The notes beneath the pieces were generated by a model. That model was not told the DNA's origin and ran no database searches. It worked only from the letters and a program-made list of their open reading frames with translations. The position numbers were made by a program, and so were the translations under genes. A stretch of 63,857 nucleotides of DNA, counting the filler. It is 5 parts of 5 records of this genome, joined end to end, with 100 filler letters (N's around TTAATTAATTAA, not from the genome) between each part and the next. Parts side by side here need not be neighbours in the genome. Positions count along the whole stretch, not along the records: positions 1 to 18,843 come from SRR20825019_95; 4 more parts are not named here. One strand, given 5' to 3'. The stretch's first letter is position 1. Each line of letters starts with the position of its first letter. Below, piece after piece: positions 1-63,857 of this stretch.

Positions 1-1617
1 GATACTCTCCAACCGCCGATCCAACGGCGCGATCACGGCCGGCAAACGCGACCATGCCATCGCCCGACGGGCCTCCACTTCCCGACGGATCGCTTCCAAT
101 TGACGCCGGTCCTCATCCAACTGCGGGCTCTTCAAACGCACCAGCACCTCCCCCGCCTCGACCCGCTGTCCCGACATCACCGGCAGTTCAGCGATTTGCC
201 CGGGCGTGCCCGCAAACTCTTCGATCACCCATCCACCCTTCACCACTCCGGGCGCCCGCACCGCGTGCGGCATCGGCACCCCGAGCAACAGTCCCACAAT
301 CAGCACCGGCATTCCGATCCCCCAGAGCCAAACGCGCGGGCGAACATCCCGCAGACGCGCATCCGTCCACAGATAACGATAAAATTTCCCCAGTGGTCCC
401 CCCAACCACACGATCAAACCGAGAATCGCCAAAACAAAACCCACCTCGAAAAGCTGTCCGGCAATAAACGCCACGATCACCAGCAGGACGAACACCCGGT
501 AGATCGCCGCCCCGGCTCCAAACAACCCCAATCCCGCCGCTCCACGCTTGCTGGCCGCCACCGGCGGCACCCCATCCAGCCCCAATCCCCTCAGCTCAAA
601 CCAACGGCGCCACTGCTGGGCCGACTGCCGATGCAGATTCGGGACCCCCACCCAATCCGCCAGCATGTAGTAGCCATCGAAACGCAGCAGCGGATTGATG
701 TTAAACAGGATCGTCGAAACCGAGGCCAAAAACATCACATTGTAAGCCACCTGGCCCAACGCTCCCTCGCCGCCCGTTCGCGCCCAGACCACCGCCGCAA
801 TCGCCGCCAGCCAGACTTCGAAAATCATTCCCCCCGCGCCCACCAACAGCCGCTTCCATCGCTCACGAAAAGCCCACGACGCACTCACATCCACAAACGG
901 CACCGGCGTGAAGACCAGCAACATCACTCCGCAGGAACGCACCTCCCCACCGTAGCGTTTCGTAATAATCCCGTGCCCCAATTCGTGGAAGATCTTCACC
1001 AACGCCCACGTGCCGTAGAGCCAGATCAAATTGGATTGCGACAGCACACCCTGCGTCTGTTCACGCAACAACCCCCAATGATCGATCACCGCCTTGCCCC
1101 CCATCAGAAACGTGGCCACCCAAACCATCAGCCCCAACGGACTGATCATCAGCCGTCCCAACGGCCTCAGGGTATTCAACAACGCGTCGGGATCAAACAA
1201 CGGTATCCTCAAAAACAGGAAATTCATCCACTGCTGGCGGGCCGACCGTTGCCTTTCCTTTTTCCGCCGCGCGACCATCGACCATGTCTCCGGCGGCGAA
1301 TCCACCAGCAGCAAATTCGCCCCGTGCAATTGGGCCATCATATCGATCACCTCCCGCTGTCCCGGAGCCTCATTCGGAGATTCGGCCAAAAACTCCCTCC
1401 AAATCTCCTCCACTGTTCTCCGGCGATCCAAGCGCGTCAAAAACCGCCACGCCTCCGGACGCATCCGGTAGTGACGGTTCGAAAACGGATCCGAGATCAC
1501 CTGCCAAAGCTGCCCGCGAAAAACCTGCCGTCGCACCGGGCAATCGGGACGCAGCGCCGCCCGCAACCCTTCGACGAGATGCCATTGATCGCTCAGCAAT
1601 CCATGTGTATCCGCCAT
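1..1617 (-). CDS. PqqD/RRE-like + site-2 (M50) metallopeptidase, probably continuing into a HlyD-type adaptor; runs off window start
   Basis: Not in ORF track. Manual translation from ATG 1617 gives MADTHGLLSDQWHLVEGLRAALRP..., with VKIFHELGHG (HExxH) and FNINPLLRFDGYY (NPxxxxDG) M50 motifs and hydrophobic segments. Starts 4 bp after the stop of the upstream gene. Confidence 0.85.
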   Translation of the reverse strand, partial: MADTHGLLSDQWHLVEGLRAALRPDCPVRRQVFRGQLWQVISDPFSNRHYRMRPEAWRFLTRLDRRRTVEEIWREFLAESPNEAPGQREVIDMMAQLHGANLLLVDSPPETWSMVARRKKERQRSARQQWMNFLFLRIPLFDPDALLNTLRPLGRLMISPLGLMVWVATFLMGGKAVIDHWGLLREQTQGVLSQSNLIWLYGTWALVKIFHELGHGIITKRYGGEVRSCGVMLLVFTPVPFVDVSASWAFRERWKRLLVGAGGMIFEVWLAAIAAVVWARTGGEGALGQVAYNVMFLASVSTILFNINPLLRFDGYYMLADWVGVPNLHRQSAQQWRRWFELRGLGLDGVPPVAASKRGAAGLGLFGAGAAIYRVFVLLVIVAFIAGQLFEVGFVLAILGLIVWLGGPLGKFYRYLWTDARLRDVRPRVWLWGIGMPVLIVGLLLGVPMPHAVRAPGVVKGGWVIEEFAGTPGQIAELPVMSGQRVEAGEVLVRLKSPQLDEDRRQLEAIRREVEARRAMAWSRLPAVIAPLDRRLESI

Positions 1618-1621
1618 CCGA

Positions 1622-3469
1622 TTACCACCACAGTTTAAGTTTCAACCAGTCCCTCAACCGTCGGGTAAAAATATCGAACAGACTGCGCTTCTCGGTCGGA
1701 ATCTTTCCGATGCCCGTCATCCCCGGACGCCACCACGCTTCCTGCGCTCCCCGGGGATTGGCCCGCACTAGGAAAAACGCGCCGCCTTCCTTTGCGATCG
1801 CCTCCGGCTCCATCCGCATCACTTCCGCCGGCACGATTTCTCCCGGACGACCACTGAACGCGATCTCCACCTTTCCGGCCGCCTGAATCAAGGGCGCATC
1901 CGCCTCCGGCACCGACAACTCAAAATACAACCCGTCGAGACGCGCAAACCGCAGCAACGAATCCCCCTGGCGAACCGGAGCCCCGAGACGTTCGTTCAAA
2001 TTCCCGTCATCCAGCACCGTGCCGGCAAACGGCGCGCGCACCACCGATTGCCCGATCTGCCGCTGCAAACGGGCCAGCCTCGCCGCCACCTGATCCCGCT
2101 GCGCCGCCGCCACTCGCATCTTGGCCAGATCATGCGCCGCCTCCGCCTGCTCGCGCTCGCGATTGTAACGGCTCAGATCCGCCAGCATCTCTCCCTCCTC
2201 CAACCGCAGCCCCGTGTCCTCCAGCGCAAACAATTCCTCCGATTTCTCCACCACATCCCCCGGACTGACCTGCACGGCATGAATGTAGCCGTCGAACGGC
2301 GCGCTGAAGACCATCTGTTGCCGCGGCCGCAATTGGAACTCCGCCTCCACCCGGTAGGGCACATGGATCAACAACGAAGCCAACAACAACAACGCCACAC
2401 TCACCGCCGCCACCTTTGGCCACGGATGGGTAAGATTCGCATGCCGTTGCAAAGCCCGCTCCGCCCCGCGTTTAAGCCGGCGAAACCAGTTTCCACTTCG
2501 CTGCTCCCGCTCTTCCATCAACGGTCCCAGCACATCCAACACGAGGGCGAACCGCTCGGCCTCATCCTGCGTAAAAATCCGATCGGCGCGGTGCCACGTC
2601 ACCGCGCCCACCACGCGGCCATCACTGCGCAACGGGATCGTGCACAGTCCTTCCCATCCCTGCAATCTGGCCAAAGCCGCATGCTGGACCAAAACTTCAC
2701 TCACCGGTGCCACCATGTCGTCGGCATGCTCATCCACATCGTCGGGAATCACAAAATCCGGCCATAATAACGTGGTATCCTGTTCCACGGCTTCCTCCAT
2801 CGCTGCTTCGATCTCACCGACTGCCGACATTCTGGCCTCGATCTGATTGTGCTGGCTGATCGCGCAGACCCGCACATACGGCTCCCGCCACCAACCGACC
2901 GCCACCCGATCCGCACCGTGGCGGGCCGCGAGTTGATTGCACAGCTCCAACGCCGCTCCTTCGAAAGTCGCGTGGCCACGTAACAAACCTCCCAATTCGA
3001 TCGCCGTGGCCAGCTCATCCGCCCGCCCTCGCAATGTCTCCAACTCACGGAAGCGACGGCGACGCCCCACCGCAGTCGCCCACAACAACGCCCGGTCGCG
3101 CCAGGCCATCTCGGTGGTTTCTTCCCACAATTCAGGGGGCAACGCCCCACCGACAATGAGAAACTCCGCCGCCTTTTCATCCCAGGGCAGACGAATCGCA
3201 AACCAACGCACCCCTCGTTCCCCTTCCTTCATCACCAGAGGACATTCCGGCGAAAGTCCCGCCTGCCAATCTGTCGGCGGTGTTTCCGAAGCTCCCCACC
3301 GTATAAGCGTTTTGGCCTCTTCTCCGCCGGTCTGCGGATGCAGGATCATCGCCGATCTGGCCCCTAGCACCGTCCCGGCCTCGCGCAACCAGACCCGCCA
3401 GAATTCCCGATCACTTGGGAGCGCTTCCGCCGTCAACCATTCAGATGGGGTGCGTGCAATCAGGGCCAT
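1622..3469 (-). CDS. GAF-domain + HlyD/MFP periplasmic adaptor fusion
   Basis: GAF-like LCTIPLRSDGRVVGAVTWHR, one TM, biotinyl-lipoyl halves SAPFDGYI / RAPFAGTV, coiled coil, WWRPGMTG, C-terminal KLWW. Confidence 0.85.
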   Translation of the reverse strand: MALIARTPSEWLTAEALPSDREFWRVWLREAGTVLGARSAMILHPQTGGEEAKTLIRWGASETPPTDWQAGLSPECPLVMKEGERGVRWFAIRLPWDEKAAEFLIVGGALPPELWEETTEMAWRDRALLWATAVGRRRRFRELETLRGRADELATAIELGGLLRGHATFEGAALELCNQLAARHGADRVAVGWWREPYVRVCAISQHNQIEARMSAVGEIEAAMEEAVEQDTTLLWPDFVIPDDVDEHADDMVAPVSEVLVQHAALARLQGWEGLCTIPLRSDGRVVGAVTWHRADRIFTQDEAERFALVLDVLGPLMEEREQRSGNWFRRLKRGAERALQRHANLTHPWPKVAAVSVALLLLASLLIHVPYRVEAEFQLRPRQQMVFSAPFDGYIHAVQVSPGDVVEKSEELFALEDTGLRLEEGEMLADLSRYNREREQAEAAHDLAKMRVAAAQRDQVAARLARLQRQIGQSVVRAPFAGTVLDDGNLNERLGAPVRQGDSLLRFARLDGLYFELSVPEADAPLIQAAGKVEIAFSGRPGEIVPAEVMRMEPEAIAKEGGAFFLVRANPRGAQEAWWRPGMTGIGKIPTEKRSLFDIFTRRLRDWLKLKLWW

Positions 3470-4191
3470 TGCTTGGGTTCTTCGGCCGACAGGCTGATCC
3501 AGCCCCGCAATCCCGGTTTGAGTTTGCCCGATTGATTGTCGATCCGGGCCCGTCCACGCATCAGACCACTGGAAGGATCAACCTGCGGATCGATAAATAC
3601 AATCCGACACTTCACCGTTTCATCCACCAAAGGCACCCTTACCCAAACCACACTGCCCGGGGCCAACGACAACCCCTGCTCCGGGGCCACGTAAAACCGC
3701 GCGTCGAGTTCCGCCACATCCAGCACCGCCAAGAGCGGCGTGCCCCGTTCCACATATTCGCCATCCACATGATGCCGCTCCGTCACCACTCCGGATTGGA
3801 CCGCCTTGATCACCCGTCGGTCGCGTCGCTCCCGGGCCTGGGCCAGATCCACCTCCGCCGCCTTTAATTCCGTCTCCTTGGTGATCTTCTCGGTCTCACT
3901 CGTCATATCATCGCTGAACAGCTGCTCCGCTCCACGATAATCAAATTGCCGTTTACGCAGCACTTCCTGCGCGCGGAGCACGGCCAGATCCTCCTCGGCA
4001 TGGTTAAACTCGATCAACACCTGCCCCACCGCGATGGCGGCTCCTTCATCGACCGCCACCCGTTTTAAAATCCCATCGACCGGCGCGCTCACCACCATCG
4101 AACGCACCGGCTCCAGCACCACCTCGACCGGTCGAGCCGTTCCTCCCGCGGCCAATCCAACGGATAGAATTAAAAACGCGAAAAACTTCAT
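3460..4191 (-). CDS. Efflux RND-type periplasmic adaptor (MFP)
   Basis: Signal peptide, SAPVDGIL, IDPQVDPSSG, LKPGLRG. Confidence 0.85.
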   Translation of the reverse strand: MKFFAFLILSVGLAAGGTARPVEVVLEPVRSMVVSAPVDGILKRVAVDEGAAIAVGQVLIEFNHAEEDLAVLRAQEVLRKRQFDYRGAEQLFSDDMTSETEKITKETELKAAEVDLAQARERRDRRVIKAVQSGVVTERHHVDGEYVERGTPLLAVLDVAELDARFYVAPEQGLSLAPGSVVWVRVPLVDETVKCRIVFIDPQVDPSSGLMRGRARIDNQSGKLKPGLRGWISLSAEEPKQWP

Positions 4192-5756
4192 CTCATCATC
4201 GCATCAAACGGAGCCATCAAACCGCTCCGGCGCGTTTCCCGCTCCGAACTGGCCATTGCGATTCCGTATTTTTCCAACAATTGACCACTCACCGCCCAGA
4301 GCTCCGTCACTGCCTTGGTGAGATCCACCCGGGCCGCCAACTCACGCGTGCGGGCGTCGGCCAATCGACGCTGGAGATCGGAAACCGCGAAACCGGAAGT
4401 CTGCCCTTGTCGTAATCGGGCCTCCTCCTGCTTCAAACCCTCTTCCGCAAAGCCCACCGATGTGCGCGCCGTGGAGAGACGCTGACCCAGCACGCCGAGA
4501 CGACGCACCGCATTGCGCACATCAAACGAAATCCGATGCTTCACCTCATCCGCCCGCATCGATGCCTGGCGCACCCGCAACCGGGCTGCCGTCGATTTGG
4601 CCTTGGCCGCCCGCCTACTCAACGGCAGCGAAATACTCAACCCCGCACCCCATTGCGGTTCATCCCCCTTGAACGCCGTGTCCAACGCGTCGCCGTAGGC
4701 ACCGCTCAAACCGTAAACGCCGTAGCTGAACTGCAGATCCAATTGCGGCAAACGCTCATTGTGCGCCGCCGTCTGGCGCACCTTTTCCTGGTCCACCTGC
4801 GCAAGCGCCATCTGATAATCCGGACGCGATTGCAGCGCCTTCTCGTAATAGCTTTCCTGGTCCACCTCGGGAGCCTCCGCCAGCAAATCCGCCCGCACCG
4901 CAGGCAACGATTGCGAATCGGGATCCAGCGCCAGCAGCCTCATCAGCTCCAACTGCCGCTCCCGATGAAAATCCTGCGCGTGCAGCCACTCCTCCGTCGC
5001 TTCCGACAAACGCACCTTCGCCTCCGTCACGTCCACCGGATTCAGCAACCCCAATTCATGACGACGGGCGGCCTCTTTCAAAAACTGCCCGGCCACCGAT
5101 TTGGCCCCCTCCTTCACCGCCACGTTCGACTCGGCGTAGGCCAGATCATAAAACGCGTTAAGCACTTCCACGCACTTGTTGTTCACCATCACCTCGCTCT
5201 CATGCTCATTGATAAGCAGCTGCTTTTGCGCCACCCGCAAAGAAGCAAGGTTGACCGATTTGCCAAACCCCTTGAGCAGAGGCTGCCGCAAAGTGATGCC
5301 GCCAAACGCCGTGTATTCGGGCGAGAACAGCGCGTTGGGCAGGCCCGCGCGATTCACCGTATTGTCCATTTCCCGCAATTGCACGGAGAGCTCATACGAC
5401 GTGCCCCATGGCAAACGTCCCCCCACTCCGCCTTTCATCGTCGTGTTCTCCTCGGCGAAAATCCGCTGCTGCAATGCCGCGAAATCGATCGAGTTTTGAG
5501 ACTTGGTATTATCCTCGTAGCTTCCCTCGGCAAAGAGGATCGGCAGAAATGCCCCCTCTTCGACCGCCACCCCCGCCTCGGCGATTTCCGGCGTGAGTTT
5601 CTCGGCTTGAAGCGAAAAATTCGCGGCCAGCGCCTGTTCCAGGGCGCCTCGGGCCGTATAAGTCTCCGCGTGAACGGACAAGGTCAACGCTCCGCACAGA
5701 GTGAATCCAGTCAGCCAACGGCAAACCGGAGTGTGAAAGAAGATAGGGTTTCGCAT
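4188..5756 (-). CDS. TolC-family outer membrane protein
   Basis: Signal peptide, two OEP repeats, LRQPLLKGFG, LPQLDLQFSYG, WGAGLSISLPL. Confidence 0.9.
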   Translation of the reverse strand: MRNPIFFHTPVCRWLTGFTLCGALTLSVHAETYTARGALEQALAANFSLQAEKLTPEIAEAGVAVEEGAFLPILFAEGSYEDNTKSQNSIDFAALQQRIFAEENTTMKGGVGGRLPWGTSYELSVQLREMDNTVNRAGLPNALFSPEYTAFGGITLRQPLLKGFGKSVNLASLRVAQKQLLINEHESEVMVNNKCVEVLNAFYDLAYAESNVAVKEGAKSVAGQFLKEAARRHELGLLNPVDVTEAKVRLSEATEEWLHAQDFHRERQLELMRLLALDPDSQSLPAVRADLLAEAPEVDQESYYEKALQSRPDYQMALAQVDQEKVRQTAAHNERLPQLDLQFSYGVYGLSGAYGDALDTAFKGDEPQWGAGLSISLPLSRRAAKAKSTAARLRVRQASMRADEVKHRISFDVRNAVRRLGVLGQRLSTARTSVGFAEEGLKQEEARLRQGQTSGFAVSDLQRRLADARTRELAARVDLTKAVTELWAVSGQLLEKYGIAMASSERETRRSGLMAPFDAMMR

Positions 5757-5910
5757 GCTATTGAGGAGGTGTCGCCGAAATTAGCACGCCCCGCATCATC
5801 CCCCTATCCCTCTTTGGAGGGGGAAACAGCTCACCCGTCCTTCACCACCCCGGTGAAAGCTGAAAGGCAAATAAACTGGACTCCCGCGAATATCTCCGAC
5901 CGACCGGCGA

Positions 5911-8900
5911 TCAGAGCAAAGTGATCCCCCTGGGCTGCATCAGCGATTCCAGCGAACTTTCGGACACCAGTTCGGAATCATTGGCAGCCGATGATCTCGC
6001 CACGCTTTTCTCCTTTGAAGTAACGGTTTCTGGTTTCTCGGTCACAGGCGTCAGACGCACCACCCGGACCACCGATCCGTCATCCTCGTCCACCAACAGG
6101 CTTTCAAAGGTCAGGCGGAAGCTGACGGTGACCTGTTCGGCGGCAGTCCGGCGCATCCCCATGAGCTCCACTGCTGAGAGACGATTCAATCCCACCGTAA
6201 ATTCTCCCACCACACCCTGATGATCCAGGCTGAATGACAATCCATCGGTGTAAACATCCCCATCCGCCGGAAGCGTGACGCGAATCGTCTGCGTCGTTTC
6301 ACCCGGGGCAAAGACCACGGAGCCTTGGCTGAGACCCGCATCATAACCAAAGACCAGCGCTTGAGTGGAAGGAATCGAAAGATGCAACGTGATCACCGCG
6401 CGGCCTTCACTATCGACTCCCACGTGCTGCCCGATTTCCAGTTCCGGATAAACCGCCACGGCAAAGCGTGTATTCGTCGCCCCGTTGGCATCGCGAGCAA
6501 TCAGATCGAACACTGCCAACCCCGCCAAACCGCGGTCGCCGGTGAGGATCAAGACGCCGTTCTCGATGACTGCGGTCACGACTTGGTTCTCACCCACCGG
6601 CACCAGTTCGTAGGTGGCGTCGCCATTCGGATCGGAGAAAACACCACGCAGATCGATACCCACCATCTCATCCTCGCCCAGGATTTGCGCGGGCACGGGA
6701 CGGATAAGTTGCACGGTGTTGTTGATGCCGTTGAAGGTCACACGGAAGCGCGTCTCTCGGACATGCTCGCCGTCCGACACCCGCAGCGTCAGCTCCGTCG
6801 AGCCCGTGCCCACCGCAAAGGTCGGCACGATCATGACCCACTGCGCACCATCGAGCACAAACTCAACTGCGTCGGTGTTGACCAATCCCGGCGTGTCGGC
6901 CACCAGGCTGATGTCGAGACTGTCGAGTCGTGAATCCGTATCGTAAATCGGCAGGGCAATCGTCAGCCGGTCGCCTCCGGCCACCACCTGATCGCCAATG
7001 TCTTCGAGTTCCGGAGCCGTCGTCGGCAGAAGAGCGTTTTCATCCACGTCGGACAGGAAGTTTTCCAGAGTAAAGGCCGCGGCCACCGCGTCGGCATCCA
7101 CTTCCCCGCGACCCACCGCTCTGAGCAGATCGGCCACATCGGTGAACAGCTCGGCCTTAACCTGCGCCAGTTCGCGGTCGACCGCGCCGCCGTCTTCAGC
7201 CGTGGCCACGATGACGTGATTAATGATGCCGAGCACCGCCGCGGCGGCATCGATTTGCGAAGTCGAGAGGTTTGCTCCGAGTCGGTTCGACGCATTGCCC
7301 AGCACATTACTCAGCGCGGCGGCGTCGCGCAGATCGAGCACTTCATCGCCGAGGTCATTGTCCTGTGTGCTCGCGTAAAGCCAGTCAGCCAGCGCATCGA
7401 GCATCGCGTCCTGTTGGGCCGCACCGTCGAGATCACCAAAGAGCCCCGCACCACCGGTCACCAACGAGGTAAGCTGTGCCATGGCCGAAAGGACGGAGTT
7501 TTCCGTCAGGGAGTCCATACCGCCCACCGTGGCACCGGGTTGCATGAGGTCGACATTGACCTGATCGGCCAGGGCAAAAGCCTGATTCACGAGTTGATCA
7601 GCATCTTCGGCCGACATGCCGCGATCCACCAGCGCGACTTGCAGCGTGCTGAGGGGATTCATGTTGAAGGCAATGCCCTGACCGTAATTAGCGGCCAGCG
7701 CCATGGTGGCAAACGGAGCCTCCAGACCGTTGTCCGTATCCGTGCCGCCGAGTGCGACGAGCACACCTTCGCTGTGATCGATCACGCCATTGCCGTTGGT
7801 GTCAAACGGTGCCAAACGCCCAAGTGGATTGGTCCGTGTCGGGGCAGGGCCTTCCACGAAGGTGTAGATATTTCGGTCATCCGGACGCGCCATCGGTTCG
7901 CCCTCATCATAGCGACCATTCCCATTGGCGTCGGCGAAAACATATTCCGCGTTGGTTACTGGCAGCGCGCCGGTGGCGAGTGAGGGAATGCGGGTCAATG
8001 GCACCAAGCTCGTTTCATCGACGAAGACCAGGGCGTCGGCACGGGCACCGGAGAGAATACCGTCTCCATTGCGATCGAAGATAGCGAGCGGCGTGCCGAC
8101 CACGCTGATATCACCGTGCAGGACGCGGGTATTGTGGAAATCTTCCGTGAAATCGGGTGTGAGATGGGCGGAGAGTTCACCGGAATCCAAACGCCCATTA
8201 CCATTGGCGTCGTCATAAATGCGGAACCCGTTGACCAGTTCGTCGAGCGAGGTGCCGTTGACCGCATAGAGCGCGATCTCGTCGGATGTGAGCTCCCCAT
8301 CACCGTTGGTGTCGAACTGGGCGAGACGGCCAAGCACGTCGACTTCGGGAACTTCGATCGGATTGAAATCAAAGTTGCCCGCCTCATCCGTAGTGGTGAA
8401 CGGCTCCGACGCCTGACGCAGGCCGTCCCCATTGAGATCGAAGAAGATCGTCGCTCCCGCCCATTCGGTCGTGCCGTAGTCGAGATGCTCATCCACCGCT
8501 ACCGGGCTGGTGCCCGCCGCGCCCGAGAAGACGTGCCTGCCGCCGACGACGTGCATGATGCCTTCGCTCTCGTCGAGGTAACCGTCTCCATCCGCATCGT
8601 AGACCGACAGGACACCGAGTGAGACTACGTCTCCGGTCACACTACCCGGTTGGTTGGGATCAACTGCAACCGGCTCGATTACAGCCTCATCCTCGTTGAA
8701 AGTAAAATACCCGTCGCCATCCGCCGTCGTGAAAGGTTCGCCCGCATCAAGCTGGCCGTTGCGATTAACATCAAGGAACACCAGCGAACCGCCCACATTG
8801 GACTTCGAAATCGTAACGCCGTTGGCGAAGCTGACCTTCAGGCTGTAGGTGATGCCCAGCAATTTCACTGACACGCTGGCCGTCTTCTTGCCCAAATCAA

Positions 8901-11900
8901 TGCTGCCGCTGAATTGCGTCGAGACCTGCTTCCAGTCCCGACCAAAGAGATAGTAAACATAGGTGCCGATCCACGCCGAACCGGATGCCTTGATGCTCAC
9001 GTTACCGTTGTTGATGCTGTATTTCAGTTTTCCTGAAGCGCCGTATTCAATAAGCCAACCACCACTGGTGCTGAAGCTCAGATCCCCACTCATGCTGTAG
9101 GAACCTTTCCCGAAGCTGGCGGACACATTGCCGCTCAGCCCCCACAGGCTGGCGCTGCCGGACAGGCTCGCGCTCACCTCACCAGACCGAGAACTCATGT
9201 TAAGTGTGCCCCAGAAGGAGAATCCCTGCCAGCCCAGGTTGAAGCTGGTCCGCAGATTGAACCCACTGCTATCAAAGGAAATGGTGGTATCCTTGATCCC
9301 CGCCACTCGGCTGCCCAGCAGGTAAACATTGCCGTTGAGCCAGCCGCGCACGCCCGAATCGGACGACACCTGCAACCGCATCGAACCTTCGATCGCCGCC
9401 AGTGAACGCGATCCGGTATTGAGGGACAGGGTGCCGTCGAAGGAGAAGCTGCCATTTGTATCGATGTGGCCACTGACGGTCGTGCGGAAGACGCCGCTGA
9501 CATCCGCGGTGACGTTTTTCACCTCGAGCCGCATCCCCGTGCTGCTCACCCGGAGCGAGCCTCCGCCCTCCAGAATGATGGCCCCACCGAGCAGGGAGAA
9601 CCGGGCGCGATAAACATTAATCACAAACGTGGACGAACTGATGTAAAAATCACCGCTAAACTCCGAGTAATCCCCCGGCACATAAAGCCGGCCCGAAAGG
9701 GAGCCGATGATACTGTCATTGCGGATGGTGACACTGGCGCTTGTGCGCAGCCCGAGGACGGTGTCGCCGACATTCAGATCCATCGTGCCGTGCAAATCGA
9801 TGTAACCGTTCGTGGAGATGCTGCCGTTAAGGGTCAGCGTCTGCGTCAGACCCGGCGCGTTGATCCGGCCAGTCACGTTGTGGAAAGTCGCCGTCAGCAC
9901 GCCTTGGTTGTCACCCCGCAGCGTCACGCCGCCCTGCACGAGGACCAGATTGTTGAGTAGATAGAACGCACTGTGGGCCACGTTCAGCGTGATCCCCGAA
10001 GAGTTGGCCGAGAAGCTGCCACTGGCGTTGCCGTAATCCGGACCGGGCACTTCGATGATACCTGCAAACGTGCCGTAAATACCATCGGCGCTGCTCACCG
10101 TGACCTCGGCCTGGGCGAAGATGCCGAGGCTCGACCGGCTACCAATCGCGATGTCAGTCGTGCCGGTGAAACGGAACTGCCCCGCGGTATTCATCCAGCC
10201 ATTCACCGTGAACTTGATGCCGCCCAGCCAAGGCAGGTTTAACGTCGAGGTCATGTCGATGATCCGGAGCGTGACCCCGCCATCGAAAGTGATGTAGGCG
10301 GTGCCGGTGATCTTCGCGTTCAGCACGGCGATCTCCGCATCCCTGATCCCAATCTCCGCAATCCGCGCCGCGAGGCCGGATTGGGCCTTGCCGGTGGTGT
10401 TGATAGCCAGTTCGAACGTCCCTGCGTCAACCGTGTAGAGCGCATTGCTGATCCTAGGGCTGTTCAACGTGAATTTGGCCACCACCCCTTCGCTGCTGAT
10501 CCGCATCAGTCCACTGCCCGAAAGCGTCACGCCGAGCGCGGTGATCGAGATCGACGCATCGACCGCAAATCCGTTGCCATCGATGAGCATGTCAAACGTG
10601 CCGTTGGCGGACAGGCCGATGTCGGTCGTCAGCGACCCATCCAGATGCACCCGGAAGAATTTACCTACTCCGACCGTGCGGCCCGGCACGGAAACTTCAC
10701 CCACTTTGAAATCAGGCACCACAATCTGCTCCCGCAGCGTGCTCGCTTCCAATTTGAAGTTTCCTGACAGGCGGGCGCCCGCGATGCTCGACGAGCCCTT
10801 CGCGGTCAACTCCATGCCCACCGCGACGCCATGATTGTTGATCGCAAAGAATCCATCAGCCGAAAAGTCGAAGGCTTCCCAATCGCCCAGCCTAATCTTC
10901 AAATCTCCGGTAAAGCTGATCATGCCATAGCCGCTCTCCGTATCCACAGCCAACAAGGAATCGCCGATAAACGTCTGGCCAAGGAAATCGATGCTTGTGT
11001 TGGAAGCGATATGGAAGGTCCCCGCCTTGATATCCTCTCCCGCGATAGTCTGTGTTTTAGAAGTGGTGTTGAATTGCAACACGGCCTGCTGATTCGCATC
11101 CGGAGAAATACTCAAATCACCGATCGTGATGGCATCATTAGAACGGGTGAGCGTGCTCCGCCCCCAGGCCCCTTCGCTGGTAATGCGCCAGTCCATGTCG
11201 TTGCTGGCTCGATAAAGCGTGAACACTCCCGGGATACCCATGAAGAGCTCACCCTTCCCATACATGTGCAGACCGTCACTGGCCAATCGCATCGTGCCGC
11301 CCCCCTCGGATCGGATCGCCCCAATCGACATCACGCGATTGTAGCGGAATTCAATGTAGTTGCCCGCCTCGATCGTGAGTTCGCCCGCCGTCTGTTCGAC
11401 GCCGGTCGTGTTGATCACAAGCGTCTCCACGCTGTGCTGCCCAACCGTGTCGAACGTGATGCCAAGGCTCTGAAGCCCCGACAAGCCGACGCCCGCCGTC
11501 AACTGCGCGATACCGTAAACCCCCTTGGCCGTCACTGAGAAGCCGCCACGCAGATCCCACTGAATAATCTCCAGTTGCGTGCCCGGGATACCCACCTTGA
11601 CCACACTGACAAAGTCCAACTCGACGCCTTTCTGACCGGCATAGATCGAAACCTGCCCTTCCGCTTTCGCGAAGCCGATGTCGAACTTACCCTGTGTATC
11701 GATCCGGGCATAGCGGCCCGCGGCCAGATCGATCCCGGCGATCGTGCGCGCCTCACCTGTCGTGTTGAGCTGCAGGCGGTAAGTGGATCCGGTCGTGACC
11801 GGCAGGACAATGTCACCAAAACTGATCTGCTCAAGTGATCCGGCATTGAGGTCGAATACCGCCGCCACACCCGCCCGGGAAATTTCAAAACCACCGCTCA

Positions 11901-14900
11901 TCGCCATGCGGAACAATTCGTAGGCGGCGGCATTCTCCAATGCGGGAACACCGACAATTAGGTTGGCCTGGGTGTCGAGCGTAGCCGTATTGCCTTCAAC
12001 CTTCAGATGGTAGTCGCCCTCGATGCGGAAAGCTCCAAAGGTCAGCGCCGCATTGAAATCGACCCGCGCGTAGTTACCGGCCTCGAGAATGATGCCGTTG
12101 CGGTTTTGCTCTGTTCCAGTCGTGTTGATCCGCAGGCGGAACTGTGAACCTTCGTCGAAGCCGAGACCGATCTCACTGAACAAATTGACCGGCGCATCCA
12201 AATCCAGCGCCGCGCTCATCCCGGTGCCATCCACCCGCAAGCCGCCCTGGGCTGTGAAAGAAAACAGGGTTAAGTCCTCGATCGCCACGCTGAGGTTGGC
12301 GTCGAGGTCGACATTAACCACCCCGTCCTGCGCGCTGAAGTCGAACCGACCATTGAAATCAAGACCCAGAAACTTGGTGTGCCCCGTCGCGCTCAGGATC
12401 GCGTAAGGTCCGGCCGCCAACGTCGTGTCGCCAATCGTCACCGCCGTTGAACGGGTGTTCACCTCGAGATTGAAATCAAAGCCCACACTCACGAAGTCCG
12501 CCAGCACACCAGCCGATTCCTCATGGGTGGCCGTCATGCGGCCGGCAATACCGGTGAAGTTCAAATCAAAGGCCCCCGTGGTGGCAAAGCGCATCAGCGG
12601 CGCGTCCACCGGACCAAGCGTCACCGAGGCCGAGCTGTGCAGCGTCGTGGCGTTGACCGTGGCGTCCAAGTAGAAGTCGCCGGTCAGGGTCACCCCGCCG
12701 ATGACCGCCCGCCCATCGATGGCGACGTTAAGGAACGGACCGGCCTTTAGATTGCCCTGCGGTTGATTGGTCGTGTTGATCTGCACCTTCACCGAGCCCT
12801 CCAGATCCAGTCCGGGAATATTCAGCCCCAGCTCGGCCAATGATCCTTCGATGTCGATCTCATGCACGATGCCGGGAATCGTCAGCTCTATCGCGAAATC
12901 GAGCGGCACTCGCATCAACTCCTGCTCCTCCGCCCTGACGATGAGCGAAGCCGACGCCGCAAAACCGATGCCCGTCGTCGTCGCCGTCAGATCGTAAACG
13001 CCATCGAGACGCCAGTCGCCAATTTCCAGCGAACCGCTCACACGCACTCGGGCACCAAGGCCGGATGGCACGCCTTGAATCGTCTCCGAGGTCGTGTTGA
13101 TGCCGAGGGTAAAGGTCGCCGTGTCGCCAAAGCCAAACCCGTAGTTCTGACGACCGTTGGCCTGCTCCACGAGCTGAAGGTTGGCGAACAGGCCGTCGAG
13201 ACTCAGCCGCAGGACCCCATCGTAGGAAAATTTGTAAAACTCCACCCCGGCCGTGGACAGGCTGATCGATCCGCTCGCATCTAGAGCAACGTATTCGCCT
13301 TCAATTGATAGATCGAACACACCGGCCAAAGTCAGTTGTCCGATGGTCAACTCACCGTCCCCGCGCATCCGCAGATAGTCCCCCGCCTCGACATCGCGTC
13401 CATCGATCTCCTGGGCGGCACCAGTGGTGTTGACCTGCAGAGAGAAGCTGGCCTGCGCGAAATCTGGAATCAGCGCCGCGTATTCCGACTTCTTGACCTG
13501 GCTCAGGTCGTGATCGAGCACCATGTCGACCCCGCCATAGAGACCGGACGAATCCAAGCGGAACTGACCGGAAAGTGTAAAGTGGAAGTATGTGGTGTCG
13601 CCCGCCTTAAGTTCGGCAAACGCGTCAAAGGACAGATCGACGACCCCATTGGCCGCGGTCAGATCAAACATGCCAGTGAGCACCACCTGGTCGAGCACGC
13701 GCATCGTGCCGTTAGCCCGGATCAGCATATAGGGCCCGGCTTCGCCTACACTGTTGCCATCACGCGAGGGGGGGCCACGCGGCAGATGGATGCGATCAAC
13801 CGAGGTAGACTCGAGCAAATAAGTCGGTGTCTCATAATCCACATCCACCCCGAGCGTGTTCATCATGAAGGTGAAGTCGCCGGTCAGCTGCACACCAGCC
13901 GTGCGCAGGGGATTACTGTCCTCCAGCGACAGGTTGAGCGAGGCCGCCATGCCGACGGAGATACCTTCAACCACCAGTTTCAGATAGCCATTGGCGTCAA
14001 AGCGCAGTAATGGGGCGGCGCGCGCCCCGGCCATGATCGTGCCACTCACCACCGCGTCGAATCCTCCCTCAGTCCAGACAAAGCTAGTCAGCCCCTGCAT
14101 GTAAAACACCTCGGTGTCTTTCACCGAGAAACTGACGTAACCTTCGTGTAAAATGCTACCCTCGTTGGGATTGAGAGTGAAGGTCTTGGCTTCGGTCTGC
14201 CCCGGAAGAGTCAGCGTATAATCAACGCTCTCACCCGTGCTGTTGAAGCGCATCACGGCCAGCCCATCCAGTTCCAAGCCGATCTTTTCCAGCGCACTCA
14301 GATCTCGTGGCGCGATGGAGAGCACGCCGATTAGCTGCACGTTTTCCTCACCATCGAAATACACATCAAACTCACCCGACATCCCGACCACATCCCCGAG
14401 GCCGATCAATTTGGCCCGCCCCTCCACGGTCAGATGCAGACTGGGCATATCCAACTTCACGTCAAAGATCGCCTGCCCCTCGATCGTGAAGAGCGGCACT
14501 AAATTAAAGAGCCGCATTTCGATTCCACCGATGATCGTCACCTGGAATTGTTCAAACGCCGCAGTCGGTGGGTTCTCATGATCGATCGTCACCCCGAAAT
14601 CAAACAGCAACTGCCCGTAGAGCCTGATGCCCCCTTTCTTCGCTGGATCGATAGGGATCTCAGCAGCAAAGAGCATGTTGGCTCGGCCTTCCGTTGTGAT
14701 CTTGCTCAGGTCGGTGTAAAGACGAGCCCGGAAGGTCATGGTATCCTTCGCGAGCTTGAACCGGCCGTAGAATAGAGATTTGCCAGTCGTATCCATCAGG
14801 AAATCGGCCTCGATGGAAAAGGCATCCCGGCTCGCGTAGGAGCTGAATATCGTCACGCCGCCTTCGATCCGGAAGTGATCCAGCAACGCAGCAAACCCGG

Positions 14901-17900
14901 CGTCACCCTGGTGATTCTTAATCTGACGCTGCAGGGTGCTGATCATCTGCGCCCGCCACTCGTTGAACGTCATGTCATTGACCGGTTTGAAGTCGAATCC
15001 CGGCCCAAACATATCCCGGGCATCGGTTATCTCCGGTATCGTCGTGTTGAAGGTGATGCCCGCCCGGAAATCCGTCAGCGCCAGTCCCGTCACGAAAGGA
15101 TCGACCACGACAGGGGCGACGACCTTGATATAACCCTGCATTGGGCCGTATTGCGACATACCGAGGTAAAGCGCGAAGCCACCATAGCCAGCGATGACGA
15201 TCTCCCCTTGGATGGCCCCCCAGATCACCTGCTGGGCCACGGGAGTCGTGGTATCACTGGACCCGATGATGTTGCCATCCGCATCCACGCGGGCCAGACC
15301 GAGGATGAGCGCACCACTGATCGTGCTGCCGCCCATCGAGCCCCCTATCGCGATATTAAACTCGGATGGGAATTCGGTGATGTAAAACTCCCCGTTGATC
15401 AACTTGCCGACATCAATGACCAGATTGTCAATCGAACCGATCAACGTGATCGCCGTTCCCTTGATTGGCAAACGACCACCCAAGCCGTCCACGCCAACGG
15501 TGGCGCTGACCCTCAAGGTGAAGTCCAGAACATTGTCCTCGATATTCTGCCAATGGGCTTCAATGAGACGCACTTGGAAGGGCATCCAGAAGGGCAGACC
15601 CATGCGTGAGTTGAAGTCGTCTCCCTGACTAAAGCTCACTTTGAACTCGCCAGTTTCCCCGGCCGTAATTTTCCCATTCGCCAACACCGACAACGCGGTG
15701 GACTGCCCCACCAGCGAAATCGCGGCGATCTCGACCTTGGCAGACTCAATCGCAAACGCCACCTGGTCCCCTGTCGCCAGGAAGTTCACCACCAGCCCAT
15801 TGGCCTCCATCGTCAGGTGTTCTCCGATCGTCAGAGCCGCCCGCTGCACCGAGGCCGCCGCTGCCGTGATATCCCGGATTTCCGGATGGTAATGACTGTA
15901 GAGGCCGTTCCCAAAATCCGTTCCCGATCCCACCGACTGAATCGTAAACCCAAACGCCAGTTTCGCATTGGTGACCTCCAGATAATCGCCGTAATTGAAA
16001 TTGAGGCTAAACTCCGCCGCCATCGTCGCACTAAGCGTTGACGGATCCCAGGTGCCCGACACCGCCACGTTCAGATCGCCACTCAAATTCTCCGACTCTC
16101 CCGCATCGGCAATTGTCAGGCTTCCCGCAAACACCGGCGTCCAGTTTACTCCGGCCAGCTCTCCCAACGTAATCGAACCGTTGAGAGTGAAGCTCCCACC
16201 GAGTTCCCAATCCTTGATCCTGAGAGTCACCGTCCCGATTTCCGCCGGAGTAAATCCGTCCGGGCCCTTGCGCAGCTCCAAATCAAACACATCCGAGCCG
16301 TCATCCACCAACGAACCGCCAAGCTCCACCTCCAGCGGGAAGGGCAGATTGGCCAGCTTGCTGTAATCCATCACCGCCTTACCCGCCAAAGCAAAAGCAT
16401 CCAGCGTGAAGGTCTCGCCTTCGTCCCGCGTGCCATTGCCATTCACATCCCCGGCAAAGTTCACCGTCACGGAATTCAACAACACCGGCAGCACCTGGCC
16501 TATCGAAACTTGTCCCGGACCGTCACTCTGCAGCGTCATGCCGTCCACCGTCGCCGCCCCGGTCTTGGTCAACGCCAGCCCGTTGATCTCACCGCTCAGC
16601 CCGTATTGCCCCAAGCTTACCTGTATATTATCCACCGCCAACACCGTGTCGCTCTCCGGCCGCAGGGTCAGGTTGCTGGCGTCGAATTTCACCGATCCGG
16701 TAATCGAAAAACTCAACGCGTCAGTGCCCAGTTCGAGCCGATCATCAGTCTTCGTCAGATCGTAGCTGCCGCTCAGAGTAGTGGCCGTGGCCGTAAACCC
16801 ATCGTTGTCCGGAAACAGCGTGCCCGTATCGGCGGTGAGGTTCACCTCATCCGCGCTCACTGTGCCGCTCAGAATGGAGATGCCCTCAAAGGAGACGGCG
16901 GCATCGCTCACGGCGACGGTTCCACCCAATGTAATCGTCGGAATGTTCAGGCTGCCTTCACCGATCGCAAAGCCGTTGGTCCGGATCGAGACGCTGGCAG
17001 CCGAAGTCGACGGGGGCCCGGTGCTCGGGGTGCTCTTGAGGAAAAGTAAAGCGACCGGCGCATTGTCCAACTGCACCAACTCCTGCTCGTCGGTCACGTT
17101 GCGCTTATGTTGCAGCGTCAATCCCGCCGCCACGATCTTGACCAAATTAGCGGCCAGAATCTCAAACTGATCCGCGGTCGTGGTGAAGGTTTGTCCCGCA
17201 AAATCATAGCTACCGGTCACGGCATAATCATCCGCATCATCGCCATCGGTGATCGTGGAACTGAATCCAGTGGCATCCGGCTCAAACTGGCTCTCGCCAC
17301 CCGTAAAGGTCAGTTGCCCCGTCCACGCCCCCGAGCCGAAATCACCGCTCAAAGAGCCACTCGCCGCGAAAGTCCCGATCGAAAGATAATTGCCCCCGGC
17401 TGGATTAACCACCGAGATCACATCGGTGTTCATCGTGCCGTTGAGAGAAATGGTATCCTGATCAAAACCTGCCGTGAAATCAATTGTCGGGGTCGAACCA
17501 TCCTCGCTCAGAAAATCCAGATCGGCTTGCAGCGTGCCGCTGCCGGTGAAGGACGATCCGCTGACACTAATCGCAAAATTCTGAGCCGCCACGGCCAATC
17601 CCTGCCAAGTCAAGTCGGCCTGCGAACCGCTCAACTTCCACGCCGCGCCACCTGCCTCAAGGGTCCCCGTCAGCGCGATCTGAGCCGCGTGGCCACTGCC
17701 ATCCGTGACTCCGGGCAGCGTGAGGGTGCCCGTCAGGGCAGCTGTCGAAGCCACCGTGGTCGATCCGGTTTCCGCCGTGCGACTCATCGTGTAATCTCGA
17801 CTGTAATCCATCGCAACCGGAGCCCCGGCCAGATCGAGACTCACCTTCACCGTGCCCGACGCGGAAGCCGCCGTCCCGGCATCGGTTTTGAATACCGTCA

Positions 17901-18843
17901 AGTTTACATCGACAGCCGTGGAGCCCGAAGCCGTCACCGTGCGCCCGCCCTGTCGCACCGAACCGGTCAATGTCGCGGCGCCGGCCACAGCCAGCGCAAG
18001 ATTCGTGTCAGTCAACAGACTAAAACCACCGTCGCGCCATTCAAACGCCACTCGTTGCATCAACGTGGCCAGCAGATTGAGGGTCGCCGTCAGGTTCAAG
18101 GTGTCAGCCAAACCGGCCAACAAATCGGCGGGTTCCACAAAATTTCCCTGGGCATACCCCGGATCGATTCCGAGATCAGCCGCCACTTGGCGGGAAAGCC
18201 GCGCTTCAAAATCCGCACCGGTCGCCGAATCACTCACCGTATAGCCGGCATTGGTCAGCGCGGTTCTGGCCTCGGCCACCGTGCTGGCAGCACCAATTTC
18301 CGGCAGCACCAATCCGGCGGATTGAGCCGTCAAATCAAAGAGATCATCCAGTGCGGTGGGCAGGGTCGGCAGCGCAAAGGAAGGCCGCCCCGTGGCCGCA
18401 AAACTAATCGTGGTCAGATCAAATGCGTCGAGCAGGCTCTGCATCGAAGTGGTCAACTCCCCCAGTCCCGCATTAATGGAATCGCCCACCGTCACCGCTG
18501 TATTCTCCGCCACGGCCTTGGGGGCCACCACCTCCATCGTCGGCACACTGACTTCGATTTGCAGACCTGTCTCGCTCCAAGTCGTCGCCACTTGCTGATC
18601 GGCACCTGTGGTCACCAGAGTCGTCGGAGCCTCTATGGATTCTGGTAAGGTCACCAAGTTGGCCAAGATCGTGCCATCCGTCAGATCCGCGGTATCGGTT
18701 TTGACCACCACCGAACCCGCTTCCGCCAGATTTACATTTCCGGACAAGACCACGCCGTCAGCCGCATCGGCAGTCCAGACATCAATCGCCATCGTCCACT
18801 CTCCGCTGAGAGTAATTGAGGCACCTTCAATCTCGGCGACCGT
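5911..18843 (-). CDS. Giant secreted/surface protein (>4293 aa, N-terminus truncated by contig end): beta-rich repeats, SdrD-B/EF-hand-like DxNxDG repeats, Ig/cadherin-like and Calx-beta-like C-terminal domains
   Basis: Single open frame continues to the linker. Repeated NTTG modules; FFDLNGDGLRQASEPFTTTDEAGNF-type repeats; GSVVFAPGETTQTIRV (Calx-beta-like). Confidence 0.85.
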   Translation of the reverse strand, partial: TVAEIEGASITLSGEWTMAIDVWTADAADGVVLSGNVNLAEAGSVVVKTDTADLTDGTILANLVTLPESIEAPTTLVTTGADQQVATTWSETGLQIEVSVPTMEVVAPKAVAENTAVTVGDSINAGLGELTTSMQSLLDAFDLTTISFAATGRPSFALPTLPTALDDLFDLTAQSAGLVLPEIGAASTVAEARTALTNAGYTVSDSATGADFEARLSRQVAADLGIDPGYAQGNFVEPADLLAGLADTLNLTATLNLLATLMQRVAFEWRDGGFSLLTDTNLALAVAGAATLTGSVRQGGRTVTASGSTAVDVNLTVFKTDAGTAASASGTVKVSLDLAGAPVAMDYSRDYTMSRTAETGSTTVASTAALTGTLTLPGVTDGSGHAAQIALTGTLEAGGAAWKLSGSQADLTWQGLAVAAQNFAISVSGSSFTGSGTLQADLDFLSEDGSTPTIDFTAGFDQDTISLNGTMNTDVISVVNPAGGNYLSIGTFAASGSLSGDFGSGAWTGQLTFTGGESQFEPDATGFSSTITDGDDADDYAVTGSYDFAGQTFTTTADQFEILAANLVKIVAAGLTLQHKRNVTDEQELVQLDNAPVALLFLKSTPSTGPPSTSAASVSIRTNGFAIGEGSLNIPTITLGGTVAVSDAAVSFEGISILSGTVSADEVNLTADTGTLFPDNDGFTATATTLSGSYDLTKTDDRLELGTDALSFSITGSVKFDASNLTLRPESDTVLAVDNIQVSLGQYGLSGEINGLALTKTGAATVDGMTLQSDGPGQVSIGQVLPVLLNSVTVNFAGDVNGNGTRDEGETFTLDAFALAGKAVMDYSKLANLPFPLEVELGGSLVDDGSDVFDLELRKGPDGFTPAEIGTVTLRIKDWELGGSFTLNGSITLGELAGVNWTPVFAGSLTIADAGESENLSGDLNVAVSGTWDPSTLSATMAAEFSLNFNYGDYLEVTNAKLAFGFTIQSVGSGTDFGNGLYSHYHPEIRDITAAAASVQRAALTIGEHLTMEANGLVVNFLATGDQVAFAIESAKVEIAAISLVGQSTALSVLANGKITAGETGEFKVSFSQGDDFNSRMGLPFWMPFQVRLIEAHWQNIEDNVLDFTLRVSATVGVDGLGGRLPIKGTAITLIGSIDNLVIDVGKLINGEFYITEFPSEFNIAIGGSMGGSTISGALILGLARVDADGNIIGSSDTTTPVAQQVIWGAIQGEIVIAGYGGFALYLGMSQYGPMQGYIKVVAPVVVDPFVTGLALTDFRAGITFNTTIPEITDARDMFGPGFDFKPVNDMTFNEWRAQMISTLQRQIKNHQGDAGFAALLDHFRIEGGVTIFSSYASRDAFSIEADFLMDTTGKSLFYGRFKLAKDTMTFRARLYTDLSKITTEGRANMLFAAEIPIDPAKKGGIRLYGQLLFDFGVTIDHENPPTAAFEQFQVTIIGGIEMRLFNLVPLFTIEGQAIFDVKLDMPSLHLTVEGRAKLIGLGDVVGMSGEFDVYFDGEENVQLIGVLSIAPRDLSALEKIGLELDGLAVMRFNSTGESVDYTLTLPGQTEAKTFTLNPNEGSILHEGYVSFSVKDTEVFYMQGLTSFVWTEGGFDAVVSGTIMAGARAAPLLRFDANGYLKLVVEGISVGMAASLNLSLEDSNPLRTAGVQLTGDFTFMMNTLGVDVDYETPTYLLESTSVDRIHLPRGPPSRDGNSVGEAGPYMLIRANGTMRVLDQVVLTGMFDLTAANGVVDLSFDAFAELKAGDTTYFHFTLSGQFRLDSSGLYGGVDMVLDHDLSQVKKSEYAALIPDFAQASFSLQVNTTGAAQEIDGRDVEAGDYLRMRGDGELTIGQLTLAGVFDLSIEGEYVALDASGSISLSTAGVEFYKFSYDGVLRLSLDGLFANLQLVEQANGRQNYGFGFGDTATFTLGINTTSETIQGVPSGLGARVRVSGSLEIGDWRLDGVYDLTATTTGIGFAASASLIVRAEEQELMRVPLDFAIELTIPGIVHEIDIEGSLAELGLNIPGLDLEGSVKVQINTTNQPQGNLKAGPFLNVAIDGRAVIGGVTLTGDFYLDATVNATTLHSSASVTLGPVDAPLMRFATTGAFDLNFTGIAGRMTATHEESAGVLADFVSVGFDFNLEVNTRSTAVTIGDTTLAAGPYAILSATGHTKFLGLDFNGRFDFSAQDGVVNVDLDANLSVAIEDLTLFSFTAQGGLRVDGTGMSAALDLDAPVNLFSEIGLGFDEGSQFRLRINTTGTEQNRNGIILEAGNYARVDFNAALTFGAFRIEGDYHLKVEGNTATLDTQANLIVGVPALENAAAYELFRMAMSGGFEISRAGVAAVFDLNAGSLEQISFGDIVLPVTTGSTYRLQLNTTGEARTIAGIDLAAGRYARIDTQGKFDIGFAKAEGQVSIYAGQKGVELDFVSVVKVGIPGTQLEIIQWDLRGGFSVTAKGVYGIAQLTAGVGLSGLQSLGITFDTVGQHSVETLVINTTGVEQTAGELTIEAGNYIEFRYNRVMSIGAIRSEGGGTMRLASDGLHMYGKGELFMGIPGVFTLYRASNDMDWRITSEGAWGRSTLTRSNDAITIGDLSISPDANQQAVLQFNTTSKTQTIAGEDIKAGTFHIASNTSIDFLGQTFIGDSLLAVDTESGYGMISFTGDLKIRLGDWEAFDFSADGFFAINNHGVAVGMELTAKGSSSIAGARLSGNFKLEASTLREQIVVPDFKVGEVSVPGRTVGVGKFFRVHLDGSLTTDIGLSANGTFDMLIDGNGFAVDASISITALGVTLSGSGLMRISSEGVVAKFTLNSPRISNALYTVDAGTFELAINTTGKAQSGLAARIAEIGIRDAEIAVLNAKITGTAYITFDGGVTLRIIDMTSTLNLPWLGGIKFTVNGWMNTAGQFRFTGTTDIAIGSRSSLGIFAQAEVTVSSADGIYGTFAGIIEVPGPDYGNASGSFSANSSGITLNVAHSAFYLLNNLVLVQGGVTLRGDNQGVLTATFHNVTGRINAPGLTQTLTLNGSISTNGYIDLHGTMDLNVGDTVLGLRTSASVTIRNDSIIGSLSGRLYVPGDYSEFSGDFYISSSTFVINVYRARFSLLGGAIILEGGGSLRVSSTGMRLEVKNVTADVSGVFRTTVSGHIDTNGSFSFDGTLSLNTGSRSLAAIEGSMRLQVSSDSGVRGWLNGNVYLLGSRVAGIKDTTISFDSSGFNLRTSFNLGWQGFSFWGTLNMSSRSGEVSASLSGSASLWGLSGNVSASFGKGSYSMSGDLSFSTSGGWLIEYGASGKLKYSINNGNVSIKASGSAWIGTYVYYLFGRDWKQVSTQFSGSIDLGKKTASVSVKLLGITYSLKVSFANGVTISKSNVGGSLVFLDVNRNGQLDAGEPFTTADGDGYFTFNEDEAVIEPVAVDPNQPGSVTGDVVSLGVLSVYDADGDGYLDESEGIMHVVGGRHVFSGAAGTSPVAVDEHLDYGTTEWAGATIFFDLNGDGLRQASEPFTTTDEAGNFDFNPIEVPEVDVLGRLAQFDTNGDGELTSDEIALYAVNGTSLDELVNGFRIYDDANGNGRLDSGELSAHLTPDFTEDFHNTRVLHGDISVVGTPLAIFDRNGDGILSGARADALVFVDETSLVPLTRIPSLATGALPVTNAEYVFADANGNGRYDEGEPMARPDDRNIYTFVEGPAPTRTNPLGRLAPFDTNGNGVIDHSEGVLVALGGTDTDNGLEAPFATMALAANYGQGIAFNMNPLSTLQVALVDRGMSAEDADQLVNQAFALADQVNVDLMQPGATVGGMDSLTENSVLSAMAQLTSLVTGGAGLFGDLDGAAQQDAMLDALADWLYASTQDNDLGDEVLDLRDAAALSNVLGNASNRLGANLSTSQIDAAAAVLGIINHVIVATAEDGGAVDRELAQVKAELFTDVADLLRAVGRGEVDADAVAAAFTLENFLSDVDENALLPTTAPELEDIGDQVVAGGDRLTIALPIYDTDSRLDSLDISLVADTPGLVNTDAVEFVLDGAQWVMIVPTFAVGTGSTELTLRVSDGEHVRETRFRVTFNGINNTVQLIRPVPAQILGEDEMVGIDLRGVFSDPNGDATYELVPVGENQVVTAVIENGVLILTGDRGLAGLAVFDLIARDANGATNTRFAVAVYPELEIGQHVGVDSEGRAVITLHLSIPSTQALVFGYDAGLSQGSVVFAPGETTQTIRVTLPADGDVYTDGLSFSLDHQGVVGEFTVGLNRLSAVELMGMRRTAAEQVTVSFRLTFESLLVDEDDGSVVRVVRLTPVTEKPETVTSKEKSVARSSAANDSELVSESSLESLMQPRGITLL

Positions 18844-18943
18844 NNNNNNNNNNNNNNNNNNNNNNNNNNNNNNNNNNNNNNNNNNNNTTAATTAATTAAN
18901 NNNNNNNNNNNNNNNNNNNNNNNNNNNNNNNNNNNNNNNNNNN
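18844..18943. other. Artificial contig linker (N44-TTAATTAATTAA-N44)
   Basis: N runs flanking a six-frame stop sequence. Confidence 0.98.
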
Positions 18944-20305
18944 AGCAGCGGTAACGTCTACGTCACGGGACAATTCGAGGGCACGGTGGATTTCGATCCC
19001 GGCACGGGAACGAAAAATCTGACCAGCATCGGCAGCTACGACGCCTTCCTGCTCAAGCTCGACAGTGACGGTAATTTTGTCTCGGCTGCGTCGGGAGTAC
19101 AGAGCGGGAGTTCGAGCAGGGGGCTGACGAAGACAAACCAGACAGCAGCGGATATTGCCGGCACCGAGACCAACCACATGCTGGTGAACAATGTCGGCAG
19201 TACCGCGTCCGGCGCGCTGATCTCTGGTACCGGCAGCGGCAATACCGTCACCGTCACCCTGCCTGCCGGGCTGTCCGTGACGAATAACGGTACCGCTCCG
19301 GCGGTCAGCGGTGAGGCGGCGGGGGCAAACTTGACCGGACAGATTCAGGCAAGCGGGATCTCGGCCACAAACCAGGTCTTCCTCGATACCCACGGCCAGG
19401 CCTTCGTGAACAGCCTCGGCGGCACTGCGCTCGACATCCGGACCATCACCTTCTCCGAAGCGGACGGCTCGCAGCAGACCGCCCAGTTCAACGGAACGAC
19501 AACAGGTGGCCCCGAAGTCCTGGTGATCGACACCACCGGTCTGACCCCGGGCTCGACCATGCATCTCGAGCATGTCGACTTCGCCGCCATCCTCGGCAAC
19601 GCCACGGTCACCGGCGGCAGCGGTAGTTCCAGTTATATCGTCGGTGACGATGCCGTCCAGCTCGTCTCGCTCAGCGAAGGCAATGACACGATCGCCGCCG
19701 GCGGCGGCGCGGACACGGTCAGATCGAGCTGGGGCGAGGATCTGGTCTACGGTAACCAGGGTGCGGATGCACTCTTCGGCGACGGTGGCATGGATACGCT
19801 CTTTGGCGGCCAGGAGGGCGACATCCTCCACGGCAACAACGACGCGGACGTGCTCTACGGCAACAGAGGCGCCGATACGCTGTCTGGCGGCGAGGACAAG
19901 GATACGCTGTTCGGCGGCGAGGACAATGACATCCTTTATGGCAATACCGGGAACGACAGCCTGAATGGTAACCTTGGTGATGACACACTCTATGGCGGGC
20001 AGGGCAACGATGTAATCTCCGGCGCTGCGGGGAACGATTATCTGGCTGGCAACCGGGGCGACGATACCCTCACCGGCGGAGAGGGGGCGGACACCTTCGT
20101 CTTCAGCTTCGATGGCGGCAACAATCAGGTGGCTGACTTTCAGGTGGGCACCGACACGCTTGCTCTTGAAGCCGGGCTCGGCGTGAGCGGTGGTGCCGAG
20201 AGCGGCGGCAACACTGTCGTCACCCTCTCCGACGGCGGCACCGTGACCGTGATCGGCGTCTCCAAGATCGACCTCGCGGCCACGACGGGCTGGGATCTGG
20301 GATAG
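18944..20305 (+). CDS. RTX/hemolysin-type Ca-binding secreted protein, 5'-truncated, with an SBBP-like propeller repeat
   Basis: [19 protein letters not shown]...[13 protein letters not shown] at contig start; many GGxGxD/GNxGxD nonapeptides; C-terminal GADTFVF. Confidence 0.9.
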
Positions 20306-20333
20306 TCCGCCTCGCTTCTCGGATCTTCTCTTT

Positions 20334-20419
20334 CGTCATCCCGGGCTTGACCCGGGATCTCCCGAAGCGGGGCAAAGCCTGCGATCAAAAAGGTCCCGGC
20401 TCGGGGGCCGGGAAAATGA
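20334..20419. repeat. REP/RIME-like palindromic intergenic element
   Basis: CGTCATCCCGGGCTTGACCCGGGATC...CCCGGCTCGGGGGCCGGGA; two hairpins between convergent genes; related copy at 63747. Confidence 0.7.
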
Positions 20420-20432
20420 TGTCTTGATCCGG

Positions 20433-21101
20433 TCAGAAATCCAGGTTGGCGTAATGCGCCGGTGGGCGGACGCCGGGGATGTGGTCTGACAGCAGGGGGC
20501 GGAAGCTCGGGCGGGACTTGACCCGGGCGTACCATTCCTTGGCTTCGGGATACTTCTCCCACGGCACGTCGCCGATATAGTCGACGGTGGATATGTGGGA
20601 CGCGGCGGCGATATCCGCCAGACTGAAATGATCGCCACCGAGCCAGTTCCGGCGCTCTGCCAGAAAACCGATATAGGCCATGTGGGTGGCAATGTTCGTA
20701 TGCCCGGCACGGATCGCCGCGCTCGAGGGCTCGCCAGTGCCGAGGAAGCGCTTCATCAGCTTTTCGCCGACCAGCATGTCGGTCACTTCCGTGCTGAACT
20801 TGCGGTCGAACCAGGCCACCAGTCGGCGTATTTCGGCACGCGCGGCGGCGTCGCCCGGCAGCAGCGGGATCTCGGGGCGGGTTTCTTCGAGATATTCGGA
20901 AATGGCGCTCGAGTTGGCGACCGTGGTGCCGTCATCGTCGACGAAAACAGGCACTGTGCCGTCCGGGTTCATGGCGAGGAATTCCGGGCGCCGGTCCCAG
21001 ATCTGTTCGACCTTGGTTTCGGTCTCGATTTTCTTCTCGCCGAGAGACACGCGGATCTTCCGGCAGAAAGGCGAAATCCAAAGGTGATAGAGGGTCGGCA
21101 T
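20433..21101 (-). CDS. fzlA: GST-family FtsZ-binding protein FzlA
   Basis: GST fold (SPFCRKIR, NPDGTVP, FSLADIAAA) and FzlA-type C-terminus KSRPSFRPLL...HYANLDF. Confidence 0.8.
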   Translation of the reverse strand: MPTLYHLWISPFCRKIRVSLGEKKIETETKVEQIWDRRPEFLAMNPDGTVPVFVDDDGTTVANSSAISEYLEETRPEIPLLPGDAAARAEIRRLVAWFDRKFSTEVTDMLVGEKLMKRFLGTGEPSSAAIRAGHTNIATHMAYIGFLAERRNWLGGDHFSLADIAAASHISTVDYIGDVPWEKYPEAKEWYARVKSRPSFRPLLSDHIPGVRPPAHYANLDF

Positions 21102-21145
21102 TCAATTCACCGTTAGGTCTGGGGGATGCCCTGTGGTTGGCGGCG

Positions 21146-21904
21146 CTAAACTACCAGAACCTTGCCGATGCCGACAATCGCCAGCACGCCGAGCAGGATA
21201 ATCGCTGCCAGCTTGACTGTTTCTGGACGCGTGATGCCGAAAAGCCGGTGCCCGATCGCGGTTCCGACGGCCATGACCGGCACCAGGATGGCGCAGCGGA
21301 TCAGCATGTCCGCATCCATCAATCCTTTGTAGGCGGCAAGTGCGATGGCGAAGATATCGACAAAAATAAAGAAGGCGATGCCCGTTGCCCGGGTGATTGC
21401 GACCGGTAGCGGCGAGGAAAGATAGAGCAGGACCATCGGCGGGCCGGGCACGCCGGCGGCGCCGGACATTACTCCGGAGACAATGCCGGTCCCGGTGAGC
21501 ATTCTGTTGTTCGGGACGGTGGCCATCTTGAAGCCGCAGGCGATCAGGATCACGGATACGAGGACGGCTGCATAGATCGCGATCTTCATCGGCTCCGGCT
21601 CGATCAGAAGCAGGCAGGCGAACCCGGCGGGTACGCCGATGATCGACCCGATCAGAAGTTGCCGGATGCCCGTCCAATGGACGTCACGATAGGTGCGGGG
21701 CAACAGGGTAAAGCCAGCCAGCAGATCGATGACAAGGGTCAGGGGAACGACGGACACCGGATCGGCAACCAGCAGCAAGGCGCTGATCAAAATCAGCGCG
21801 AACCCGAACCCGGTAAACCCCCGGACGATCCCGCCGATCAGAGTGGCGACGAGGGCGACGCTCCAGATATGCAGGTCCCATCCGAAATGCATTGTCTCGA
21901 ACAT
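21146..21904 (-). CDS. Sulfite exporter TauE/SafE family
   Basis: GIVRGFTGFG and GVPGPP motifs; about 8 TM. Confidence 0.85.
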   Translation of the reverse strand: MFETMHFGWDLHIWSVALVATLIGGIVRGFTGFGFALILISALLLVADPVSVVPLTLVIDLLAGFTLLPRTYRDVHWTGIRQLLIGSIIGVPAGFACLLLIEPEPMKIAIYAAVLVSVILIACGFKMATVPNNRMLTGTGIVSGVMSGAAGVPGPPMVLLYLSSPLPVAITRATGIAFFIFVDIFAIALAAYKGLMDADMLIRCAILVPVMAVGTAIGHRLFGITRPETVKLAAIILLGVLAIVGIGKVLVV

Positions 21905-21936
21905 TGCTTGGTGGAACCTTTGTCAGCGTCGGGAAT

Positions 21937-22500
21937 TCAGGCGGCGCAGGATGCGTCCTTGGCACCTTCTACGCCACTTGCGGTGCCACTCCAAGGCAGC
22001 ACTTTGCGGACCATCGGTTCCTCCGCGAGGGATTGCAACCGGTCCGGCGCGGCGCGGATCTGGAAGCGCGGCTGATCGACCGGTCCCGGCAATTCGAAGC
22101 CGTAGGGCTCAGCCAGCACGAAACCGTAGGGGCTGTAATAGGAGGCTTCGCCGACCACGAGGCAAAGATCCCAGCCTTCCTGATCCGCTTCTTCCAGCGC
22201 CCGGGCGACGAGTGTGCGGCCGAGGCCCTTGCCCTGCAGGGCTGGGTCGACCACCAGCGGGCCGAGCACCAGTGCCGGGAGAATTTCATCGCCGTTTTCC
22301 ACGTCGCAGCGCCAGAACCTGATGGAGGCGCCGACTTTGGCGTCGAACCCGGTGCGGGCGACAAGGCTGAGGGACGGCACGGACGGGCCCTGCCTCAGCG
22401 TGTAGACTGTCTTGGAAAGACGGCCCGCGCCGAAACCTATATCCAGCAGGGACTCAATGGCTGCCGCGTCGGCGGCGTTTTCTTTTTCGATGACAATCAT
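21937..22500 (-). CDS. GNAT N-acetyltransferase (YhbS-like)
   Basis: LGPLVVDPALQGKGLG; VVGEASYYSPYGF. Confidence 0.85.
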   Translation of the reverse strand: MIVIEKENAADAAAIESLLDIGFGAGRLSKTVYTLRQGPSVPSLSLVARTGFDAKVGASIRFWRCDVENGDEILPALVLGPLVVDPALQGKGLGRTLVARALEEADQEGWDLCLVVGEASYYSPYGFVLAEPYGFELPGPVDQPRFQIRAAPDRLQSLAEEPMVRKVLPWSGTASGVEGAKDASCAA

Positions 22501-22548
22501 TGTCGGGACTTCCGGCCTTGGAGTGGCCGTCCCGAAGAGGGAAGCGGC

Positions 22549-22638
22549 CTAGAGCGTTATGACGGACAGCGCACTACGCGCGGCGATACGTCGTCGTCGC
22601 GGGTTGTCTCGTCGCTCTGTGTTGGCCGTGATGTTCAT
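22549..22638 (-). CDS. Putative Arg-rich leader peptide MNITANTERRDNPRRRRIAARSALSVITL
   Basis: Manual translation; 7 Arg, 5 encoded by CGA (CGA CGA ... CGA CGA CGA CGT); ends 48 nt upstream of the GNAT ATG. Confidence 0.6.
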   Translation of the reverse strand: MNITANTERRDNPRRRRIAARSALSVITL

Positions 22639-22695
22639 GGCATCCAAATTCCTGATCTCATTGCCAGATACTGCATAAGGCCGTGACGTGCCAAG

Positions 22696-22735
22696 AAAAA
22701 AAGCGCTGTGGATGATTTATTCACAGCGCTTTTTT
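22696..22735 (-). terminator. Intrinsic terminator (bidirectional-type) after the M20 dipeptidase
   Basis: AAAAAAAGCGCTGTG-loop-CACAGCGCTTTTTT. Confidence 0.8.
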
Positions 22736-22753
22736 CGATCGATGGTGCGCCGG

Positions 22754-24151
22754 TTATCCGGCGAGCTCTGCCAGCCGCGCCATGATGGCGGCGTTGGAGC
22801 GGATGCCCCGGTGGAAACAGACCATTTCGAACTTCTCGTTCGGGCTGTGCACCCGGTCATCTTCCAGGCCGAAGCCGACGAGCAAACTGTCGAGACCAAG
22901 AATGTTGCGGATCGAGCCCGCCGCCGGAATGGAGCCGCCCATCCCGATCAAGAGCGCGTCCCGGTCATACTCGTCCCGAAGGCCGGCCTGCGCTGCACGC
23001 AGATAGTCCGAGTCCGTCGGCACCCGCAGCGCGGGGAAGCCTTCGGAATAGACGATCTCAAGCGAATAGCCTTTCGGCAGCCGTTCGGTGACGAAGGCTT
23101 TCAGGCCTTCGATGATCTTCTCGGGTTCCTGATCCGGCACCAGCCGGCAGGTGATCTTGGCCGAGGCCTCGGCGGCGATGACGGTTTTTCCGCCCGGATC
23201 CTGATAGCCGCCGGTAATGCCGTTCACGTCCAGGGTCGGGCGTGCCCAGAGCCGTTCCAGCGCGCTATAGCCTTCTTCGCCGCCCGCGACTTCGAGGCCG
23301 ACTTCCTTGAGGAAAGCTTCCTCGTCGAAGCCGAGCCCTTCCCACTGTTTCAACTCGTTCTCGCCGACCGGCAGTACGTCGTCGTAGAAGCCTTCGATCC
23401 TGATTCGGCCGGTTTCGTCGTGGAAGTCGCCGAGGATCTTGGCCAGCAGGTTGATCGGATTGATGACACCGCCGCCATACATGCCGGAATGCAGATCCCG
23501 GCTCGGCCCCGTGATTTTGATCTCGGTGGAGACGATGCCGCGCAGCATGTAGCTGATCGCCGGTTGGTCGACGGACCACATGCCGGTATCGCAGACCATG
23601 CAGGCATCGGCCTTCAGCTCGTCCTTATGCGCATTGAGGAACGGCTCCAGGCTCTCGCTGCCGCTTTCCTCCTCGCCTTCCAGCAATACGGTGACGCCGA
23701 TCGGCAGCGCGCCATGCACCGCGATCCAGGCGCGGAAAGCTTCGATGAAGGTCATCACCTGGCCCTTGTCGTCCACAGCCCCGCGGGCGACGATGCGTTT
23801 GCCGCGCTCCGCCTCGACGATTTGCGGTTCGAACGGATCGCTATCCCAGAGCTCATAGGGATCGGCCGGCTGCACATCGTAATGGCCGTAATAGAGCAGG
23901 TGCGGCGCGCCTTCCGGGCCTTTGAAATGACCCACCACCATCGGATGCTTCTTGGCGTCACGCACGGCGGCATCGAAGCCGATCTCGGAGAGCTGCTCGG
24001 CCATCCATTCGGCGGCTCGGCGGACATCCGGCGTATATTTAGGGTCGGTACTGATGCTGGGGATGCGCAGCACGTCGACTAGCCGTTCGACGGACTGGTC
24101 CAGACCGGCATCAATGCGGGCGAGAACGGGGGCGAGAAGATCCTGTGTCAT
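22754..24151 (-). CDS. M20-family dipeptidase
   Basis: YGHYDVQP, ARGAVDDKGQ, EGEEESGS, HSPNEKF; likely start MTQDLL at 24151. Confidence 0.9.
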   Translation of the reverse strand: MTQDLLAPVLARIDAGLDQSVERLVDVLRIPSISTDPKYTPDVRRAAEWMAEQLSEIGFDAAVRDAKKHPMVVGHFKGPEGAPHLLYYGHYDVQPADPYELWDSDPFEPQIVEAERGKRIVARGAVDDKGQVMTFIEAFRAWIAVHGALPIGVTVLLEGEEESGSESLEPFLNAHKDELKADACMVCDTGMWSVDQPAISYMLRGIVSTEIKITGPSRDLHSGMYGGGVINPINLLAKILGDFHDETGRIRIEGFYDDVLPVGENELKQWEGLGFDEEAFLKEVGLEVAGGEEGYSALERLWARPTLDVNGITGGYQDPGGKTVIAAEASAKITCRLVPDQEPEKIIEGLKAFVTERLPKGYSLEIVYSEGFPALRVPTDSDYLRAAQAGLRDEYDRDALLIGMGGSIPAAGSIRNILGLDSLLVGFGLEDDRVHSPNEKFEMVCFHRGIRSNAAIMARLAELAG

Positions 24152-24303
24152 GGGGCACCGTGTTCGTATTGAGGGCAATCCACGCAGGCAGTATTTCCGA
24201 GAGTGGAAAGCGCGAGGATTGATTGTCGCCAGTCTGGCTGGGTATCGTCCCCGGAACAAGGGCTTGAGCCTGAGACTTGCCCGAGACATGTGGAGGAAGC
24301 GCC

Positions 24304-25161
24304 GTGACGCGGCTAATGGACCTGATCAAACCGGGCAAACTGCTCATTGCCCCCGGTATCTTCGACGGTATTTCCGCGCGCATTGCCGACGAGTTCGGCT
24401 TTGAAGCGCTTTACATGACCGGCTACGGCGCCGTCGGCTCCCATCTCGGGTTGCCGGATGCGGGGCTGGCCAGTTACACGGACATGGTCGGCCGGGTGAA
24501 GGTGCTGGCCGATACGGTTTCTTCGCCTTTGGTCGCGGATGGCGATACCGGCTATGGCGGGTTGCTGAATGTCCAGCACACGGTGCGCGGCTACGAAGCG
24601 GCGGGGGCGGCCGGAATCCAGCTTGAGGATCAGGAATTTCCGAAAAAGTGCGGGCACACGCCGAACCGGAAGGTGATCCCGCTCGAAGACATGGTGCAGA
24701 AGATCAAGGTTGCGGTGGAAAGCCGGGACAGTGCGGATTTCGCCATCGTCGCCCGCACCGACGCACGCACCAATTACGGGCTCGACGAAGCCCTGCGCCG
24801 GGGCGAAGCCTTCGCCAAGGCGGGGGCGGATGTTCTGTTCATCGAGTCACCGGAATCGGTGGAGGAGATGGAGAAAATCTGCGCGGCCTTCGACAAGCCG
24901 TTGCTGGTCAATGTGGTCGAGGGCGGCAAGACGCCGGTGCTGAGTGCGGAGGAATATACCGAGCTGGGTTATTCCATGGCGATCTATCCCGGAACCGGTT
25001 TTCTCGCCATGGGCGCCGCTTTGCGCTCGGTCTATGGCCGGCTGAAAGAGACCGGCTCCAGCAAGGGCGCGTCCCAGAAGCTGGATGATTTTGGCGCTTT
25101 CTCCCGGACCATGGGCTTCAATGATGTCTGGGACTTCGAGAAGGCCCACGCGCAGGACTGA
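24304..25161 (+). CDS. Isocitrate lyase/PEP mutase family enzyme (methylisocitrate/dimethylmalate lyase-like)
   Basis: ADGDTGYG, EDQEFPKKCGH, ARTDAR; GTG start after GGAGGA. Confidence 0.85.
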   Translation: MTRLMDLIKPGKLLIAPGIFDGISARIADEFGFEALYMTGYGAVGSHLGLPDAGLASYTDMVGRVKVLADTVSSPLVADGDTGYGGLLNVQHTVRGYEAAGAAGIQLEDQEFPKKCGHTPNRKVIPLEDMVQKIKVAVESRDSADFAIVARTDARTNYGLDEALRRGEAFAKAGADVLFIESPESVEEMEKICAAFDKPLLVNVVEGGKTPVLSAEEYTELGYSMAIYPGTGFLAMGAALRSVYGRLKETGSSKGASQKLDDFGAFSRTMGFNDVWDFEKAHAQD

Positions 25162-25251
25162 TATGCGGTAGTGTTTTGCCACATCGTGGAAGTCGATTTG
25201 TCATGGTGGAAGAACTGACCAGACTTTGCGCGTTGTTTTTGTCAGGAGTAA

Positions 25252-28161
25252 GTGATGGCCGCCGTGTCGCCAAGTGGTGGGGATCTGGCTACGCGCCTTG
25301 ATCGCGCGTTGCAGGGAGAAGTCTTGTTTGACCGCTTCTCTCGCGGCCGTTATGCGACCGATGCCTCGATCTATCAGGTCGAGCCGGTCGGCGTCGTCAT
25401 CCCGAGAAATCAGGCCGACCTGATCGCGGCGATGGAGATCGCGCGGGAAAACGGTGTTTCCCTGTTGCCGCGCGGCGGCGGTACCAGTCAGTGCGGGCAG
25501 ACGGTGAACGAGTCTCTCGTTCTGGACTGCTCGAAACATCTGAACAGGATCATCGAGATCGATCCGGAGAACATGCGTGCGGTGGTTGAGCCGGGCATTG
25601 CGCTCGACCATCTGAACGCGGCGCTGAAGCCCTACGGCCTGTTCTTCCCCGTCGATGTCTCGACCGCCAGCCGAGCCACCATCGGTGGCATGACCGCGAA
25701 CAATTCCTGCGGCGGCCGGTCGATCCATTACGGCATCATGGTGGACAATGTGCTCTCTATCGACGCCGTGCTGTCGACGGGCGAGCAGCTTCATTTCGGC
25801 CCGGTGCCGGGCAATCTGGGCGCCATCGAAACAGAGCCGCGCTATCGCGATCTGGTGCAGGAAATGCGCGCCATTGCCGACCGGGAAGGCGGCGAGATTG
25901 CCGCGAAGTTTCCAAATCTCATGCGCCGGGTCGGCGGCTACAATATCAACACCATCAATCCCGCCGGGCACAATATGGCGAGCCTGCTGGTCGGCTCGGA
26001 AGGAACGCTTGCGGCCTTCCGCCAGGTCGAGCTGAAGCTGCACCGTATCCCGACCCACAAGGTCATGGGCGTCTGCCATTTCCCGACCTTCTACAAGGCG
26101 ATGGATGCGACCCAGCATATCGTGACGCTGAAGCCGCACGCGGTGGAGCTGATCGACCGGAACATGATCGAGCTTGCCCGCGAGATCCCGATCTTCAAGC
26201 CGATGATCGCGGAATTCGTGAAGGGTGAGCCAGACTCGGTGCTGGTGGTCGAGTTTGCCGGAGAGGATCACGCGGCCTGTGTTGCCCAGTTGCGCCAGCT
26301 TGAAGTGCTGATGGCGGACCTTGGCTATCTGGACGCGGTGGTCGATGCGACAGCGCCGGCCTTGCAGGCTACCATCGGGGAGGTCCGGCGCCAGGGTCTC
26401 AACATCATGATGTCGATGAAGCAGGCGGGAAAGCCGGTCTCTTTCATCGAGGATTGCGCGGTGCCGCTGGAAGATCTGGCGGAGTTTACCGACCGGCTGA
26501 CCCAGGTGTTCGAAAAACACGGCACCCATGGCACCTGGTATGCCCATGCCTCCGTCGGCTGTCTGCATGTCCGACCGGTACTGAACATGCGGGAAGAGGG
26601 CGATGTGAAGCGCATGCGCGCCATAGCCGAGGAAGCCTTCGATATGGTGCGGGAATACAAGGGTTCCCACTCCGGAGAGCATGGCGACGGTATTGTCCGT
26701 TCCGAGTTCCACGAGAAGATGTTCGGCAAGCGGCTGGTCAATGCTTTTGGTGAGGTGAAGCGCGCCTTCGATCCGGAGCGGATGATGAATCCGGGCCGCA
26801 TCGTCGACCCGCCGAAGATGGACGACCGTTCCTTGTTCCGCTTCAAGCCGGGTTATGCGCCAACTCCGATCGACACGGCGCTGGACTGGTCCGAGTGGGG
26901 CGGTTTCTCCGGTGCGGTGGAGATGTGTAACAACAACGGCGCCTGCCGCAAACGCGACGCCGGTGTGATGTGCCCGAGCTTCCGGGCGACGCAGAACGAA
27001 AAAGACCTGACCCGCGGCCGGGCCAACACGCTGCGGCTCGCACTCTCCGGCCAGCTCGGCCCCGAGGCGCTGGTCGCGCCGGAGATGAAAGAGACCATGG
27101 ATCTCTGCGTTTCCTGCAAGGGCTGCAAGCGGGAATGCCCGACCGGTGTCGACATGGCGCGGATGAAGGTCGAGTTCCTGCATCACTATACGAAGAAGCA
27201 TGGTTTAAGGTTAAAGGACCGTCTTGTTTCCTACCTGCCCCGCTATGCGGAGGCGGCGTCCCGCTTTGGCTATCTGGCGAATGCGCGGGACGTGGTGCCG
27301 GGCCTGAAAGGCTTGTCCGAGGCCTTGCTCGGTTTCAGCGCCAAACGCAGCCTGCCGGTCTGGAGCGACGTGCCGTTTTCCGGCAGCGAGGCCGACGATG
27401 TCGATCCGGACGAGAATGACGGGCGCGACGTGGTGCTGCTGAACGATACTTTCAGCACCTATTTCGAGCCGGAAAACCTGCGGGCCGCGCTGCGGGTCCT
27501 GAAGGCGCTCGGCTACCGCGTCCATGTCGTCGATCCGCGCGGGGAGGGAGGACGGCATCTCTGCTGCGGCCGGACTTTCCTGGCCTCCGGTCTCGTCGAC
27601 AAGGCGAAGGAAGAGGCGCGGCGGATGATCGCGGCCTATCTGCCCTACGCACGGCGCGGTATTCCCGTTGTCGGACTGGAGCCGTCCTGTCTCTTCACGC
27701 TGCGGGACGAGTTCAAGGCGATGCTGCCCGGTGCGGATAGCGACCTGATCGCTGAGCATGCCCTGCTGTTCGAGGAATTCATCGCCCGGGAGCAGAAGGC
27801 CGGAAAGATCACTGCCGCCTTCAAGCCGGTTGCCGCAAAGGCGCTGGTGCATGGCCATTGCCATCAGAAGGCCTTCGCCGCCATGGGCGCGGTCGAGACC
27901 GCGCTGCGGCTCGTGCCGGATATGGATGTCGAAGTGATCCAGTCGAGCTGCTGCGGCATGGCCGGCGCGTTCGGCTACGAAGCGAAGAATCTTGAGGTAT
28001 CCATGGCCATGGCGGAGCGCGATCTGCTGCCTGCCGTGCGCGCCGCTGACGGGGACACAGTGCTCGTCGCCGACGGCACCTCCTGCCGCCATCAGATCAA
28101 GGACGGCGCCGCCCGCGAGGCGGTGCATGTCGCAACCATTCTGGACCGCGCGCTGGCGTGA
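25252..28161 (+). CDS. FAD-binding, Fe-S-containing 2-hydroxyacid dehydrogenase (fused GlcD/GlcF-type)
   Basis: PRGGGTS, SGEHGDG, CNNNGAC, CVSCKGCKRECP, CCG, HGHCH, CCGMAG. Confidence 0.9.
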   Translation: MMAAVSPSGGDLATRLDRALQGEVLFDRFSRGRYATDASIYQVEPVGVVIPRNQADLIAAMEIARENGVSLLPRGGGTSQCGQTVNESLVLDCSKHLNRIIEIDPENMRAVVEPGIALDHLNAALKPYGLFFPVDVSTASRATIGGMTANNSCGGRSIHYGIMVDNVLSIDAVLSTGEQLHFGPVPGNLGAIETEPRYRDLVQEMRAIADREGGEIAAKFPNLMRRVGGYNINTINPAGHNMASLLVGSEGTLAAFRQVELKLHRIPTHKVMGVCHFPTFYKAMDATQHIVTLKPHAVELIDRNMIELAREIPIFKPMIAEFVKGEPDSVLVVEFAGEDHAACVAQLRQLEVLMADLGYLDAVVDATAPALQATIGEVRRQGLNIMMSMKQAGKPVSFIEDCAVPLEDLAEFTDRLTQVFEKHGTHGTWYAHASVGCLHVRPVLNMREEGDVKRMRAIAEEAFDMVREYKGSHSGEHGDGIVRSEFHEKMFGKRLVNAFGEVKRAFDPERMMNPGRIVDPPKMDDRSLFRFKPGYAPTPIDTALDWSEWGGFSGAVEMCNNNGACRKRDAGVMCPSFRATQNEKDLTRGRANTLRLALSGQLGPEALVAPEMKETMDLCVSCKGCKRECPTGVDMARMKVEFLHHYTKKHGLRLKDRLVSYLPRYAEAASRFGYLANARDVVPGLKGLSEALLGFSAKRSLPVWSDVPFSGSEADDVDPDENDGRDVVLLNDTFSTYFEPENLRAALRVLKALGYRVHVVDPRGEGGRHLCCGRTFLASGLVDKAKEEARRMIAAYLPYARRGIPVVGLEPSCLFTLRDEFKAMLPGADSDLIAEHALLFEEFIAREQKAGKITAAFKPVAAKALVHGHCHQKAFAAMGAVETALRLVPDMDVEVIQSSCCGMAGAFGYEAKNLEVSMAMAERDLLPAVRAADGDTVLVADGTSCRHQIKDGAAREAVHVATILDRALA

Positions 28162-28183
28162 TCCTGCACCGAGGAGAAGACCA

Positions 28184-29353
28184 ATGACCTACAAGTCCGG
28201 ACCCCATTTCCTGCAAATCCCCGGGCCAAGCCATGTTCCCGGCCGGATCCTGCGGGCAATCGGTCAGCCGACGATCGACCATCGCGGCCCGGAATTCCAG
28301 ACCCTCGCGAACGAGGTGCTGGCAAAGGTGAAGCCGATCTTCCAGACGGAATCCCCGGTCGTGATCCTGCCGTCTTCCGGCACCGGCGCCTGGGAAGCGG
28401 CGCTGGTCAACACCATGAATGTCGGCGACAAGGTGCTGATGTTCGAGACCGGTCAGTTCTCCTCGCTCTGGGCCGAACTCGCCACGCGTCTGGGGCTGCA
28501 GCCGGAAGTGATCTCGGGCGACTGGCGCCATGGTGTCGACGCAGCGGCCATTGAGGCACGGTTGCTGGAAGACAAGGGGCATGAGATCAAGGCGGTCTGC
28601 GTCGTCCATAACGAGACCTCGACAGGTGTGACGTCGCAGGTCCAGAAAGTGCGCAAGGCCATCGACGCGGCGAACCATCCGGCATTGTTCATGGTGGACA
28701 GCATTTCCGGTCTCGGCTCCGCCGAATACAAGCATGACGAATGGGGCGTGGATGTCACCGTCAGCGGCTCCCAGAAGGGCCTGATGCTGCCGCCGGGTCT
28801 TGGCTTCAATGCGGTCGGCCCGAAAGCTCTGAAGGCGAACGAAAACGCGCGTATCAATCGCTCTTACTGGGACTGGAAAAGCCAGATCGGCATGAACGCG
28901 GATGGCTGGTTCCCCTATACCCCGGCAACCAACCTGCTCTACGGCCTGAACGAGGCCTGCGACATGCTGATGGAAGAGGGACTGGAGAACGTCTTCTCCC
29001 GGCATGAGCGTTTCGCCGAGGCGACCCGCCGCGCTGTCCGGACCTGGGGCCTTGAGGTGCTGTGCCAGAACGCCGACGAATACAGCCCGGTCCTGACCGC
29101 CGTCGTCATGCCGGAAGGGCATAGCGCGGACAGCTATCGGGACACCGTGCTGGACAAGTTCGACATGTCTCTCGGCTCGGGTCTCGGCAAGGTCAAGGAT
29201 ACGGTTTTCCGCATCGGTCATCTCGGTTACTTCAATGACCTGATGCTGATGGGCACGCTCTCCGGTGTAGAGATGGGTTTTGCCGTTGCCGGTGTCCCGC
29301 ACAAGAAGGGCGGCGCGCAGGCAGCAATGGAGTATCTGACCGGTAACGCCTGA
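28184..29353 (+). CDS. Serine-glyoxylate aminotransferase (class V)
   Basis: HFLQIPGP, VHNETSTG, SGSQKGLMLPPG, FRIGHLG; ATG 28184 after GAGGAG. Confidence 0.9.
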   Translation: MTYKSGPHFLQIPGPSHVPGRILRAIGQPTIDHRGPEFQTLANEVLAKVKPIFQTESPVVILPSSGTGAWEAALVNTMNVGDKVLMFETGQFSSLWAELATRLGLQPEVISGDWRHGVDAAAIEARLLEDKGHEIKAVCVVHNETSTGVTSQVQKVRKAIDAANHPALFMVDSISGLGSAEYKHDEWGVDVTVSGSQKGLMLPPGLGFNAVGPKALKANENARINRSYWDWKSQIGMNADGWFPYTPATNLLYGLNEACDMLMEEGLENVFSRHERFAEATRRAVRTWGLEVLCQNADEYSPVLTAVVMPEGHSADSYRDTVLDKFDMSLGSGLGKVKDTVFRIGHLGYFNDLMLMGTLSGVEMGFAVAGVPHKKGGAQAAMEYLTGNA

Positions 29354-29363
29354 CCGTTTGCAC

Positions 29364-30797
29364 TCAGGGCAGGGTCGTTACATCGAGAACACCGTCGGCG
29401 CGCATCCGCCAGTCCGGATGATCGCCGGCGATGGCCGCTATGAAACGGTGATGGTAGAGCGGCACCCACGGCGGGTCCTGCCGGAGAGCCATGTAGCTCT
29501 GCCGATGAATATCTTCGCGGGCGGCTGGATCAACTGTCCTGCGGGAGCGGTCAAGCAGAGCTTCTACCGTGTCGTTCCGGTAGCCTTCCCACCAGGAACC
29601 ACGCACCCGGCTGTCGATCTTTTCGTACAGCACGCGGAACGTGCTCATCGGGCTGGAGTCGAAGACGCACATGTCCTGGATTTTCTTGTCCCGGATCTGC
29701 TCCGCGTAGGCGACCCGATCTTCAATCGTGCGCACCGTGACTGAAATCCCGACCGTTGCGAGTTGGCGGGCGAGGGCGCTGGTCAGGGCCTGGGCTTCGT
29801 CGGGCAGTCTGGTTGGGCAGTCGATGCCAAGCTCAAGGCCCTCGCCATAGCCCGCTTCGGCGAGAAGGGCCCGAGCGGTCTTGGGATCGGGTTTTATGTC
29901 TGTCGGCTCCGGCGCGGCGCCGATATGGGCACTGCTGACGAAACCACCGAGCGGCGTTCCGGCGCAGTTGAGTACCTCGTCAATCAAGGCCTGCCTGTCG
30001 ACGGCCAGCGTGATCGCGCGCCGGACACGGGGATCGCTGAACGGTCCCGATGCGGCATTCAGCAAGTAGATGATCGCTGTCGGGTCGAAGTAATCATGCT
30101 GCGTGATACCGTCGCCAAGCAGAGCGGCGGCGTCAGGGGACAGGTGGGTTGCCACCTGCGCCCTTCCGGTTGCGAGGGCCTCTGCCCTGGCCTCGGACAG
30201 TGGCACACTGTGCCAGATTAATTCTTTCTGTGGCCTTGCACCGCCCCACCAATGAGGGTTGGCCGTCATACGGACTTCCCGGCCGGGTTCCGCGCCTTCG
30301 AATTGGAAAGCCCCGCTGCCGACCGGGTGCTGCGTAAAGTCTGGGCGGTCCGCCAGATGGGGCGGCAGAGCATAGCCGGAAACCAGAATATCAAGCAGAT
30401 CGGCAGTCGGCTCGGCCGTCTCGATCGTCAGGGTCAGGGGATCTTGGGCTGTGATGCGTGCGCCGCCGAGATACTGGCCCCAGACAGCCGGTGCGCCGAG
30501 GGTGGCGCCGATGTCTGGACGTTGCATGCGTTCGACGGAGTATTTCATCGCTTCCGCATCCAGCGTACTGCCGTCGTGAAAGCGCAGCCCTGGCCGGAGG
30601 CTAAAGGTCCAGCGACGGGCATCTTCGCTTAATGCCCAGCTCTCTGCCAAAGCAGGCTCGAATCGCCCGTCTGCACCGCGCCGTACAAGTGCGTCGAAAA
30701 GGGCGTCCAGCAAGGCGAGTGTGTCCGAATTATCGGTACAGTCCTGCGGATCAATAAGCGCGATACGTGATTGCACTATCGTCAGTGTCGTCGTCAT
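29364..30797 (-). CDS. Family 5 (Opp/Dpp-like) solute-binding protein, no signal peptide visible
   Basis: PALAESW, LRPGLRFHDG, PVGSGAF, DPRVRRAI. Confidence 0.8.
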   Translation of the reverse strand: MTTTLTIVQSRIALIDPQDCTDNSDTLALLDALFDALVRRGADGRFEPALAESWALSEDARRWTFSLRPGLRFHDGSTLDAEAMKYSVERMQRPDIGATLGAPAVWGQYLGGARITAQDPLTLTIETAEPTADLLDILVSGYALPPHLADRPDFTQHPVGSGAFQFEGAEPGREVRMTANPHWWGGARPQKELIWHSVPLSEARAEALATGRAQVATHLSPDAAALLGDGITQHDYFDPTAIIYLLNAASGPFSDPRVRRAITLAVDRQALIDEVLNCAGTPLGGFVSSAHIGAAPEPTDIKPDPKTARALLAEAGYGEGLELGIDCPTRLPDEAQALTSALARQLATVGISVTVRTIEDRVAYAEQIRDKKIQDMCVFDSSPMSTFRVLYEKIDSRVRGSWWEGYRNDTVEALLDRSRRTVDPAAREDIHRQSYMALRQDPPWVPLYHHRFIAAIAGDHPDWRMRADGVLDVTTLP

Positions 30798-30878
30798 TCC
30801 GTTCTCCCCGGCCAAAAGCATATCCTGCAAATGAGGGAGATATGAAGAAACCCTGGTCGGAGGGACGAAAAGCGCGCC

Positions 30879-32204
30879 TCACTGTTCCCGGAACCCGCGG
30901 AACATGAGCTGATAAATGGGGCCGAGCAGATAGTCGGCGGCGGTTCGTGTTTCTGTCAGAAGCGCGACGTCCGCCGCCATTCCCACTTTGAGGTCGGATA
31001 TCGCGTCCGTTTGGCCGCTGCCGACATCGAAACGCAGTCTCGCCTCGTAGAAAGGCCGGCCGGTTATCGCATCCTCCAGCAGGTCCGCTGAAATGCGCAC
31101 GACCCGCGCATGCAGTGGCGGGCGGTCTTTCCAGCGATAGGCTCTGATGCGGACTTCGGCCAGTTGGCCGCGATAAACCGCGTCGATATCGGCCGCCCGG
31201 ATGCGTGCGTCGACAACAAGTTCGTCCTGCCGGGGGATAATGCTCAGGATCTCTTCTCCCGGCCGGGCTACACCGCCAATGGTATGGAAGGCGAGGTCGA
31301 CAACCTCCCCCGACGCGGGCGCTCGTATCTCCGTGTTGCGCAGGCGGTCGCGGGCGCTTTTCAACTGCTGGCGCAGTGCTGCGATCTCGTTTGATGTTTG
31401 GGTCAGGGCTTCGGCGCGTTCCGTCTGGCTCTGGTTTTTGAAGGCCAGGAGATTGAGCCTGGCGGCGGCCAGGTTTTCCTCGGCCTGGGCGATGTTGCTC
31501 CGGAGCGTATCCCGTTTTCCCAGAAGGGTTTCGCGGGCGCGCTTGAGGGCGAGTAGTCGGGGCTTGCGCTCCAGCCCCTTGTTCAAAAGGGTTGTAACAT
31601 CCGCTGTTTCCTCTTCCAGCATCGGCAGTTGCCTGTCCGCGGAACGGAGTTGTGCCTCCAGGGATCGGACTTCCTCCTCTATTTCCGCGATCCGGCGGGC
31701 CAGAACCAGTTCTTTGCCATGCTGTTCCCGGCGTGCGGCCTCGAAAAGGGTCTGCTCGATTTCCATCACCCGCATGGCTGTCGGATCCGTAGCATCCCGG
31801 GTCAGGGCTGCTGGCCAGTCCGGTTGGCTCGCGCCTCGCAAGGCGGCTGACAGACGAGCCTCCCGTCCGAGGGCCTGGATGAAGCGATTGCGGATCATGT
31901 CATGTTCGGCCCAGGCTTCCGTTGGGTCGAAGCGCAGTAGCGGTTGCCCGGCGGCGACACTGTCTCCTTCCGACACCAGAAGCCGTATGATCCGTCCGCC
32001 ATCCCGGCTCTGAACCGTTTTTTTGTATGACTGGACCAGAACGCGGCCCTCGGCCAGCACGGCGGCATTGAGCGGTACGAGCCAGCTCCAGAGCACGATC
32101 CCGATAATAAAAAACGTAATCACGGCAAGCGCAGACAGGGCGATAGGGCCAATCCGGGGGGAGGGCGGAATGCCCTCGGTTCGATAATCGGTGAGAGCAC
32201 TCAT
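30879..32204 (-). CDS. T1SS membrane fusion protein (HlyD/PrtE)
   Basis: TM, VQSRDGG, IRAPASGEV, LKVGMAADV. Confidence 0.9.
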   Translation of the reverse strand: MSALTDYRTEGIPPSPRIGPIALSALAVITFFIIGIVLWSWLVPLNAAVLAEGRVLVQSYKKTVQSRDGGRIIRLLVSEGDSVAAGQPLLRFDPTEAWAEHDMIRNRFIQALGREARLSAALRGASQPDWPAALTRDATDPTAMRVMEIEQTLFEAARREQHGKELVLARRIAEIEEEVRSLEAQLRSADRQLPMLEEETADVTTLLNKGLERKPRLLALKRARETLLGKRDTLRSNIAQAEENLAAARLNLLAFKNQSQTERAEALTQTSNEIAALRQQLKSARDRLRNTEIRAPASGEVVDLAFHTIGGVARPGEEILSIIPRQDELVVDARIRAADIDAVYRGQLAEVRIRAYRWKDRPPLHARVVRISADLLEDAITGRPFYEARLRFDVGSGQTDAISDLKVGMAADVALLTETRTAADYLLGPIYQLMFRGFREQ

Positions 32205-33934
32205 GATGCGGCTGGCTCAGGCAGGTGAGGGGGAAGGGCGGTTGAGGGGGCTGGAGCCGGTATGGCGATTTTTATAACGGCGCCCTGATCGAGCAGGATC
32301 ACCCGGTCCGCGCTGCGCAGCATTTCCTGGCGATGACTGGTGACGACAATCATCCGGCCCCGCTCTTTCAGCCATTTGAGCGTGGCAATCAGGGTGTTGA
32401 GCGCATTCTTGTCCAGATTGCTGTCTGGTTCATCCAGAAGGATCAGTACGGGATCTCCGTAAAGGGCGCGGGCGATACCGACTTGCTGCCGCTGACCTCC
32501 GGTCAGTTGCGCACCACTGCCTTCCATAGGGCTGTCATACCCGTTTGGCAGTTTCCCGATCAAATCGTGAATCCCGGCAAGTTTGGCGGCCTTGACCGTG
32601 GCGTAGGGATCGCAGTTCGACATCCGGGAGATGACCGTGCGCACTGTGCCGCCAATGAGCTGAACCGATTGCGGCAGATAGCCGATATGGCTGCCAAAAT
32701 CCTCCCGGCTCCAGCTGTGGGTGTCGTGCCCGTCCAGTGTGACGAAACCTACGGTCGGCTTCCAAAGGCCGGTCATCAGTTGCAGAAGTGTGGTTTTCCC
32801 TGATGCCGCCGCTCCCGCGATGCAGATGAACTCTCCGCTGCCGACATCGAAACTGACGCCTTTCACGGTTGGCCGCGGGGCACCGGGGGGGACGAAAGAG
32901 ACACGCTCAAGCCTCAGTCTGGTGCAGGGACGGGGCTGTGGCATCGAAGAGCGCTGCAGGCGCACGGGTTCGGCAAGGATGGCTGCAATGCGCCGGAGCG
33001 CGGATGCCGCCGCGTTCCAGTGCCGCCAACGGTCAAGCAATTGCTCCAGCGGCGCGAGGGCGCGCACAAGGATGATGGAGCTGGCGAGCAGCGTGCCGAA
33101 ATCCGCGGCCTGCTCCAGCACCAGCAGGGTGCCGCCACCAAACACGGCCAACTGTACCGCAAGGCGGATACCCTTCGCCGCGCTTAGAACCAAGGCCTGA
33201 CGCTGTGCCCCGCGCATGTTGGCCGCGATCATTGCCGCGTTATGGGCGCGCCATCGCCGGGCAATACCGGCAAGCATGCCCATGGCATCGATAACTTCGC
33301 CGCAGCGCAGGGTATCGCCGATTTCCCGGTAGGCTGCTTCTGCGCGTTCGCTGCTTTGCCGGACCGGTGTTCTGGTCAGGAGATCGTTCGCCACGGCCAG
33401 CGCCAGGAGAACTGTCCCTGCTCCGAGACCGAGCCAGCCGAAATAGGGATGCAGGATGAAGAGTGTCGCGAAGAACATCGGTGCCCAGATCATTTCCAGC
33501 CCGGCGGTGAGCGAGCCGCCTGAAACGAAATCACGCAGCAGTCCGATATCCTTCAGCAGTTCCGCCGGCCTTTCTCCGTCACTGAGAGAAAGCGCCGAGA
33601 TTGGCGCAATGACAACCTCGCCCAGCCGCTCCGCGAGCCAGCTGGAAAGGCGGTGGTAGGTCAGGCTGCGCAAATAATCGAGGATGGAATAGAGCAGGAT
33701 TGCTCCGCCCGCGAGGAGCGACAGGCCTGCAATCGTCGCAACGCTGCCGCTTTCCGTCACGCCGGAGAAAAGTTTCAACATATACAGGGGAGGAATGAAC
33801 ATCGTGAGTGAAATGACGAAGCTCAAAAGAATGCAAAGCATCAAGCCCGGGACGCATTTTGCCAGGACCGATTGAAGATGCAGGGGAGGTGACGGATCTG
33901 CATCATTTTGCTTCGGCATCATTTCTCGATTCAT
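32201..33934 (-). CDS. T1SS ABC permease/ATPase (PrtD-like)
   Basis: PPLYML, GAAASGKTT, GYLPQ, LTGGQRQ, LLDEPDSNLD. Confidence 0.9.
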   Translation of the reverse strand: MNREMMPKQNDADPSPPLHLQSVLAKCVPGLMLCILLSFVISLTMFIPPLYMLKLFSGVTESGSVATIAGLSLLAGGAILLYSILDYLRSLTYHRLSSWLAERLGEVVIAPISALSLSDGERPAELLKDIGLLRDFVSGGSLTAGLEMIWAPMFFATLFILHPYFGWLGLGAGTVLLALAVANDLLTRTPVRQSSERAEAAYREIGDTLRCGEVIDAMGMLAGIARRWRAHNAAMIAANMRGAQRQALVLSAAKGIRLAVQLAVFGGGTLLVLEQAADFGTLLASSIILVRALAPLEQLLDRWRHWNAAASALRRIAAILAEPVRLQRSSMPQPRPCTRLRLERVSFVPPGAPRPTVKGVSFDVGSGEFICIAGAAASGKTTLLQLMTGLWKPTVGFVTLDGHDTHSWSREDFGSHIGYLPQSVQLIGGTVRTVISRMSNCDPYATVKAAKLAGIHDLIGKLPNGYDSPMEGSGAQLTGGQRQQVGIARALYGDPVLILLDEPDSNLDKNALNTLIATLKWLKERGRMIVVTSHRQEMLRSADRVILLDQGAVIKIAIPAPAPSTALPPHLPEPAAS

Positions 33935-33979
33935 GTATTTGAAGAACGCGCTTATCTTTGGTCATCGACGGACTCTTGG

Positions 33980-34960
33980 TCAGCCGATACTGATGTAAGA
34001 GCCGATGTCGCTGAGCAGGTCGTGGGCGTTCAGGCCGTCGATGGTGACGACATTGCCTCCTCCGAAATCGATCACGGCATTGCCGAGTGCATCGCTGGAG
34101 ATGCGGGTGGTGAGATCGCCCGGTTCGGTAACCGGCAGACCATTGATCCCCGTTGAGACAACGATCGTGTCGGTCCCCGCGACGAAGTCATGGATGACAT
34201 CGACGCCGCTGTTGCTCCGGAAGACGAACTGATCGCCACCGAGATTACCGTGCAAGGCGTCGTCTCCGCTCCCGCCTTCCAGCATGTCGTCGTTCTGGCC
34301 GCCATAGAGAGTGTCGTCGCCGGCACCGCCGAAGATCGTGTCGTTCTGCTGATTTCCGTAGACGATATCCCAGCCCGCGTTGCCATGGACGATATCGGCG
34401 TCCCGGTTGCCCATCAGGAAATCGCCGTCAGCACCGCCGGATATATGATCCTCTCCCTGACCGCCGAAAAGACTGTTCGCGCCTTCATTCGCGGCAAGCG
34501 TGTCGCTTCCCGTATTACCGTAGATAATATCGTTACCAAGTCCTCCGATCAGACTGTCGGAGCCGATGCCGCCACGCACAAGGTCGTCGCCGATGCCCGC
34601 ATCGATGGTATCGGAACCACTGCCCGCCTGAATATTGTCGCCGCTGCCGCTGCCTGTGATCAGGGCATCTCCCGAGCCCTGTATGATCAGGGTCTTTCCG
34701 GTTTCGGAGTCGGGGTTGAGGGAAAGCGAGATCTGTTTCCCGTCGGGAGCAAGGGCCGTCGCGGCCGTTATCGTGTCCGACAGAACAAAAGGCGCCGGAC
34801 TATCGCCACCGGATGAGCTGTCAAATGATTGAACCGTGACGGTCTCGACGGAGGATTCAGCCAGGCCGAGCGAATCAAGAAAGTCGCGAATGAGAGTGCT
34901 TTGCTCCGCGTCTATATTCCGGTTCTCTACCGGATCGAACCCTCCTACCAGAGATGCCAT
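33980..34960 (-). CDS. RTX Ca-binding protein (~326 aa), probable T1SS substrate
   Basis: Start MASLVGG after GGGAGA; multiple GGxGxD repeats; GGDQFVF...DVIHDF tail. Confidence 0.9.
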   Translation of the reverse strand: MASLVGGFDPVENRNIDAEQSTLIRDFLDSLGLAESSVETVTVQSFDSSSGGDSPAPFVLSDTITAATALAPDGKQISLSLNPDSETGKTLIIQGSGDALITGSGSGDNIQAGSGSDTIDAGIGDDLVRGGIGSDSLIGGLGNDIIYGNTGSDTLAANEGANSLFGGQGEDHISGGADGDFLMGNRDADIVHGNAGWDIVYGNQQNDTIFGGAGDDTLYGGQNDDMLEGGSGDDALHGNLGGDQFVFRSNSGVDVIHDFVAGTDTIVVSTGINGLPVTEPGDLTTRISSDALGNAVIDFGGGNVVTIDGLNAHDLLSDIGSYISIG

Positions 34961-35000
34961 ATGATTTTCTCCCGCGCGACAGCGTCTCGCCCCGGCATAT

Positions 35001-35873
35001 TCAGTCCTTCCTGTAGCCCTGTGGAACGACCATGAATGTGTCCTGGTAATGCAGGGCACCCGGCTTCTCCGCCCATTTCCCCGGGTCGAAGCCGACAATC
35101 CGGAGGCCGCTGTCTTCCAGCATCCGGGTCCAGGTCGCGCGGGTGTAGCCGGCAAAGAAATCCTGCCCCTGATAGGCGTAGTAACAGCCCTGCTCTTCCT
35201 GCGTGACGGACCGGTGCAACCCGGTGCGGCGGACGAAATCGAAAAAGAATTCATCAATGATGAAACAGGTCAGATACGCGCATCCGCCGCGCTTCAATAC
35301 CCGCGACAACTCCGAGAAATAGCTGATGCAATCCTGCTTCTGGAGATGGGTGAAAAGGGATATGGCAAAGGCGAAATCGACCTCTTCATGGTGCAGCTCG
35401 GAGAGGTGATAGCGGTTCGCGGCGCCGGGATTGCGCGGCTCGAAATAGTAATTATTGACCGCCTCTCTCTGAATGAAGCGGATGCTGCCTGTGTCGGAGA
35501 CGACATTATTCCGGCACCAGTCGAGGCCTTCTTGCCAGACGTCGATGCCGTAATAGGAGCCGCCGTCCAGGTGGGCGGCGAAGGGGATCGCCAGCCGCCC
35601 GCATCCGCAGCCAAGATCGAGGATCGTCGCCGTCCGCTCGACACTGCCGCGCTGAACCAGCTCACCGAACAGATCGCACATCGTGGCGCGGAAGTGGGCT
35701 TCGTCCGGGCTGCCGACAATATTCATCATGGCCGGTGGCGGCAGTGCATCTGACGTCATGGACCAACAGCGCTCGATGGTTTGCCGGACCCGTTGCGCCT
35801 TTGCCTCGGCAGCCTCGGCCTCTGACTGCAAGGTTTGGATATAGGCACTGGCGGCGGGGAAAGCGTCAGTCAT
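35001..35873 (-). CDS. Class I SAM-dependent methyltransferase
   Basis: ILDLGCGCGR, FAISLFTHL, RVLKRGG. Confidence 0.9.
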   Translation of the reverse strand: MTDAFPAASAYIQTLQSEAEAAEAKAQRVRQTIERCWSMTSDALPPPAMMNIVGSPDEAHFRATMCDLFGELVQRGSVERTATILDLGCGCGRLAIPFAAHLDGGSYYGIDVWQEGLDWCRNNVVSDTGSIRFIQREAVNNYYFEPRNPGAANRYHLSELHHEEVDFAFAISLFTHLQKQDCISYFSELSRVLKRGGCAYLTCFIIDEFFFDFVRRTGLHRSVTQEEQGCYYAYQGQDFFAGYTRATWTRMLEDSGLRIVGFDPGKWAEKPGALHYQDTFMVVPQGYRKD

Positions 35874-38313
35874 CGGCTGGCACCTGTTGTTGGTCGGCAG
35901 GTTCCACATGCGGCCGCTGCCGACCCTGGTGTTGGCCGAACTTGGTGAAGTGGTCAAAAGCAGTCTTGAAGCGCCCCTCGGCAATCGCCCGGGCGATGTC
36001 GGGGTTCTCCGCCCGGTATGCAAATTCGTCGAAATCCGGTGGCGGCTGTATCACGGTTGTCCGGATGTAGTGATCGGCCAGGCCGGAAAGCTGAGGGATC
36101 AGGTCGCCCGCCTCGACGGCAAGGCCGCGGGTGCGGATAATCTCGGTGACGGTCATTTGCAGCAGAACCCAGCGCCGGTCGAGCTCCTTCTCCTGCGCCG
36201 CACAGCGGGCTTTCAGCCTGTCCAGTTCGGAGTCTTCGGGCATGGAGCGGGACATTCCGGCGGGAGTTGTCTCAAGACGGGATCTCAGGTCCCCCAACCC
36301 ATAGGCCTGACCCATCAGACCCGCGAGTGTGGCAAATTGCGGTTCATGCGCCGCCCGCCGCAGATAGCGGTTTCTCAAGATGGCGCTGAAGGCGACATGC
36401 GGGTTTTCGCTGCCGCTGTCGGAATTCGCGTAACTGCCGACGCTCTCCTGGCCTTCGTTTGAGCGGTGGTGATAGTTCGCCAGGGGCTGCGGCAGGACAC
36501 CGATATCGGCATTCATCAGGAAGCGCAGATTGAAATCCCAGTCCCCGAGCACCGGGAGGCTTTCGTCAAACCCGCCAAGGCGTTCCCATAAAGAGCGCCG
36601 GAACAGGAAGGATATCGGCGGGAACACATTACCGGCCGCCATCTCGGCGATTTGCACATTCTGGAGCCAGCTGTTGAAGGGGCGGCGGCCGCATTCAAGC
36701 ACCCTGCCTTCGGAGAGGACCTCTTCAACATGGATGCTGTGGCAGACGACACCGTCATACAGCGGCCCATGCCGGTTCAGAAAAGCGACGGATTGTTCGA
36801 GGTAATCCGGCTCCCAGCTATCATCGTCGTCGTGAATGACGATCAGGTCGGATGCGGACGCGCGGATGCCGGCGTTGGAAGCGGCTTCCATACCGGCGCT
36901 TTCCGGATGTGAGCGGAAGATGATGCGTGTCGGGTCTACGAGGGATTTTTCGATGATTTCCCGCACCGGCTCCGGGTCGCCGCCATCATTGACGATAACC
37001 CAGTACAGGTTTCGATAGCTCTGTTTGGCGATGCTGCGGGCGGCCCTTTCAAGCAACAGGGGACGATCCTTGGTGCGGGTAATGATCGCGACGCCGGGCT
37101 CGTCCTGTTTTGCCGGGCGCGTTGCTTGCGCCCGCAAGATGCGCTGCGCCCGTTGCCGCCGCTCCCCGTCGAATTCGATGGCGGCTTGTCCCGGCTGCCA
37201 GAGCGCATCGTCGATCCGTTGTTGTGGTGTGTCGCCGGGAAAACGACCTTTCGCGGGCAGGATGACGGAGACGGAGCCGGCGCGTCCAAGATCCAGTGAG
37301 CGCGGCTTCAGGGTCAGCAGGTGCAGGTCGTCCCTTGTCGGCGCGGCAATCATGTCCGGGAGCAGTGTCAAGGCCATTGCGCAGGAGGCTGCAATTTTCC
37401 CGGGGCTGTCCGCCGCGTGCGCGTTGATATGGGCGACAACGCCCTCAAAGGCCGGATCGGGCAGACTGTGTGCGCCATGCGCGGTGTGATCCGGCGGGGC
37501 TGGTTGTCGTGCCGCCTCGATATCGTTCTGGTCGATACGCTCAACGGAAGGGAGTGCAGGCTCAAGCAGGCTCTCGATCAGGTGACGGTGGAGAATGATG
37601 GCGGTAACGGGCTCGTCGGGATCGTAATGCGGGCTGTCGAACATCAGACCGGACATCTTCCGTGGCCGATATCCAAGGATCTCCGTCCGTTCCGTGCAGC
37701 CGAAATAGAGACCTGTCCAGTCCCGCGCCGGAAAGGCCTGTTCCAGCAAGAGCTGCTGTGTCCCGCGCCATCCGGTGTCGATCAGGATAAACCGGTCCGC
37801 GCCATCGGCGAGGGCATCGAGATAATCCGCAAAGAGACGGGATTGCTGCTGCAGATGCAGGCGCACGCTTTTTGCGATGGGCAAGTCCGTGCGCAGGAAT
37901 TCGTGAAGGGGCTGTTGCGGGATTGGTGGCAGAGCGCCGTTCTTCCCGTAAAGGGGCTGTGACCGTAACAGCGCGCGGAGGATGCTCTCCAGGGTTTCCC
38001 CCTCCATCTCCCTGCCGAGAGCAGTCAGAGCGAGATCCGGAACGGGGCCGTAAGCCGCCTTGACGGCCATCAGGCGGGAGGCGCGGAAGAGCGCGGCATT
38101 GGCGGGAAAGGGTAAGCCCCGCTGCTTCAGCCAGATGCCGTAGAGAGTCTGAATTCGGAGACCGGCGCGCAGGGTGAACAGGATGCGGTCACGGCGCGGG
38201 TCCGTTTGCATGAGATGTGCGTGCAGTTTCAGTAAATAGAGATTGAGGAGCGGGCCAAGCAGATCCCGGCCGATCTCCCCGAGGGTCCTCGGTTCGGTTT
38301 TTTGCCGTGTCAT
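35866..38313 (-). CDS. Multidomain glycosyltransferase: N-terminal PRTase-like (gPRT) domain + GT2 + C-terminal YxxxNPD...HFxxFG repeat
   Basis: LGPLL...ILFTLRAG...IDTGWRGTQQ; GT2 motifs TRTKDRP, VNDGG, HDDDDSW, GDWDF; ATGA overlap with the HAD gene. Confidence 0.8.
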   Translation of the reverse strand: MTRQKTEPRTLGEIGRDLLGPLLNLYLLKLHAHLMQTDPRRDRILFTLRAGLRIQTLYGIWLKQRGLPFPANAALFRASRLMAVKAAYGPVPDLALTALGREMEGETLESILRALLRSQPLYGKNGALPPIPQQPLHEFLRTDLPIAKSVRLHLQQQSRLFADYLDALADGADRFILIDTGWRGTQQLLLEQAFPARDWTGLYFGCTERTEILGYRPRKMSGLMFDSPHYDPDEPVTAIILHRHLIESLLEPALPSVERIDQNDIEAARQPAPPDHTAHGAHSLPDPAFEGVVAHINAHAADSPGKIAASCAMALTLLPDMIAAPTRDDLHLLTLKPRSLDLGRAGSVSVILPAKGRFPGDTPQQRIDDALWQPGQAAIEFDGERRQRAQRILRAQATRPAKQDEPGVAIITRTKDRPLLLERAARSIAKQSYRNLYWVIVNDGGDPEPVREIIEKSLVDPTRIIFRSHPESAGMEAASNAGIRASASDLIVIHDDDDSWEPDYLEQSVAFLNRHGPLYDGVVCHSIHVEEVLSEGRVLECGRRPFNSWLQNVQIAEMAAGNVFPPISFLFRRSLWERLGGFDESLPVLGDWDFNLRFLMNADIGVLPQPLANYHHRSNEGQESVGSYANSDSGSENPHVAFSAILRNRYLRRAAHEPQFATLAGLMGQAYGLGDLRSRLETTPAGMSRSMPEDSELDRLKARCAAQEKELDRRWVLLQMTVTEIIRTRGLAVEAGDLIPQLSGLADHYIRTTVIQPPPDFDEFAYRAENPDIARAIAEGRFKTAFDHFTKFGQHQGRQRPHVEPADQQQVPADD

Positions 38314-39287
38314 GGCGTGAACCTGCATTCCAGCCTGAAGCCGCTCTCCAGAACAGGGATCCGCGCGAGGGTGTCGGCGAAGCAATCCCGGCGTGTATCC
38401 AGCTCTTCGCCGGGAAGCGGCAGATAGAGAGCGTTCCAGCCAGAGCGCTTCGCGCTGCGATAATCATCTTCCAGATTGTCGCCGATATGCAGCGCGTGGC
38501 CCGGGGCGACACGCATGGTCCGGGCAACATGGCTGAACAATGCGCCTGCCGCTTTACTGCCGTGACCATCCGCCGAAGAGAAAATCCGTGGACGTTTCTC
38601 GCTCGTCTTCAGGGCGGAAAAGATGCGTCCGATCTGACTGCTGTCCAGATACATATCCGACAGGAAGACGATCGGCAGTGACGGGAACCGTTCTTCAAGC
38701 GCTGTAACAAGCGGATTGAGGGAAACATTCTCGATCTCGCATTCCAGCTCGGTCTGGATATAGCGCGCGGCCAGATCCGGCCGGTTGAGGAGCGTGCAAA
38801 CGGCGTTGGCGATGGCGTTGAGTGACGGATCGCCTTCAGCTTCGGGATCCCGCTGCATTCCATAGGCGGCGCGTGCGGTGATGAGCCGGGCGAGCAGTAT
38901 GTCTTCCGGGTCGATATTCGCTCCGGCGTCAGAGCCGGATATGATTTGCTGGAAGAGTTTCGAGTGTGTCCAGAAACGGTCAAGTTCCGGCGATGTTGCG
39001 CGGAGAAGGGCCGTATCGAAAACATCGATCGACAGCAGCTCGATCGATTTTGCCGTGATAATCTGGCTGATCAGATCGAGGATTTCGCAAAGATTTTCAG
39101 GATCCTCGTAAAAGGTGCGCAGGTTCGCGCTCGCGATCAATCTGGCGAGAGACGGGGCCATTTCTTGGCCAATTGGCGCATAGCTATTACGCCCGGCGCC
39201 GCTATCGATTTTCCCGTGCCTGTCCATCGATCCCGGTCCTGCATCGTAGAGCGCCTTTGCTCCCGATGCTGGGGATCGTGCCAGCAA
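38310..39287 (-). CDS. HAD-family phosphatase (phosphoribose phosphatase-like); exact start uncertain
   Basis: SIDVFDTALLR, FLSDMYL, K in GSKAAG, HIGDNLEDD. Confidence 0.8.
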   Translation of the reverse strand: MLARSPASGAKALYDAGPGSMDRHGKIDSGAGRNSYAPIGQEMAPSLARLIASANLRTFYEDPENLCEILDLISQIITAKSIELLSIDVFDTALLRATSPELDRFWTHSKLFQQIISGSDAGANIDPEDILLARLITARAAYGMQRDPEAEGDPSLNAIANAVCTLLNRPDLAARYIQTELECEIENVSLNPLVTALEERFPSLPIVFLSDMYLDSSQIGRIFSALKTSEKRPRIFSSADGHGSKAAGALFSHVARTMRVAPGHALHIGDNLEDDYRSAKRSGWNALYLPLPGEELDTRRDCFADTLARIPVLESGFRLECRFTP

Positions 39288-39309
39288 TCCAATTGCAATT
39301 AAAGATTAT

Positions 39310-39366
39310 TTTGCATGCCGGGTTATTCTCCATAAAGGTATATTCAGGATGGTCCCGGCATGCAAA
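39310..39366. repeat. Perfect 13-bp inverted repeat with 31-bp spacer
   Basis: TTTGCATGCCGGG (39310-39322) / CCCGGCATGCAAA (39354-39366). Confidence 0.85.
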
Positions 39367-39376
39367 TATTGGCGCG

Positions 39377-40123
39377 TTAGTTCAGGAAATCTGGCTCTTC
39401 TTTCTCCAGCATCCGGCGCAGTGCCTTGAAATGCCGGTCCGCGACCCGGGCGTTTTCGGTTGAGGCTTGCTGGCGGGTGTGGGAGCGGACCCGGTCCGAA
39501 ATCGTGCGCATTTTCTGGCCGGTGGATTTCGCCAGCACCTGCACCTTGGCGGCCCGTTCCAGATAATAAAGATCGTTGAAAGTATCCTGCACCGTGGCGC
39601 CGGTGGTGATGACACCATGGCAGGCGAGGAACAGGATCGCGTTATTGCCCATCTTGCTCGCCATCCGCGCGCCTTCATCCTCGTCCAGCGCCAGACCTTC
39701 ATATTCATCGTCATAGGCGATGCGGCCATCGAACATCAGCGCGTTCTGCTCGCACATCTCCAGCCGGCCGCCTTCCAGCAGGGTGAGGGCGGTGGCATAG
39801 GGCATATGCGTGTGCATGATGCAGACGGCACTCGGCACGTGTTTGTGCATCTGGCTGTGAATGAAGAAGGCCGTGTCCTCAACCGTCTCCGATCCTTCAA
39901 GGACAGTGCCGTCACCGTCGCAGAGCACCATCGAGGAGGCTGTGACTTCAGACCAGTGCCAGCCGAACGGGTTGATCAGGAACCGGTTGCCGCGCATCAC
40001 GCCGTCATCGTCGGGCAGAGCCAGCGAGAAGTGATTGTCGACGCCTTCATTGAGGCCCATGCGGGCGGACCAGCGCAGTGAACAGGCGAGATCGATGCGG
40101 GCTTGCTGAATGTCCGTGGTCAT
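39377..40123 (-). CDS. Class II aldolase/adducin family protein
   Basis: NHFSL, FIHSQMH, HTHMPYAT, CHGV. Confidence 0.9.
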   Translation of the reverse strand: MTTDIQQARIDLACSLRWSARMGLNEGVDNHFSLALPDDDGVMRGNRFLINPFGWHWSEVTASSMVLCDGDGTVLEGSETVEDTAFFIHSQMHKHVPSAVCIMHTHMPYATALTLLEGGRLEMCEQNALMFDGRIAYDDEYEGLALDEDEGARMASKMGNNAILFLACHGVITTGATVQDTFNDLYYLERAAKVQVLAKSTGQKMRTISDRVRSHTRQQASTENARVADRHFKALRRMLEKEEPDFLN

Positions 40124-40271
40124 GGCTGGTCTCCCTCCAGGCGAGCTTATCAATGGGTAAGAATTTGTTGTTTTGCCGACGATAGACCGGGCGTTAGGGT
40201 CCCGTGAAGTGCCAAGCGGTGCACGGTACCGGCCCGGGCCGGCGTCAATTTCAGAAAGTAACGGGGGCGGA

Positions 40272-41876
40272 ATGGCCGAGAAAAGCTGCGCTGACGCGAT
40301 TGTCGGGCTGATGGAAAGCTACGGGATCGATACGATCTTCGGAATTCCGGGTGTGCATACCGTGGCTTTCTACCGGGGGCTGGTCTCAAGTGGTTTGCGT
40401 CATGTGACGCCCCGGCATGAGCAGGGTGCGGCGCTGATGGCCTATGGATACGGCCTTGCAACCGGCCGCCCCGCCGCCTGTTCCGTCATCACCGGCCCGG
40501 GCCTGCTGAATGCCGCGACGGGGATCGGCCAGGCCTATTCGGATTCCGTGCCGATGCTGGTTGTTGCCGCGGCGAACAAGAGCAACGAGCTCGGCATGGG
40601 GCAGGGCTTCCTGCACGAAATGCCGAACCAGCATGACGCGGCGCGGACCGTCACCGCCTTCAATCACCAACTGCGGGCTCCGGAAAACCTGCCGGAAGTG
40701 TTTGCGCAGGCCTTTGCCCAGTTCAATAGCGGACGTCCCCGCCCGGTTGGGCTGGAGGTGCCGCGCGATCTGTTTGACCTGGGCGCCAATGTCGATGCAG
40801 CCGCATGGCCAGGAACGCCAAAGCCAGGGCCTGAAGCCGGTGCTGTAACTGAGGCTGCGGCACTCTTGTCCGGGGCCGAAAGGCCGGTCCTGTTGCTCGG
40901 CGGCGGGGCGAAATGGGCCGGGGCGGAAGCGCTGGCTCTGGCTGAACGACTCGGTGCACTGGTCGTGACAACCACGGCCGCCAAGGGAGCGATCCCGGAA
41001 ACCCATCCCCTCAGCGCCGGGGCGACGCTGGAGCTTGAGCCGACCCAGCGGGTGCTTGCGGCTGCCGATATCGTGCTCGCTGTCGGCTCCGAGTTGGCGG
41101 AGACCAGTTTCTGGACGAGTGCTGCCAGTATCCGGCTTGGAGACCAACTGATCCGCGTGGATATCGATCCGGCGCAGCTCGTGCGCAGCTTCCGGCCCGA
41201 CCTTGCGATCCTGGGGGATGCAGCGCTGACCATGGCCGCCCTGACCGAATGCCTTGCAGGCACACCTGTCACAGGCGCCGAAGAGCGCGCGGCGCGGCTC
41301 TGGGGTGAGAACCGTGCGGAGCATGAGGTGCCCGAGACGATGAACCGTTGCCGCATGCTTAATATGCTGGCCGAGTATCTGCCGGAGAATTGCTTCATCT
41401 CTCTCGATTCGACGCAGGTCGCCTATACCGGCGCTTCCTACTTCCGGATCGATCATCCCAATGGCTGGCATTTCCCGAACGGCTTCGGAACGCTCGGCAC
41501 CGGGGTGCCGACGGCGATCGGCGCGAAGCTTGGCGCGCCGGAGCGGCCGGCCATGGTGATTGCCGGCGATGGCGGGTTGCTGTTCACGGCGGAGGAGCTG
41601 ATTGTTGCGGCGGAGCTGCGTATGCCCTTGCCTGTGGTGGTCTGGAACAATGGCGGTTATGGCGAGATCCGGGATCACATGATCAATGCGGGTGTGCAGC
41701 CGCTGGGCACGGACCTGCTTGTGCCGGACTTCTCCGCGCTCGCGGCGGCCTACCATTGCGGTTATGCCCGGCCCGAAAGCGCGGAAGGCTTCGGCAATGC
41801 ACTCGCCGAAGCCTTCGCGGCAGCGGGTCCGACCCTGATCGAACTCAGGTCGGACGCCGCGTTTCTGAATGCGTGA
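40272..41876 (+). CDS. ThDP-dependent enzyme (5-guanidino-2-oxopentanoate decarboxylase-like)
   Basis: FGIPGVH, RHEQGA, TGPG, GDGG...WNN. Confidence 0.8.
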   Translation: MAEKSCADAIVGLMESYGIDTIFGIPGVHTVAFYRGLVSSGLRHVTPRHEQGAALMAYGYGLATGRPAACSVITGPGLLNAATGIGQAYSDSVPMLVVAAANKSNELGMGQGFLHEMPNQHDAARTVTAFNHQLRAPENLPEVFAQAFAQFNSGRPRPVGLEVPRDLFDLGANVDAAAWPGTPKPGPEAGAVTEAAALLSGAERPVLLLGGGAKWAGAEALALAERLGALVVTTTAAKGAIPETHPLSAGATLELEPTQRVLAAADIVLAVGSELAETSFWTSAASIRLGDQLIRVDIDPAQLVRSFRPDLAILGDAALTMAALTECLAGTPVTGAEERAARLWGENRAEHEVPETMNRCRMLNMLAEYLPENCFISLDSTQVAYTGASYFRIDHPNGWHFPNGFGTLGTGVPTAIGAKLGAPERPAMVIAGDGGLLFTAEELIVAAELRMPLPVVVWNNGGYGEIRDHMINAGVQPLGTDLLVPDFSALAAAYHCGYARPESAEGFGNALAEAFAAAGPTLIELRSDAAFLNA

Positions 41877-41878
41877 GG

Positions 41879-42688
41879 TTAGCCGCCGAGCAGCTCTTTA
41901 GCCTTCTCGAGAATCGGCTCCGGCAGCCGCGTCGGTTTGCGCGCGTCGAGGTCGAGATGCACGCCGAACTGGCTGAGTTCGGCCAGCCGGATGTTTTTCG
42001 TCGTATCCATCAGGCGATGCACCATCCGGATTGACGAGGAGCCGACATGAGCGACTGTGCTGTCGATATGCACGAGATCGCCGCTGTCCGGCCAATGGTC
42101 CATCTCGATCTGGAATTCGAAGGTCGAGAAGCCGCGCCGGTTTTCACGCAGATACGCGGGGCTCATGCCGATGGTGGCGAGGGCATGGAAGCCGGAGCCG
42201 GAGAACTGGTGAATCAACCCACCCAGACCGAGTTTGCCTGTCCAGTCGAGATCGCTTGGCCGCACCACGTCCATCCCGGCGCGGACCCATTTCGCTGAGG
42301 CCGCTGCGGGCGCCCGCTCTTCCTTCGCCGGGCCGTCCCACTCGGCGGCGGAGCCGGTCAATGCGGCGCCGTCCAGGGTCTGCTCCATTGTGGTGCAGAG
42401 TTTTCCGTTCTCGGAATTGAACAGCTTGTGGGCGATGACGGGCCGGAAGCCGGTTTCGATCAGACCTGTCTCGATATGGAACAGGTCGCCCTTCCGGAGT
42501 TCGGCGTGATAGCGCGTATAGCAGTCCGTCGTGCGCGCCTTGCTCGGGTCGACGCCATGGTCGCGCAGGAAGCGCCAGCCGGCCGCTTCGAATTTTTCAT
42601 AGTAATAGGCGACGGTGAAATGTTCGACGACGTCGCATTCCCAGGCTTTGACGTCGCCCCGAAAGGTTTCGGAGAATCCAGAACTCAT
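41879..42688 (-). CDS. Double hotdog-fold thioesterase family protein
   Basis: VKAWECDVVEH and a second hotdog repeat VRPSDLDW; HLDLDARK. Confidence 0.75.
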   Translation of the reverse strand: MSSGFSETFRGDVKAWECDVVEHFTVAYYYEKFEAAGWRFLRDHGVDPSKARTTDCYTRYHAELRKGDLFHIETGLIETGFRPVIAHKLFNSENGKLCTTMEQTLDGAALTGSAAEWDGPAKEERAPAAASAKWVRAGMDVVRPSDLDWTGKLGLGGLIHQFSGSGFHALATIGMSPAYLRENRRGFSTFEFQIEMDHWPDSGDLVHIDSTVAHVGSSSIRMVHRLMDTTKNIRLAELSQFGVHLDLDARKPTRLPEPILEKAKELLGG

Positions 42689-42908
42689 ATCCACTTTCCA
42701 GCTTTGCAGAATCGGAGCGTGACTATAGGCCGTTCCACTCAATGATCGTCAATTCCCCAAATTCTGCGATGCTGTGCTTCTATTACTTGAAAAAAATGGA
42801 AAACCGGGCGATACGCCAAAGTCTTACGTTCTCGGCAATCGATAAATTTTGCTGAAAATTAAAGATAGATAGAATTGAGAGGCTGGGTAAATTTCAGTAA
42901 ACGGTTAA

Positions 42909-42923
42909 TAAAGTCATGGTTAA
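42909..42923. promoter_or_regulatory. Candidate CtrA box
   Basis: Minus strand TTAA-CCATGAC-TTTA, including TTAACCAT, in an AT-rich divergent intergenic region. Confidence 0.45.
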
Positions 42924-42967
42924 AATAAATTCTATTATTTTTTCATGCGGGCTCGCGGGGGGATAGT

Positions 42968-43894
42968 TTGGCGATTAGCTGGCGACAGAACAAAGTGGTG
43001 AAGCGCGTAAGGCGCTTCTGGTTCGCTTTTCTGCGCACACTTTCCGTCGACGAGACAAAGCTTGAAATCGATTTCGAGATCGAGGAGGAGGAACCCGAGG
43101 AGGAAGAAGTCCTCGGTCCCTGGCATCCGAAGACCATCGAAATGATCGAGGCTATCTGGGGCAAGGGCTTCAACATGCCAGGCGGTGCACAGCACGTCCT
43201 GACCCTGGCAAAGCCGTTCGCCCTCGACAATCAAATGAACCTGCTTGACCTGAGCAGCGGCATGGCCGGCGGCACGATCGCAGTGACCAGCCAGTTCGGC
43301 TGCTATGCCACTCTGCTTGAGAACGTGCCGGAGCTGGCGGAGATCTCCAAGCGCAATATCGACATGTCGCAGACCCGCGCGAAGATCAAATTGCAGGAAT
43401 ACGATCCGGCAAAGATCACGCTCAAGGCGAACAGTTTCGACTGTATCCTGACCCGGGAATTCCTGTTCAGAACCGAGGACAAGACCCGCATGCTGCGCAC
43501 CCTGAAGCGGGCGCTGCGCATGTACGGGCAATTGTCGCTGACTGATTTTGTGCTGCCGCCGGGCAAGGAGCCGTCCGCCGCCGTTCAGAAATGGATCAAG
43601 AACGACCCTTTCCCGATTCATCTCTGGTCCATGGATCGTTACGACGCGGAAATGGCGGCGTTGGAAATGGATGTCCGGGTGTCCGAGAATATCAGCAAGG
43701 ATTATCACAGCTATATGACCCGGGCCTTCCAGAGCTTTATCGACCGTTATCAGGACGGCCGGATCAAAGCCACGCCGGGGCAGCTTGAGATTTTGATGGG
43801 CGAGGTGGAGCGCTGGGCGCGGCTTGCGGCGCTGCTCGAAGCAGGAGAGGTTCGCCTGCATCGCTATTTTGCCCTGAAGCCCGTAAAGGCCTGA
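42968..43894 (+). CDS. SAM-methyltransferase-fold protein with degenerate motif I
   Basis: IWGKGFNMPGG, LLDLSSGMAG, FDCIL, GQLSLTDF. Confidence 0.7.
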   Translation: MAISWRQNKVVKRVRRFWFAFLRTLSVDETKLEIDFEIEEEEPEEEEVLGPWHPKTIEMIEAIWGKGFNMPGGAQHVLTLAKPFALDNQMNLLDLSSGMAGGTIAVTSQFGCYATLLENVPELAEISKRNIDMSQTRAKIKLQEYDPAKITLKANSFDCILTREFLFRTEDKTRMLRTLKRALRMYGQLSLTDFVLPPGKEPSAAVQKWIKNDPFPIHLWSMDRYDAEMAALEMDVRVSENISKDYHSYMTRAFQSFIDRYQDGRIKATPGQLEILMGEVERWARLAALLEAGEVRLHRYFALKPVKA

Positions 43895-43939
43895 CCGGGA
43901 AGCGGTTCCCGGGCTGAGCGTTTTTTCAGGCATCAAGCG

Positions 43940-43968
43940 TTGACAACCCCCATCCTCCACCATATGTT
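43940..43968 (+). promoter_or_regulatory. Sigma70 promoter of rpmJ
   Basis: TTGACA-N17-TATGTT. Confidence 0.7.
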
Positions 43969-44022
43969 CCGCGCTTCTCGAAGGCAGCTAGCCTTTCCGA
44001 CGGAATTATTTGGACTCGTGTC

Positions 44023-44148
44023 ATGAAAATCGCGAATTCGATCAAAACGCTGAAGAAGCGGGACCGTAATTGTCGCGTTGTTCGCCGCAAGGGCCGGACT
44101 TACGTGATCAATAAACAGAATCCGCGCTTCAAGGCACGCCAGGGCTAA
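44023..44148 (+). CDS. rpmJ: 50S ribosomal protein L36 (type B, Zn-free)
   Basis: Not in ORF track; [41 protein letters not shown]. Confidence 0.97.
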
Positions 44149-44169
44149 TCGCTCCGGCCTGATCCGATC

Positions 44170-44202
44170 AAGGCGGCTGTCCGTAAGGACCGTCGCCTTT
44201 TT
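44170..44202 (+). terminator. Intrinsic terminator after rpmJ
   Basis: AAGGCGGC...GTCGCCTT followed by a T run. Confidence 0.7.
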
Positions 44203-44323
44203 CATGTTCAAACCAGTTGTTCCGTATCGTGGGATCTGATCTTGCGATCCGAAATCACGGCGTCAGATTGCCCCCAATGTCCGACGGCCCTATTGTGGCC
44301 GGAAAAGAACATGGGAGAGCGCT

Positions 44324-45811
44324 ATGCAGATGCCGGAGCCGGATCAGGCCATTATCGGCCGCCGCGAGAAAATCGCGGCCGCGCTCAGGTCTATCGTTCC
44401 CGGTGAGGGAGTGATCACCGAGACCGATTCCATGCGTGTCTACGAGACCGACGGTCTCTCCGCCTATCGTCAGTTGCCGATGATTGTTGTGCTGCCGGAA
44501 ACCACGCAGCAGGTGGCGGATATCCTGCGCTACTGCAAGGAAGAGGGCGTGAAGGTCGTGCCGCGCGGTGCGGGGACAGGTCTGTCCGGCGGCGCCTTGC
44601 CGCTGGCCGATGGTGTCCTGCTCGGCCTTGGCAAGTTCAACCGGATTCTCGAGATCGATTACGACAACCGCGCCGTGGTGACCCAGCCGGGCGTGACCAA
44701 TCTCGGCATCACTCACGCCGTGCAGGATGATGGCTTCTATTACGCGCCGGATCCATCCAGCCAGATCGCCTGTTCGATCGGTGGCAATATCGCGGAGAAT
44801 TCCGGTGGCGTGCACAGCCTGAAATACGGGCTGACCACCAACAACGTCCTCGGTGTGGAGTTCGTCACCATCGATGGCGAGATCCTGCGTTTCGGCGGCA
44901 AGCATCTGGAAGCGGACGGGTACGATTTCCTCGGTCTGATCACCGGCTCCGAAGGCCTCCTCGGCGTGGTGACGGAGATCACCGTGCGCATTCTGCGCAA
45001 GCCGTCGACGGCGCGCGCCGTGCTGGTCGGCTTCCCGACACCGGAAGAAGCGGGCGCCTGCGTCGCGGCGGTGATCGGTGCCGGGATCATTCCGGGCGGC
45101 ATGGAGATGATGGACAATCCGGCAATCAACGCGGCGGAAGATTTCGTTCATGCGGGCTATCCGCGCGATGTTGGCGCGCTTTTGATCGTTGAGCTGGACG
45201 GGCCGGAGGTCGAGGTCGATTACCTGATCGGCCGGGTGCGCGAGATCGCCGAAGCGAACGGCGCGACCGAGGTCCGGATCAGCGAGAGCGAGGACGAGCG
45301 CAATACTTTTTGGGCCGGGCGCAAGGCCGCGTTTCCGGCGGTCGGCAGAATCTCCCCCGACTATATCTGCATGGATGGCACCATCCCGCGCAAACAGCTC
45401 CCGGAGATCCTGACCCGGATGAGCGTGATGTCGAAGAAGCACAATCTCCGGGTCGCCAATGTTTTCCATGCCGGTGACGGCAACCTGCATCCGCTGATCC
45501 TGTTCGATGCGAACAAGGAGGGAGAGCTGGAGCGGGCGGAGGCATTTGGCGCCGACATCCTGACAGCCTGCGTCGAGCTTGGCGGTGTGTTGACGGGCGA
45601 ACATGGCGTCGGCATCGAGAAGCGCGATCTGATGGGCGCGATGTTCACGGAGACCGACCTCAATCAGCAGCAACGGGTCAAATGCGCTTTCGATCCGGAT
45701 GGCTTGCTGAACCCGGGCAAGGTCTTCCCGCAATTGCATCGTTGCGCCGAGCTCGGCCGGATGCATGTCAGCGCGGGCCAGTTGCCCTTTCCCGATATTC
45801 CCCGTTTCTGA
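44324..45811 (+). CDS. glcD: Glycolate oxidase subunit GlcD
   Basis: PRGAGTGLSGG, APDPSSQ, HAGDGNLHP, GEHGVG. Confidence 0.92.
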   Translation: MQMPEPDQAIIGRREKIAAALRSIVPGEGVITETDSMRVYETDGLSAYRQLPMIVVLPETTQQVADILRYCKEEGVKVVPRGAGTGLSGGALPLADGVLLGLGKFNRILEIDYDNRAVVTQPGVTNLGITHAVQDDGFYYAPDPSSQIACSIGGNIAENSGGVHSLKYGLTTNNVLGVEFVTIDGEILRFGGKHLEADGYDFLGLITGSEGLLGVVTEITVRILRKPSTARAVLVGFPTPEEAGACVAAVIGAGIIPGGMEMMDNPAINAAEDFVHAGYPRDVGALLIVELDGPEVEVDYLIGRVREIAEANGATEVRISESEDERNTFWAGRKAAFPAVGRISPDYICMDGTIPRKQLPEILTRMSVMSKKHNLRVANVFHAGDGNLHPLILFDANKEGELERAEAFGADILTACVELGGVLTGEHGVGIEKRDLMGAMFTETDLNQQQRVKCAFDPDGLLNPGKVFPQLHRCAELGRMHVSAGQLPFPDIPRF

Positions 45812-45850
45812 TGCCGTTACGGCCAATTATTTAAGTTCCCTGGAGTAGGC

Positions 45851-47074
45851 ATGGCCTCCACTTTCAAACCGGACGACGCCAATCAGGTCGAAGAGGCGAT
45901 TGCATGGGCGGTTGCCAATGGCGAGCCGCTGGAGCTGTCCGGACGCGGCAGCAAGAAGGCTCTTGGCCGTCCGTTTCAGGCGGAAACGGCGCTCGATCTT
46001 TCCGCCCTCAGCGGTGTGATCGATTACGAGCCGGAAGAGCTGGTACTTACGGCTTATCCCTCGACTCCAATGGCCGAGATAGAGGCGCTGCTTGCCGCTA
46101 ACAACCAGATGCTTGCCTTCGAGCCGATGGATCTGACGGCGCTGCTTGGCGGTACATCTTCTGAAGGCAGTCTCGCCGGTGCATTGATGATCAACAGTGG
46201 CGGGCCGCGCCGGATCAAGGCGGGCTCGGCCCGGGATCATTTGCTCGGGTTCGAGGCGGTGAGCGGCCGGGCCGAACAGTTCAAGTCCGGCGCGCGCGTG
46301 GTGAAGAACGTGACCGGCTACGATCTGCCGAAGATTATCTGCGGCTCATACGGCACGCTGGCGGCGGTAACCAAGATCGATGTGAAGGTCCTGCCTTCGC
46401 CGGAGAAGGTCTACACCGTCTTGGTGCTTGGCCTTGATGACCCGGCCGCCGTGAAGGCGATGAGTGTGGCCATGAACAGCGCCTATGAAGTGTCCGCTGC
46501 GGCTCATGTGCCTGCGGATCTTACCGGGAAGTCCGCTGTGTCCTATATCAAGGGTGCCGGAGTATCCGTCACGGCACTGCGGATCGAAGGATTCGGGCCA
46601 TCCGTCGAACGCCGTTGCGCCGATTTGCGCGAGGAATTGTCCGCGTTCGGTGCGGTTGAGGAACTGCATACCACGAACAGCCAGAGTTTCTGGCGTGAGG
46701 TTCGGGACGTGCAGTATCTGGTGGCACCGTTGCCCGCTCCGGTTTGGCGCATATCCGTGCCGCCGTCCGCCGGAGCCGACGTGGCGGGGAGGCTGTCCGC
46801 GATGGACGGCGCTGCCTGGTTCTCGGACTGGGCAGGCGGCCTGATCTGGTTGCAGCTCCCGGCCTCGGACGATGCCGGTGCCGAGGCGGTGCGCGCGACT
46901 GTCGGCTCTGCCGGTGGACACGCGACTCTGGTGCGTGCAGGGCAGGAGGTGCGGGCGGCCGTTCCGGTTTTCCATCCGCAGCCGGACGCGATTGCGGCGC
47001 TCAGCCTGCGCCTCAAGGAAAGTTTCGATCCGAAACACATCCTCAACCCCGGCCGCATGTATGCGGGCGTCTGA
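45851..47074 (+). CDS. glcE: Glycolate oxidase FAD subunit GlcE
   Basis: [36 protein letters not shown]. Confidence 0.92.
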
Positions 47075-47088
47075 GAGGGCGAGATATC

Positions 47089-47267
47089 ATGCAGACGAAC
47101 TTTAGCCTCGCCCAGCTCGCCGATCCGGCGGTCAGGGAATCCGAAAGCATCCTGCGCAAGTGCGTGCATTGCGGATTCTGTACCGCGACCTGCCCGACAT
47201 TTGTGCTGCTCGGGGACGAGCTGGACAGCCCGCGCGGCCGGATCTACCTGATCAAGGACATGCTGGA
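47089..47267 (+). CDS. glcF: Glycolate oxidase Fe-S subunit GlcF (3'-truncated)
   Basis: MQTNF...[13 protein letters not shown]...DSPRGRI. Confidence 0.9.
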
Positions 47268-47367
47268 NNNNNNNNNNNNNNNNNNNNNNNNNNNNNNNNN
47301 NNNNNNNNNNNTTAATTAATTAANNNNNNNNNNNNNNNNNNNNNNNNNNNNNNNNNNNNNNNNNNNN
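47268..47367. other. Artificial contig linker
   Basis: N44-TTAATTAATTAA-N44. Confidence 0.98.
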
Positions 47368-48246
47368 CCGGGCAAGATGCATGCCTGCGGCCATGACCTG
47401 CACACCTCTGCCCTTCTGGGAGCGGCCCATGCGTTGAAACAGATGGCGCCGAAGCTGCGCGGCACTGTCCGCCTTGTGTTCCAGCCCGCCGAGGAAACGC
47501 TGGAGAGCGGCGCCGCCGCGATGCTGGCCGATGGCGCCGGCGACGGTGCGGACATGGCCATCGCCTTCCACAACCGCCCCGAGCTGGAGGCGGGCAAGCT
47601 GCGGCTGAACCGTGGCGCCGGCACGGCGTCCAGCGACGAATTCAAGGTGACGATCCGCGGCAAGTCCGGCCATGCCGCCCGGCCTCATGCCGCGATCGAC
47701 CCGATCGTCGGCGCGGCCCATGTCATCGCCCAGCTTCAGACCATCATTTCGCGCGAGATGGATCCGGCGCGCTCGGCTGTGCTGACCATCGGCCATATTG
47801 TCGGCGGCGAGACGCAGAACATCATTCCCGACAGCTGCACATTCGAGGGCACCGCGCGCTGCCGCAGCCCGGAGTCGCGCGACCGCGTCGAGGATTCCTT
47901 CCGCCGGATCTGCACCAATGCGGCCGCTGCCATGAACCTCGAAGCCGAGATCGACTATGTGCGCGGCGTGCCGGCCCTGATCAACGACGACGCCATGGTC
48001 GATCGCGCCGCCGTGGCACTCGAGGCCCAGTTCGGCGCAGCGCCCCTCGTGTCCGAGGAGTCCAGCTTCGGGGCCGAGGATTTCTCTCTGTTCAGCGAGC
48101 GCATGCCCTCGATCCAGATTCATGTCGGAGCGCAGACCCCCGGCCGCGACGACCGCGTCCACAATTCCGATTACCAGCCCAATGAAAGCTGCATCGCGGA
48201 TAGCGCCATCGTGCTGACCCGCATGGCGACCGAGCTGCTCGGCTGA
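47368..48246 (+). CDS. M20D amidohydrolase (5'-truncated)
   Basis: MHACGHD, FQPAEE, GHAARPH, AEDF. Confidence 0.9.
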   Translation, partial: PGKMHACGHDLHTSALLGAAHALKQMAPKLRGTVRLVFQPAEETLESGAAAMLADGAGDGADMAIAFHNRPELEAGKLRLNRGAGTASSDEFKVTIRGKSGHAARPHAAIDPIVGAAHVIAQLQTIISREMDPARSAVLTIGHIVGGETQNIIPDSCTFEGTARCRSPESRDRVEDSFRRICTNAAAAMNLEAEIDYVRGVPALINDDAMVDRAAVALEAQFGAAPLVSEESSFGAEDFSLFSERMPSIQIHVGAQTPGRDDRVHNSDYQPNESCIADSAIVLTRMATELLG

Positions 48247-48284
48247 GCGGCTCCAATCACAGAAACCAACAGAGAGGACTATAC

Positions 48285-49139
48285 ATGTTCAAGATCACAC
48301 GCGCCCTTGCCGGCGCCGCTCTTTCCGTCGCACTTCTGGCCGCTTCCGGCGCCCATGCAGACGTGACCGACCGGACCATCGTCATCGCCACCGAAGGCTC
48401 ATTCCCTCCGTCCAACATGACACGCCCCAACGGCGAGCTCTACGGGTTCGAGATCGACATGGTGAACGAGATCGCCAAGCGCCAGAACCTGAAGATCGAG
48501 CTGATCTCGCAGGCCTGGGACGGCATGATCCAGGGGCTCATAGACGGCAAGTACGACGCCATTGTCGACGGGGTCAGCATCACCCCCGCCCGTCAGGAAG
48601 TGGTCGACTTCACCCACAACTACACCGTTGGCGGGTCCACCTTCGTCGTCATGAACGCGGCGGGCATCGACTTGCCGATGGATGGTGAACCCGCGCGGCT
48701 CGATGATCCCGAGAGCATCGAGCCGGCTGTGGACGCCGTCGCCGAGGTTCTCGCCGGCAAGACGGTCGGCGTGCAGCAGGCGACGATCCAGTCCAAGTTC
48801 CTCGAAAAATACCTCGAGGATCGGGGCGTCGACGTGCGCACCTACCCGAACGGTCCCGACGTCTACCAGGATCTCAGCGTCGGGCGCATCGACGCGGGCA
48901 TCGCTTCGCTCACCAATGTTTCGGCCTTCCTCGAGAAAAACGCCGACAAGGCCATCGCGACCGGGCCGTCCTTCAGCGGCGGCGTCATGGGGAATGGCTC
49001 GGGGCTGGTTGTCCAGAAGGGCGACGCAGAACTGCGCGACGCATTGAACGCCGGGCTGGAAAGCATGGTGGCCGATGGTACGCTGGCCGAGCTATCCGAA
49101 AAGTGGTTCGGAATCGTCATCACCCCGCAGCAATACTGA
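48285..49139 (+). CDS. Polar amino-acid/opine ABC substrate-binding protein
   Basis: Signal peptide, ATEGSFPP, WDGMIQGL, GRIDA. Confidence 0.9.
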   Translation: MFKITRALAGAALSVALLAASGAHADVTDRTIVIATEGSFPPSNMTRPNGELYGFEIDMVNEIAKRQNLKIELISQAWDGMIQGLIDGKYDAIVDGVSITPARQEVVDFTHNYTVGGSTFVVMNAAGIDLPMDGEPARLDDPESIEPAVDAVAEVLAGKTVGVQQATIQSKFLEKYLEDRGVDVRTYPNGPDVYQDLSVGRIDAGIASLTNVSAFLEKNADKAIATGPSFSGGVMGNGSGLVVQKGDAELRDALNAGLESMVADGTLAELSEKWFGIVITPQQY

Positions 49140-49146
49140 CGGGCGC

Positions 49147-49866
49147 ATGACTTCAGAGCTTTATCTCCTGGGCTTCGGCCCCGAAGGATGGGGGCCGGTG
49201 CTTGTGCGCGCCGGTCTCATGACCCTCGCCGTTTCGATCTCGGCCTTCCTGCTGGGCACCGCTCTGGGAACGCTGACCGTCTGGGGACGGGTCTCGGGCA
49301 ACTTCTGGGCGCGCCGGTTCGCGGAAATCTACGTGGTGGTCCTGCGCGGCGTGCCCGATCTTCTGGTCATCTTTCTGTTCTACTTCGGTGGCCGCCAGGT
49401 TGTGGCCGTCATCGGCACCACGCTCGGCTTCGAAGGCCCCTTCGACATCAGTGGATTCGTTGCCGGCATGCTGGCGATCGGCCTGATCTCGGGCGCCGCC
49501 CAGTCCGAGGTTTTGCGCGGGGCCTACCAGGCTGTGCCCACCGGCACGCTTGAGGCAGGCCGGGTCGTGGGCATGACGCGCTGGCAGCTTTTCCGCCGCA
49601 TAACCGCGCCGCAGGCGATGGTGACCGCGATCCCGGGCATGGGCAACCAGTGGCAATCCGTCATCAAGGAAAGCGCGCTGGTCTCGGTCACCGGCCTGGT
49701 TGAGACCATGCGCCAGGTCTCGATCGCCGCCGGTACGACACAGAAACCTTTCCTGTTCTACGCCGCGGCAGCCGTCATCTATCTGGTCATCACCACCCTG
49801 TCCGATCAGGTCTTCCGCCTGCTCGAACGGCGCACGATGGCCGGTTATTCCGGAGAGGCCCGCTGA
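49147..49866 (+). CDS. Polar amino-acid ABC permease
   Basis: [21 protein letters not shown]. Confidence 0.9.
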
Positions 49867-50552
49867 TGGATTTTTCCTATTTCGTTTCCCTCTTCAAGGC
49901 GCTCCTCTCCGGCCTGCCGCTGACGCTGAACCTTGCCTTTTTCGCGCTGTTGGGCGGCTTCATTATAGGCCTGCTGCTGAACCTCGCGCGCACCACGCGG
50001 GCCGGCAACGCCGTGGCGGGGTTCTACATCTTCATCTTCCGCGGCACCCCGTTGCTGGTGCAGCTCTTCATGATTTATTTCGGCCTGGCGCAGTTCGAAT
50101 TCATCCGGTCCAGCTTTCTGTGGCCGCTGCTGCGCGAACCCTATTGGTGCGGCCTGATCGCGCTGATGCTCAACGACGCCGCCTACACGTCGGAGATCCT
50201 GCGCGGCGGGCTGCGCGCCGTCCCGAAGGGTACGCAGGAAGCAGCACGCGTCAGCGGCATGTCGGGCCTTCAGGTCCTGCGTCGTGTGACCCTGCCGATT
50301 GCGGTCAGGCAGGCCCTTCCTGCCTATTCCAACGAGATCATCTCGATGCTGAAATCCACCGCGCTCGTCAGCATGATCAGCCTGATGGACGTCACCGGCA
50401 TCGCTCGCGAGGCCGTGGCGGAAACCTGGCACGCGGTCGAGATCTTCGTCTGCGCGGGTCTGATCTACCTGGTGATGTCGCTGATCATCACCCGCGCGAC
50501 ATCCCTTGTCGAGCGCGCCCTTTCTCCCTGGCAATTCGGAGCAAGACAATGA
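49866..50552 (+). CDS. Polar amino-acid ABC permease
   Basis: [25 protein letters not shown]. Confidence 0.9.
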
Positions 50553-51322
50553 CTTCCAATCTCCCAGCAGTCTCGGTCAAGGGGCTGCACAAGAGCTTCG
50601 GCGAGAACGAAGTGCTTCGCGGCATCGACCTGACGGCGCATGATGGCGACGTTATCTCGCTGATCGGGGCCAGCGGCTCCGGCAAGAGCACGCTTCTGCG
50701 CTGCATTCCCATGCTCGAAACGCCGGACAATGGCTATATTTCTGTCGGCGGCGCGAATCTGTCACCCACCGGCGGCAAGCTGACCCGGTCCGAGATACGC
50801 ACTGCCCGCACCATGCGCCGCGATCTCGGCTTCGTGTTCCAGAACTTCAACCTCTGGCCCCATCGCACCGTGTTGCAGAACGTGATCGAGGCCCCGCTGA
50901 TCGTGCAGCGCCGCAACAAGGCCGAATGCCGGGAGGAGGCGCTGGCGTTGCTCGAAAAGGTTGGCCTGCCCGAAAAGGCGGATGCCTGGCCGAACGAACT
51001 TTCGGGCGGGCAGCAGCAGCGCGTCGCCATCGCCCGTGCGCTGGCGCAAAAACCCCGCGCGCTGCTTTTCGACGAACCGACCTCCGCGCTTGACCCCGAA
51101 CTGGTGGGCGAGGTGCTCAAAGTCATGCGCGACCTCGCCGACGAGGGCCGCACCATGATCATTGTCACCCATGAAATGGGCTTTGCCCGCGAGGTATCGA
51201 GCCGCACTGTCTTCCTTCACCAGGGGGTGATCGAAGAGGACGGCACGCCCGAAGAGGTATTCAGCGAGACCCAATCGGACCGCTGCCGCGCCTTCCTCAG
51301 CGGCTATTTCGACCGCGCATGA
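50549..51322 (+). CDS. Polar amino-acid ABC ATPase
   Basis: [27 protein letters not shown]. Confidence 0.92.
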
Positions 51323-51485
51323 GAACAGGCTGCCGCATGCCGGAAGCGTCGCCTTGAGGGTTTTCGCCAGGGCATGGACATAAACAGACAACATCACATA
51401 ATTTGAGGCAGTTAGGATTCCAAAGAGTGGTTCCCCAGTTCGAATCCCTTCAAGGTGCCCCATTCAGATGGGCTTGACACCCCCT

Positions 51486-52562
51486 TCATGAGGAAAGACC
51501 GTACCAGGCGCCGCGGCCGGCACCGTGCGGGACGAGGTGCCCTTGATCCACGAATGCCTTGAGATGATCCTTAATGGTGTGACGGCTTGCATCGGTGATC
51601 AGTGCAGCCTCCGCGACCGTGATCCGCCCGTGCTCGTGCGCCAATTCGAGCAATGTGACGGATAGTTCCGGCATGTCGGCGAGGATAATACGCTCGCGCT
51701 CCATTTTCTTCTCAAGCCGCGTCTTCTGCCGATGCAGGGCTCTCAAAAAGAACTCGATCCAGGGATTCCAGTCAGGTTCGGTGCTGCGGATCGTTCCCTG
51801 CGTGCGTCGGAGCGAGATGTAATAGCTCTCCTTGCTTTGCTCGATGATGCTTTCGAGCGAGCTGTAGGGGACGTAAGCGTAGCCGGCCCGCAGGAGCAAC
51901 AAGGTGGTCAGAATACGCGATAGACGGCCATTGCCATCCTGGAATGGATGGATTTCGAGGAAAACGACAACGAAGATCGCAACCACCAAAAGTGGATGGA
52001 GATGCTTTTCCCGCCCTTGCTCATCCAGCCAGGCGATCAGTTCTTCCATTCGGCGCGGCGTATCGAACGGCGATGCCGTTTCGAAAACTATGCCGAGGCT
52101 CACGCCCTGTTCGTTAAACGCTTCCACGTTGTTGGAGAGGGTTTTGTAGGCGCCGCGATGCCGCTCGTCCTTTGTCGAATGCGCAAGGAGGTTGCGGTGG
52201 AGCTGACGGATATGATTCTCGGAGAACGAAATAGCTTCGTAGGCACTGAAGATGGTCTCCATCACCTCCGCATAGCCCGCGACCTCTTGCTCGTCGCGTG
52301 TCGTAAACGACCCCAGGCGAATGTTTGCCAGCAGCTTTTCGACCTCTCGGTCGGTGAGGACTGCCCCTTCGATACGTGTGGAGGAACCGATGCTTTCGAT
52401 CGTGGCGACACGCCGGAGGCCGGACAACCGCGCAGGCGCGATCCGGCCGATCGCACGCCAAGCACCTTTGAATTCGTCGATTTCGGCGATCAGCGACAGG
52501 ATTTCGGGCGTGATCCGGACGGTGGCCGTATTTAGAGATTCCATTTTCCCATCCATTTCCAT
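51486..52562 (-). CDS. Fic family protein (class II, N-terminal autoinhibitory motif, C-terminal wHTH)
   Basis: HPFQDGNGRLSR; SSTRIEG; start may be 52544. Confidence 0.9.
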   Translation of the reverse strand: MEMDGKMESLNTATVRITPEILSLIAEIDEFKGAWRAIGRIAPARLSGLRRVATIESIGSSTRIEGAVLTDREVEKLLANIRLGSFTTRDEQEVAGYAEVMETIFSAYEAISFSENHIRQLHRNLLAHSTKDERHRGAYKTLSNNVEAFNEQGVSLGIVFETASPFDTPRRMEELIAWLDEQGREKHLHPLLVVAIFVVVFLEIHPFQDGNGRLSRILTTLLLLRAGYAYVPYSSLESIIEQSKESYYISLRRTQGTIRSTEPDWNPWIEFFLRALHRQKTRLEKKMERERIILADMPELSVTLLELAHEHGRITVAEAALITDASRHTIKDHLKAFVDQGHLVPHGAGRGAWYGLSS

Positions 52563-52649
52563 CCAATTACCGCGGGAGAGTTTGTCAGATCTGTCAGTCG
52601 TGAGCTAGATGACTGGCCATTGGGAACAAGTGGCATCTCTATGAAGCCG

Positions 52650-52749
52650 NNNNNNNNNNNNNNNNNNNNNNNNNNNNNNNNNNNNNNNNNNNNTTAATTA
52701 ATTAANNNNNNNNNNNNNNNNNNNNNNNNNNNNNNNNNNNNNNNNNNNN
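52650..52749. other. Artificial contig linker
   Basis: N44-TTAATTAATTAA-N44. Confidence 0.98.
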
Positions 52750-52838
52750 AATTTCCCAATTGTCCTGGTGACTTGGGAAACGGAATGCCAACGGGCATTT
52801 TCAATGACCGTTGGTATCAGATAGCTCGGGAGCATGTC

Positions 52839-53480
52839 ATGATAACCGATCCGATGACTCTATACATCCTGCACATACTCTACCTCGTCGCCCTGGCGGC
52901 TGAAGCCATGACCGCAGCGCTCGCAGCCGGGCGGCGCAGTATGGACTGGGTCGGCGTCATATTGCTTGCCTCTGTCACGGGGCTAGGGGGAGGCTCGGTC
53001 CGGGACCTGCTTCTCGATCATCATCCGCTGTCCTGGGTTGGCTCTCCGGGGCTGCTTCTCGTGACCAGCGGCGCCGCAGTCCTGACCATCGTCATTGCAA
53101 GGCACATGCACCGGCTGCAACGCGTGTTCCTATTTCTCGATGCGGTCGGGCTCGTTGTTTTCAGCGTTATCGGCAGCAATATCGCGATCGGCCTTGATCA
53201 GCCGGTACTTGTCGTCATCGCGGCGGGCATGATCAGCGGCTGTGTTGGCGGCGTTCTGCGCGATATCCTGTGCAACGACGTGCCGCTCCTGTTCCGCGCC
53301 GAGCTCTATGCGACAGTTTCGGTCATCACCAGCGCAATCTTTGCAGGCGGCGGCCGCCTGGGCATCGACCACAACCTTGTCCTGCTGCTGGCCCTTGCCA
53401 CAGGACTTTGCGTCCGGCTGCTGGCATTGCGTTACTGCTGGAGCATGCCGAAATTCATCTACAAGCACGATTTCGACTAA
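52839..53480 (+). CDS. Trimeric intracellular cation channel / UPF0126 membrane protein
   Basis: GGGSVRDLLL, LDAVGL, GGVLRDILCN, ELYA. Confidence 0.88.
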   Translation: MITDPMTLYILHILYLVALAAEAMTAALAAGRRSMDWVGVILLASVTGLGGGSVRDLLLDHHPLSWVGSPGLLLVTSGAAVLTIVIARHMHRLQRVFLFLDAVGLVVFSVIGSNIAIGLDQPVLVVIAAGMISGCVGGVLRDILCNDVPLLFRAELYATVSVITSAIFAGGGRLGIDHNLVLLLALATGLCVRLLALRYCWSMPKFIYKHDFD

Positions 53481-53580
53481 AGCATTTCGCAGTCGGGTGG
53501 AATCACCTGACGGCCGCGAAAATGCGTCAAAACAAACAGAGAGAGCATTTCCGGTGATCCCGCTTTCACAGGAAGTGCTG
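53478..53580. repeat. MITE-like intergenic repeat (resembles Rhizobiales Bru-RS/RIME-type elements)
   Basis: AGCATTTC...GGTGGAATCACC...AAAACAAACAGAGAGAGCATTTCC...GGAAGTGCT; terminal inverted ends and an internal duplicate. Confidence 0.55.
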
Positions 53581-53709
53581 AAATTCAACGGCAGGCTGGA
53601 TATCCGCTGGCTCCCGGTGATCACGGTCGCATCGAAAACACAAGCGGGCGCCCCATTTGGGAGAAAAGCGTGCGGAAAATGGACTGTCATCATTCCGCTT
53701 TGGCGAAGG

Positions 53710-54615
53710 TCAGTTTCCGGCGCTCAGCTTTTCGACCAGAAAATCGACGAAAACCCTGATGCGGGCCGGCATCGCCGCGCCACCGATGAAAACGGCGTGA
53801 ATGCTTTCCCGGTCGCGCGGATTATAGTCCTCAAGGAGCGGGATCAGCGCGCCGCTCTCGATCAGGTCATCCACATGAAAGTTGCCGACCCGCGTGATGC
53901 CGACGCCCTGAAGCGCCAGTTGCACCAGCGTCTCGCCGCTATTGGCCTTGATCGTGCCGCTAACCGGCAGAATGTAGTCGCGACCGTCTTCCCGGAACGG
54001 CCAACCCGGCTCGATGCGTCGGAAGCTGAAATCGAGGCAGTTGTGATGTTCAAGGTCGGCCGGCCGTTCCGGTCGCCCGCAGCGTTCGAGATAGGCCGGG
54101 GCTGCCACCACGACGCGACCGGTCTCGCCAAGCCGCCGCGCGGTCAGCGGGCTGTCGGCAAGCGGCCCGAAACGAACCGCCACATCGGCGCGGCCGCCGA
54201 TGATATCGGCCACCTCGTCGTTCGAATCGACCTCGATGCCGATGTCGGGATAGCGCCCGGTGAATTCTCCGAGCAGCGGCACGATCGCCGTGCGGCCATG
54301 CGCGGTGGCGACGCTGACGCGGATCTGGCCGCGCGGCCGCGCGCGGTCGGCGAGCGCTTCTTCGGTCTCGTCGATATCTGCGAGAATACGGCAGGCGGCC
54401 CGCACATAGGTCTCGCCCTCGGCGGTGAGACGCAGGCTACGGGTGGTGCGCACCACAAGCCGCACCCCGAGACGTTCCTCAAGACGGGAAATGATGCGGC
54501 TGACCGCAGACGGCGTGAGGCACAGTTCACGGGCGGCAGCCGAAAGACTGCCGGCATGCGCAACCGTGATGAACGCCATCATCTCGCGCGTTCGGTCGGT
54601 CTTGTTCAATTCCAT
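53710..54615 (-). CDS. LysR-family regulator
   Basis: GSLSAAAREL..TPSAVSR..LEERLGVRL..RTTR. Confidence 0.93.
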   Translation of the reverse strand: MELNKTDRTREMMAFITVAHAGSLSAAARELCLTPSAVSRIISRLEERLGVRLVVRTTRSLRLTAEGETYVRAACRILADIDETEEALADRARPRGQIRVSVATAHGRTAIVPLLGEFTGRYPDIGIEVDSNDEVADIIGGRADVAVRFGPLADSPLTARRLGETGRVVVAAPAYLERCGRPERPADLEHHNCLDFSFRRIEPGWPFREDGRDYILPVSGTIKANSGETLVQLALQGVGITRVGNFHVDDLIESGALIPLLEDYNPRDRESIHAVFIGGAAMPARIRVFVDFLVEKLSAGN

Positions 54616-54808
54616 TTGTGAATCCCACGCAAAACAGGTTGTCCCGCAGACAGTCTACCCAGGCATCGGAAGTCAACCATATACTTCGCAACAACAATCG
54701 CAACATTCGGCGGGGCCCTCGACATGTCTGTGAACAGACGGCCCCAAGACAGCATTCGACGGCGATATCCGATGTCGGCCGGATCATTTCATGTAAAGGG
54801 AATACGCA

Positions 54809-55846
54809 ATGGATTATCGATTTCTGGGCCGTTCGGGGCTCAAGGTTCCGGCCTTGAGCTTCGGCGCCGGTACGTTCGGCGGTGCGGGACCGCTCTTCAG
54901 TCATTGGGGAACCGCCGACGTTGCCGAGGCTAAGCGGCTGGTCGATATCTGTCTGGAAGCCGGCGTCAACCTGTTCGACACCGCGGACGTCTATTCGAAC
55001 GGCGCTTCGGAAACGGTGCTCGGCGGCGCTCTGAAAGGACGCCGCGACAAGGCTCTGATCTCCACCAAGATGACGTTGCCGATGGGCGACGGCCCGAATG
55101 ATGGCGGCTCGTCGCGGGCCCGGCTGCTGAAGGGCGTTGAGGACGCGCTCATGCGCCTTGATACGGATTACATCGATGTCCTGCAGCTTCATGCCTTCGA
55201 CGCCTTCACGCCGGTCGAGGAAGTGCTGTCGACGCTTGATCAGCTGGTTCGCGATGGCAAGGTGCGCTATATCGGCGTTTCCAATTTTTCCGGCTGGCAG
55301 ATCATGAAGTCACTGGCCGTCGCCGACCGTCATGGCTGGCCGCGCTATGTGGCCAATCAGGTCTATTATTCGCTGGTCGGCCGGGACTATGAGTGGGATC
55401 TGATGCCGCTCGGCGCGGACCAGGGGCTCGGCGCCATCGTCTGGAGCCCGCTTGGCTGGGGCCGGCTCACCGGCCGGATCCGGCGCGGCAGCCCGATCCC
55501 TGAAGGCAGCCGCCTGCATGAGACAGCAAGCTTAGGGCCGCCGGTCGACGACGAGCATCTCTACCGGATCGTCGACGTGCTCGACGCGATCGCCGAGGAA
55601 ACCGGCAAGAGCGTGCCGCAGGTGGCGCTCAACTGGCTTCTCAGGCGGCCGACGGTCTCATCGGTCATCATCGGCGCGCGAAACGAGGCACAGCTTCGCG
55701 ACAATCTGGGTGCGATCGGCTGGTCGCTGACGGATGCGGAGGTCGATCGGCTCGATGCCGCAAGCGCGGTCTCCGCCCCCTACCCTCATTTCCCCTATCG
55801 GCGGCAGGCCGCCTTTGCCGGCCTCAACCCGCCGCTGGCGGGCTGA
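54809..55846 (+). CDS. Aldo/keto reductase
   Basis: FDTADVYSNG, GKVRYIGVSN, WSPLGWG. Confidence 0.92.
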   Translation: MDYRFLGRSGLKVPALSFGAGTFGGAGPLFSHWGTADVAEAKRLVDICLEAGVNLFDTADVYSNGASETVLGGALKGRRDKALISTKMTLPMGDGPNDGGSSRARLLKGVEDALMRLDTDYIDVLQLHAFDAFTPVEEVLSTLDQLVRDGKVRYIGVSNFSGWQIMKSLAVADRHGWPRYVANQVYYSLVGRDYEWDLMPLGADQGLGAIVWSPLGWGRLTGRIRRGSPIPEGSRLHETASLGPPVDDEHLYRIVDVLDAIAEETGKSVPQVALNWLLRRPTVSSVIIGARNEAQLRDNLGAIGWSLTDAEVDRLDAASAVSAPYPHFPYRRQAAFAGLNPPLAG

Positions 55847-55901
55847 TGAACGGCATGCGGCACGGCACCAATTCCCCCCTGGCCTTCGAAAGCAATACAT
55901 T

Positions 55902-57086
55902 ATGAAATTCAATCCTCCCTTGCTGGCGCTGGCAATCGGCGCTTTCGGCATCGGCGTCACCGAGTTTTCGCCGATGGGCATGCTGCCGCTGATCGCCTCC
56001 GATCTCGGTGTGTCGATCCCGGCCGCCGGCCTTCTGATCAGCGCATACGCTTTCGGCGTTCTGATCGGCGCGCCGATCATGACGCTGGCCTTCGCCGGCA
56101 TGGCGCGTAAGCGTCTTCTTCTGCTGGCGACGCTGATCTTCACGGTCGGCAACCTGATGTCCGCGATGGCGGACAGCTATGCCATGCTGCTTGTCGGACG
56201 CGTCGTCACATCGTTCAATCACGGCGCGTTTTTCGGCGTCGGCGCGGTGGTCGCCGCCAGCCTCGTGCCTCCGGAAAAGCGGGCGGGCGCCGTCTCGGTG
56301 ATGTTCTCCGGCCTCACCCTCGCCACGATCGGCGGCGTGCCGCTCGCCACCTGGGTGGCCGGGCTCATCGGTTGGCGCATGGCGTTTTTCGGCATCGCCG
56401 CGATCGGCGTCGTCACCATGGCGGCGCTTGCGATCTCGTTGCCGCCGATGCGGGTCGCGCAGAAGGCCGACATGCGCTCCGAGCTCAGGGTCCTGTTCCG
56501 GCGGCCGGTGCTGACGGCATTGCTGCTGACCGTCGTTGGCGCGAGCGCCATGTTCACGGTCTTCACCTATATCGCGCCGATCCTGCAGGTCGAAACCGGG
56601 GCCGGCGCGACCTTCGTGACCGCGATGCTGGTCGTTTACGGCCTTGGACTCGCGGTCGGCAATGTGGTCGGCGGGCGGTTCGCCGATCGCTCGCTGGATG
56701 GCACGCTGCTCGTTTCGCTGGCTGCTGTCGTGGTGTTTCTGGTCCTGTTCGCGCTCGCCATGGGATCGGCGGTTGTTGCCGCGCCACTGATCTTTCTCTG
56801 GGGCGTCGCAAGCTTCGCGCTGGTGCCGCCGCTGCAGTCCCGCGTGGTTCAGGAGGCATCCGATGCCCCCAATCTCGCCTCCGCGATGAATATCGGCGCC
56901 TTCAATCTCGGCAATGCCATCGGCGCGGCGCTTGGCGGCGCGGTGATCGATGTCGGCCTCGGCTATCGGGCCGTGGCGCTCGCCGGCGCGGTGACGGCCA
57001 TTGCCGGCCTGGTGCTTGCGCTTGTGTTCCGGCAGGAAAACGCCGAAGGCGCGCGCCCTGGGTCCGTCGGCTTGCCGAGACATTGA
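55902..57086 (+). CDS. MFS transporter (DHA1/AraJ-like)
   Basis: GVTEF..MGML, 12 TM, AFNLGNAIGA. Confidence 0.9.
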   Translation: MKFNPPLLALAIGAFGIGVTEFSPMGMLPLIASDLGVSIPAAGLLISAYAFGVLIGAPIMTLAFAGMARKRLLLLATLIFTVGNLMSAMADSYAMLLVGRVVTSFNHGAFFGVGAVVAASLVPPEKRAGAVSVMFSGLTLATIGGVPLATWVAGLIGWRMAFFGIAAIGVVTMAALAISLPPMRVAQKADMRSELRVLFRRPVLTALLLTVVGASAMFTVFTYIAPILQVETGAGATFVTAMLVVYGLGLAVGNVVGGRFADRSLDGTLLVSLAAVVVFLVLFALAMGSAVVAAPLIFLWGVASFALVPPLQSRVVQEASDAPNLASAMNIGAFNLGNAIGAALGGAVIDVGLGYRAVALAGAVTAIAGLVLALVFRQENAEGARPGSVGLPRH

Positions 57087-57135
57087 CCGGCCCCATCCTT
57101 GCCATCGGGCATCCCATGCCGGATCAGGCGGGGGT

Positions 57136-57957
57136 TCATGCCTGTGCGGCGAACACCGTGTCGCGGGCAAGATAACCGATGCGCTGCCCGGCTTCGTCAA
57201 CGACATCGACGCCCGGCAGGTCCGAACCCAGGATCAGGGCGAGCGCGGTATGCAGGCTTTCATTGCGGCCGATTTCCGTGCCGCAGCCGGTCACGGATGG
57301 CGGCGACATCACGGTGTGGGCCTCGATCAGGCTGAGGCGCTTGATGTGGCGGTCCTGGCCGAGGAAGTCGCGGACGAAATCATTGGCGGGCCGGGCGAGG
57401 ATTTCGGCCGGCGTATCATACTGCAGCAACCTGCCGTCGCGCATGATCGCGATCCGGTCCCCCATCTTGATCGCCTCGTCGAGATCATGCGTGACCATGA
57501 CCACGGTCTTGCTGACCTTCTTCAGGATCTGGCGGAACTCGTCCTGCAGGCGCACGCGGGTGATCGGGTCGATCGCGCCGAAGGGCTCGTCCATCAGCAT
57601 GATCCGGGGCGCCGCGGCAAGCGCGCGGGCAAAGCCGACGCGCTGGCGCTGGCCGCCCGACAATTCATGCGGAAAGCGCCTGCGCATCACCGCCGGATCA
57701 AGGCCGACGAGATCGAGAAGCTCGTCGATGCGGGCATCGGTCTTGTTCTTGTCCCAGCCGAGCAGTCGCGGCACGGTGGCGACATTGCGCTCGATCGTCA
57801 TGTGCGGGAACAATCCAACCTGCTGGATGACGTAGCCAATGCTGCGCCGAAGCTTCTTCTGGTCGACCTTGGCGACATCCTCGCCATTGATCAGGATGCG
57901 GCCCGTGGTCGGGGTCTCCAGCCGATTGATCATCCGCATCGTCGTGGTCTTGCCGCA
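57136..57957 (-). CDS. Osmoprotectant ABC ATPase (OpuCA/ProV-like), 5'-truncated
   Basis: CGKTTTMRMINRL, IGYVIQQVGLFPH, MDEPFGAIDP, CBS-like tail. Confidence 0.88.
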   Translation of the reverse strand, partial: CGKTTTMRMINRLETPTTGRILINGEDVAKVDQKKLRRSIGYVIQQVGLFPHMTIERNVATVPRLLGWDKNKTDARIDELLDLVGLDPAVMRRRFPHELSGGQRQRVGFARALAAAPRIMLMDEPFGAIDPITRVRLQDEFRQILKKVSKTVVMVTHDLDEAIKMGDRIAIMRDGRLLQYDTPAEILARPANDFVRDFLGQDRHIKRLSLIEAHTVMSPPSVTGCGTEIGRNESLHTALALILGSDLPGVDVVDEAGQRIGYLARDTVFAAQA

Positions 57958-58057
57958 NNNNNNNNNNNNNNNNNNNNNNNNNNNNNNNNNNNNNNNNNNN
58001 NTTAATTAATTAANNNNNNNNNNNNNNNNNNNNNNNNNNNNNNNNNNNNNNNNNNNN
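57958..58057. other. Artificial contig linker
   Basis: N44-TTAATTAATTAA-N44. Confidence 0.98.
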
Positions 58058-58792
58058 GTGGTGGCGCATGCAGGTCAGCACATCGGCAAGCTGGCGGCGG
58101 CTGGCGTGATGCATCAGCACATCGCCGACGGCGACCATCGGCGCGCCGGTGGTGTGCGCAAGGGTCGTCATGGCCGCAAACCATGCCGCGTCGGACCCAT
58201 CATAGCGAGGGGCCGCGCCGGTGAACACGTGGCCGGGAAAACGGCGGAGCGCCTGAGTGATGTGGTCGGTCGCCTCCGCCTTCTTCTCCATGTCTTCAGG
58301 CAGCGCGATGAGGATGGAGCCATCGGCCCATTCCAGCATGTCTTGAAGATAAAGCTGGCATTCGCCCTTTTCCGTGCGGCGCTTGCCGAGGCTCAGGAGC
58401 CGCACGAGTTTCTGGTAGGCAGGCTTGTCCTTCGGCAGCGCCACGAAGTCGACGGGGCTGTCGGAAAGCACCAGCCGGCAGCCGACGATCAGGCGCGGCA
58501 GGCGGCGGATCGGCGGCAGGGGAATGGCCTTCGCATCGCCGGCCGGCTGGCGCGACGATGGATCGATATTGGCTTCCAGCCTGATCGTTTGTTCCTCGAC
58601 CTGTTTCTCCAGTTTACGCCTGATCTCCTTCAGCGCCCGGAAGGCGCGCACCACGCCGGCCAGCGAATTGCGGTCGGTGATGGCGATGGCGGAAAGGTCC
58701 AGTTCGGCGGCGCGGATCACCATCTCCTCCGGATGCGAGGCGCCGGTGAGGAAGGTGAAATTGGAGGTGACGCATAACTCGGCATAATCCAT
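58058..58792 (-). CDS. dnaE2: Error-prone DNA polymerase DnaE2 (3'-truncated)
   Basis: YAELCVTSNFTFLTGASHPEE, ITDRNSLAGVVRA; follows imuB. Confidence 0.92.
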
Positions 58793-58801
58793 CGGACACT
58801 C

Positions 58802-60271
58802 TCACGAAAACAGGCCATGCACGAACCAGCCGGGGGCCTGCGGCGTGTGGAACATCCACAGCCGCAGCCCCTGCCGGGTGTCGACCCGCCAGTAATCGCG
58901 CAGTCCCGAGCGCCAGGCCTCGTCCGGCCGCCACCATTCCGGCGCGATCCGCTCCGGCCCGCTTGTGCCTGCCGTGTCGAGCCGTATGCGCCGCCAGGAA
59001 AAGCGCGACGGCGGGCGGCGGGCGGCATCGCTGGTCACCGGTTCGGGGGCGAACATGCGCAAGGGGCGGGGATGATCCATGCGCCATTCGGCCTCCACCC
59101 TTCCATAGGCGCCGGGAATATCGGTGAAACCGCGTTCGGGGATATGGCTTGCGACGGGCTGGAAGCGGACGATGTTGTCGAGCCCGATTCGGGCGCCGAG
59201 CCGGGTCACAAGATCGTCCAGCGCCTCGCCCTCCACCAGCCCGCCTTCGCCGATTTGCTCGGCGGGCAGGTTTTCCACCTCACCGGCCTCAAGCCTGATC
59301 CGCTCGATGCCGAAACCGGCATCGATCTCGCTGACGGGGCGCTCGAACAATCTCAGAATGCGGGGCGCATCGCGCATCGGGCGGGCAAGGCGGAGTGTGA
59401 CGCGCTGATCGCTCTGGTCGACCCGCTCGACGGCAAGGGTGATGGCGCGCGCGCCCGCTTCCCTGGTCTTCAGCCGCAGGCAGAGCGTGTCCAGCAGGCG
59501 CGAGATCGCGGCCATGACGTCGCCGACAAGGCCGATCGGCTCGGGAAAACTCATCCGCACGCCGTAATGCAGCGGTTCGGAAAGCGGCGACACGGCCTCG
59601 CCCCGCGCGCCGGTGGCCTGCTCGAGCCGCTCGATCAGGGCCATGTCGAAACGGCGGGCAAGGGTGGCGCGCGGCAGGGCCGTCATGTCGGCGATGGTGT
59701 TGAGGCCGAGGCGTTTCAGCGCGGTCGCGGTCTTGTCGTCGATGCGCAGTGCGGCGACCGAAAGCGGGCCGAGCGCCGCACTGGTCTTGCCGGCAGGCGC
59801 GATGCCGGGGGCAAAATGCGACAGCGCCCAGGCAGCACCGCGCGTATCGGCGATGCCGATCTTCACGGAAAGCCTTGCGCGTGAAAGCCGGGCTTTCATG
59901 TCCTCCAGCATCGCCGCCTCGCCATCGAAGAGATGAGCGGCGCCGGTGATGTCGAGCACCAGCCCATCCTCGCCGTCGAGCCCCGCATGGGGCGTGTAGC
60001 GCGTGGCCCAGCGGGCGAGCATGGTGAGAAACCGCCGGTCGGCGTCGATATCGGCGGGGCGGGTGACGAGGTCCGGCACATAGGCGCGGGCATCCGCAAG
60101 TCCCATGCCGCGTTCCAGTCCTTGACCCTCGGCGTCCCGGTTCAGGCAATAAAGCCGGTCGTGATTGCCCTCGCTCAGCGTGACGGCGAACGGCCCGTCA
60201 ACCGGGCGGACCCTTAGAACCCGCTCGCTCGGCAGTCTTTGAAACCACATGGATACGACGCGCCGTTTCAT
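58802..60271 (-). CDS. imuB: Y-family polymerase-like ImuB
   Basis: GMGLADARA, LDITGAAHLF, GPERIAPEWW, RDYWRV. Confidence 0.9.
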   Translation of the reverse strand: MKRRVVSMWFQRLPSERVLRVRPVDGPFAVTLSEGNHDRLYCLNRDAEGQGLERGMGLADARAYVPDLVTRPADIDADRRFLTMLARWATRYTPHAGLDGEDGLVLDITGAAHLFDGEAAMLEDMKARLSRARLSVKIGIADTRGAAWALSHFAPGIAPAGKTSAALGPLSVAALRIDDKTATALKRLGLNTIADMTALPRATLARRFDMALIERLEQATGARGEAVSPLSEPLHYGVRMSFPEPIGLVGDVMAAISRLLDTLCLRLKTREAGARAITLAVERVDQSDQRVTLRLARPMRDAPRILRLFERPVSEIDAGFGIERIRLEAGEVENLPAEQIGEGGLVEGEALDDLVTRLGARIGLDNIVRFQPVASHIPERGFTDIPGAYGRVEAEWRMDHPRPLRMFAPEPVTSDAARRPPSRFSWRRIRLDTAGTSGPERIAPEWWRPDEAWRSGLRDYWRVDTRQGLRLWMFHTPQAPGWFVHGLFS

Positions 60272-60779
60272 CCCAACGAACTGCCCAACTGTTACTTGTT
60301 CCTGTTTTGTTCTTTATAATCGACCATTCCTGAAGAGTCGAGTCGGAAGACGAAAACATCGGTTTGCAGAACCAGCGCGTGGTTGCCGCCTGATTGCCAG
60401 CCCCTTCCGGATGGAGCGCAAGCCCGATCGTCCTTCCGCTTTCGGCGGCAAGCTGCAGGCGGCGGCCGGGGGTGAGTTCAACCGGCTTGTCCATTTCCAT
60501 GACGACGAGGCCGACGGCGCCGGAACGCAGGCCCTCCTCGGCGGCGGCGAGCGTTTCCGTCTGGTCGGCGGTGCGCGCGAGGATGATGTCGCGCGGGTCG
60601 AAGAAGACCGAGAGCGCCACCGGATTGATCTCCTCGGCAAACCATGAAGGCTTGATCCACAGCACGGTGCCGCCGGTCATGCCGGCAAGCGCCGCTGCAA
60701 AAAACGTGGCGCCGGGGCCGGAGGCGTCATGCACCCGGCCGCGCGTGAGCGGAAATATGGTCGAAAATTCATCCTGCAT
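60198..60779 (-). CDS. imuA: ImuA
   Basis: EEGLRSGAVG, RRLQLAAE, ATTRW. Confidence 0.85.
   Translation of the reverse strand: MQDEFSTIFPLTRGRVHDASGPGATFFAAALAGMTGGTVLWIKPSWFAEEINPVALSVFFDPRDIILARTADQTETLAAAEEGLRSGAVGLVVMEMDKPVELTPGRRLQLAAESGRTIGLALHPEGAGNQAATTRWFCKPMFSSSDSTLQEWSIIKNKTGTSNSWAVRWDETARRIHVVSKTAERAGSKGPPG
60298..60312. promoter_or_regulatory. Alphaproteobacterial LexA box inside imuA, upstream of imuB
   Basis: Perfect GTTC-N7-GTTC. Confidence 0.55.
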
Positions 60780-60806
60780 GGAGGGATGATATAGCGGATC
60801 GTATGA

Positions 60807-60821
60807 GAATGAAAAGGGAAC
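60807..60821. promoter_or_regulatory. LexA box upstream of imuA
   Basis: GAAT-N7-GAAC (1 mismatch), 27 bp before the imuA ATG. Confidence 0.7.
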
Positions 60822-60839
60822 AAAAACGAGAGCGAACCC

Positions 60840-61583
60840 TCATGCCCGTTCCGTCAATGCAACGGCATCCGCGCCTGCGGGAAAGCGCAACCGGCCCGAT
60901 GTGTCATGCGCGGCCCGCCAGACAGCATCGGCGACGTCGCTTTCCCTTGTCGTCAGCGGCGGGTTGGCATAGCCGGCGAAAACCGGCGCGGCATAATCCA
61001 TATAGGCCTCGGGGATCAGGTCCATGACCGGGATATCGGTATTGGCGGCAAATTGCGTTGTCGGGGCATAGCCGGGTTCCACCAGCTTCGCTCCGATCCC
61101 GAAAGCGCCGAGTTCATGGGCGAGCGACCCCGTAAAACCCTCGATTGCCTGCTTGCTGGCGGTATAGGCGGAAGCGAGCGGCATTGGCGCCAGCGTCGCG
61201 CTGGAAGTGACGTTGACGATCACGCCGGATTTTCGCGCCCGCATCGCAGGGATCACCGCCTGGGTCATGGCCATCACGCCGAAGGTGTTGGTCTCGAACA
61301 CCTTGCGGATATGGGCCATCGGCGTCGCCTCGAAGGCGCCGACGACGCCGATGCCGGCATTGTTGACCAGAACGTCGATCGGGCCGGCGGCGGCGATCGC
61401 GGCGGCAATGCTGTCGGCGCTGGTGACATCCAGTGGCAGAAGGCGGATGCGTTGCGAGGCGGGAAAGAGGTCCGGGCGGGGGGAGCGCATGGTGGCGATC
61501 ACGGTCCAGCCCTCGGCATGGAAATGGCGGGCGGTCTCAAGCCCGTAGCCGGACGAACTGCCGGTAATCAGAACGGTTTTCAT
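60840..61583 (-). CDS. SDR oxidoreductase
   Basis: TGSSSGYG, NNAG, YTASK. Confidence 0.92.
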   Translation of the reverse strand: MKTVLITGSSSGYGLETARHFHAEGWTVIATMRSPRPDLFPASQRIRLLPLDVTSADSIAAAIAAAGPIDVLVNNAGIGVVGAFEATPMAHIRKVFETNTFGVMAMTQAVIPAMRARKSGVIVNVTSSATLAPMPLASAYTASKQAIEGFTGSLAHELGAFGIGAKLVEPGYAPTTQFAANTDIPVMDLIPEAYMDYAAPVFAGYANPPLTTRESDVADAVWRAAHDTSGRLRFPAGADAVALTERA

Positions 61584-61679
61584 ATCAATCTCCTGTGTGA
61601 TGTTGACGAGACCGATGTATCGAGGATAAACTGGATTATCATCAATCATAAGTCCTGTTTTAATTTGCAATAGTCCATT

Positions 61680-62573
61680 ATGGCAGATCCACTTTCCGAT
61701 GTTGTCAGGCTTCTCCGGCCCGGCGCCGTGTTTTCAAAGGGCATCAGCGGCGCCGGTCGCTGGGCCGTGCACTACGCCGAATTCGGCCAGCCGGGTTTTT
61801 GCGCGGTGCTCGAGGGGCGCTGCAGGCTGGCCGTCGATGGCGAGGCCCCGGTGGTGCTCGAGGAGGGGGATTTCGTGCTGCTGTCCGCCACCCCGGCCTT
61901 CACCATGTCCGGCATGGAACCGGTGCAGCCGGTCTTCATCGATCCCAAAGCCGATCCCTTGCCTGATGGCGCGGTGCGTTACGGGCGGCAGGAGGGGCCG
62001 GCCGATCTCAGGCAGTTCGGCGGCTGGTTCAGTTTCGCGTCGCCCGACGCCGGTCTCCTCGTGTCGCTACTGCCGCGCATGATCCATATCCGCGGTGTTT
62101 CGCGGCTCGCGCAGCTCGTCCGCCTCGTCGGCGAGGAGGCCGCAGCGGAGGAGGTCGGCCGCGAACTGATTCTGGAGCGCTATGTCGAGATCCTGCTGAT
62201 CGCGGCGCTGCGGGCGGTGCCGGCAGAAAGGACGCTGCCCGGCCTGCTCAAGGGCCTTGCCGATCCCCGGATCGCGGCGGCGCTCAGGGCCATGCATGGC
62301 GATGTCGGTCGCGCCTGGACCGTGCCGGACCTTGCCCGCGTCGCCGGCATGTCCCGTTCGGCCTTCTTCGATCGTTTCGCCCGCATGCTCGGGACCCGGC
62401 CGATGGAATATCTCGCCGGGTGGCGCATGAGCCTTGCCAGGGACCTGCTGCGCCACGGCGGCCAAACGCTGGACGAGATCGCCGAGACGATCGGCTACAG
62501 CTCCGCAAGCACCTTCAGCACCGCCTTCAGCCGCCATACGGGCAGCCCGCCCGGACGTTTTCGGACCTCATAA
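61680..62573 (+). CDS. AraC regulator with cupin domain
   Basis: DPLSDV, GMSRSAF, IGYSSASTFSTAF. Confidence 0.9.
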   Translation: MADPLSDVVRLLRPGAVFSKGISGAGRWAVHYAEFGQPGFCAVLEGRCRLAVDGEAPVVLEEGDFVLLSATPAFTMSGMEPVQPVFIDPKADPLPDGAVRYGRQEGPADLRQFGGWFSFASPDAGLLVSLLPRMIHIRGVSRLAQLVRLVGEEAAAEEVGRELILERYVEILLIAALRAVPAERTLPGLLKGLADPRIAAALRAMHGDVGRAWTVPDLARVAGMSRSAFFDRFARMLGTRPMEYLAGWRMSLARDLLRHGGQTLDEIAETIGYSSASTFSTAFSRHTGSPPGRFRTS

Positions 62574-62619
62574 TCATATCGCGCTCGCCTCGCAAAACTG
62601 CTGCTGCTAGACTTCGCCC

Positions 62620-63180
62620 ATGTTTGATTTCGACACATGTGAAGCGGCGCGGCAGGCGCGCGATCCGGCGTTCGACGGCAGGTTCTTTACCGCCGTTCGC
62701 ACGACGATGATCTATTGCCGGCCGGTCTGCCCGGTGAAACAACCGCTGACCAAGAATGTCAGCTACTACCAGACGGCGGCGGCTTGCGAGCGGGCGGGGT
62801 ATCGCCCGTGCCTGCGTTGCCGGCCGGAGAGCGCGCCGTTTTCGCCGGCCTGGAACGGCACGCGCACCACGGTCGAGCGGGCGCTGAAGCTGATTTCCGA
62901 GGGTGCGCTTGACAATGGTTCTGTCGATGAGCTTGCCGAACGCCTGGGCGTTGGCGTCCGGCATCTGTCGCGGCTGTTTGCCGTCCATGTCGGCGCCTCG
63001 CCGCTGCAGACGGCGCAGACGCTCCGGATCGGCAGGGCGAAGCGGCTTCTGGACGAGACGGCGCTTCCCGTCACCGAGGTCGCCTTCAGGGCCGGTTTCG
63101 GCAGCGTGCGGCGCTTCAATGCCGCCTTTTTACGGCTCTACGGGCGTCCGCCATCCTCGATCCGCAGGCCGGCGCGATGA
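62620..63180 (+). CDS. AdaA-like methylphosphotriester methyltransferase / AraC activator
   Basis: YCRPVC, RPCLRCRPE, AGFGSVRRFN; no AlkA or O6-methyltransferase domain. Confidence 0.88.
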   Translation: MFDFDTCEAARQARDPAFDGRFFTAVRTTMIYCRPVCPVKQPLTKNVSYYQTAAACERAGYRPCLRCRPESAPFSPAWNGTRTTVERALKLISEGALDNGSVDELAERLGVGVRHLSRLFAVHVGASPLQTAQTLRIGRAKRLLDETALPVTEVAFRAGFGSVRRFNAAFLRLYGRPPSSIRRPAR

Positions 63181-63695
63181 CGGCGCTGTTTTACACCTAT
63201 GTCGACAGTCCGGTGGGATCGCTGCTGGTCGCCGGCGATGGCAACCGGCTGCATTACATCTCGTTTCCGACCGGCCACAAGGCGTTCGGGCCGGACGCGG
63301 ACTGGCGGCGTTACGACGCCCCCTTCGCCGAGACGCGGCGCCAGCTTGATGCCTATTTCGCGGGCGAGTTGAATCAGTTCGATCTCGCCTACCATCTTTC
63401 GGGCAGCGGTTTCCAGAACCGGGTCTGGGAGTATCTGGCCACGATCCCTTATGGCGAGACGACCACCTACGGCACGATCGCCAGGGCGCTCGGCGATCCG
63501 AATGCGAGCCGGGCGGTGGGGACGGCGAACGGCAACAATCCGCTGCCGATCCTGTTGCCCTGCCACCGCGTCATCGGCGCCAATGGCGCATTGACCGGTT
63601 TCGGCGGCGGGCTGCCGACCAAGGAATATCTGCTGCGGCTGGAAAACGCGCTGCAGGAACCGCCGCAGGCGGACCTGTTCGCCGACCGTTTGTAG
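63177..63695 (+). CDS. ogt: Methylated-DNA-protein-cysteine methyltransferase
   Basis: IPYGETTTYG, RAVG, PCHRV. Confidence 0.92.
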   Translation: MTALFYTYVDSPVGSLLVAGDGNRLHYISFPTGHKAFGPDADWRRYDAPFAETRRQLDAYFAGELNQFDLAYHLSGSGFQNRVWEYLATIPYGETTTYGTIARALGDPNASRAVGTANGNNPLPILLPCHRVIGANGALTGFGGGLPTKEYLLRLENALQEPPQADLFADRL

Positions 63696-63746
63696 CAGTT
63701 CGTTGACAAACCCTGTTTGCAATCACGGAATTGCCTCCCTCTCCGC

Positions 63747-63857
63747 CGTCATCCCGGCCTTGAGCCGGGATCCAGTACGTGGCGAGTCCTTGCGCGCAAA
63801 GGCTCCTTTCTCAACTCACCACACATGGCCCTGGATGCCGGCTCGAGGCCGGCATGA
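63747..63857. repeat. REP/RIME-like palindromic element
   Basis: CGTCATCCCGGCCTTGAGCCGGGATCCAG...CTGGATGCCGGCTCGAGGCCGGCATGA. Confidence 0.7.

Follow-up and report, generated by a model that had tools for sequence, protein, structure and literature searches.

Type I secretion systems (T1SS; HlyB-HlyD-TolC, LapA/LapBCE) use a one-step duct in which HlyD/MacA-like adaptors are combined with an outer membrane factor. The gene cassette analyzed here encodes a probable duct of the same kind, and its putative cargo is likewise giant, acidic, cysteine-free, calcium-binding and devoid of a Sec signal. However, the unit contains no ABC transporter and its ATPase belongs to the SecA family, three different adaptors are present of which one is fused to an M50 protease, and a conserved leader at the N-terminus of the cargo replaces or accompanies a C-terminal signal. 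Set against the classical T1SS, a HlyD-type adaptor and a TolC-type outer membrane factor were found, whereas a dedicated ABC transporter encoded alongside was not. The MacAB-TolC system is related through MacA, the closest fold to the periplasmic part of one adaptor (GAF-MFP), but the cassette has no MacB/FtsX partner. ABC exporters containing a C39 peptidase physically join leader recognition and cleavage to the export machine, as the cassette would also do. These exporters differ from the cassette, whose peptidase, an RRE-bearing intramembrane metalloprotease of family M50, is joined to an adaptor and not to the motor, whose motor is SecA-like, and whose cargo counts thousands of residues instead of tens. 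This protease has the invariant HExxH and NPxxxxDG motifs and the S2P fold of site-2 proteases (RseP, SpoIVFB) and of the M50 RiPP peptidases (YydH/LiaK, daptide), and shares an RRE-like N-terminal domain with the M50 RiPP leader peptidases. Unlike all of them, it is fused to a periplasmic HlyD adaptor, misses the family cut-offs, and has the N-terminus of a giant protein as its likely substrate. Finally, the SecA-like protein resembles SecA and SecA2 by its NBD1, preprotein cross-linking domain (PPXD), NBD2 and conserved ATPase motifs, but it is only ~660 aa long, and its gene stands beside those of TolC and adaptors instead of SecY2 or glycosylation genes.

Full-text searches of the literature yielded no description of the cassette. 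In the accessible part of a preprint on giants of a green sulfur bacterium, which are flanked by sapC and tolC and for which T1SS-like export is proposed, the cassette is absent (bioRxiv 10.64898/2026.03.19.712371). Two other candidate mentions of M50 (PMC8277102, PMC4446572) were rejected, the 'M50' strings in the parts of these papers that were accessible being residue or DOI numbers.

The locus lies at positions 1-18843 of the window, the term used here for the whole stretch of 63,857 nucleotides that was analyzed (Table 1). Since a synthetic spacer begins at 18844, the locus is a single contig fragment; identical spacers occur at 47268-47367, 52650-52749 and 57958-58057. The gene row runs from the giant ORF through the TolC-like outer membrane factor (OMF), a small MFP and the GAF-MFP to a PqqD-like/M50/HlyD fusion (the M50 fusion), all five ORFs being co-oriented on the minus strand. 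A gap of 154 nt, in which a promoter and terminator scan found nothing, separates the giant and OMF genes; the OMF and small MFP genes overlap by 4 nt, the two MFP genes overlap by 10 nt, and 4 nt lie between the GAF-MFP and M50 fusion genes. No ABC or RND domain was found in 1-18843 with Pfam and NCBIfam. The fragment is truncated on both sides, the gene of the giant losing its 5′ end and that of the M50 fusion its 3′ end, and because it is cut at both ends the lack of a visible pump gene says little about the flanks. A classical ABC/HlyD/RTX set is located at 30879-35257, on the next contig piece of the window. ORF calls, Pfam and NCBIfam reproduced the order and common orientation of the genes given in a preliminary description of this DNA, and the two domain databases agreed with its remark that no ABC or RND pump is visible at the locus.

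Table 1. Positions of the features at the locus, counted along the window
Feature	Position	Strand	Basis and remarks
RRE-M50-HlyD fusion, first 539 codons	1..1617	-	Pfam, NCBIfam, AF2, Foldseek; cut at window start
GAF-MFP, 615 aa	1622..3469	-	Pfam; hydropathy; AF2; Foldseek
Small periplasmic MFP, 243 aa	3460..4191	-	Pfam HlyD_D23 73.5 bits; NCBIfam RND_mfp 109.8 bits
TolC-like outer membrane factor, 522 aa	4188..5756	-	Pfam OEP 141.9 bits; signal peptide at N-terminus
Giant protein, 3′ part, at least 4293 codons	5911..18843	-	Translation; first ATG at 18792, frame open up to 18843
Artificial contig joiner	18844..18943	.	44 N, TTAATTAATTAA, 44 N; end of locus contig

The NCBIfam TolC models match the OMF with scores under their cut-offs. 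Both MFPs are matched by the Pfam families HlyD_D23 and HlyD_3. The small MFP has a Sec-type signal peptide, with a hydrophobic N-terminal stretch at residues 1-19 in the hydropathy profile. In the GAF-MFP, a single TM helix predicted from hydropathy (353-371) separates a cytoplasmic part (1-352), consisting of an alpha/beta domain, a long helix and a GAF domain (Pfam, 23.5 bits against a cut-off of 22.4), from a periplasmic part that was modeled as a MacA-like adaptor with a short hairpin (AF2 pLDDT 81.6). The closest fold detected by Foldseek was that of MacA (3fpp, E 2e-13).

The M50 fusion, whose homologues are ~718 aa long, comprises a cytoplasmic PqqD-like RRE (~20-105), an M50/site-2-protease membrane domain with its last TM helix at 429-447 (hydropathy), and the beginning of a periplasmic HlyD adaptor, of which the start of the biotin-lipoyl/HlyD part was detected. 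Peptidase_M50 (25.2, cut-off 27.2) and PqqD (19.4, cut-off 23.4) both stay below the Pfam gathering cut-offs. The best NCBIfam matches are daptide_HExxH (1.2e-48) and YydH/LiaK, and the equivalog cut-off of the daptide intramembrane metalloprotease model NF041824 is not reached (166.2 bits versus 300). These sub-cut-off assignments are backed by the predicted fold: in the AF2 model (pLDDT 77), Foldseek matched the M50 part to 3b4r and 8vjl (prob 1.00) and the RRE part to 5sxy, 5v1v and 6jx3 (prob 0.99). The sequence motifs are HELGH at 211-215 and NPLLRFDGY at 308-316, and none of 20 sequences deviates at H211, E212, H215 or D314. An invariant HExxH and downstream Asp, together with the S2P fold of the model, are what places the membrane domain in the Peptidase M50/S2P family. 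The modeled RRE consists of strands 28-33, 36-43 and 48-52 and helices 54-62, 69-79 and 87-99; R51, R53, Q87, Q96 and L97 are invariant and located on strand 3 and helix 3. Both the PqqD/RRE domain and the M50 catalytic motifs that had been read from the letters were supported, the former as a fold and the latter as invariant residues. A look-up in the ESM Atlas returned only M50, PqqD and adaptor clusters and no new name. Other sources name homologues of the fusion 'putative peptide zinc metalloprotease'.

The giant of the window is acidic (512 D+E versus 232 K+R), contains no Cys and has seven DxNxNGxxDxxE loops. It gave no HemolysinCabind match in Pfam and contains no GGxGxD motif, in agreement with the earlier observation that an RTX tail is lacking. 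Its homologues measure 7294, 7210 and 6314 aa. The full-length homologues P0123 and P0124, the latter named LEPR-XLL domain-containing protein by NCBI, carry the LEPR-XLL motif N-terminally, and the window's giant aligns to P0124 from about residue 1421 onward. Judged by this alignment, the window's giant is probably a member of the LEPR-XLL family that has lost ~1400 N-terminal codons, presumably with the leader, at the contig end. A regular-expression search of the window in six frames found no LEPR-like motif, the window's ORF being devoid of its N-terminus. In related loci the NF012209 LEPR-XLL cut-off is passed by 11 of 13 co-oriented downstream giants; one of the other two falls just under it and one has the motif by eye only. 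A custom HMM located 22 LEPR-XLL N-termini across 21 of the 80 loci compared. LEPR-XLL N-termini directly beside the cassette, those on plasmids included, sit on proteins of ~270 to 12,918 aa. On annotated plasmids, LEPR-XLL giants of 4,033 to 12,918 aa lie immediately upstream of the cassette. No LEPR-XLL motif was found in the first 100 residues of an annotated Alisedimentitalea giant. A conserved N-terminal leader, which the preliminary description had suggested looking for in the cargo, does exist in the cargo family, as NF012209, the full-length homologues and the custom HMM concur.

A relative of the system is encoded in at least 515 of 600 candidate stretches among the matches listed (species-representative genomes), and a search at E up to 1e-30 gave 3620 cluster representatives for the family, which has carriers among cultured strains, including the non-pathogenic Synoicihabitans lomoniglobus, Pseudomaricurvus alkylphenolicus KCTC 32386, Pseudosulfitobacter sp. 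DSM 107133 and Mesorhizobium ciceri R30. Eighty related loci from nine phyla were kept for comparison. Five genes recur in them, in the order OMF, small MFP, GAF-MFP, RRE-M50-HlyD fusion and SecA-like ATPase. The set is complete in 46 loci (42 of 49 where room suffices), the order and strand of the window are kept in 38 of these 46, and the GAF-MFP adjoins the M50 fusion on its upstream side in 63 of 71. The recurrence of this arrangement indicates that the gene set is a conserved unit and not a chance neighbourhood. The window contains four of the five cassette genes and the 3′ part of the cargo gene. A phmmer search with three ABC queries from the window found ABC ATPase-like ORFs in only 3 of the 80 loci (three ORFs, none adjacent), and no RND pump was found among 30 scanned ORFs of 800-1400 aa. 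In the ORFs of 200-800 aa the phmmer search covered ABC ATPases only, so that MFS or other small pumps may lie in the flanks, although clustering revealed no recurrent family of that size. The predicted conservation of the neighbourhood and the absence of ABC and RND pumps from the unit both held across this sample. In one locus (L019), a MacB-like pair lies 4-5 kb from the cassette. Apart from the giants, the families that recur among the 401 neighbouring ORFs are limited to SapC, Lcl_C and sensor kinases. Fourteen of the 80 loci encode SapC, a protein familiar from the sap locus of Campylobacter fetus. DUF3467 was rejected as a general accessory (one weak match in 80 loci); it is present in three of five annotated alphaproteobacterial plasmid loci.

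The fifth gene encodes the shortened SecA-like ATPase, organized as NBD1-PPXD-NBD2. Its ORF lies directly 3′ of the M50 fusion in 68 of the 70 loci whose downstream sequence measures 600 nt or more, and often overlaps the stop codon of the fusion gene, as does its ATG in L001. On plasmid records the best 12 matches for the M50 fusion are also the best 12 for the SecA-like protein, the two genes lying within ~3 kb of each other. The protein aligns with B. subtilis SecA residues ~19-563 and is matched in Pfam by SecA_DEAD (1e-71), SecA_PP_bind (1e-11) and P-loop_SecA (2e-41). Walker A is conserved in 69 of 69 ORFs, DExD in 65 and GRGTD in 60. On the strength of these motifs and of its DEAD-like NBD1, PPXD and NBD2, it can be classified as a SecA superfamily motor. 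No NCBIfam model of SecA or SecA2 reaches its cut-off; the L001 protein scores 425 bits against the SecA model (TIGR00963 / PRK09200; cut-off 862) over model positions 27-556 of 789. Because the protein ends ~120 residues after GRGTD (107-133 in 59 complete copies), the wing domain, the two-helix finger and the C-terminal tail are missing, going by the usual limits of these parts in SecA. Public annotation of the cassette is inconsistent, and the motor appears as 'hypothetical protein', 'prepilin peptidase', 'DEAD/DEAH box helicase' or 'SecA'.

The SecA-like gene is absent from the window itself, and its presence at this locus is deduced from the relatives, of which L001 and L002 are the closest (69-71% identity); it should lie just beyond position 1. 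The M50 fusion alone had been proposed to replace the ABC ATPase. As stated, this proposal was not supported, since a SecA-family ATPase is the next gene in nearly all loci with room for it. At least for the window's clade, the impression that no ATPase takes part is, judged from these relatives, an artefact of the contig end.

Recognition of the leader by the RRE was assessed by complex prediction with two proteins of one genome, the RRE being taken from P0015 (residues 1-112) and the leader from P0124 (residues 1-50). The pair scored 0.60, whereas the best of three controls scored 0.00; the runs share at least 72% of contacts, and the partner pLDDT was at least 49. Of 78 solved complexes 51 attain the pass mark, as do 2 of 108 mismatched pairs. 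The score lies in the weak range, scores up to 0.60 comprising only 5 of the 78 solved complexes yet all four passing mismatches (of 180). RRE-leader complexes have already been solved structurally, and the pass may for this reason mirror likeness to known structures. The prediction weakly supports a pairing of the RRE with the leader.

Taken together, we consider it somewhat probable, from genes and models, that the cassette and its SecA-like motor export LEPR-XLL giants via a TolC-type duct. The giant would carry a short leader at its N-terminus, in which F-x-[LV]-E-x-L-E-x-R-x-L-L-S-A-D comes after a basic stretch, and the cytoplasmic RRE of the M50 fusion would bind this leader as an added strand. 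The SecA-like ATPase, which would keep the motor and polypeptide clamp without the parts that canonical SecA uses on SecY, would thread the unfolded chain into an inner-membrane portal that the M50 domain and the GAF-MFP's TM helix would form together. The M50 site would remove the leader, a mixed adaptor tube of the three HlyD/MacA-like periplasmic domains would dock onto the TolC-like trimer, and the exported chain would fold outside with calcium. The GAF part may gate the machine.

Variants without an ATPase gene bear directly on the role given to the motor. Two of the 70 loci (L056 and L080) have no SecA-like gene, and Pfam revealed no replacement ATPase among their neighbours. More distant four-gene units with no ATPase gene occur on a Thalassospira plasmid, where a LEPR-XLL cargo is present, on Magnetospirillum pMSR-1 and on E. 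coli plasmids, and no SecA-like or ABC gene lies near any of the three. Over 554 residues the E. coli fusion shows 28% identity, and it retains HELGH and RFDGY; its island occurs in 24 of 5426 complete genomes. As the E. coli and Magnetospirillum units contain no ATPase gene, the motor may be dispensable for the core. These units are what speaks for an alternative in which the M50-HlyD fusion and its partner adaptors form the inner-membrane component with no dedicated ATPase, export being driven by proton-motive force, folding or calcium, and the SecA-like protein, where present, is a targeting or holding factor only. We regard this as unlikely, although it deserves consideration. In the window's clade the ATPase gene is translationally coupled and almost always present, also in the best 12 of 12 plasmids, and the ATPase motifs are conserved. 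Furthermore, the E. coli and Magnetospirillum units end at insertion sequences, with mobile-element remnants directly after the M50 fusion in E. coli, so that an ATPase gene could have been lost there. No tripartite exporter is known to transport chains thousands of residues long unless an energised component sits in the inner membrane.

The second alternative dispenses with the cassette as the exporter. The giant would be an ordinary T1SS substrate that leaves C-terminus first through an ABC/HlyD pair encoded elsewhere, such as that at 30879-33934, and the cassette would provide a TolC-like duct or process or retain the N-terminus. The extreme C-termini of the giants are conserved in a lineage-specific manner and could, by analogy with classical T1SS, form the genuine export signal; some cassette-linked giants have RTX repeats (L031, L063), SapC recurs at the loci, and the same window contains a classical ABC exporter, HlyD and RTX protein. 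However, this ABC set adjoins its own RTX gene on another contig, 77 of the 80 loci have no ABC genes near the cassette, and the window's giant lacks the GGxGxD motif. Nor would a mere supplier of a duct need three adaptors and the fusion of one of these to a polytopic membrane protein. We consider this explanation improbable. Maturation or export of small RiPP-like leader peptides, or regulated intramembrane proteolysis, with the giants as incidental neighbours, is less probable still: RiPP leader peptidases typically combine an RRE with M50, the top NCBIfam matches and the 'peptide zinc metalloprotease' naming agree with it, and a giant or LEPR-XLL ORF is within reach in only 40 of the 80 loci (either strand, any ORF of at least 900 aa counted), but the daptide cut-off is missed, the 401 neighbouring ORFs contained neither a modifying enzyme that recurs nor a family of small precursors, and LEPR-XLL N-termini directly beside the cassette sit on proteins of ~270 to 12,918 aa.

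Beyond export of the giants by the SecA-driven cassette, we tentatively propose, with rather less assurance, that the cassette represents an undescribed diderm secretion type, in which a SecA-family motor and an RRE-guided site-2-type leader peptidase serve a three-adaptor TolC duct for LEPR-XLL proteins, with a motor-less sister on E. coli plasmids. Certain LEPR-XLL proteins (up to ~12,900 aa) rank among the largest known from bacteria, and the export of bacterial proteins of 5,000-13,000 residues is little understood beyond the RTX-adhesin type of T1SS. If the cassette works as it appears to, the LEPR-XLL N-terminal motif would gain a machine, the SecA motor would have a second use away from SecYEG, and a site-2-type protease would act as an export-coupled leader peptidase. 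TolC ducts would then have a fourth kind of inner-membrane partner, besides ABC, RND and MFS.

The window carries four of the five genes of a conserved cassette together with the 3′ part of its putative cargo gene. Positions 1-18843 hold five ORFs, all in the same orientation on the minus strand (see table). The gene order and orientation of the preliminary description proved correct: the giant is followed by an outer membrane factor (OMF) resembling TolC, a small adaptor (MFP), a GAF-bearing adaptor (GAF-MFP) and the M50 fusion, through abutting or overlapping junctions: 154 nt separate the first pair, the next two pairs overlap by 4 and 10 nt, and 4 nt separate the last. The Pfam scores of the M50 fusion are weak (Peptidase_M50, 25.2 against a cut-off of 27.2; PqqD, 19.4 against 23.4). 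The reading frame of the giant stays open to position 18843, so its 5′ end is missing; since homologues of the M50 fusion measure about 718 aa, the 3′ end of the window's copy and everything beyond it are missing as well. That no pump is visible, as had been remarked, holds for 1-18843 but describes a contig truncated at both ends. Artificial joiners link at least five contig pieces, which makes gene neighbourhood across them meaningless. The next piece encodes a classical type I secretion (T1SS) set on the minus strand (30879-35257), with glycosyltransferase and methyltransferase genes upstream; smaller features of the other pieces are a Fic-domain protein and, at a piece edge, a Y-family polymerase (IMS) gene adjoining a PHP-domain ORF, suggestive of an error-prone repair cassette that the contig end interrupts.

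Coordinates of the features in the window and in related loci
Feature	Position	Strand	Remarks
Giant ORF	5911-18792	minus	first ATG onward; 4293 codons
TolC-like OMF	4188-5756	minus	Pfam OEP 141.9 bits
Small adaptor (MFP)	3460-4191	minus	243 aa
GAF-bearing adaptor	1622-3469	minus	615 aa; GAF 23.5 bits against a cut-off of 22.4
M50 fusion	1-1617	minus	runs off position 1; 539 codons; start of HlyD part detected
Artificial joiner	18844-18943		44 N, TTAATTAATTAA, 44 N; stops in all frames
Further joiner copies	47268-47367; 52650-52749; 57958-58057		
Second RTX protein	18986-20305	plus	start of next contig piece; 439 aa
HlyD	30879-32204	minus	next contig piece
ABC exporter with membrane domain	32201-33934	minus	next contig piece
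RTX protein	33980-35257	minus	next contig piece; 425 aa
Glycosyltransferase and methyltransferase genes	35001-38385		
Fic-domain protein	51486-52562		small contig piece
IMS gene and PHP-domain ORF	58010-60271		contig-piece edge
RTX repeats in giants	L031 2-9964; L063 7386-14750		
SapC-bearing loci	L017, L025, L029, L030, L032, L034, L037, L038, L045, L048, L057, L061, L078		
SapC, Pseudosulfitobacter plasmid	L081 14245-15066		
DUF3467 proteins	L082 9735-10055; L085 8781-9086; L087 9684-9980		

Species-representative genomes were searched with an alignment of 20 M50-fusion homologues. Among the matches listed, at least 515 of 600 candidate stretches were confirmed as relatives of the fusion, a family of 3620 cluster representatives at E up to 1e-30. 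From these stretches, the best 80 loci were carried forward with up to 10 kb of flank on each side. They span nine phyla (Verrucomicrobiota 41, Pseudomonadota 18, Thermodesulfobacteriota 9, Planctomycetota 4, and others), and the window's fusion groups with those of L001 and L002. The closest of the 80, L001 from an Opitutus MAG (69% identity), has the window's five genes in the same order, and the M50-fusion stop is overlapped by the ATG of a further gene, whose 666-aa product contains SecA_DEAD, SecA_PP_bind and P-loop_SecA domains. Among the best 80, a SecA-like ORF directly follows the M50 fusion in 68 of the 70 loci whose downstream sequence reaches at least 600 nt (L056 and L080 are the exceptions), and the GAF-MFP adjoins the fusion upstream in 63/71. 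Where at least 5 kb lie upstream, the OMF is found in 42 and the small MFP in 43 of 54 loci. The complete five-gene set occurs in 46 loci overall, among them 42 of the 49 that have space to contain it, and 38 of the 46 keep the window's order and strand. On plasmids, ranking by closeness of the M50 fusion and by closeness of the SecA-like gene picks out the same 12 records, in which the two genes are neighbours; distant forms of the fusion are absent from these records. The Pseudosulfitobacter plasmid L081 (NZ_CP085155.1) has two places for each of the two genes, and thus probably two cassettes.

The SecA-like protein aligns with about residues 19-563 of B. subtilis SecA chains, a stretch that by the domain limits of SecA comprises NBD1, the preprotein cross-linking domain and NBD2. 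All 69 ORFs have Walker A, 65/69 have DExD and 60/69 GRGTD; the protein scores below every NCBIfam SecA/SecA2 cut-off (for example 425 against 862 bits). In the 59 complete copies, the chain ends just 107-133 residues past GRGTD; together with the partial alignment, this indicates that, in contrast to canonical SecA, it lacks the wing domain, the two-helix finger and the C-terminal tail. These are the parts by which canonical SecA engages SecY. Public names range from 'hypothetical protein' to 'preprotein translocase subunit SecA', 'DEAD/DEAH box helicase' and 'prepilin peptidase', and one annotated 'prepilin peptidase' is a SecA-like protein (44% identity, E 5e-113).

The window's giant contains no Cys, 512 D+E against 232 K+R, seven DxNxNGxxDxxE loops and no GGxGxD. 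This composition is characteristic of proteins that pass through the envelope in an unfolded state. Three full-length homologues measure 7294, 7210 and 6314 aa; one, from Synoicihabitans lomoniglobus, is named 'LEPR-XLL domain-containing protein' by NCBI, and the window's giant aligns from about its residue 1421. The conserved N-terminal leader that had been anticipated was seen in homologues and related loci alike. Two homologues (P0123 and P0124) begin with M..RRAEF...F.VEALEPRVMLSADG, and the stored start of the third (P0125) falls inside the motif, at MLSADG. Thirteen co-oriented giants begin right after the SecA-like gene: 11 exceed the NF012209 cut-off, one falls just short of it (16.7 against 17), and in one the motif is recognisable by eye only. 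An HMM built from 15 such N-termini matches 22 ORFs in 21 loci, with the consensus F-x-[LV]-E-x-L-E-x-R-x-L-L-S-A-D placed 10-45 residues from the likely start; both Glu and the second Leu of the LL pair are kept in 22/22 and Arg in 21/22. Counted loosely, on either strand, 40/80 loci have a giant (at least 900 aa) or a LEPR-XLL ORF no farther than 2.6 kb from the cassette.

Annotated plasmids of cultured Alphaproteobacteria have the same partners. On the Pseudosulfitobacter plasmid, a LEPR-XLL protein of 12,918 aa (gene of 38,757 nt) precedes GAF-MFP, site-2 protease, SapC, SecA-like protein and MFP; in Methylosinus, an 8,847-aa giant with FDTLEPRVLLNAD precedes DUF3467, MFP, a 'PqqD family protein', SecA-like protein, MFP and TolC. 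The Mesorhizobium ciceri giant (10,518 aa) carries FEALEPRLLLSAD, and the motif is missing from the first 100 annotated residues of the Alisedimentitalea giant. RTX nonapeptide repeats occur in some cassette-linked giants; that of L063 combines them with a LEPR-XLL N-terminus, which shows that one feature does not preclude the other. The extreme C-termini are conserved within lineages (window 5911-6000; L001, L017, L019, L025, L032, L034, L036, L066, L074): Opitutaceae-group giants, the window's included, end in ...SDLVAATSLxALExPRxLxG[IL], those of the proteobacterial group in ...[FY][DE]YWxE..L. These ends might serve as an additional signal or as an anchor; the leader model accounts for neither type.

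Hydropathy of the M50 fusion points to a cytoplasmic segment (1-150), six strongly hydrophobic helices (within 156-447) and a periplasmic HlyD part. In the AF2 model (pLDDT 77), strands 28-33, 36-43 and 48-52 are followed by helices 54-62, 69-79 and 87-99, the order of a PqqD-like recognition element (RRE). Foldseek matched the model to M. jannaschii S2P and SpoIVFB (prob 1.00), and to PqqD and to TbiB1 and a lasso B1 protein with their leaders (prob 0.99, TM to target 0.63-0.69), with E-values that are weak because the query is multi-domain. The zinc-site residues H211, E212, H215 and D314 are invariant in the 20 homologues; so are R51, R53, Q87, Q96 and L97, which map to strand 3 and helix 3, the site at which RRE-type elements hold leaders. 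The invariant Glu-Glu-Arg pattern of the leader would suit R51 and R53. The cytoplasmic part of the GAF-MFP spans 352 residues and comprises an alpha/beta domain, a long helix and GAF; next come a single TM helix and a periplasmic part whose nearest fold is MacA. The small MFP and the OMF both have signal peptides.

Complex modelling of RRE and leader, as had been suggested, was run with residues 1-112 of the Synoicihabitans M50 fusion and residues 1-50 of the LEPR-XLL giant from the same genome. The score was 0.60 against 0.00 for the best of three controls (contact agreement at least 72%, partner pLDDT at least 49). The mark is reached by 51/78 solved complexes and 2/108 mismatched pairs, but 0.60 lies in a weak range, where few of the solved complexes (5/78) but all 4 passing mismatches (of 180) score as low or lower. 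Since RRE-leader complexes are already solved, likeness to them may explain the pass; the model thus lends weak support to leader binding and raises its odds only a little.

We consider it somewhat probable that the cassette is a TolC-dependent one-step exporter of LEPR-XLL proteins. The M50 peptidase, RRE-guided and adaptor-fused, would replace the peptidase or transporter body, cleaving the leader and contributing the path across the inner membrane; the shortened SecA-type ATPase would be the motor, driving transport outward, and the GAF domain may gate the machine. Gene content and order, the folds of the domains and the motifs were observed directly, and leader binding and cleavage, the route across the inner membrane, the transport direction and the part played by GAF are inferred.

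A motor-less exporter, in which the M50 fusion stands in for the ABC transporter as the preliminary description proposed, is unlikely in view of the SecA-like gene next to the fusion in 68 of the 70 loci, although distant units do lack one. The E. coli unit, found in 24 of 5426 complete genomes and mostly on plasmids, encodes a 4,459-aa Ig-like protein, TolC, MFP, an MFP without GAF and M50-HlyD, and terminates at IS1 or Tn3/IS5 remnants; ABC and SecA-like genes are absent from it in the three examples L090, L092 and L093 (among them plasmid NZ_CP081687.1 and chromosome NZ_CP010170.1). Its giant begins with a LEPR-like variant, ...RFALESRQLFDGAA, and its fusion retains the catalytic motifs (28% identity to that of L001 over 554 residues). 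Magnetospirillum pMSR-1 and Thalassospira pCSC3H3, the latter with LEPR-XLL cargo and DUF3467, hold similar units without an ATPase gene. From these forms and the coinciding plasmid records, the core seems to be OMF, two MFPs and M50-HlyD, and the SecA-like motor together with GAF seems to mark the window's clade.

Export of the giant by a classical ABC system encoded elsewhere is improbable. An ABC gene just beyond position 1 would have told against the proposed exporter if recurrent in homologous loci; phmmer with three window ABC queries detected ABC-like ORFs in only 3/80 (L004, weak; L019; L073), none of them adjacent to the cassette. Within 800-1400 aa, the size range scanned, Pfam found no RND pump among 30 of 31 non-cassette ORFs, and the 31st is AsmA/YhdP-like by an earlier scan; L019 has a MacB-like permease at a distance of about 5 kb. 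Clustering of 401 neighbouring ORFs gave giants, SapC, Lcl_C-domain proteins (8 loci) and sensor kinases as the only recurrent families. SapC (PF07277) lies in or beside the cassette as 14 ORFs in 13/80 loci, two of them in L032. A small DUF3467 protein, which may be a lineage-specific chaperone, separates giant and cassette in three of five annotated alphaproteobacterial plasmid loci and barely occurs among the 80 genome loci (one weak match). Least probable of all is a peptide-maturation system without relation to giants.

No description of the cassette, or of any machine for LEPR-XLL proteins, was found in full-text literature. A 2026 preprint (bioRxiv 10.64898/2026.03.19.712371) places sapC and tolC beside the giant genes of a green sulfur bacterium and offers, as a guess, a T1SS-like route for them. 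The LEPR-XLL cassette can be classed as a hitherto undescribed variant within the tripartite TolC-duct systems, and it is possible, at somewhat less than even odds, that it merits being a secretion system type of its own.
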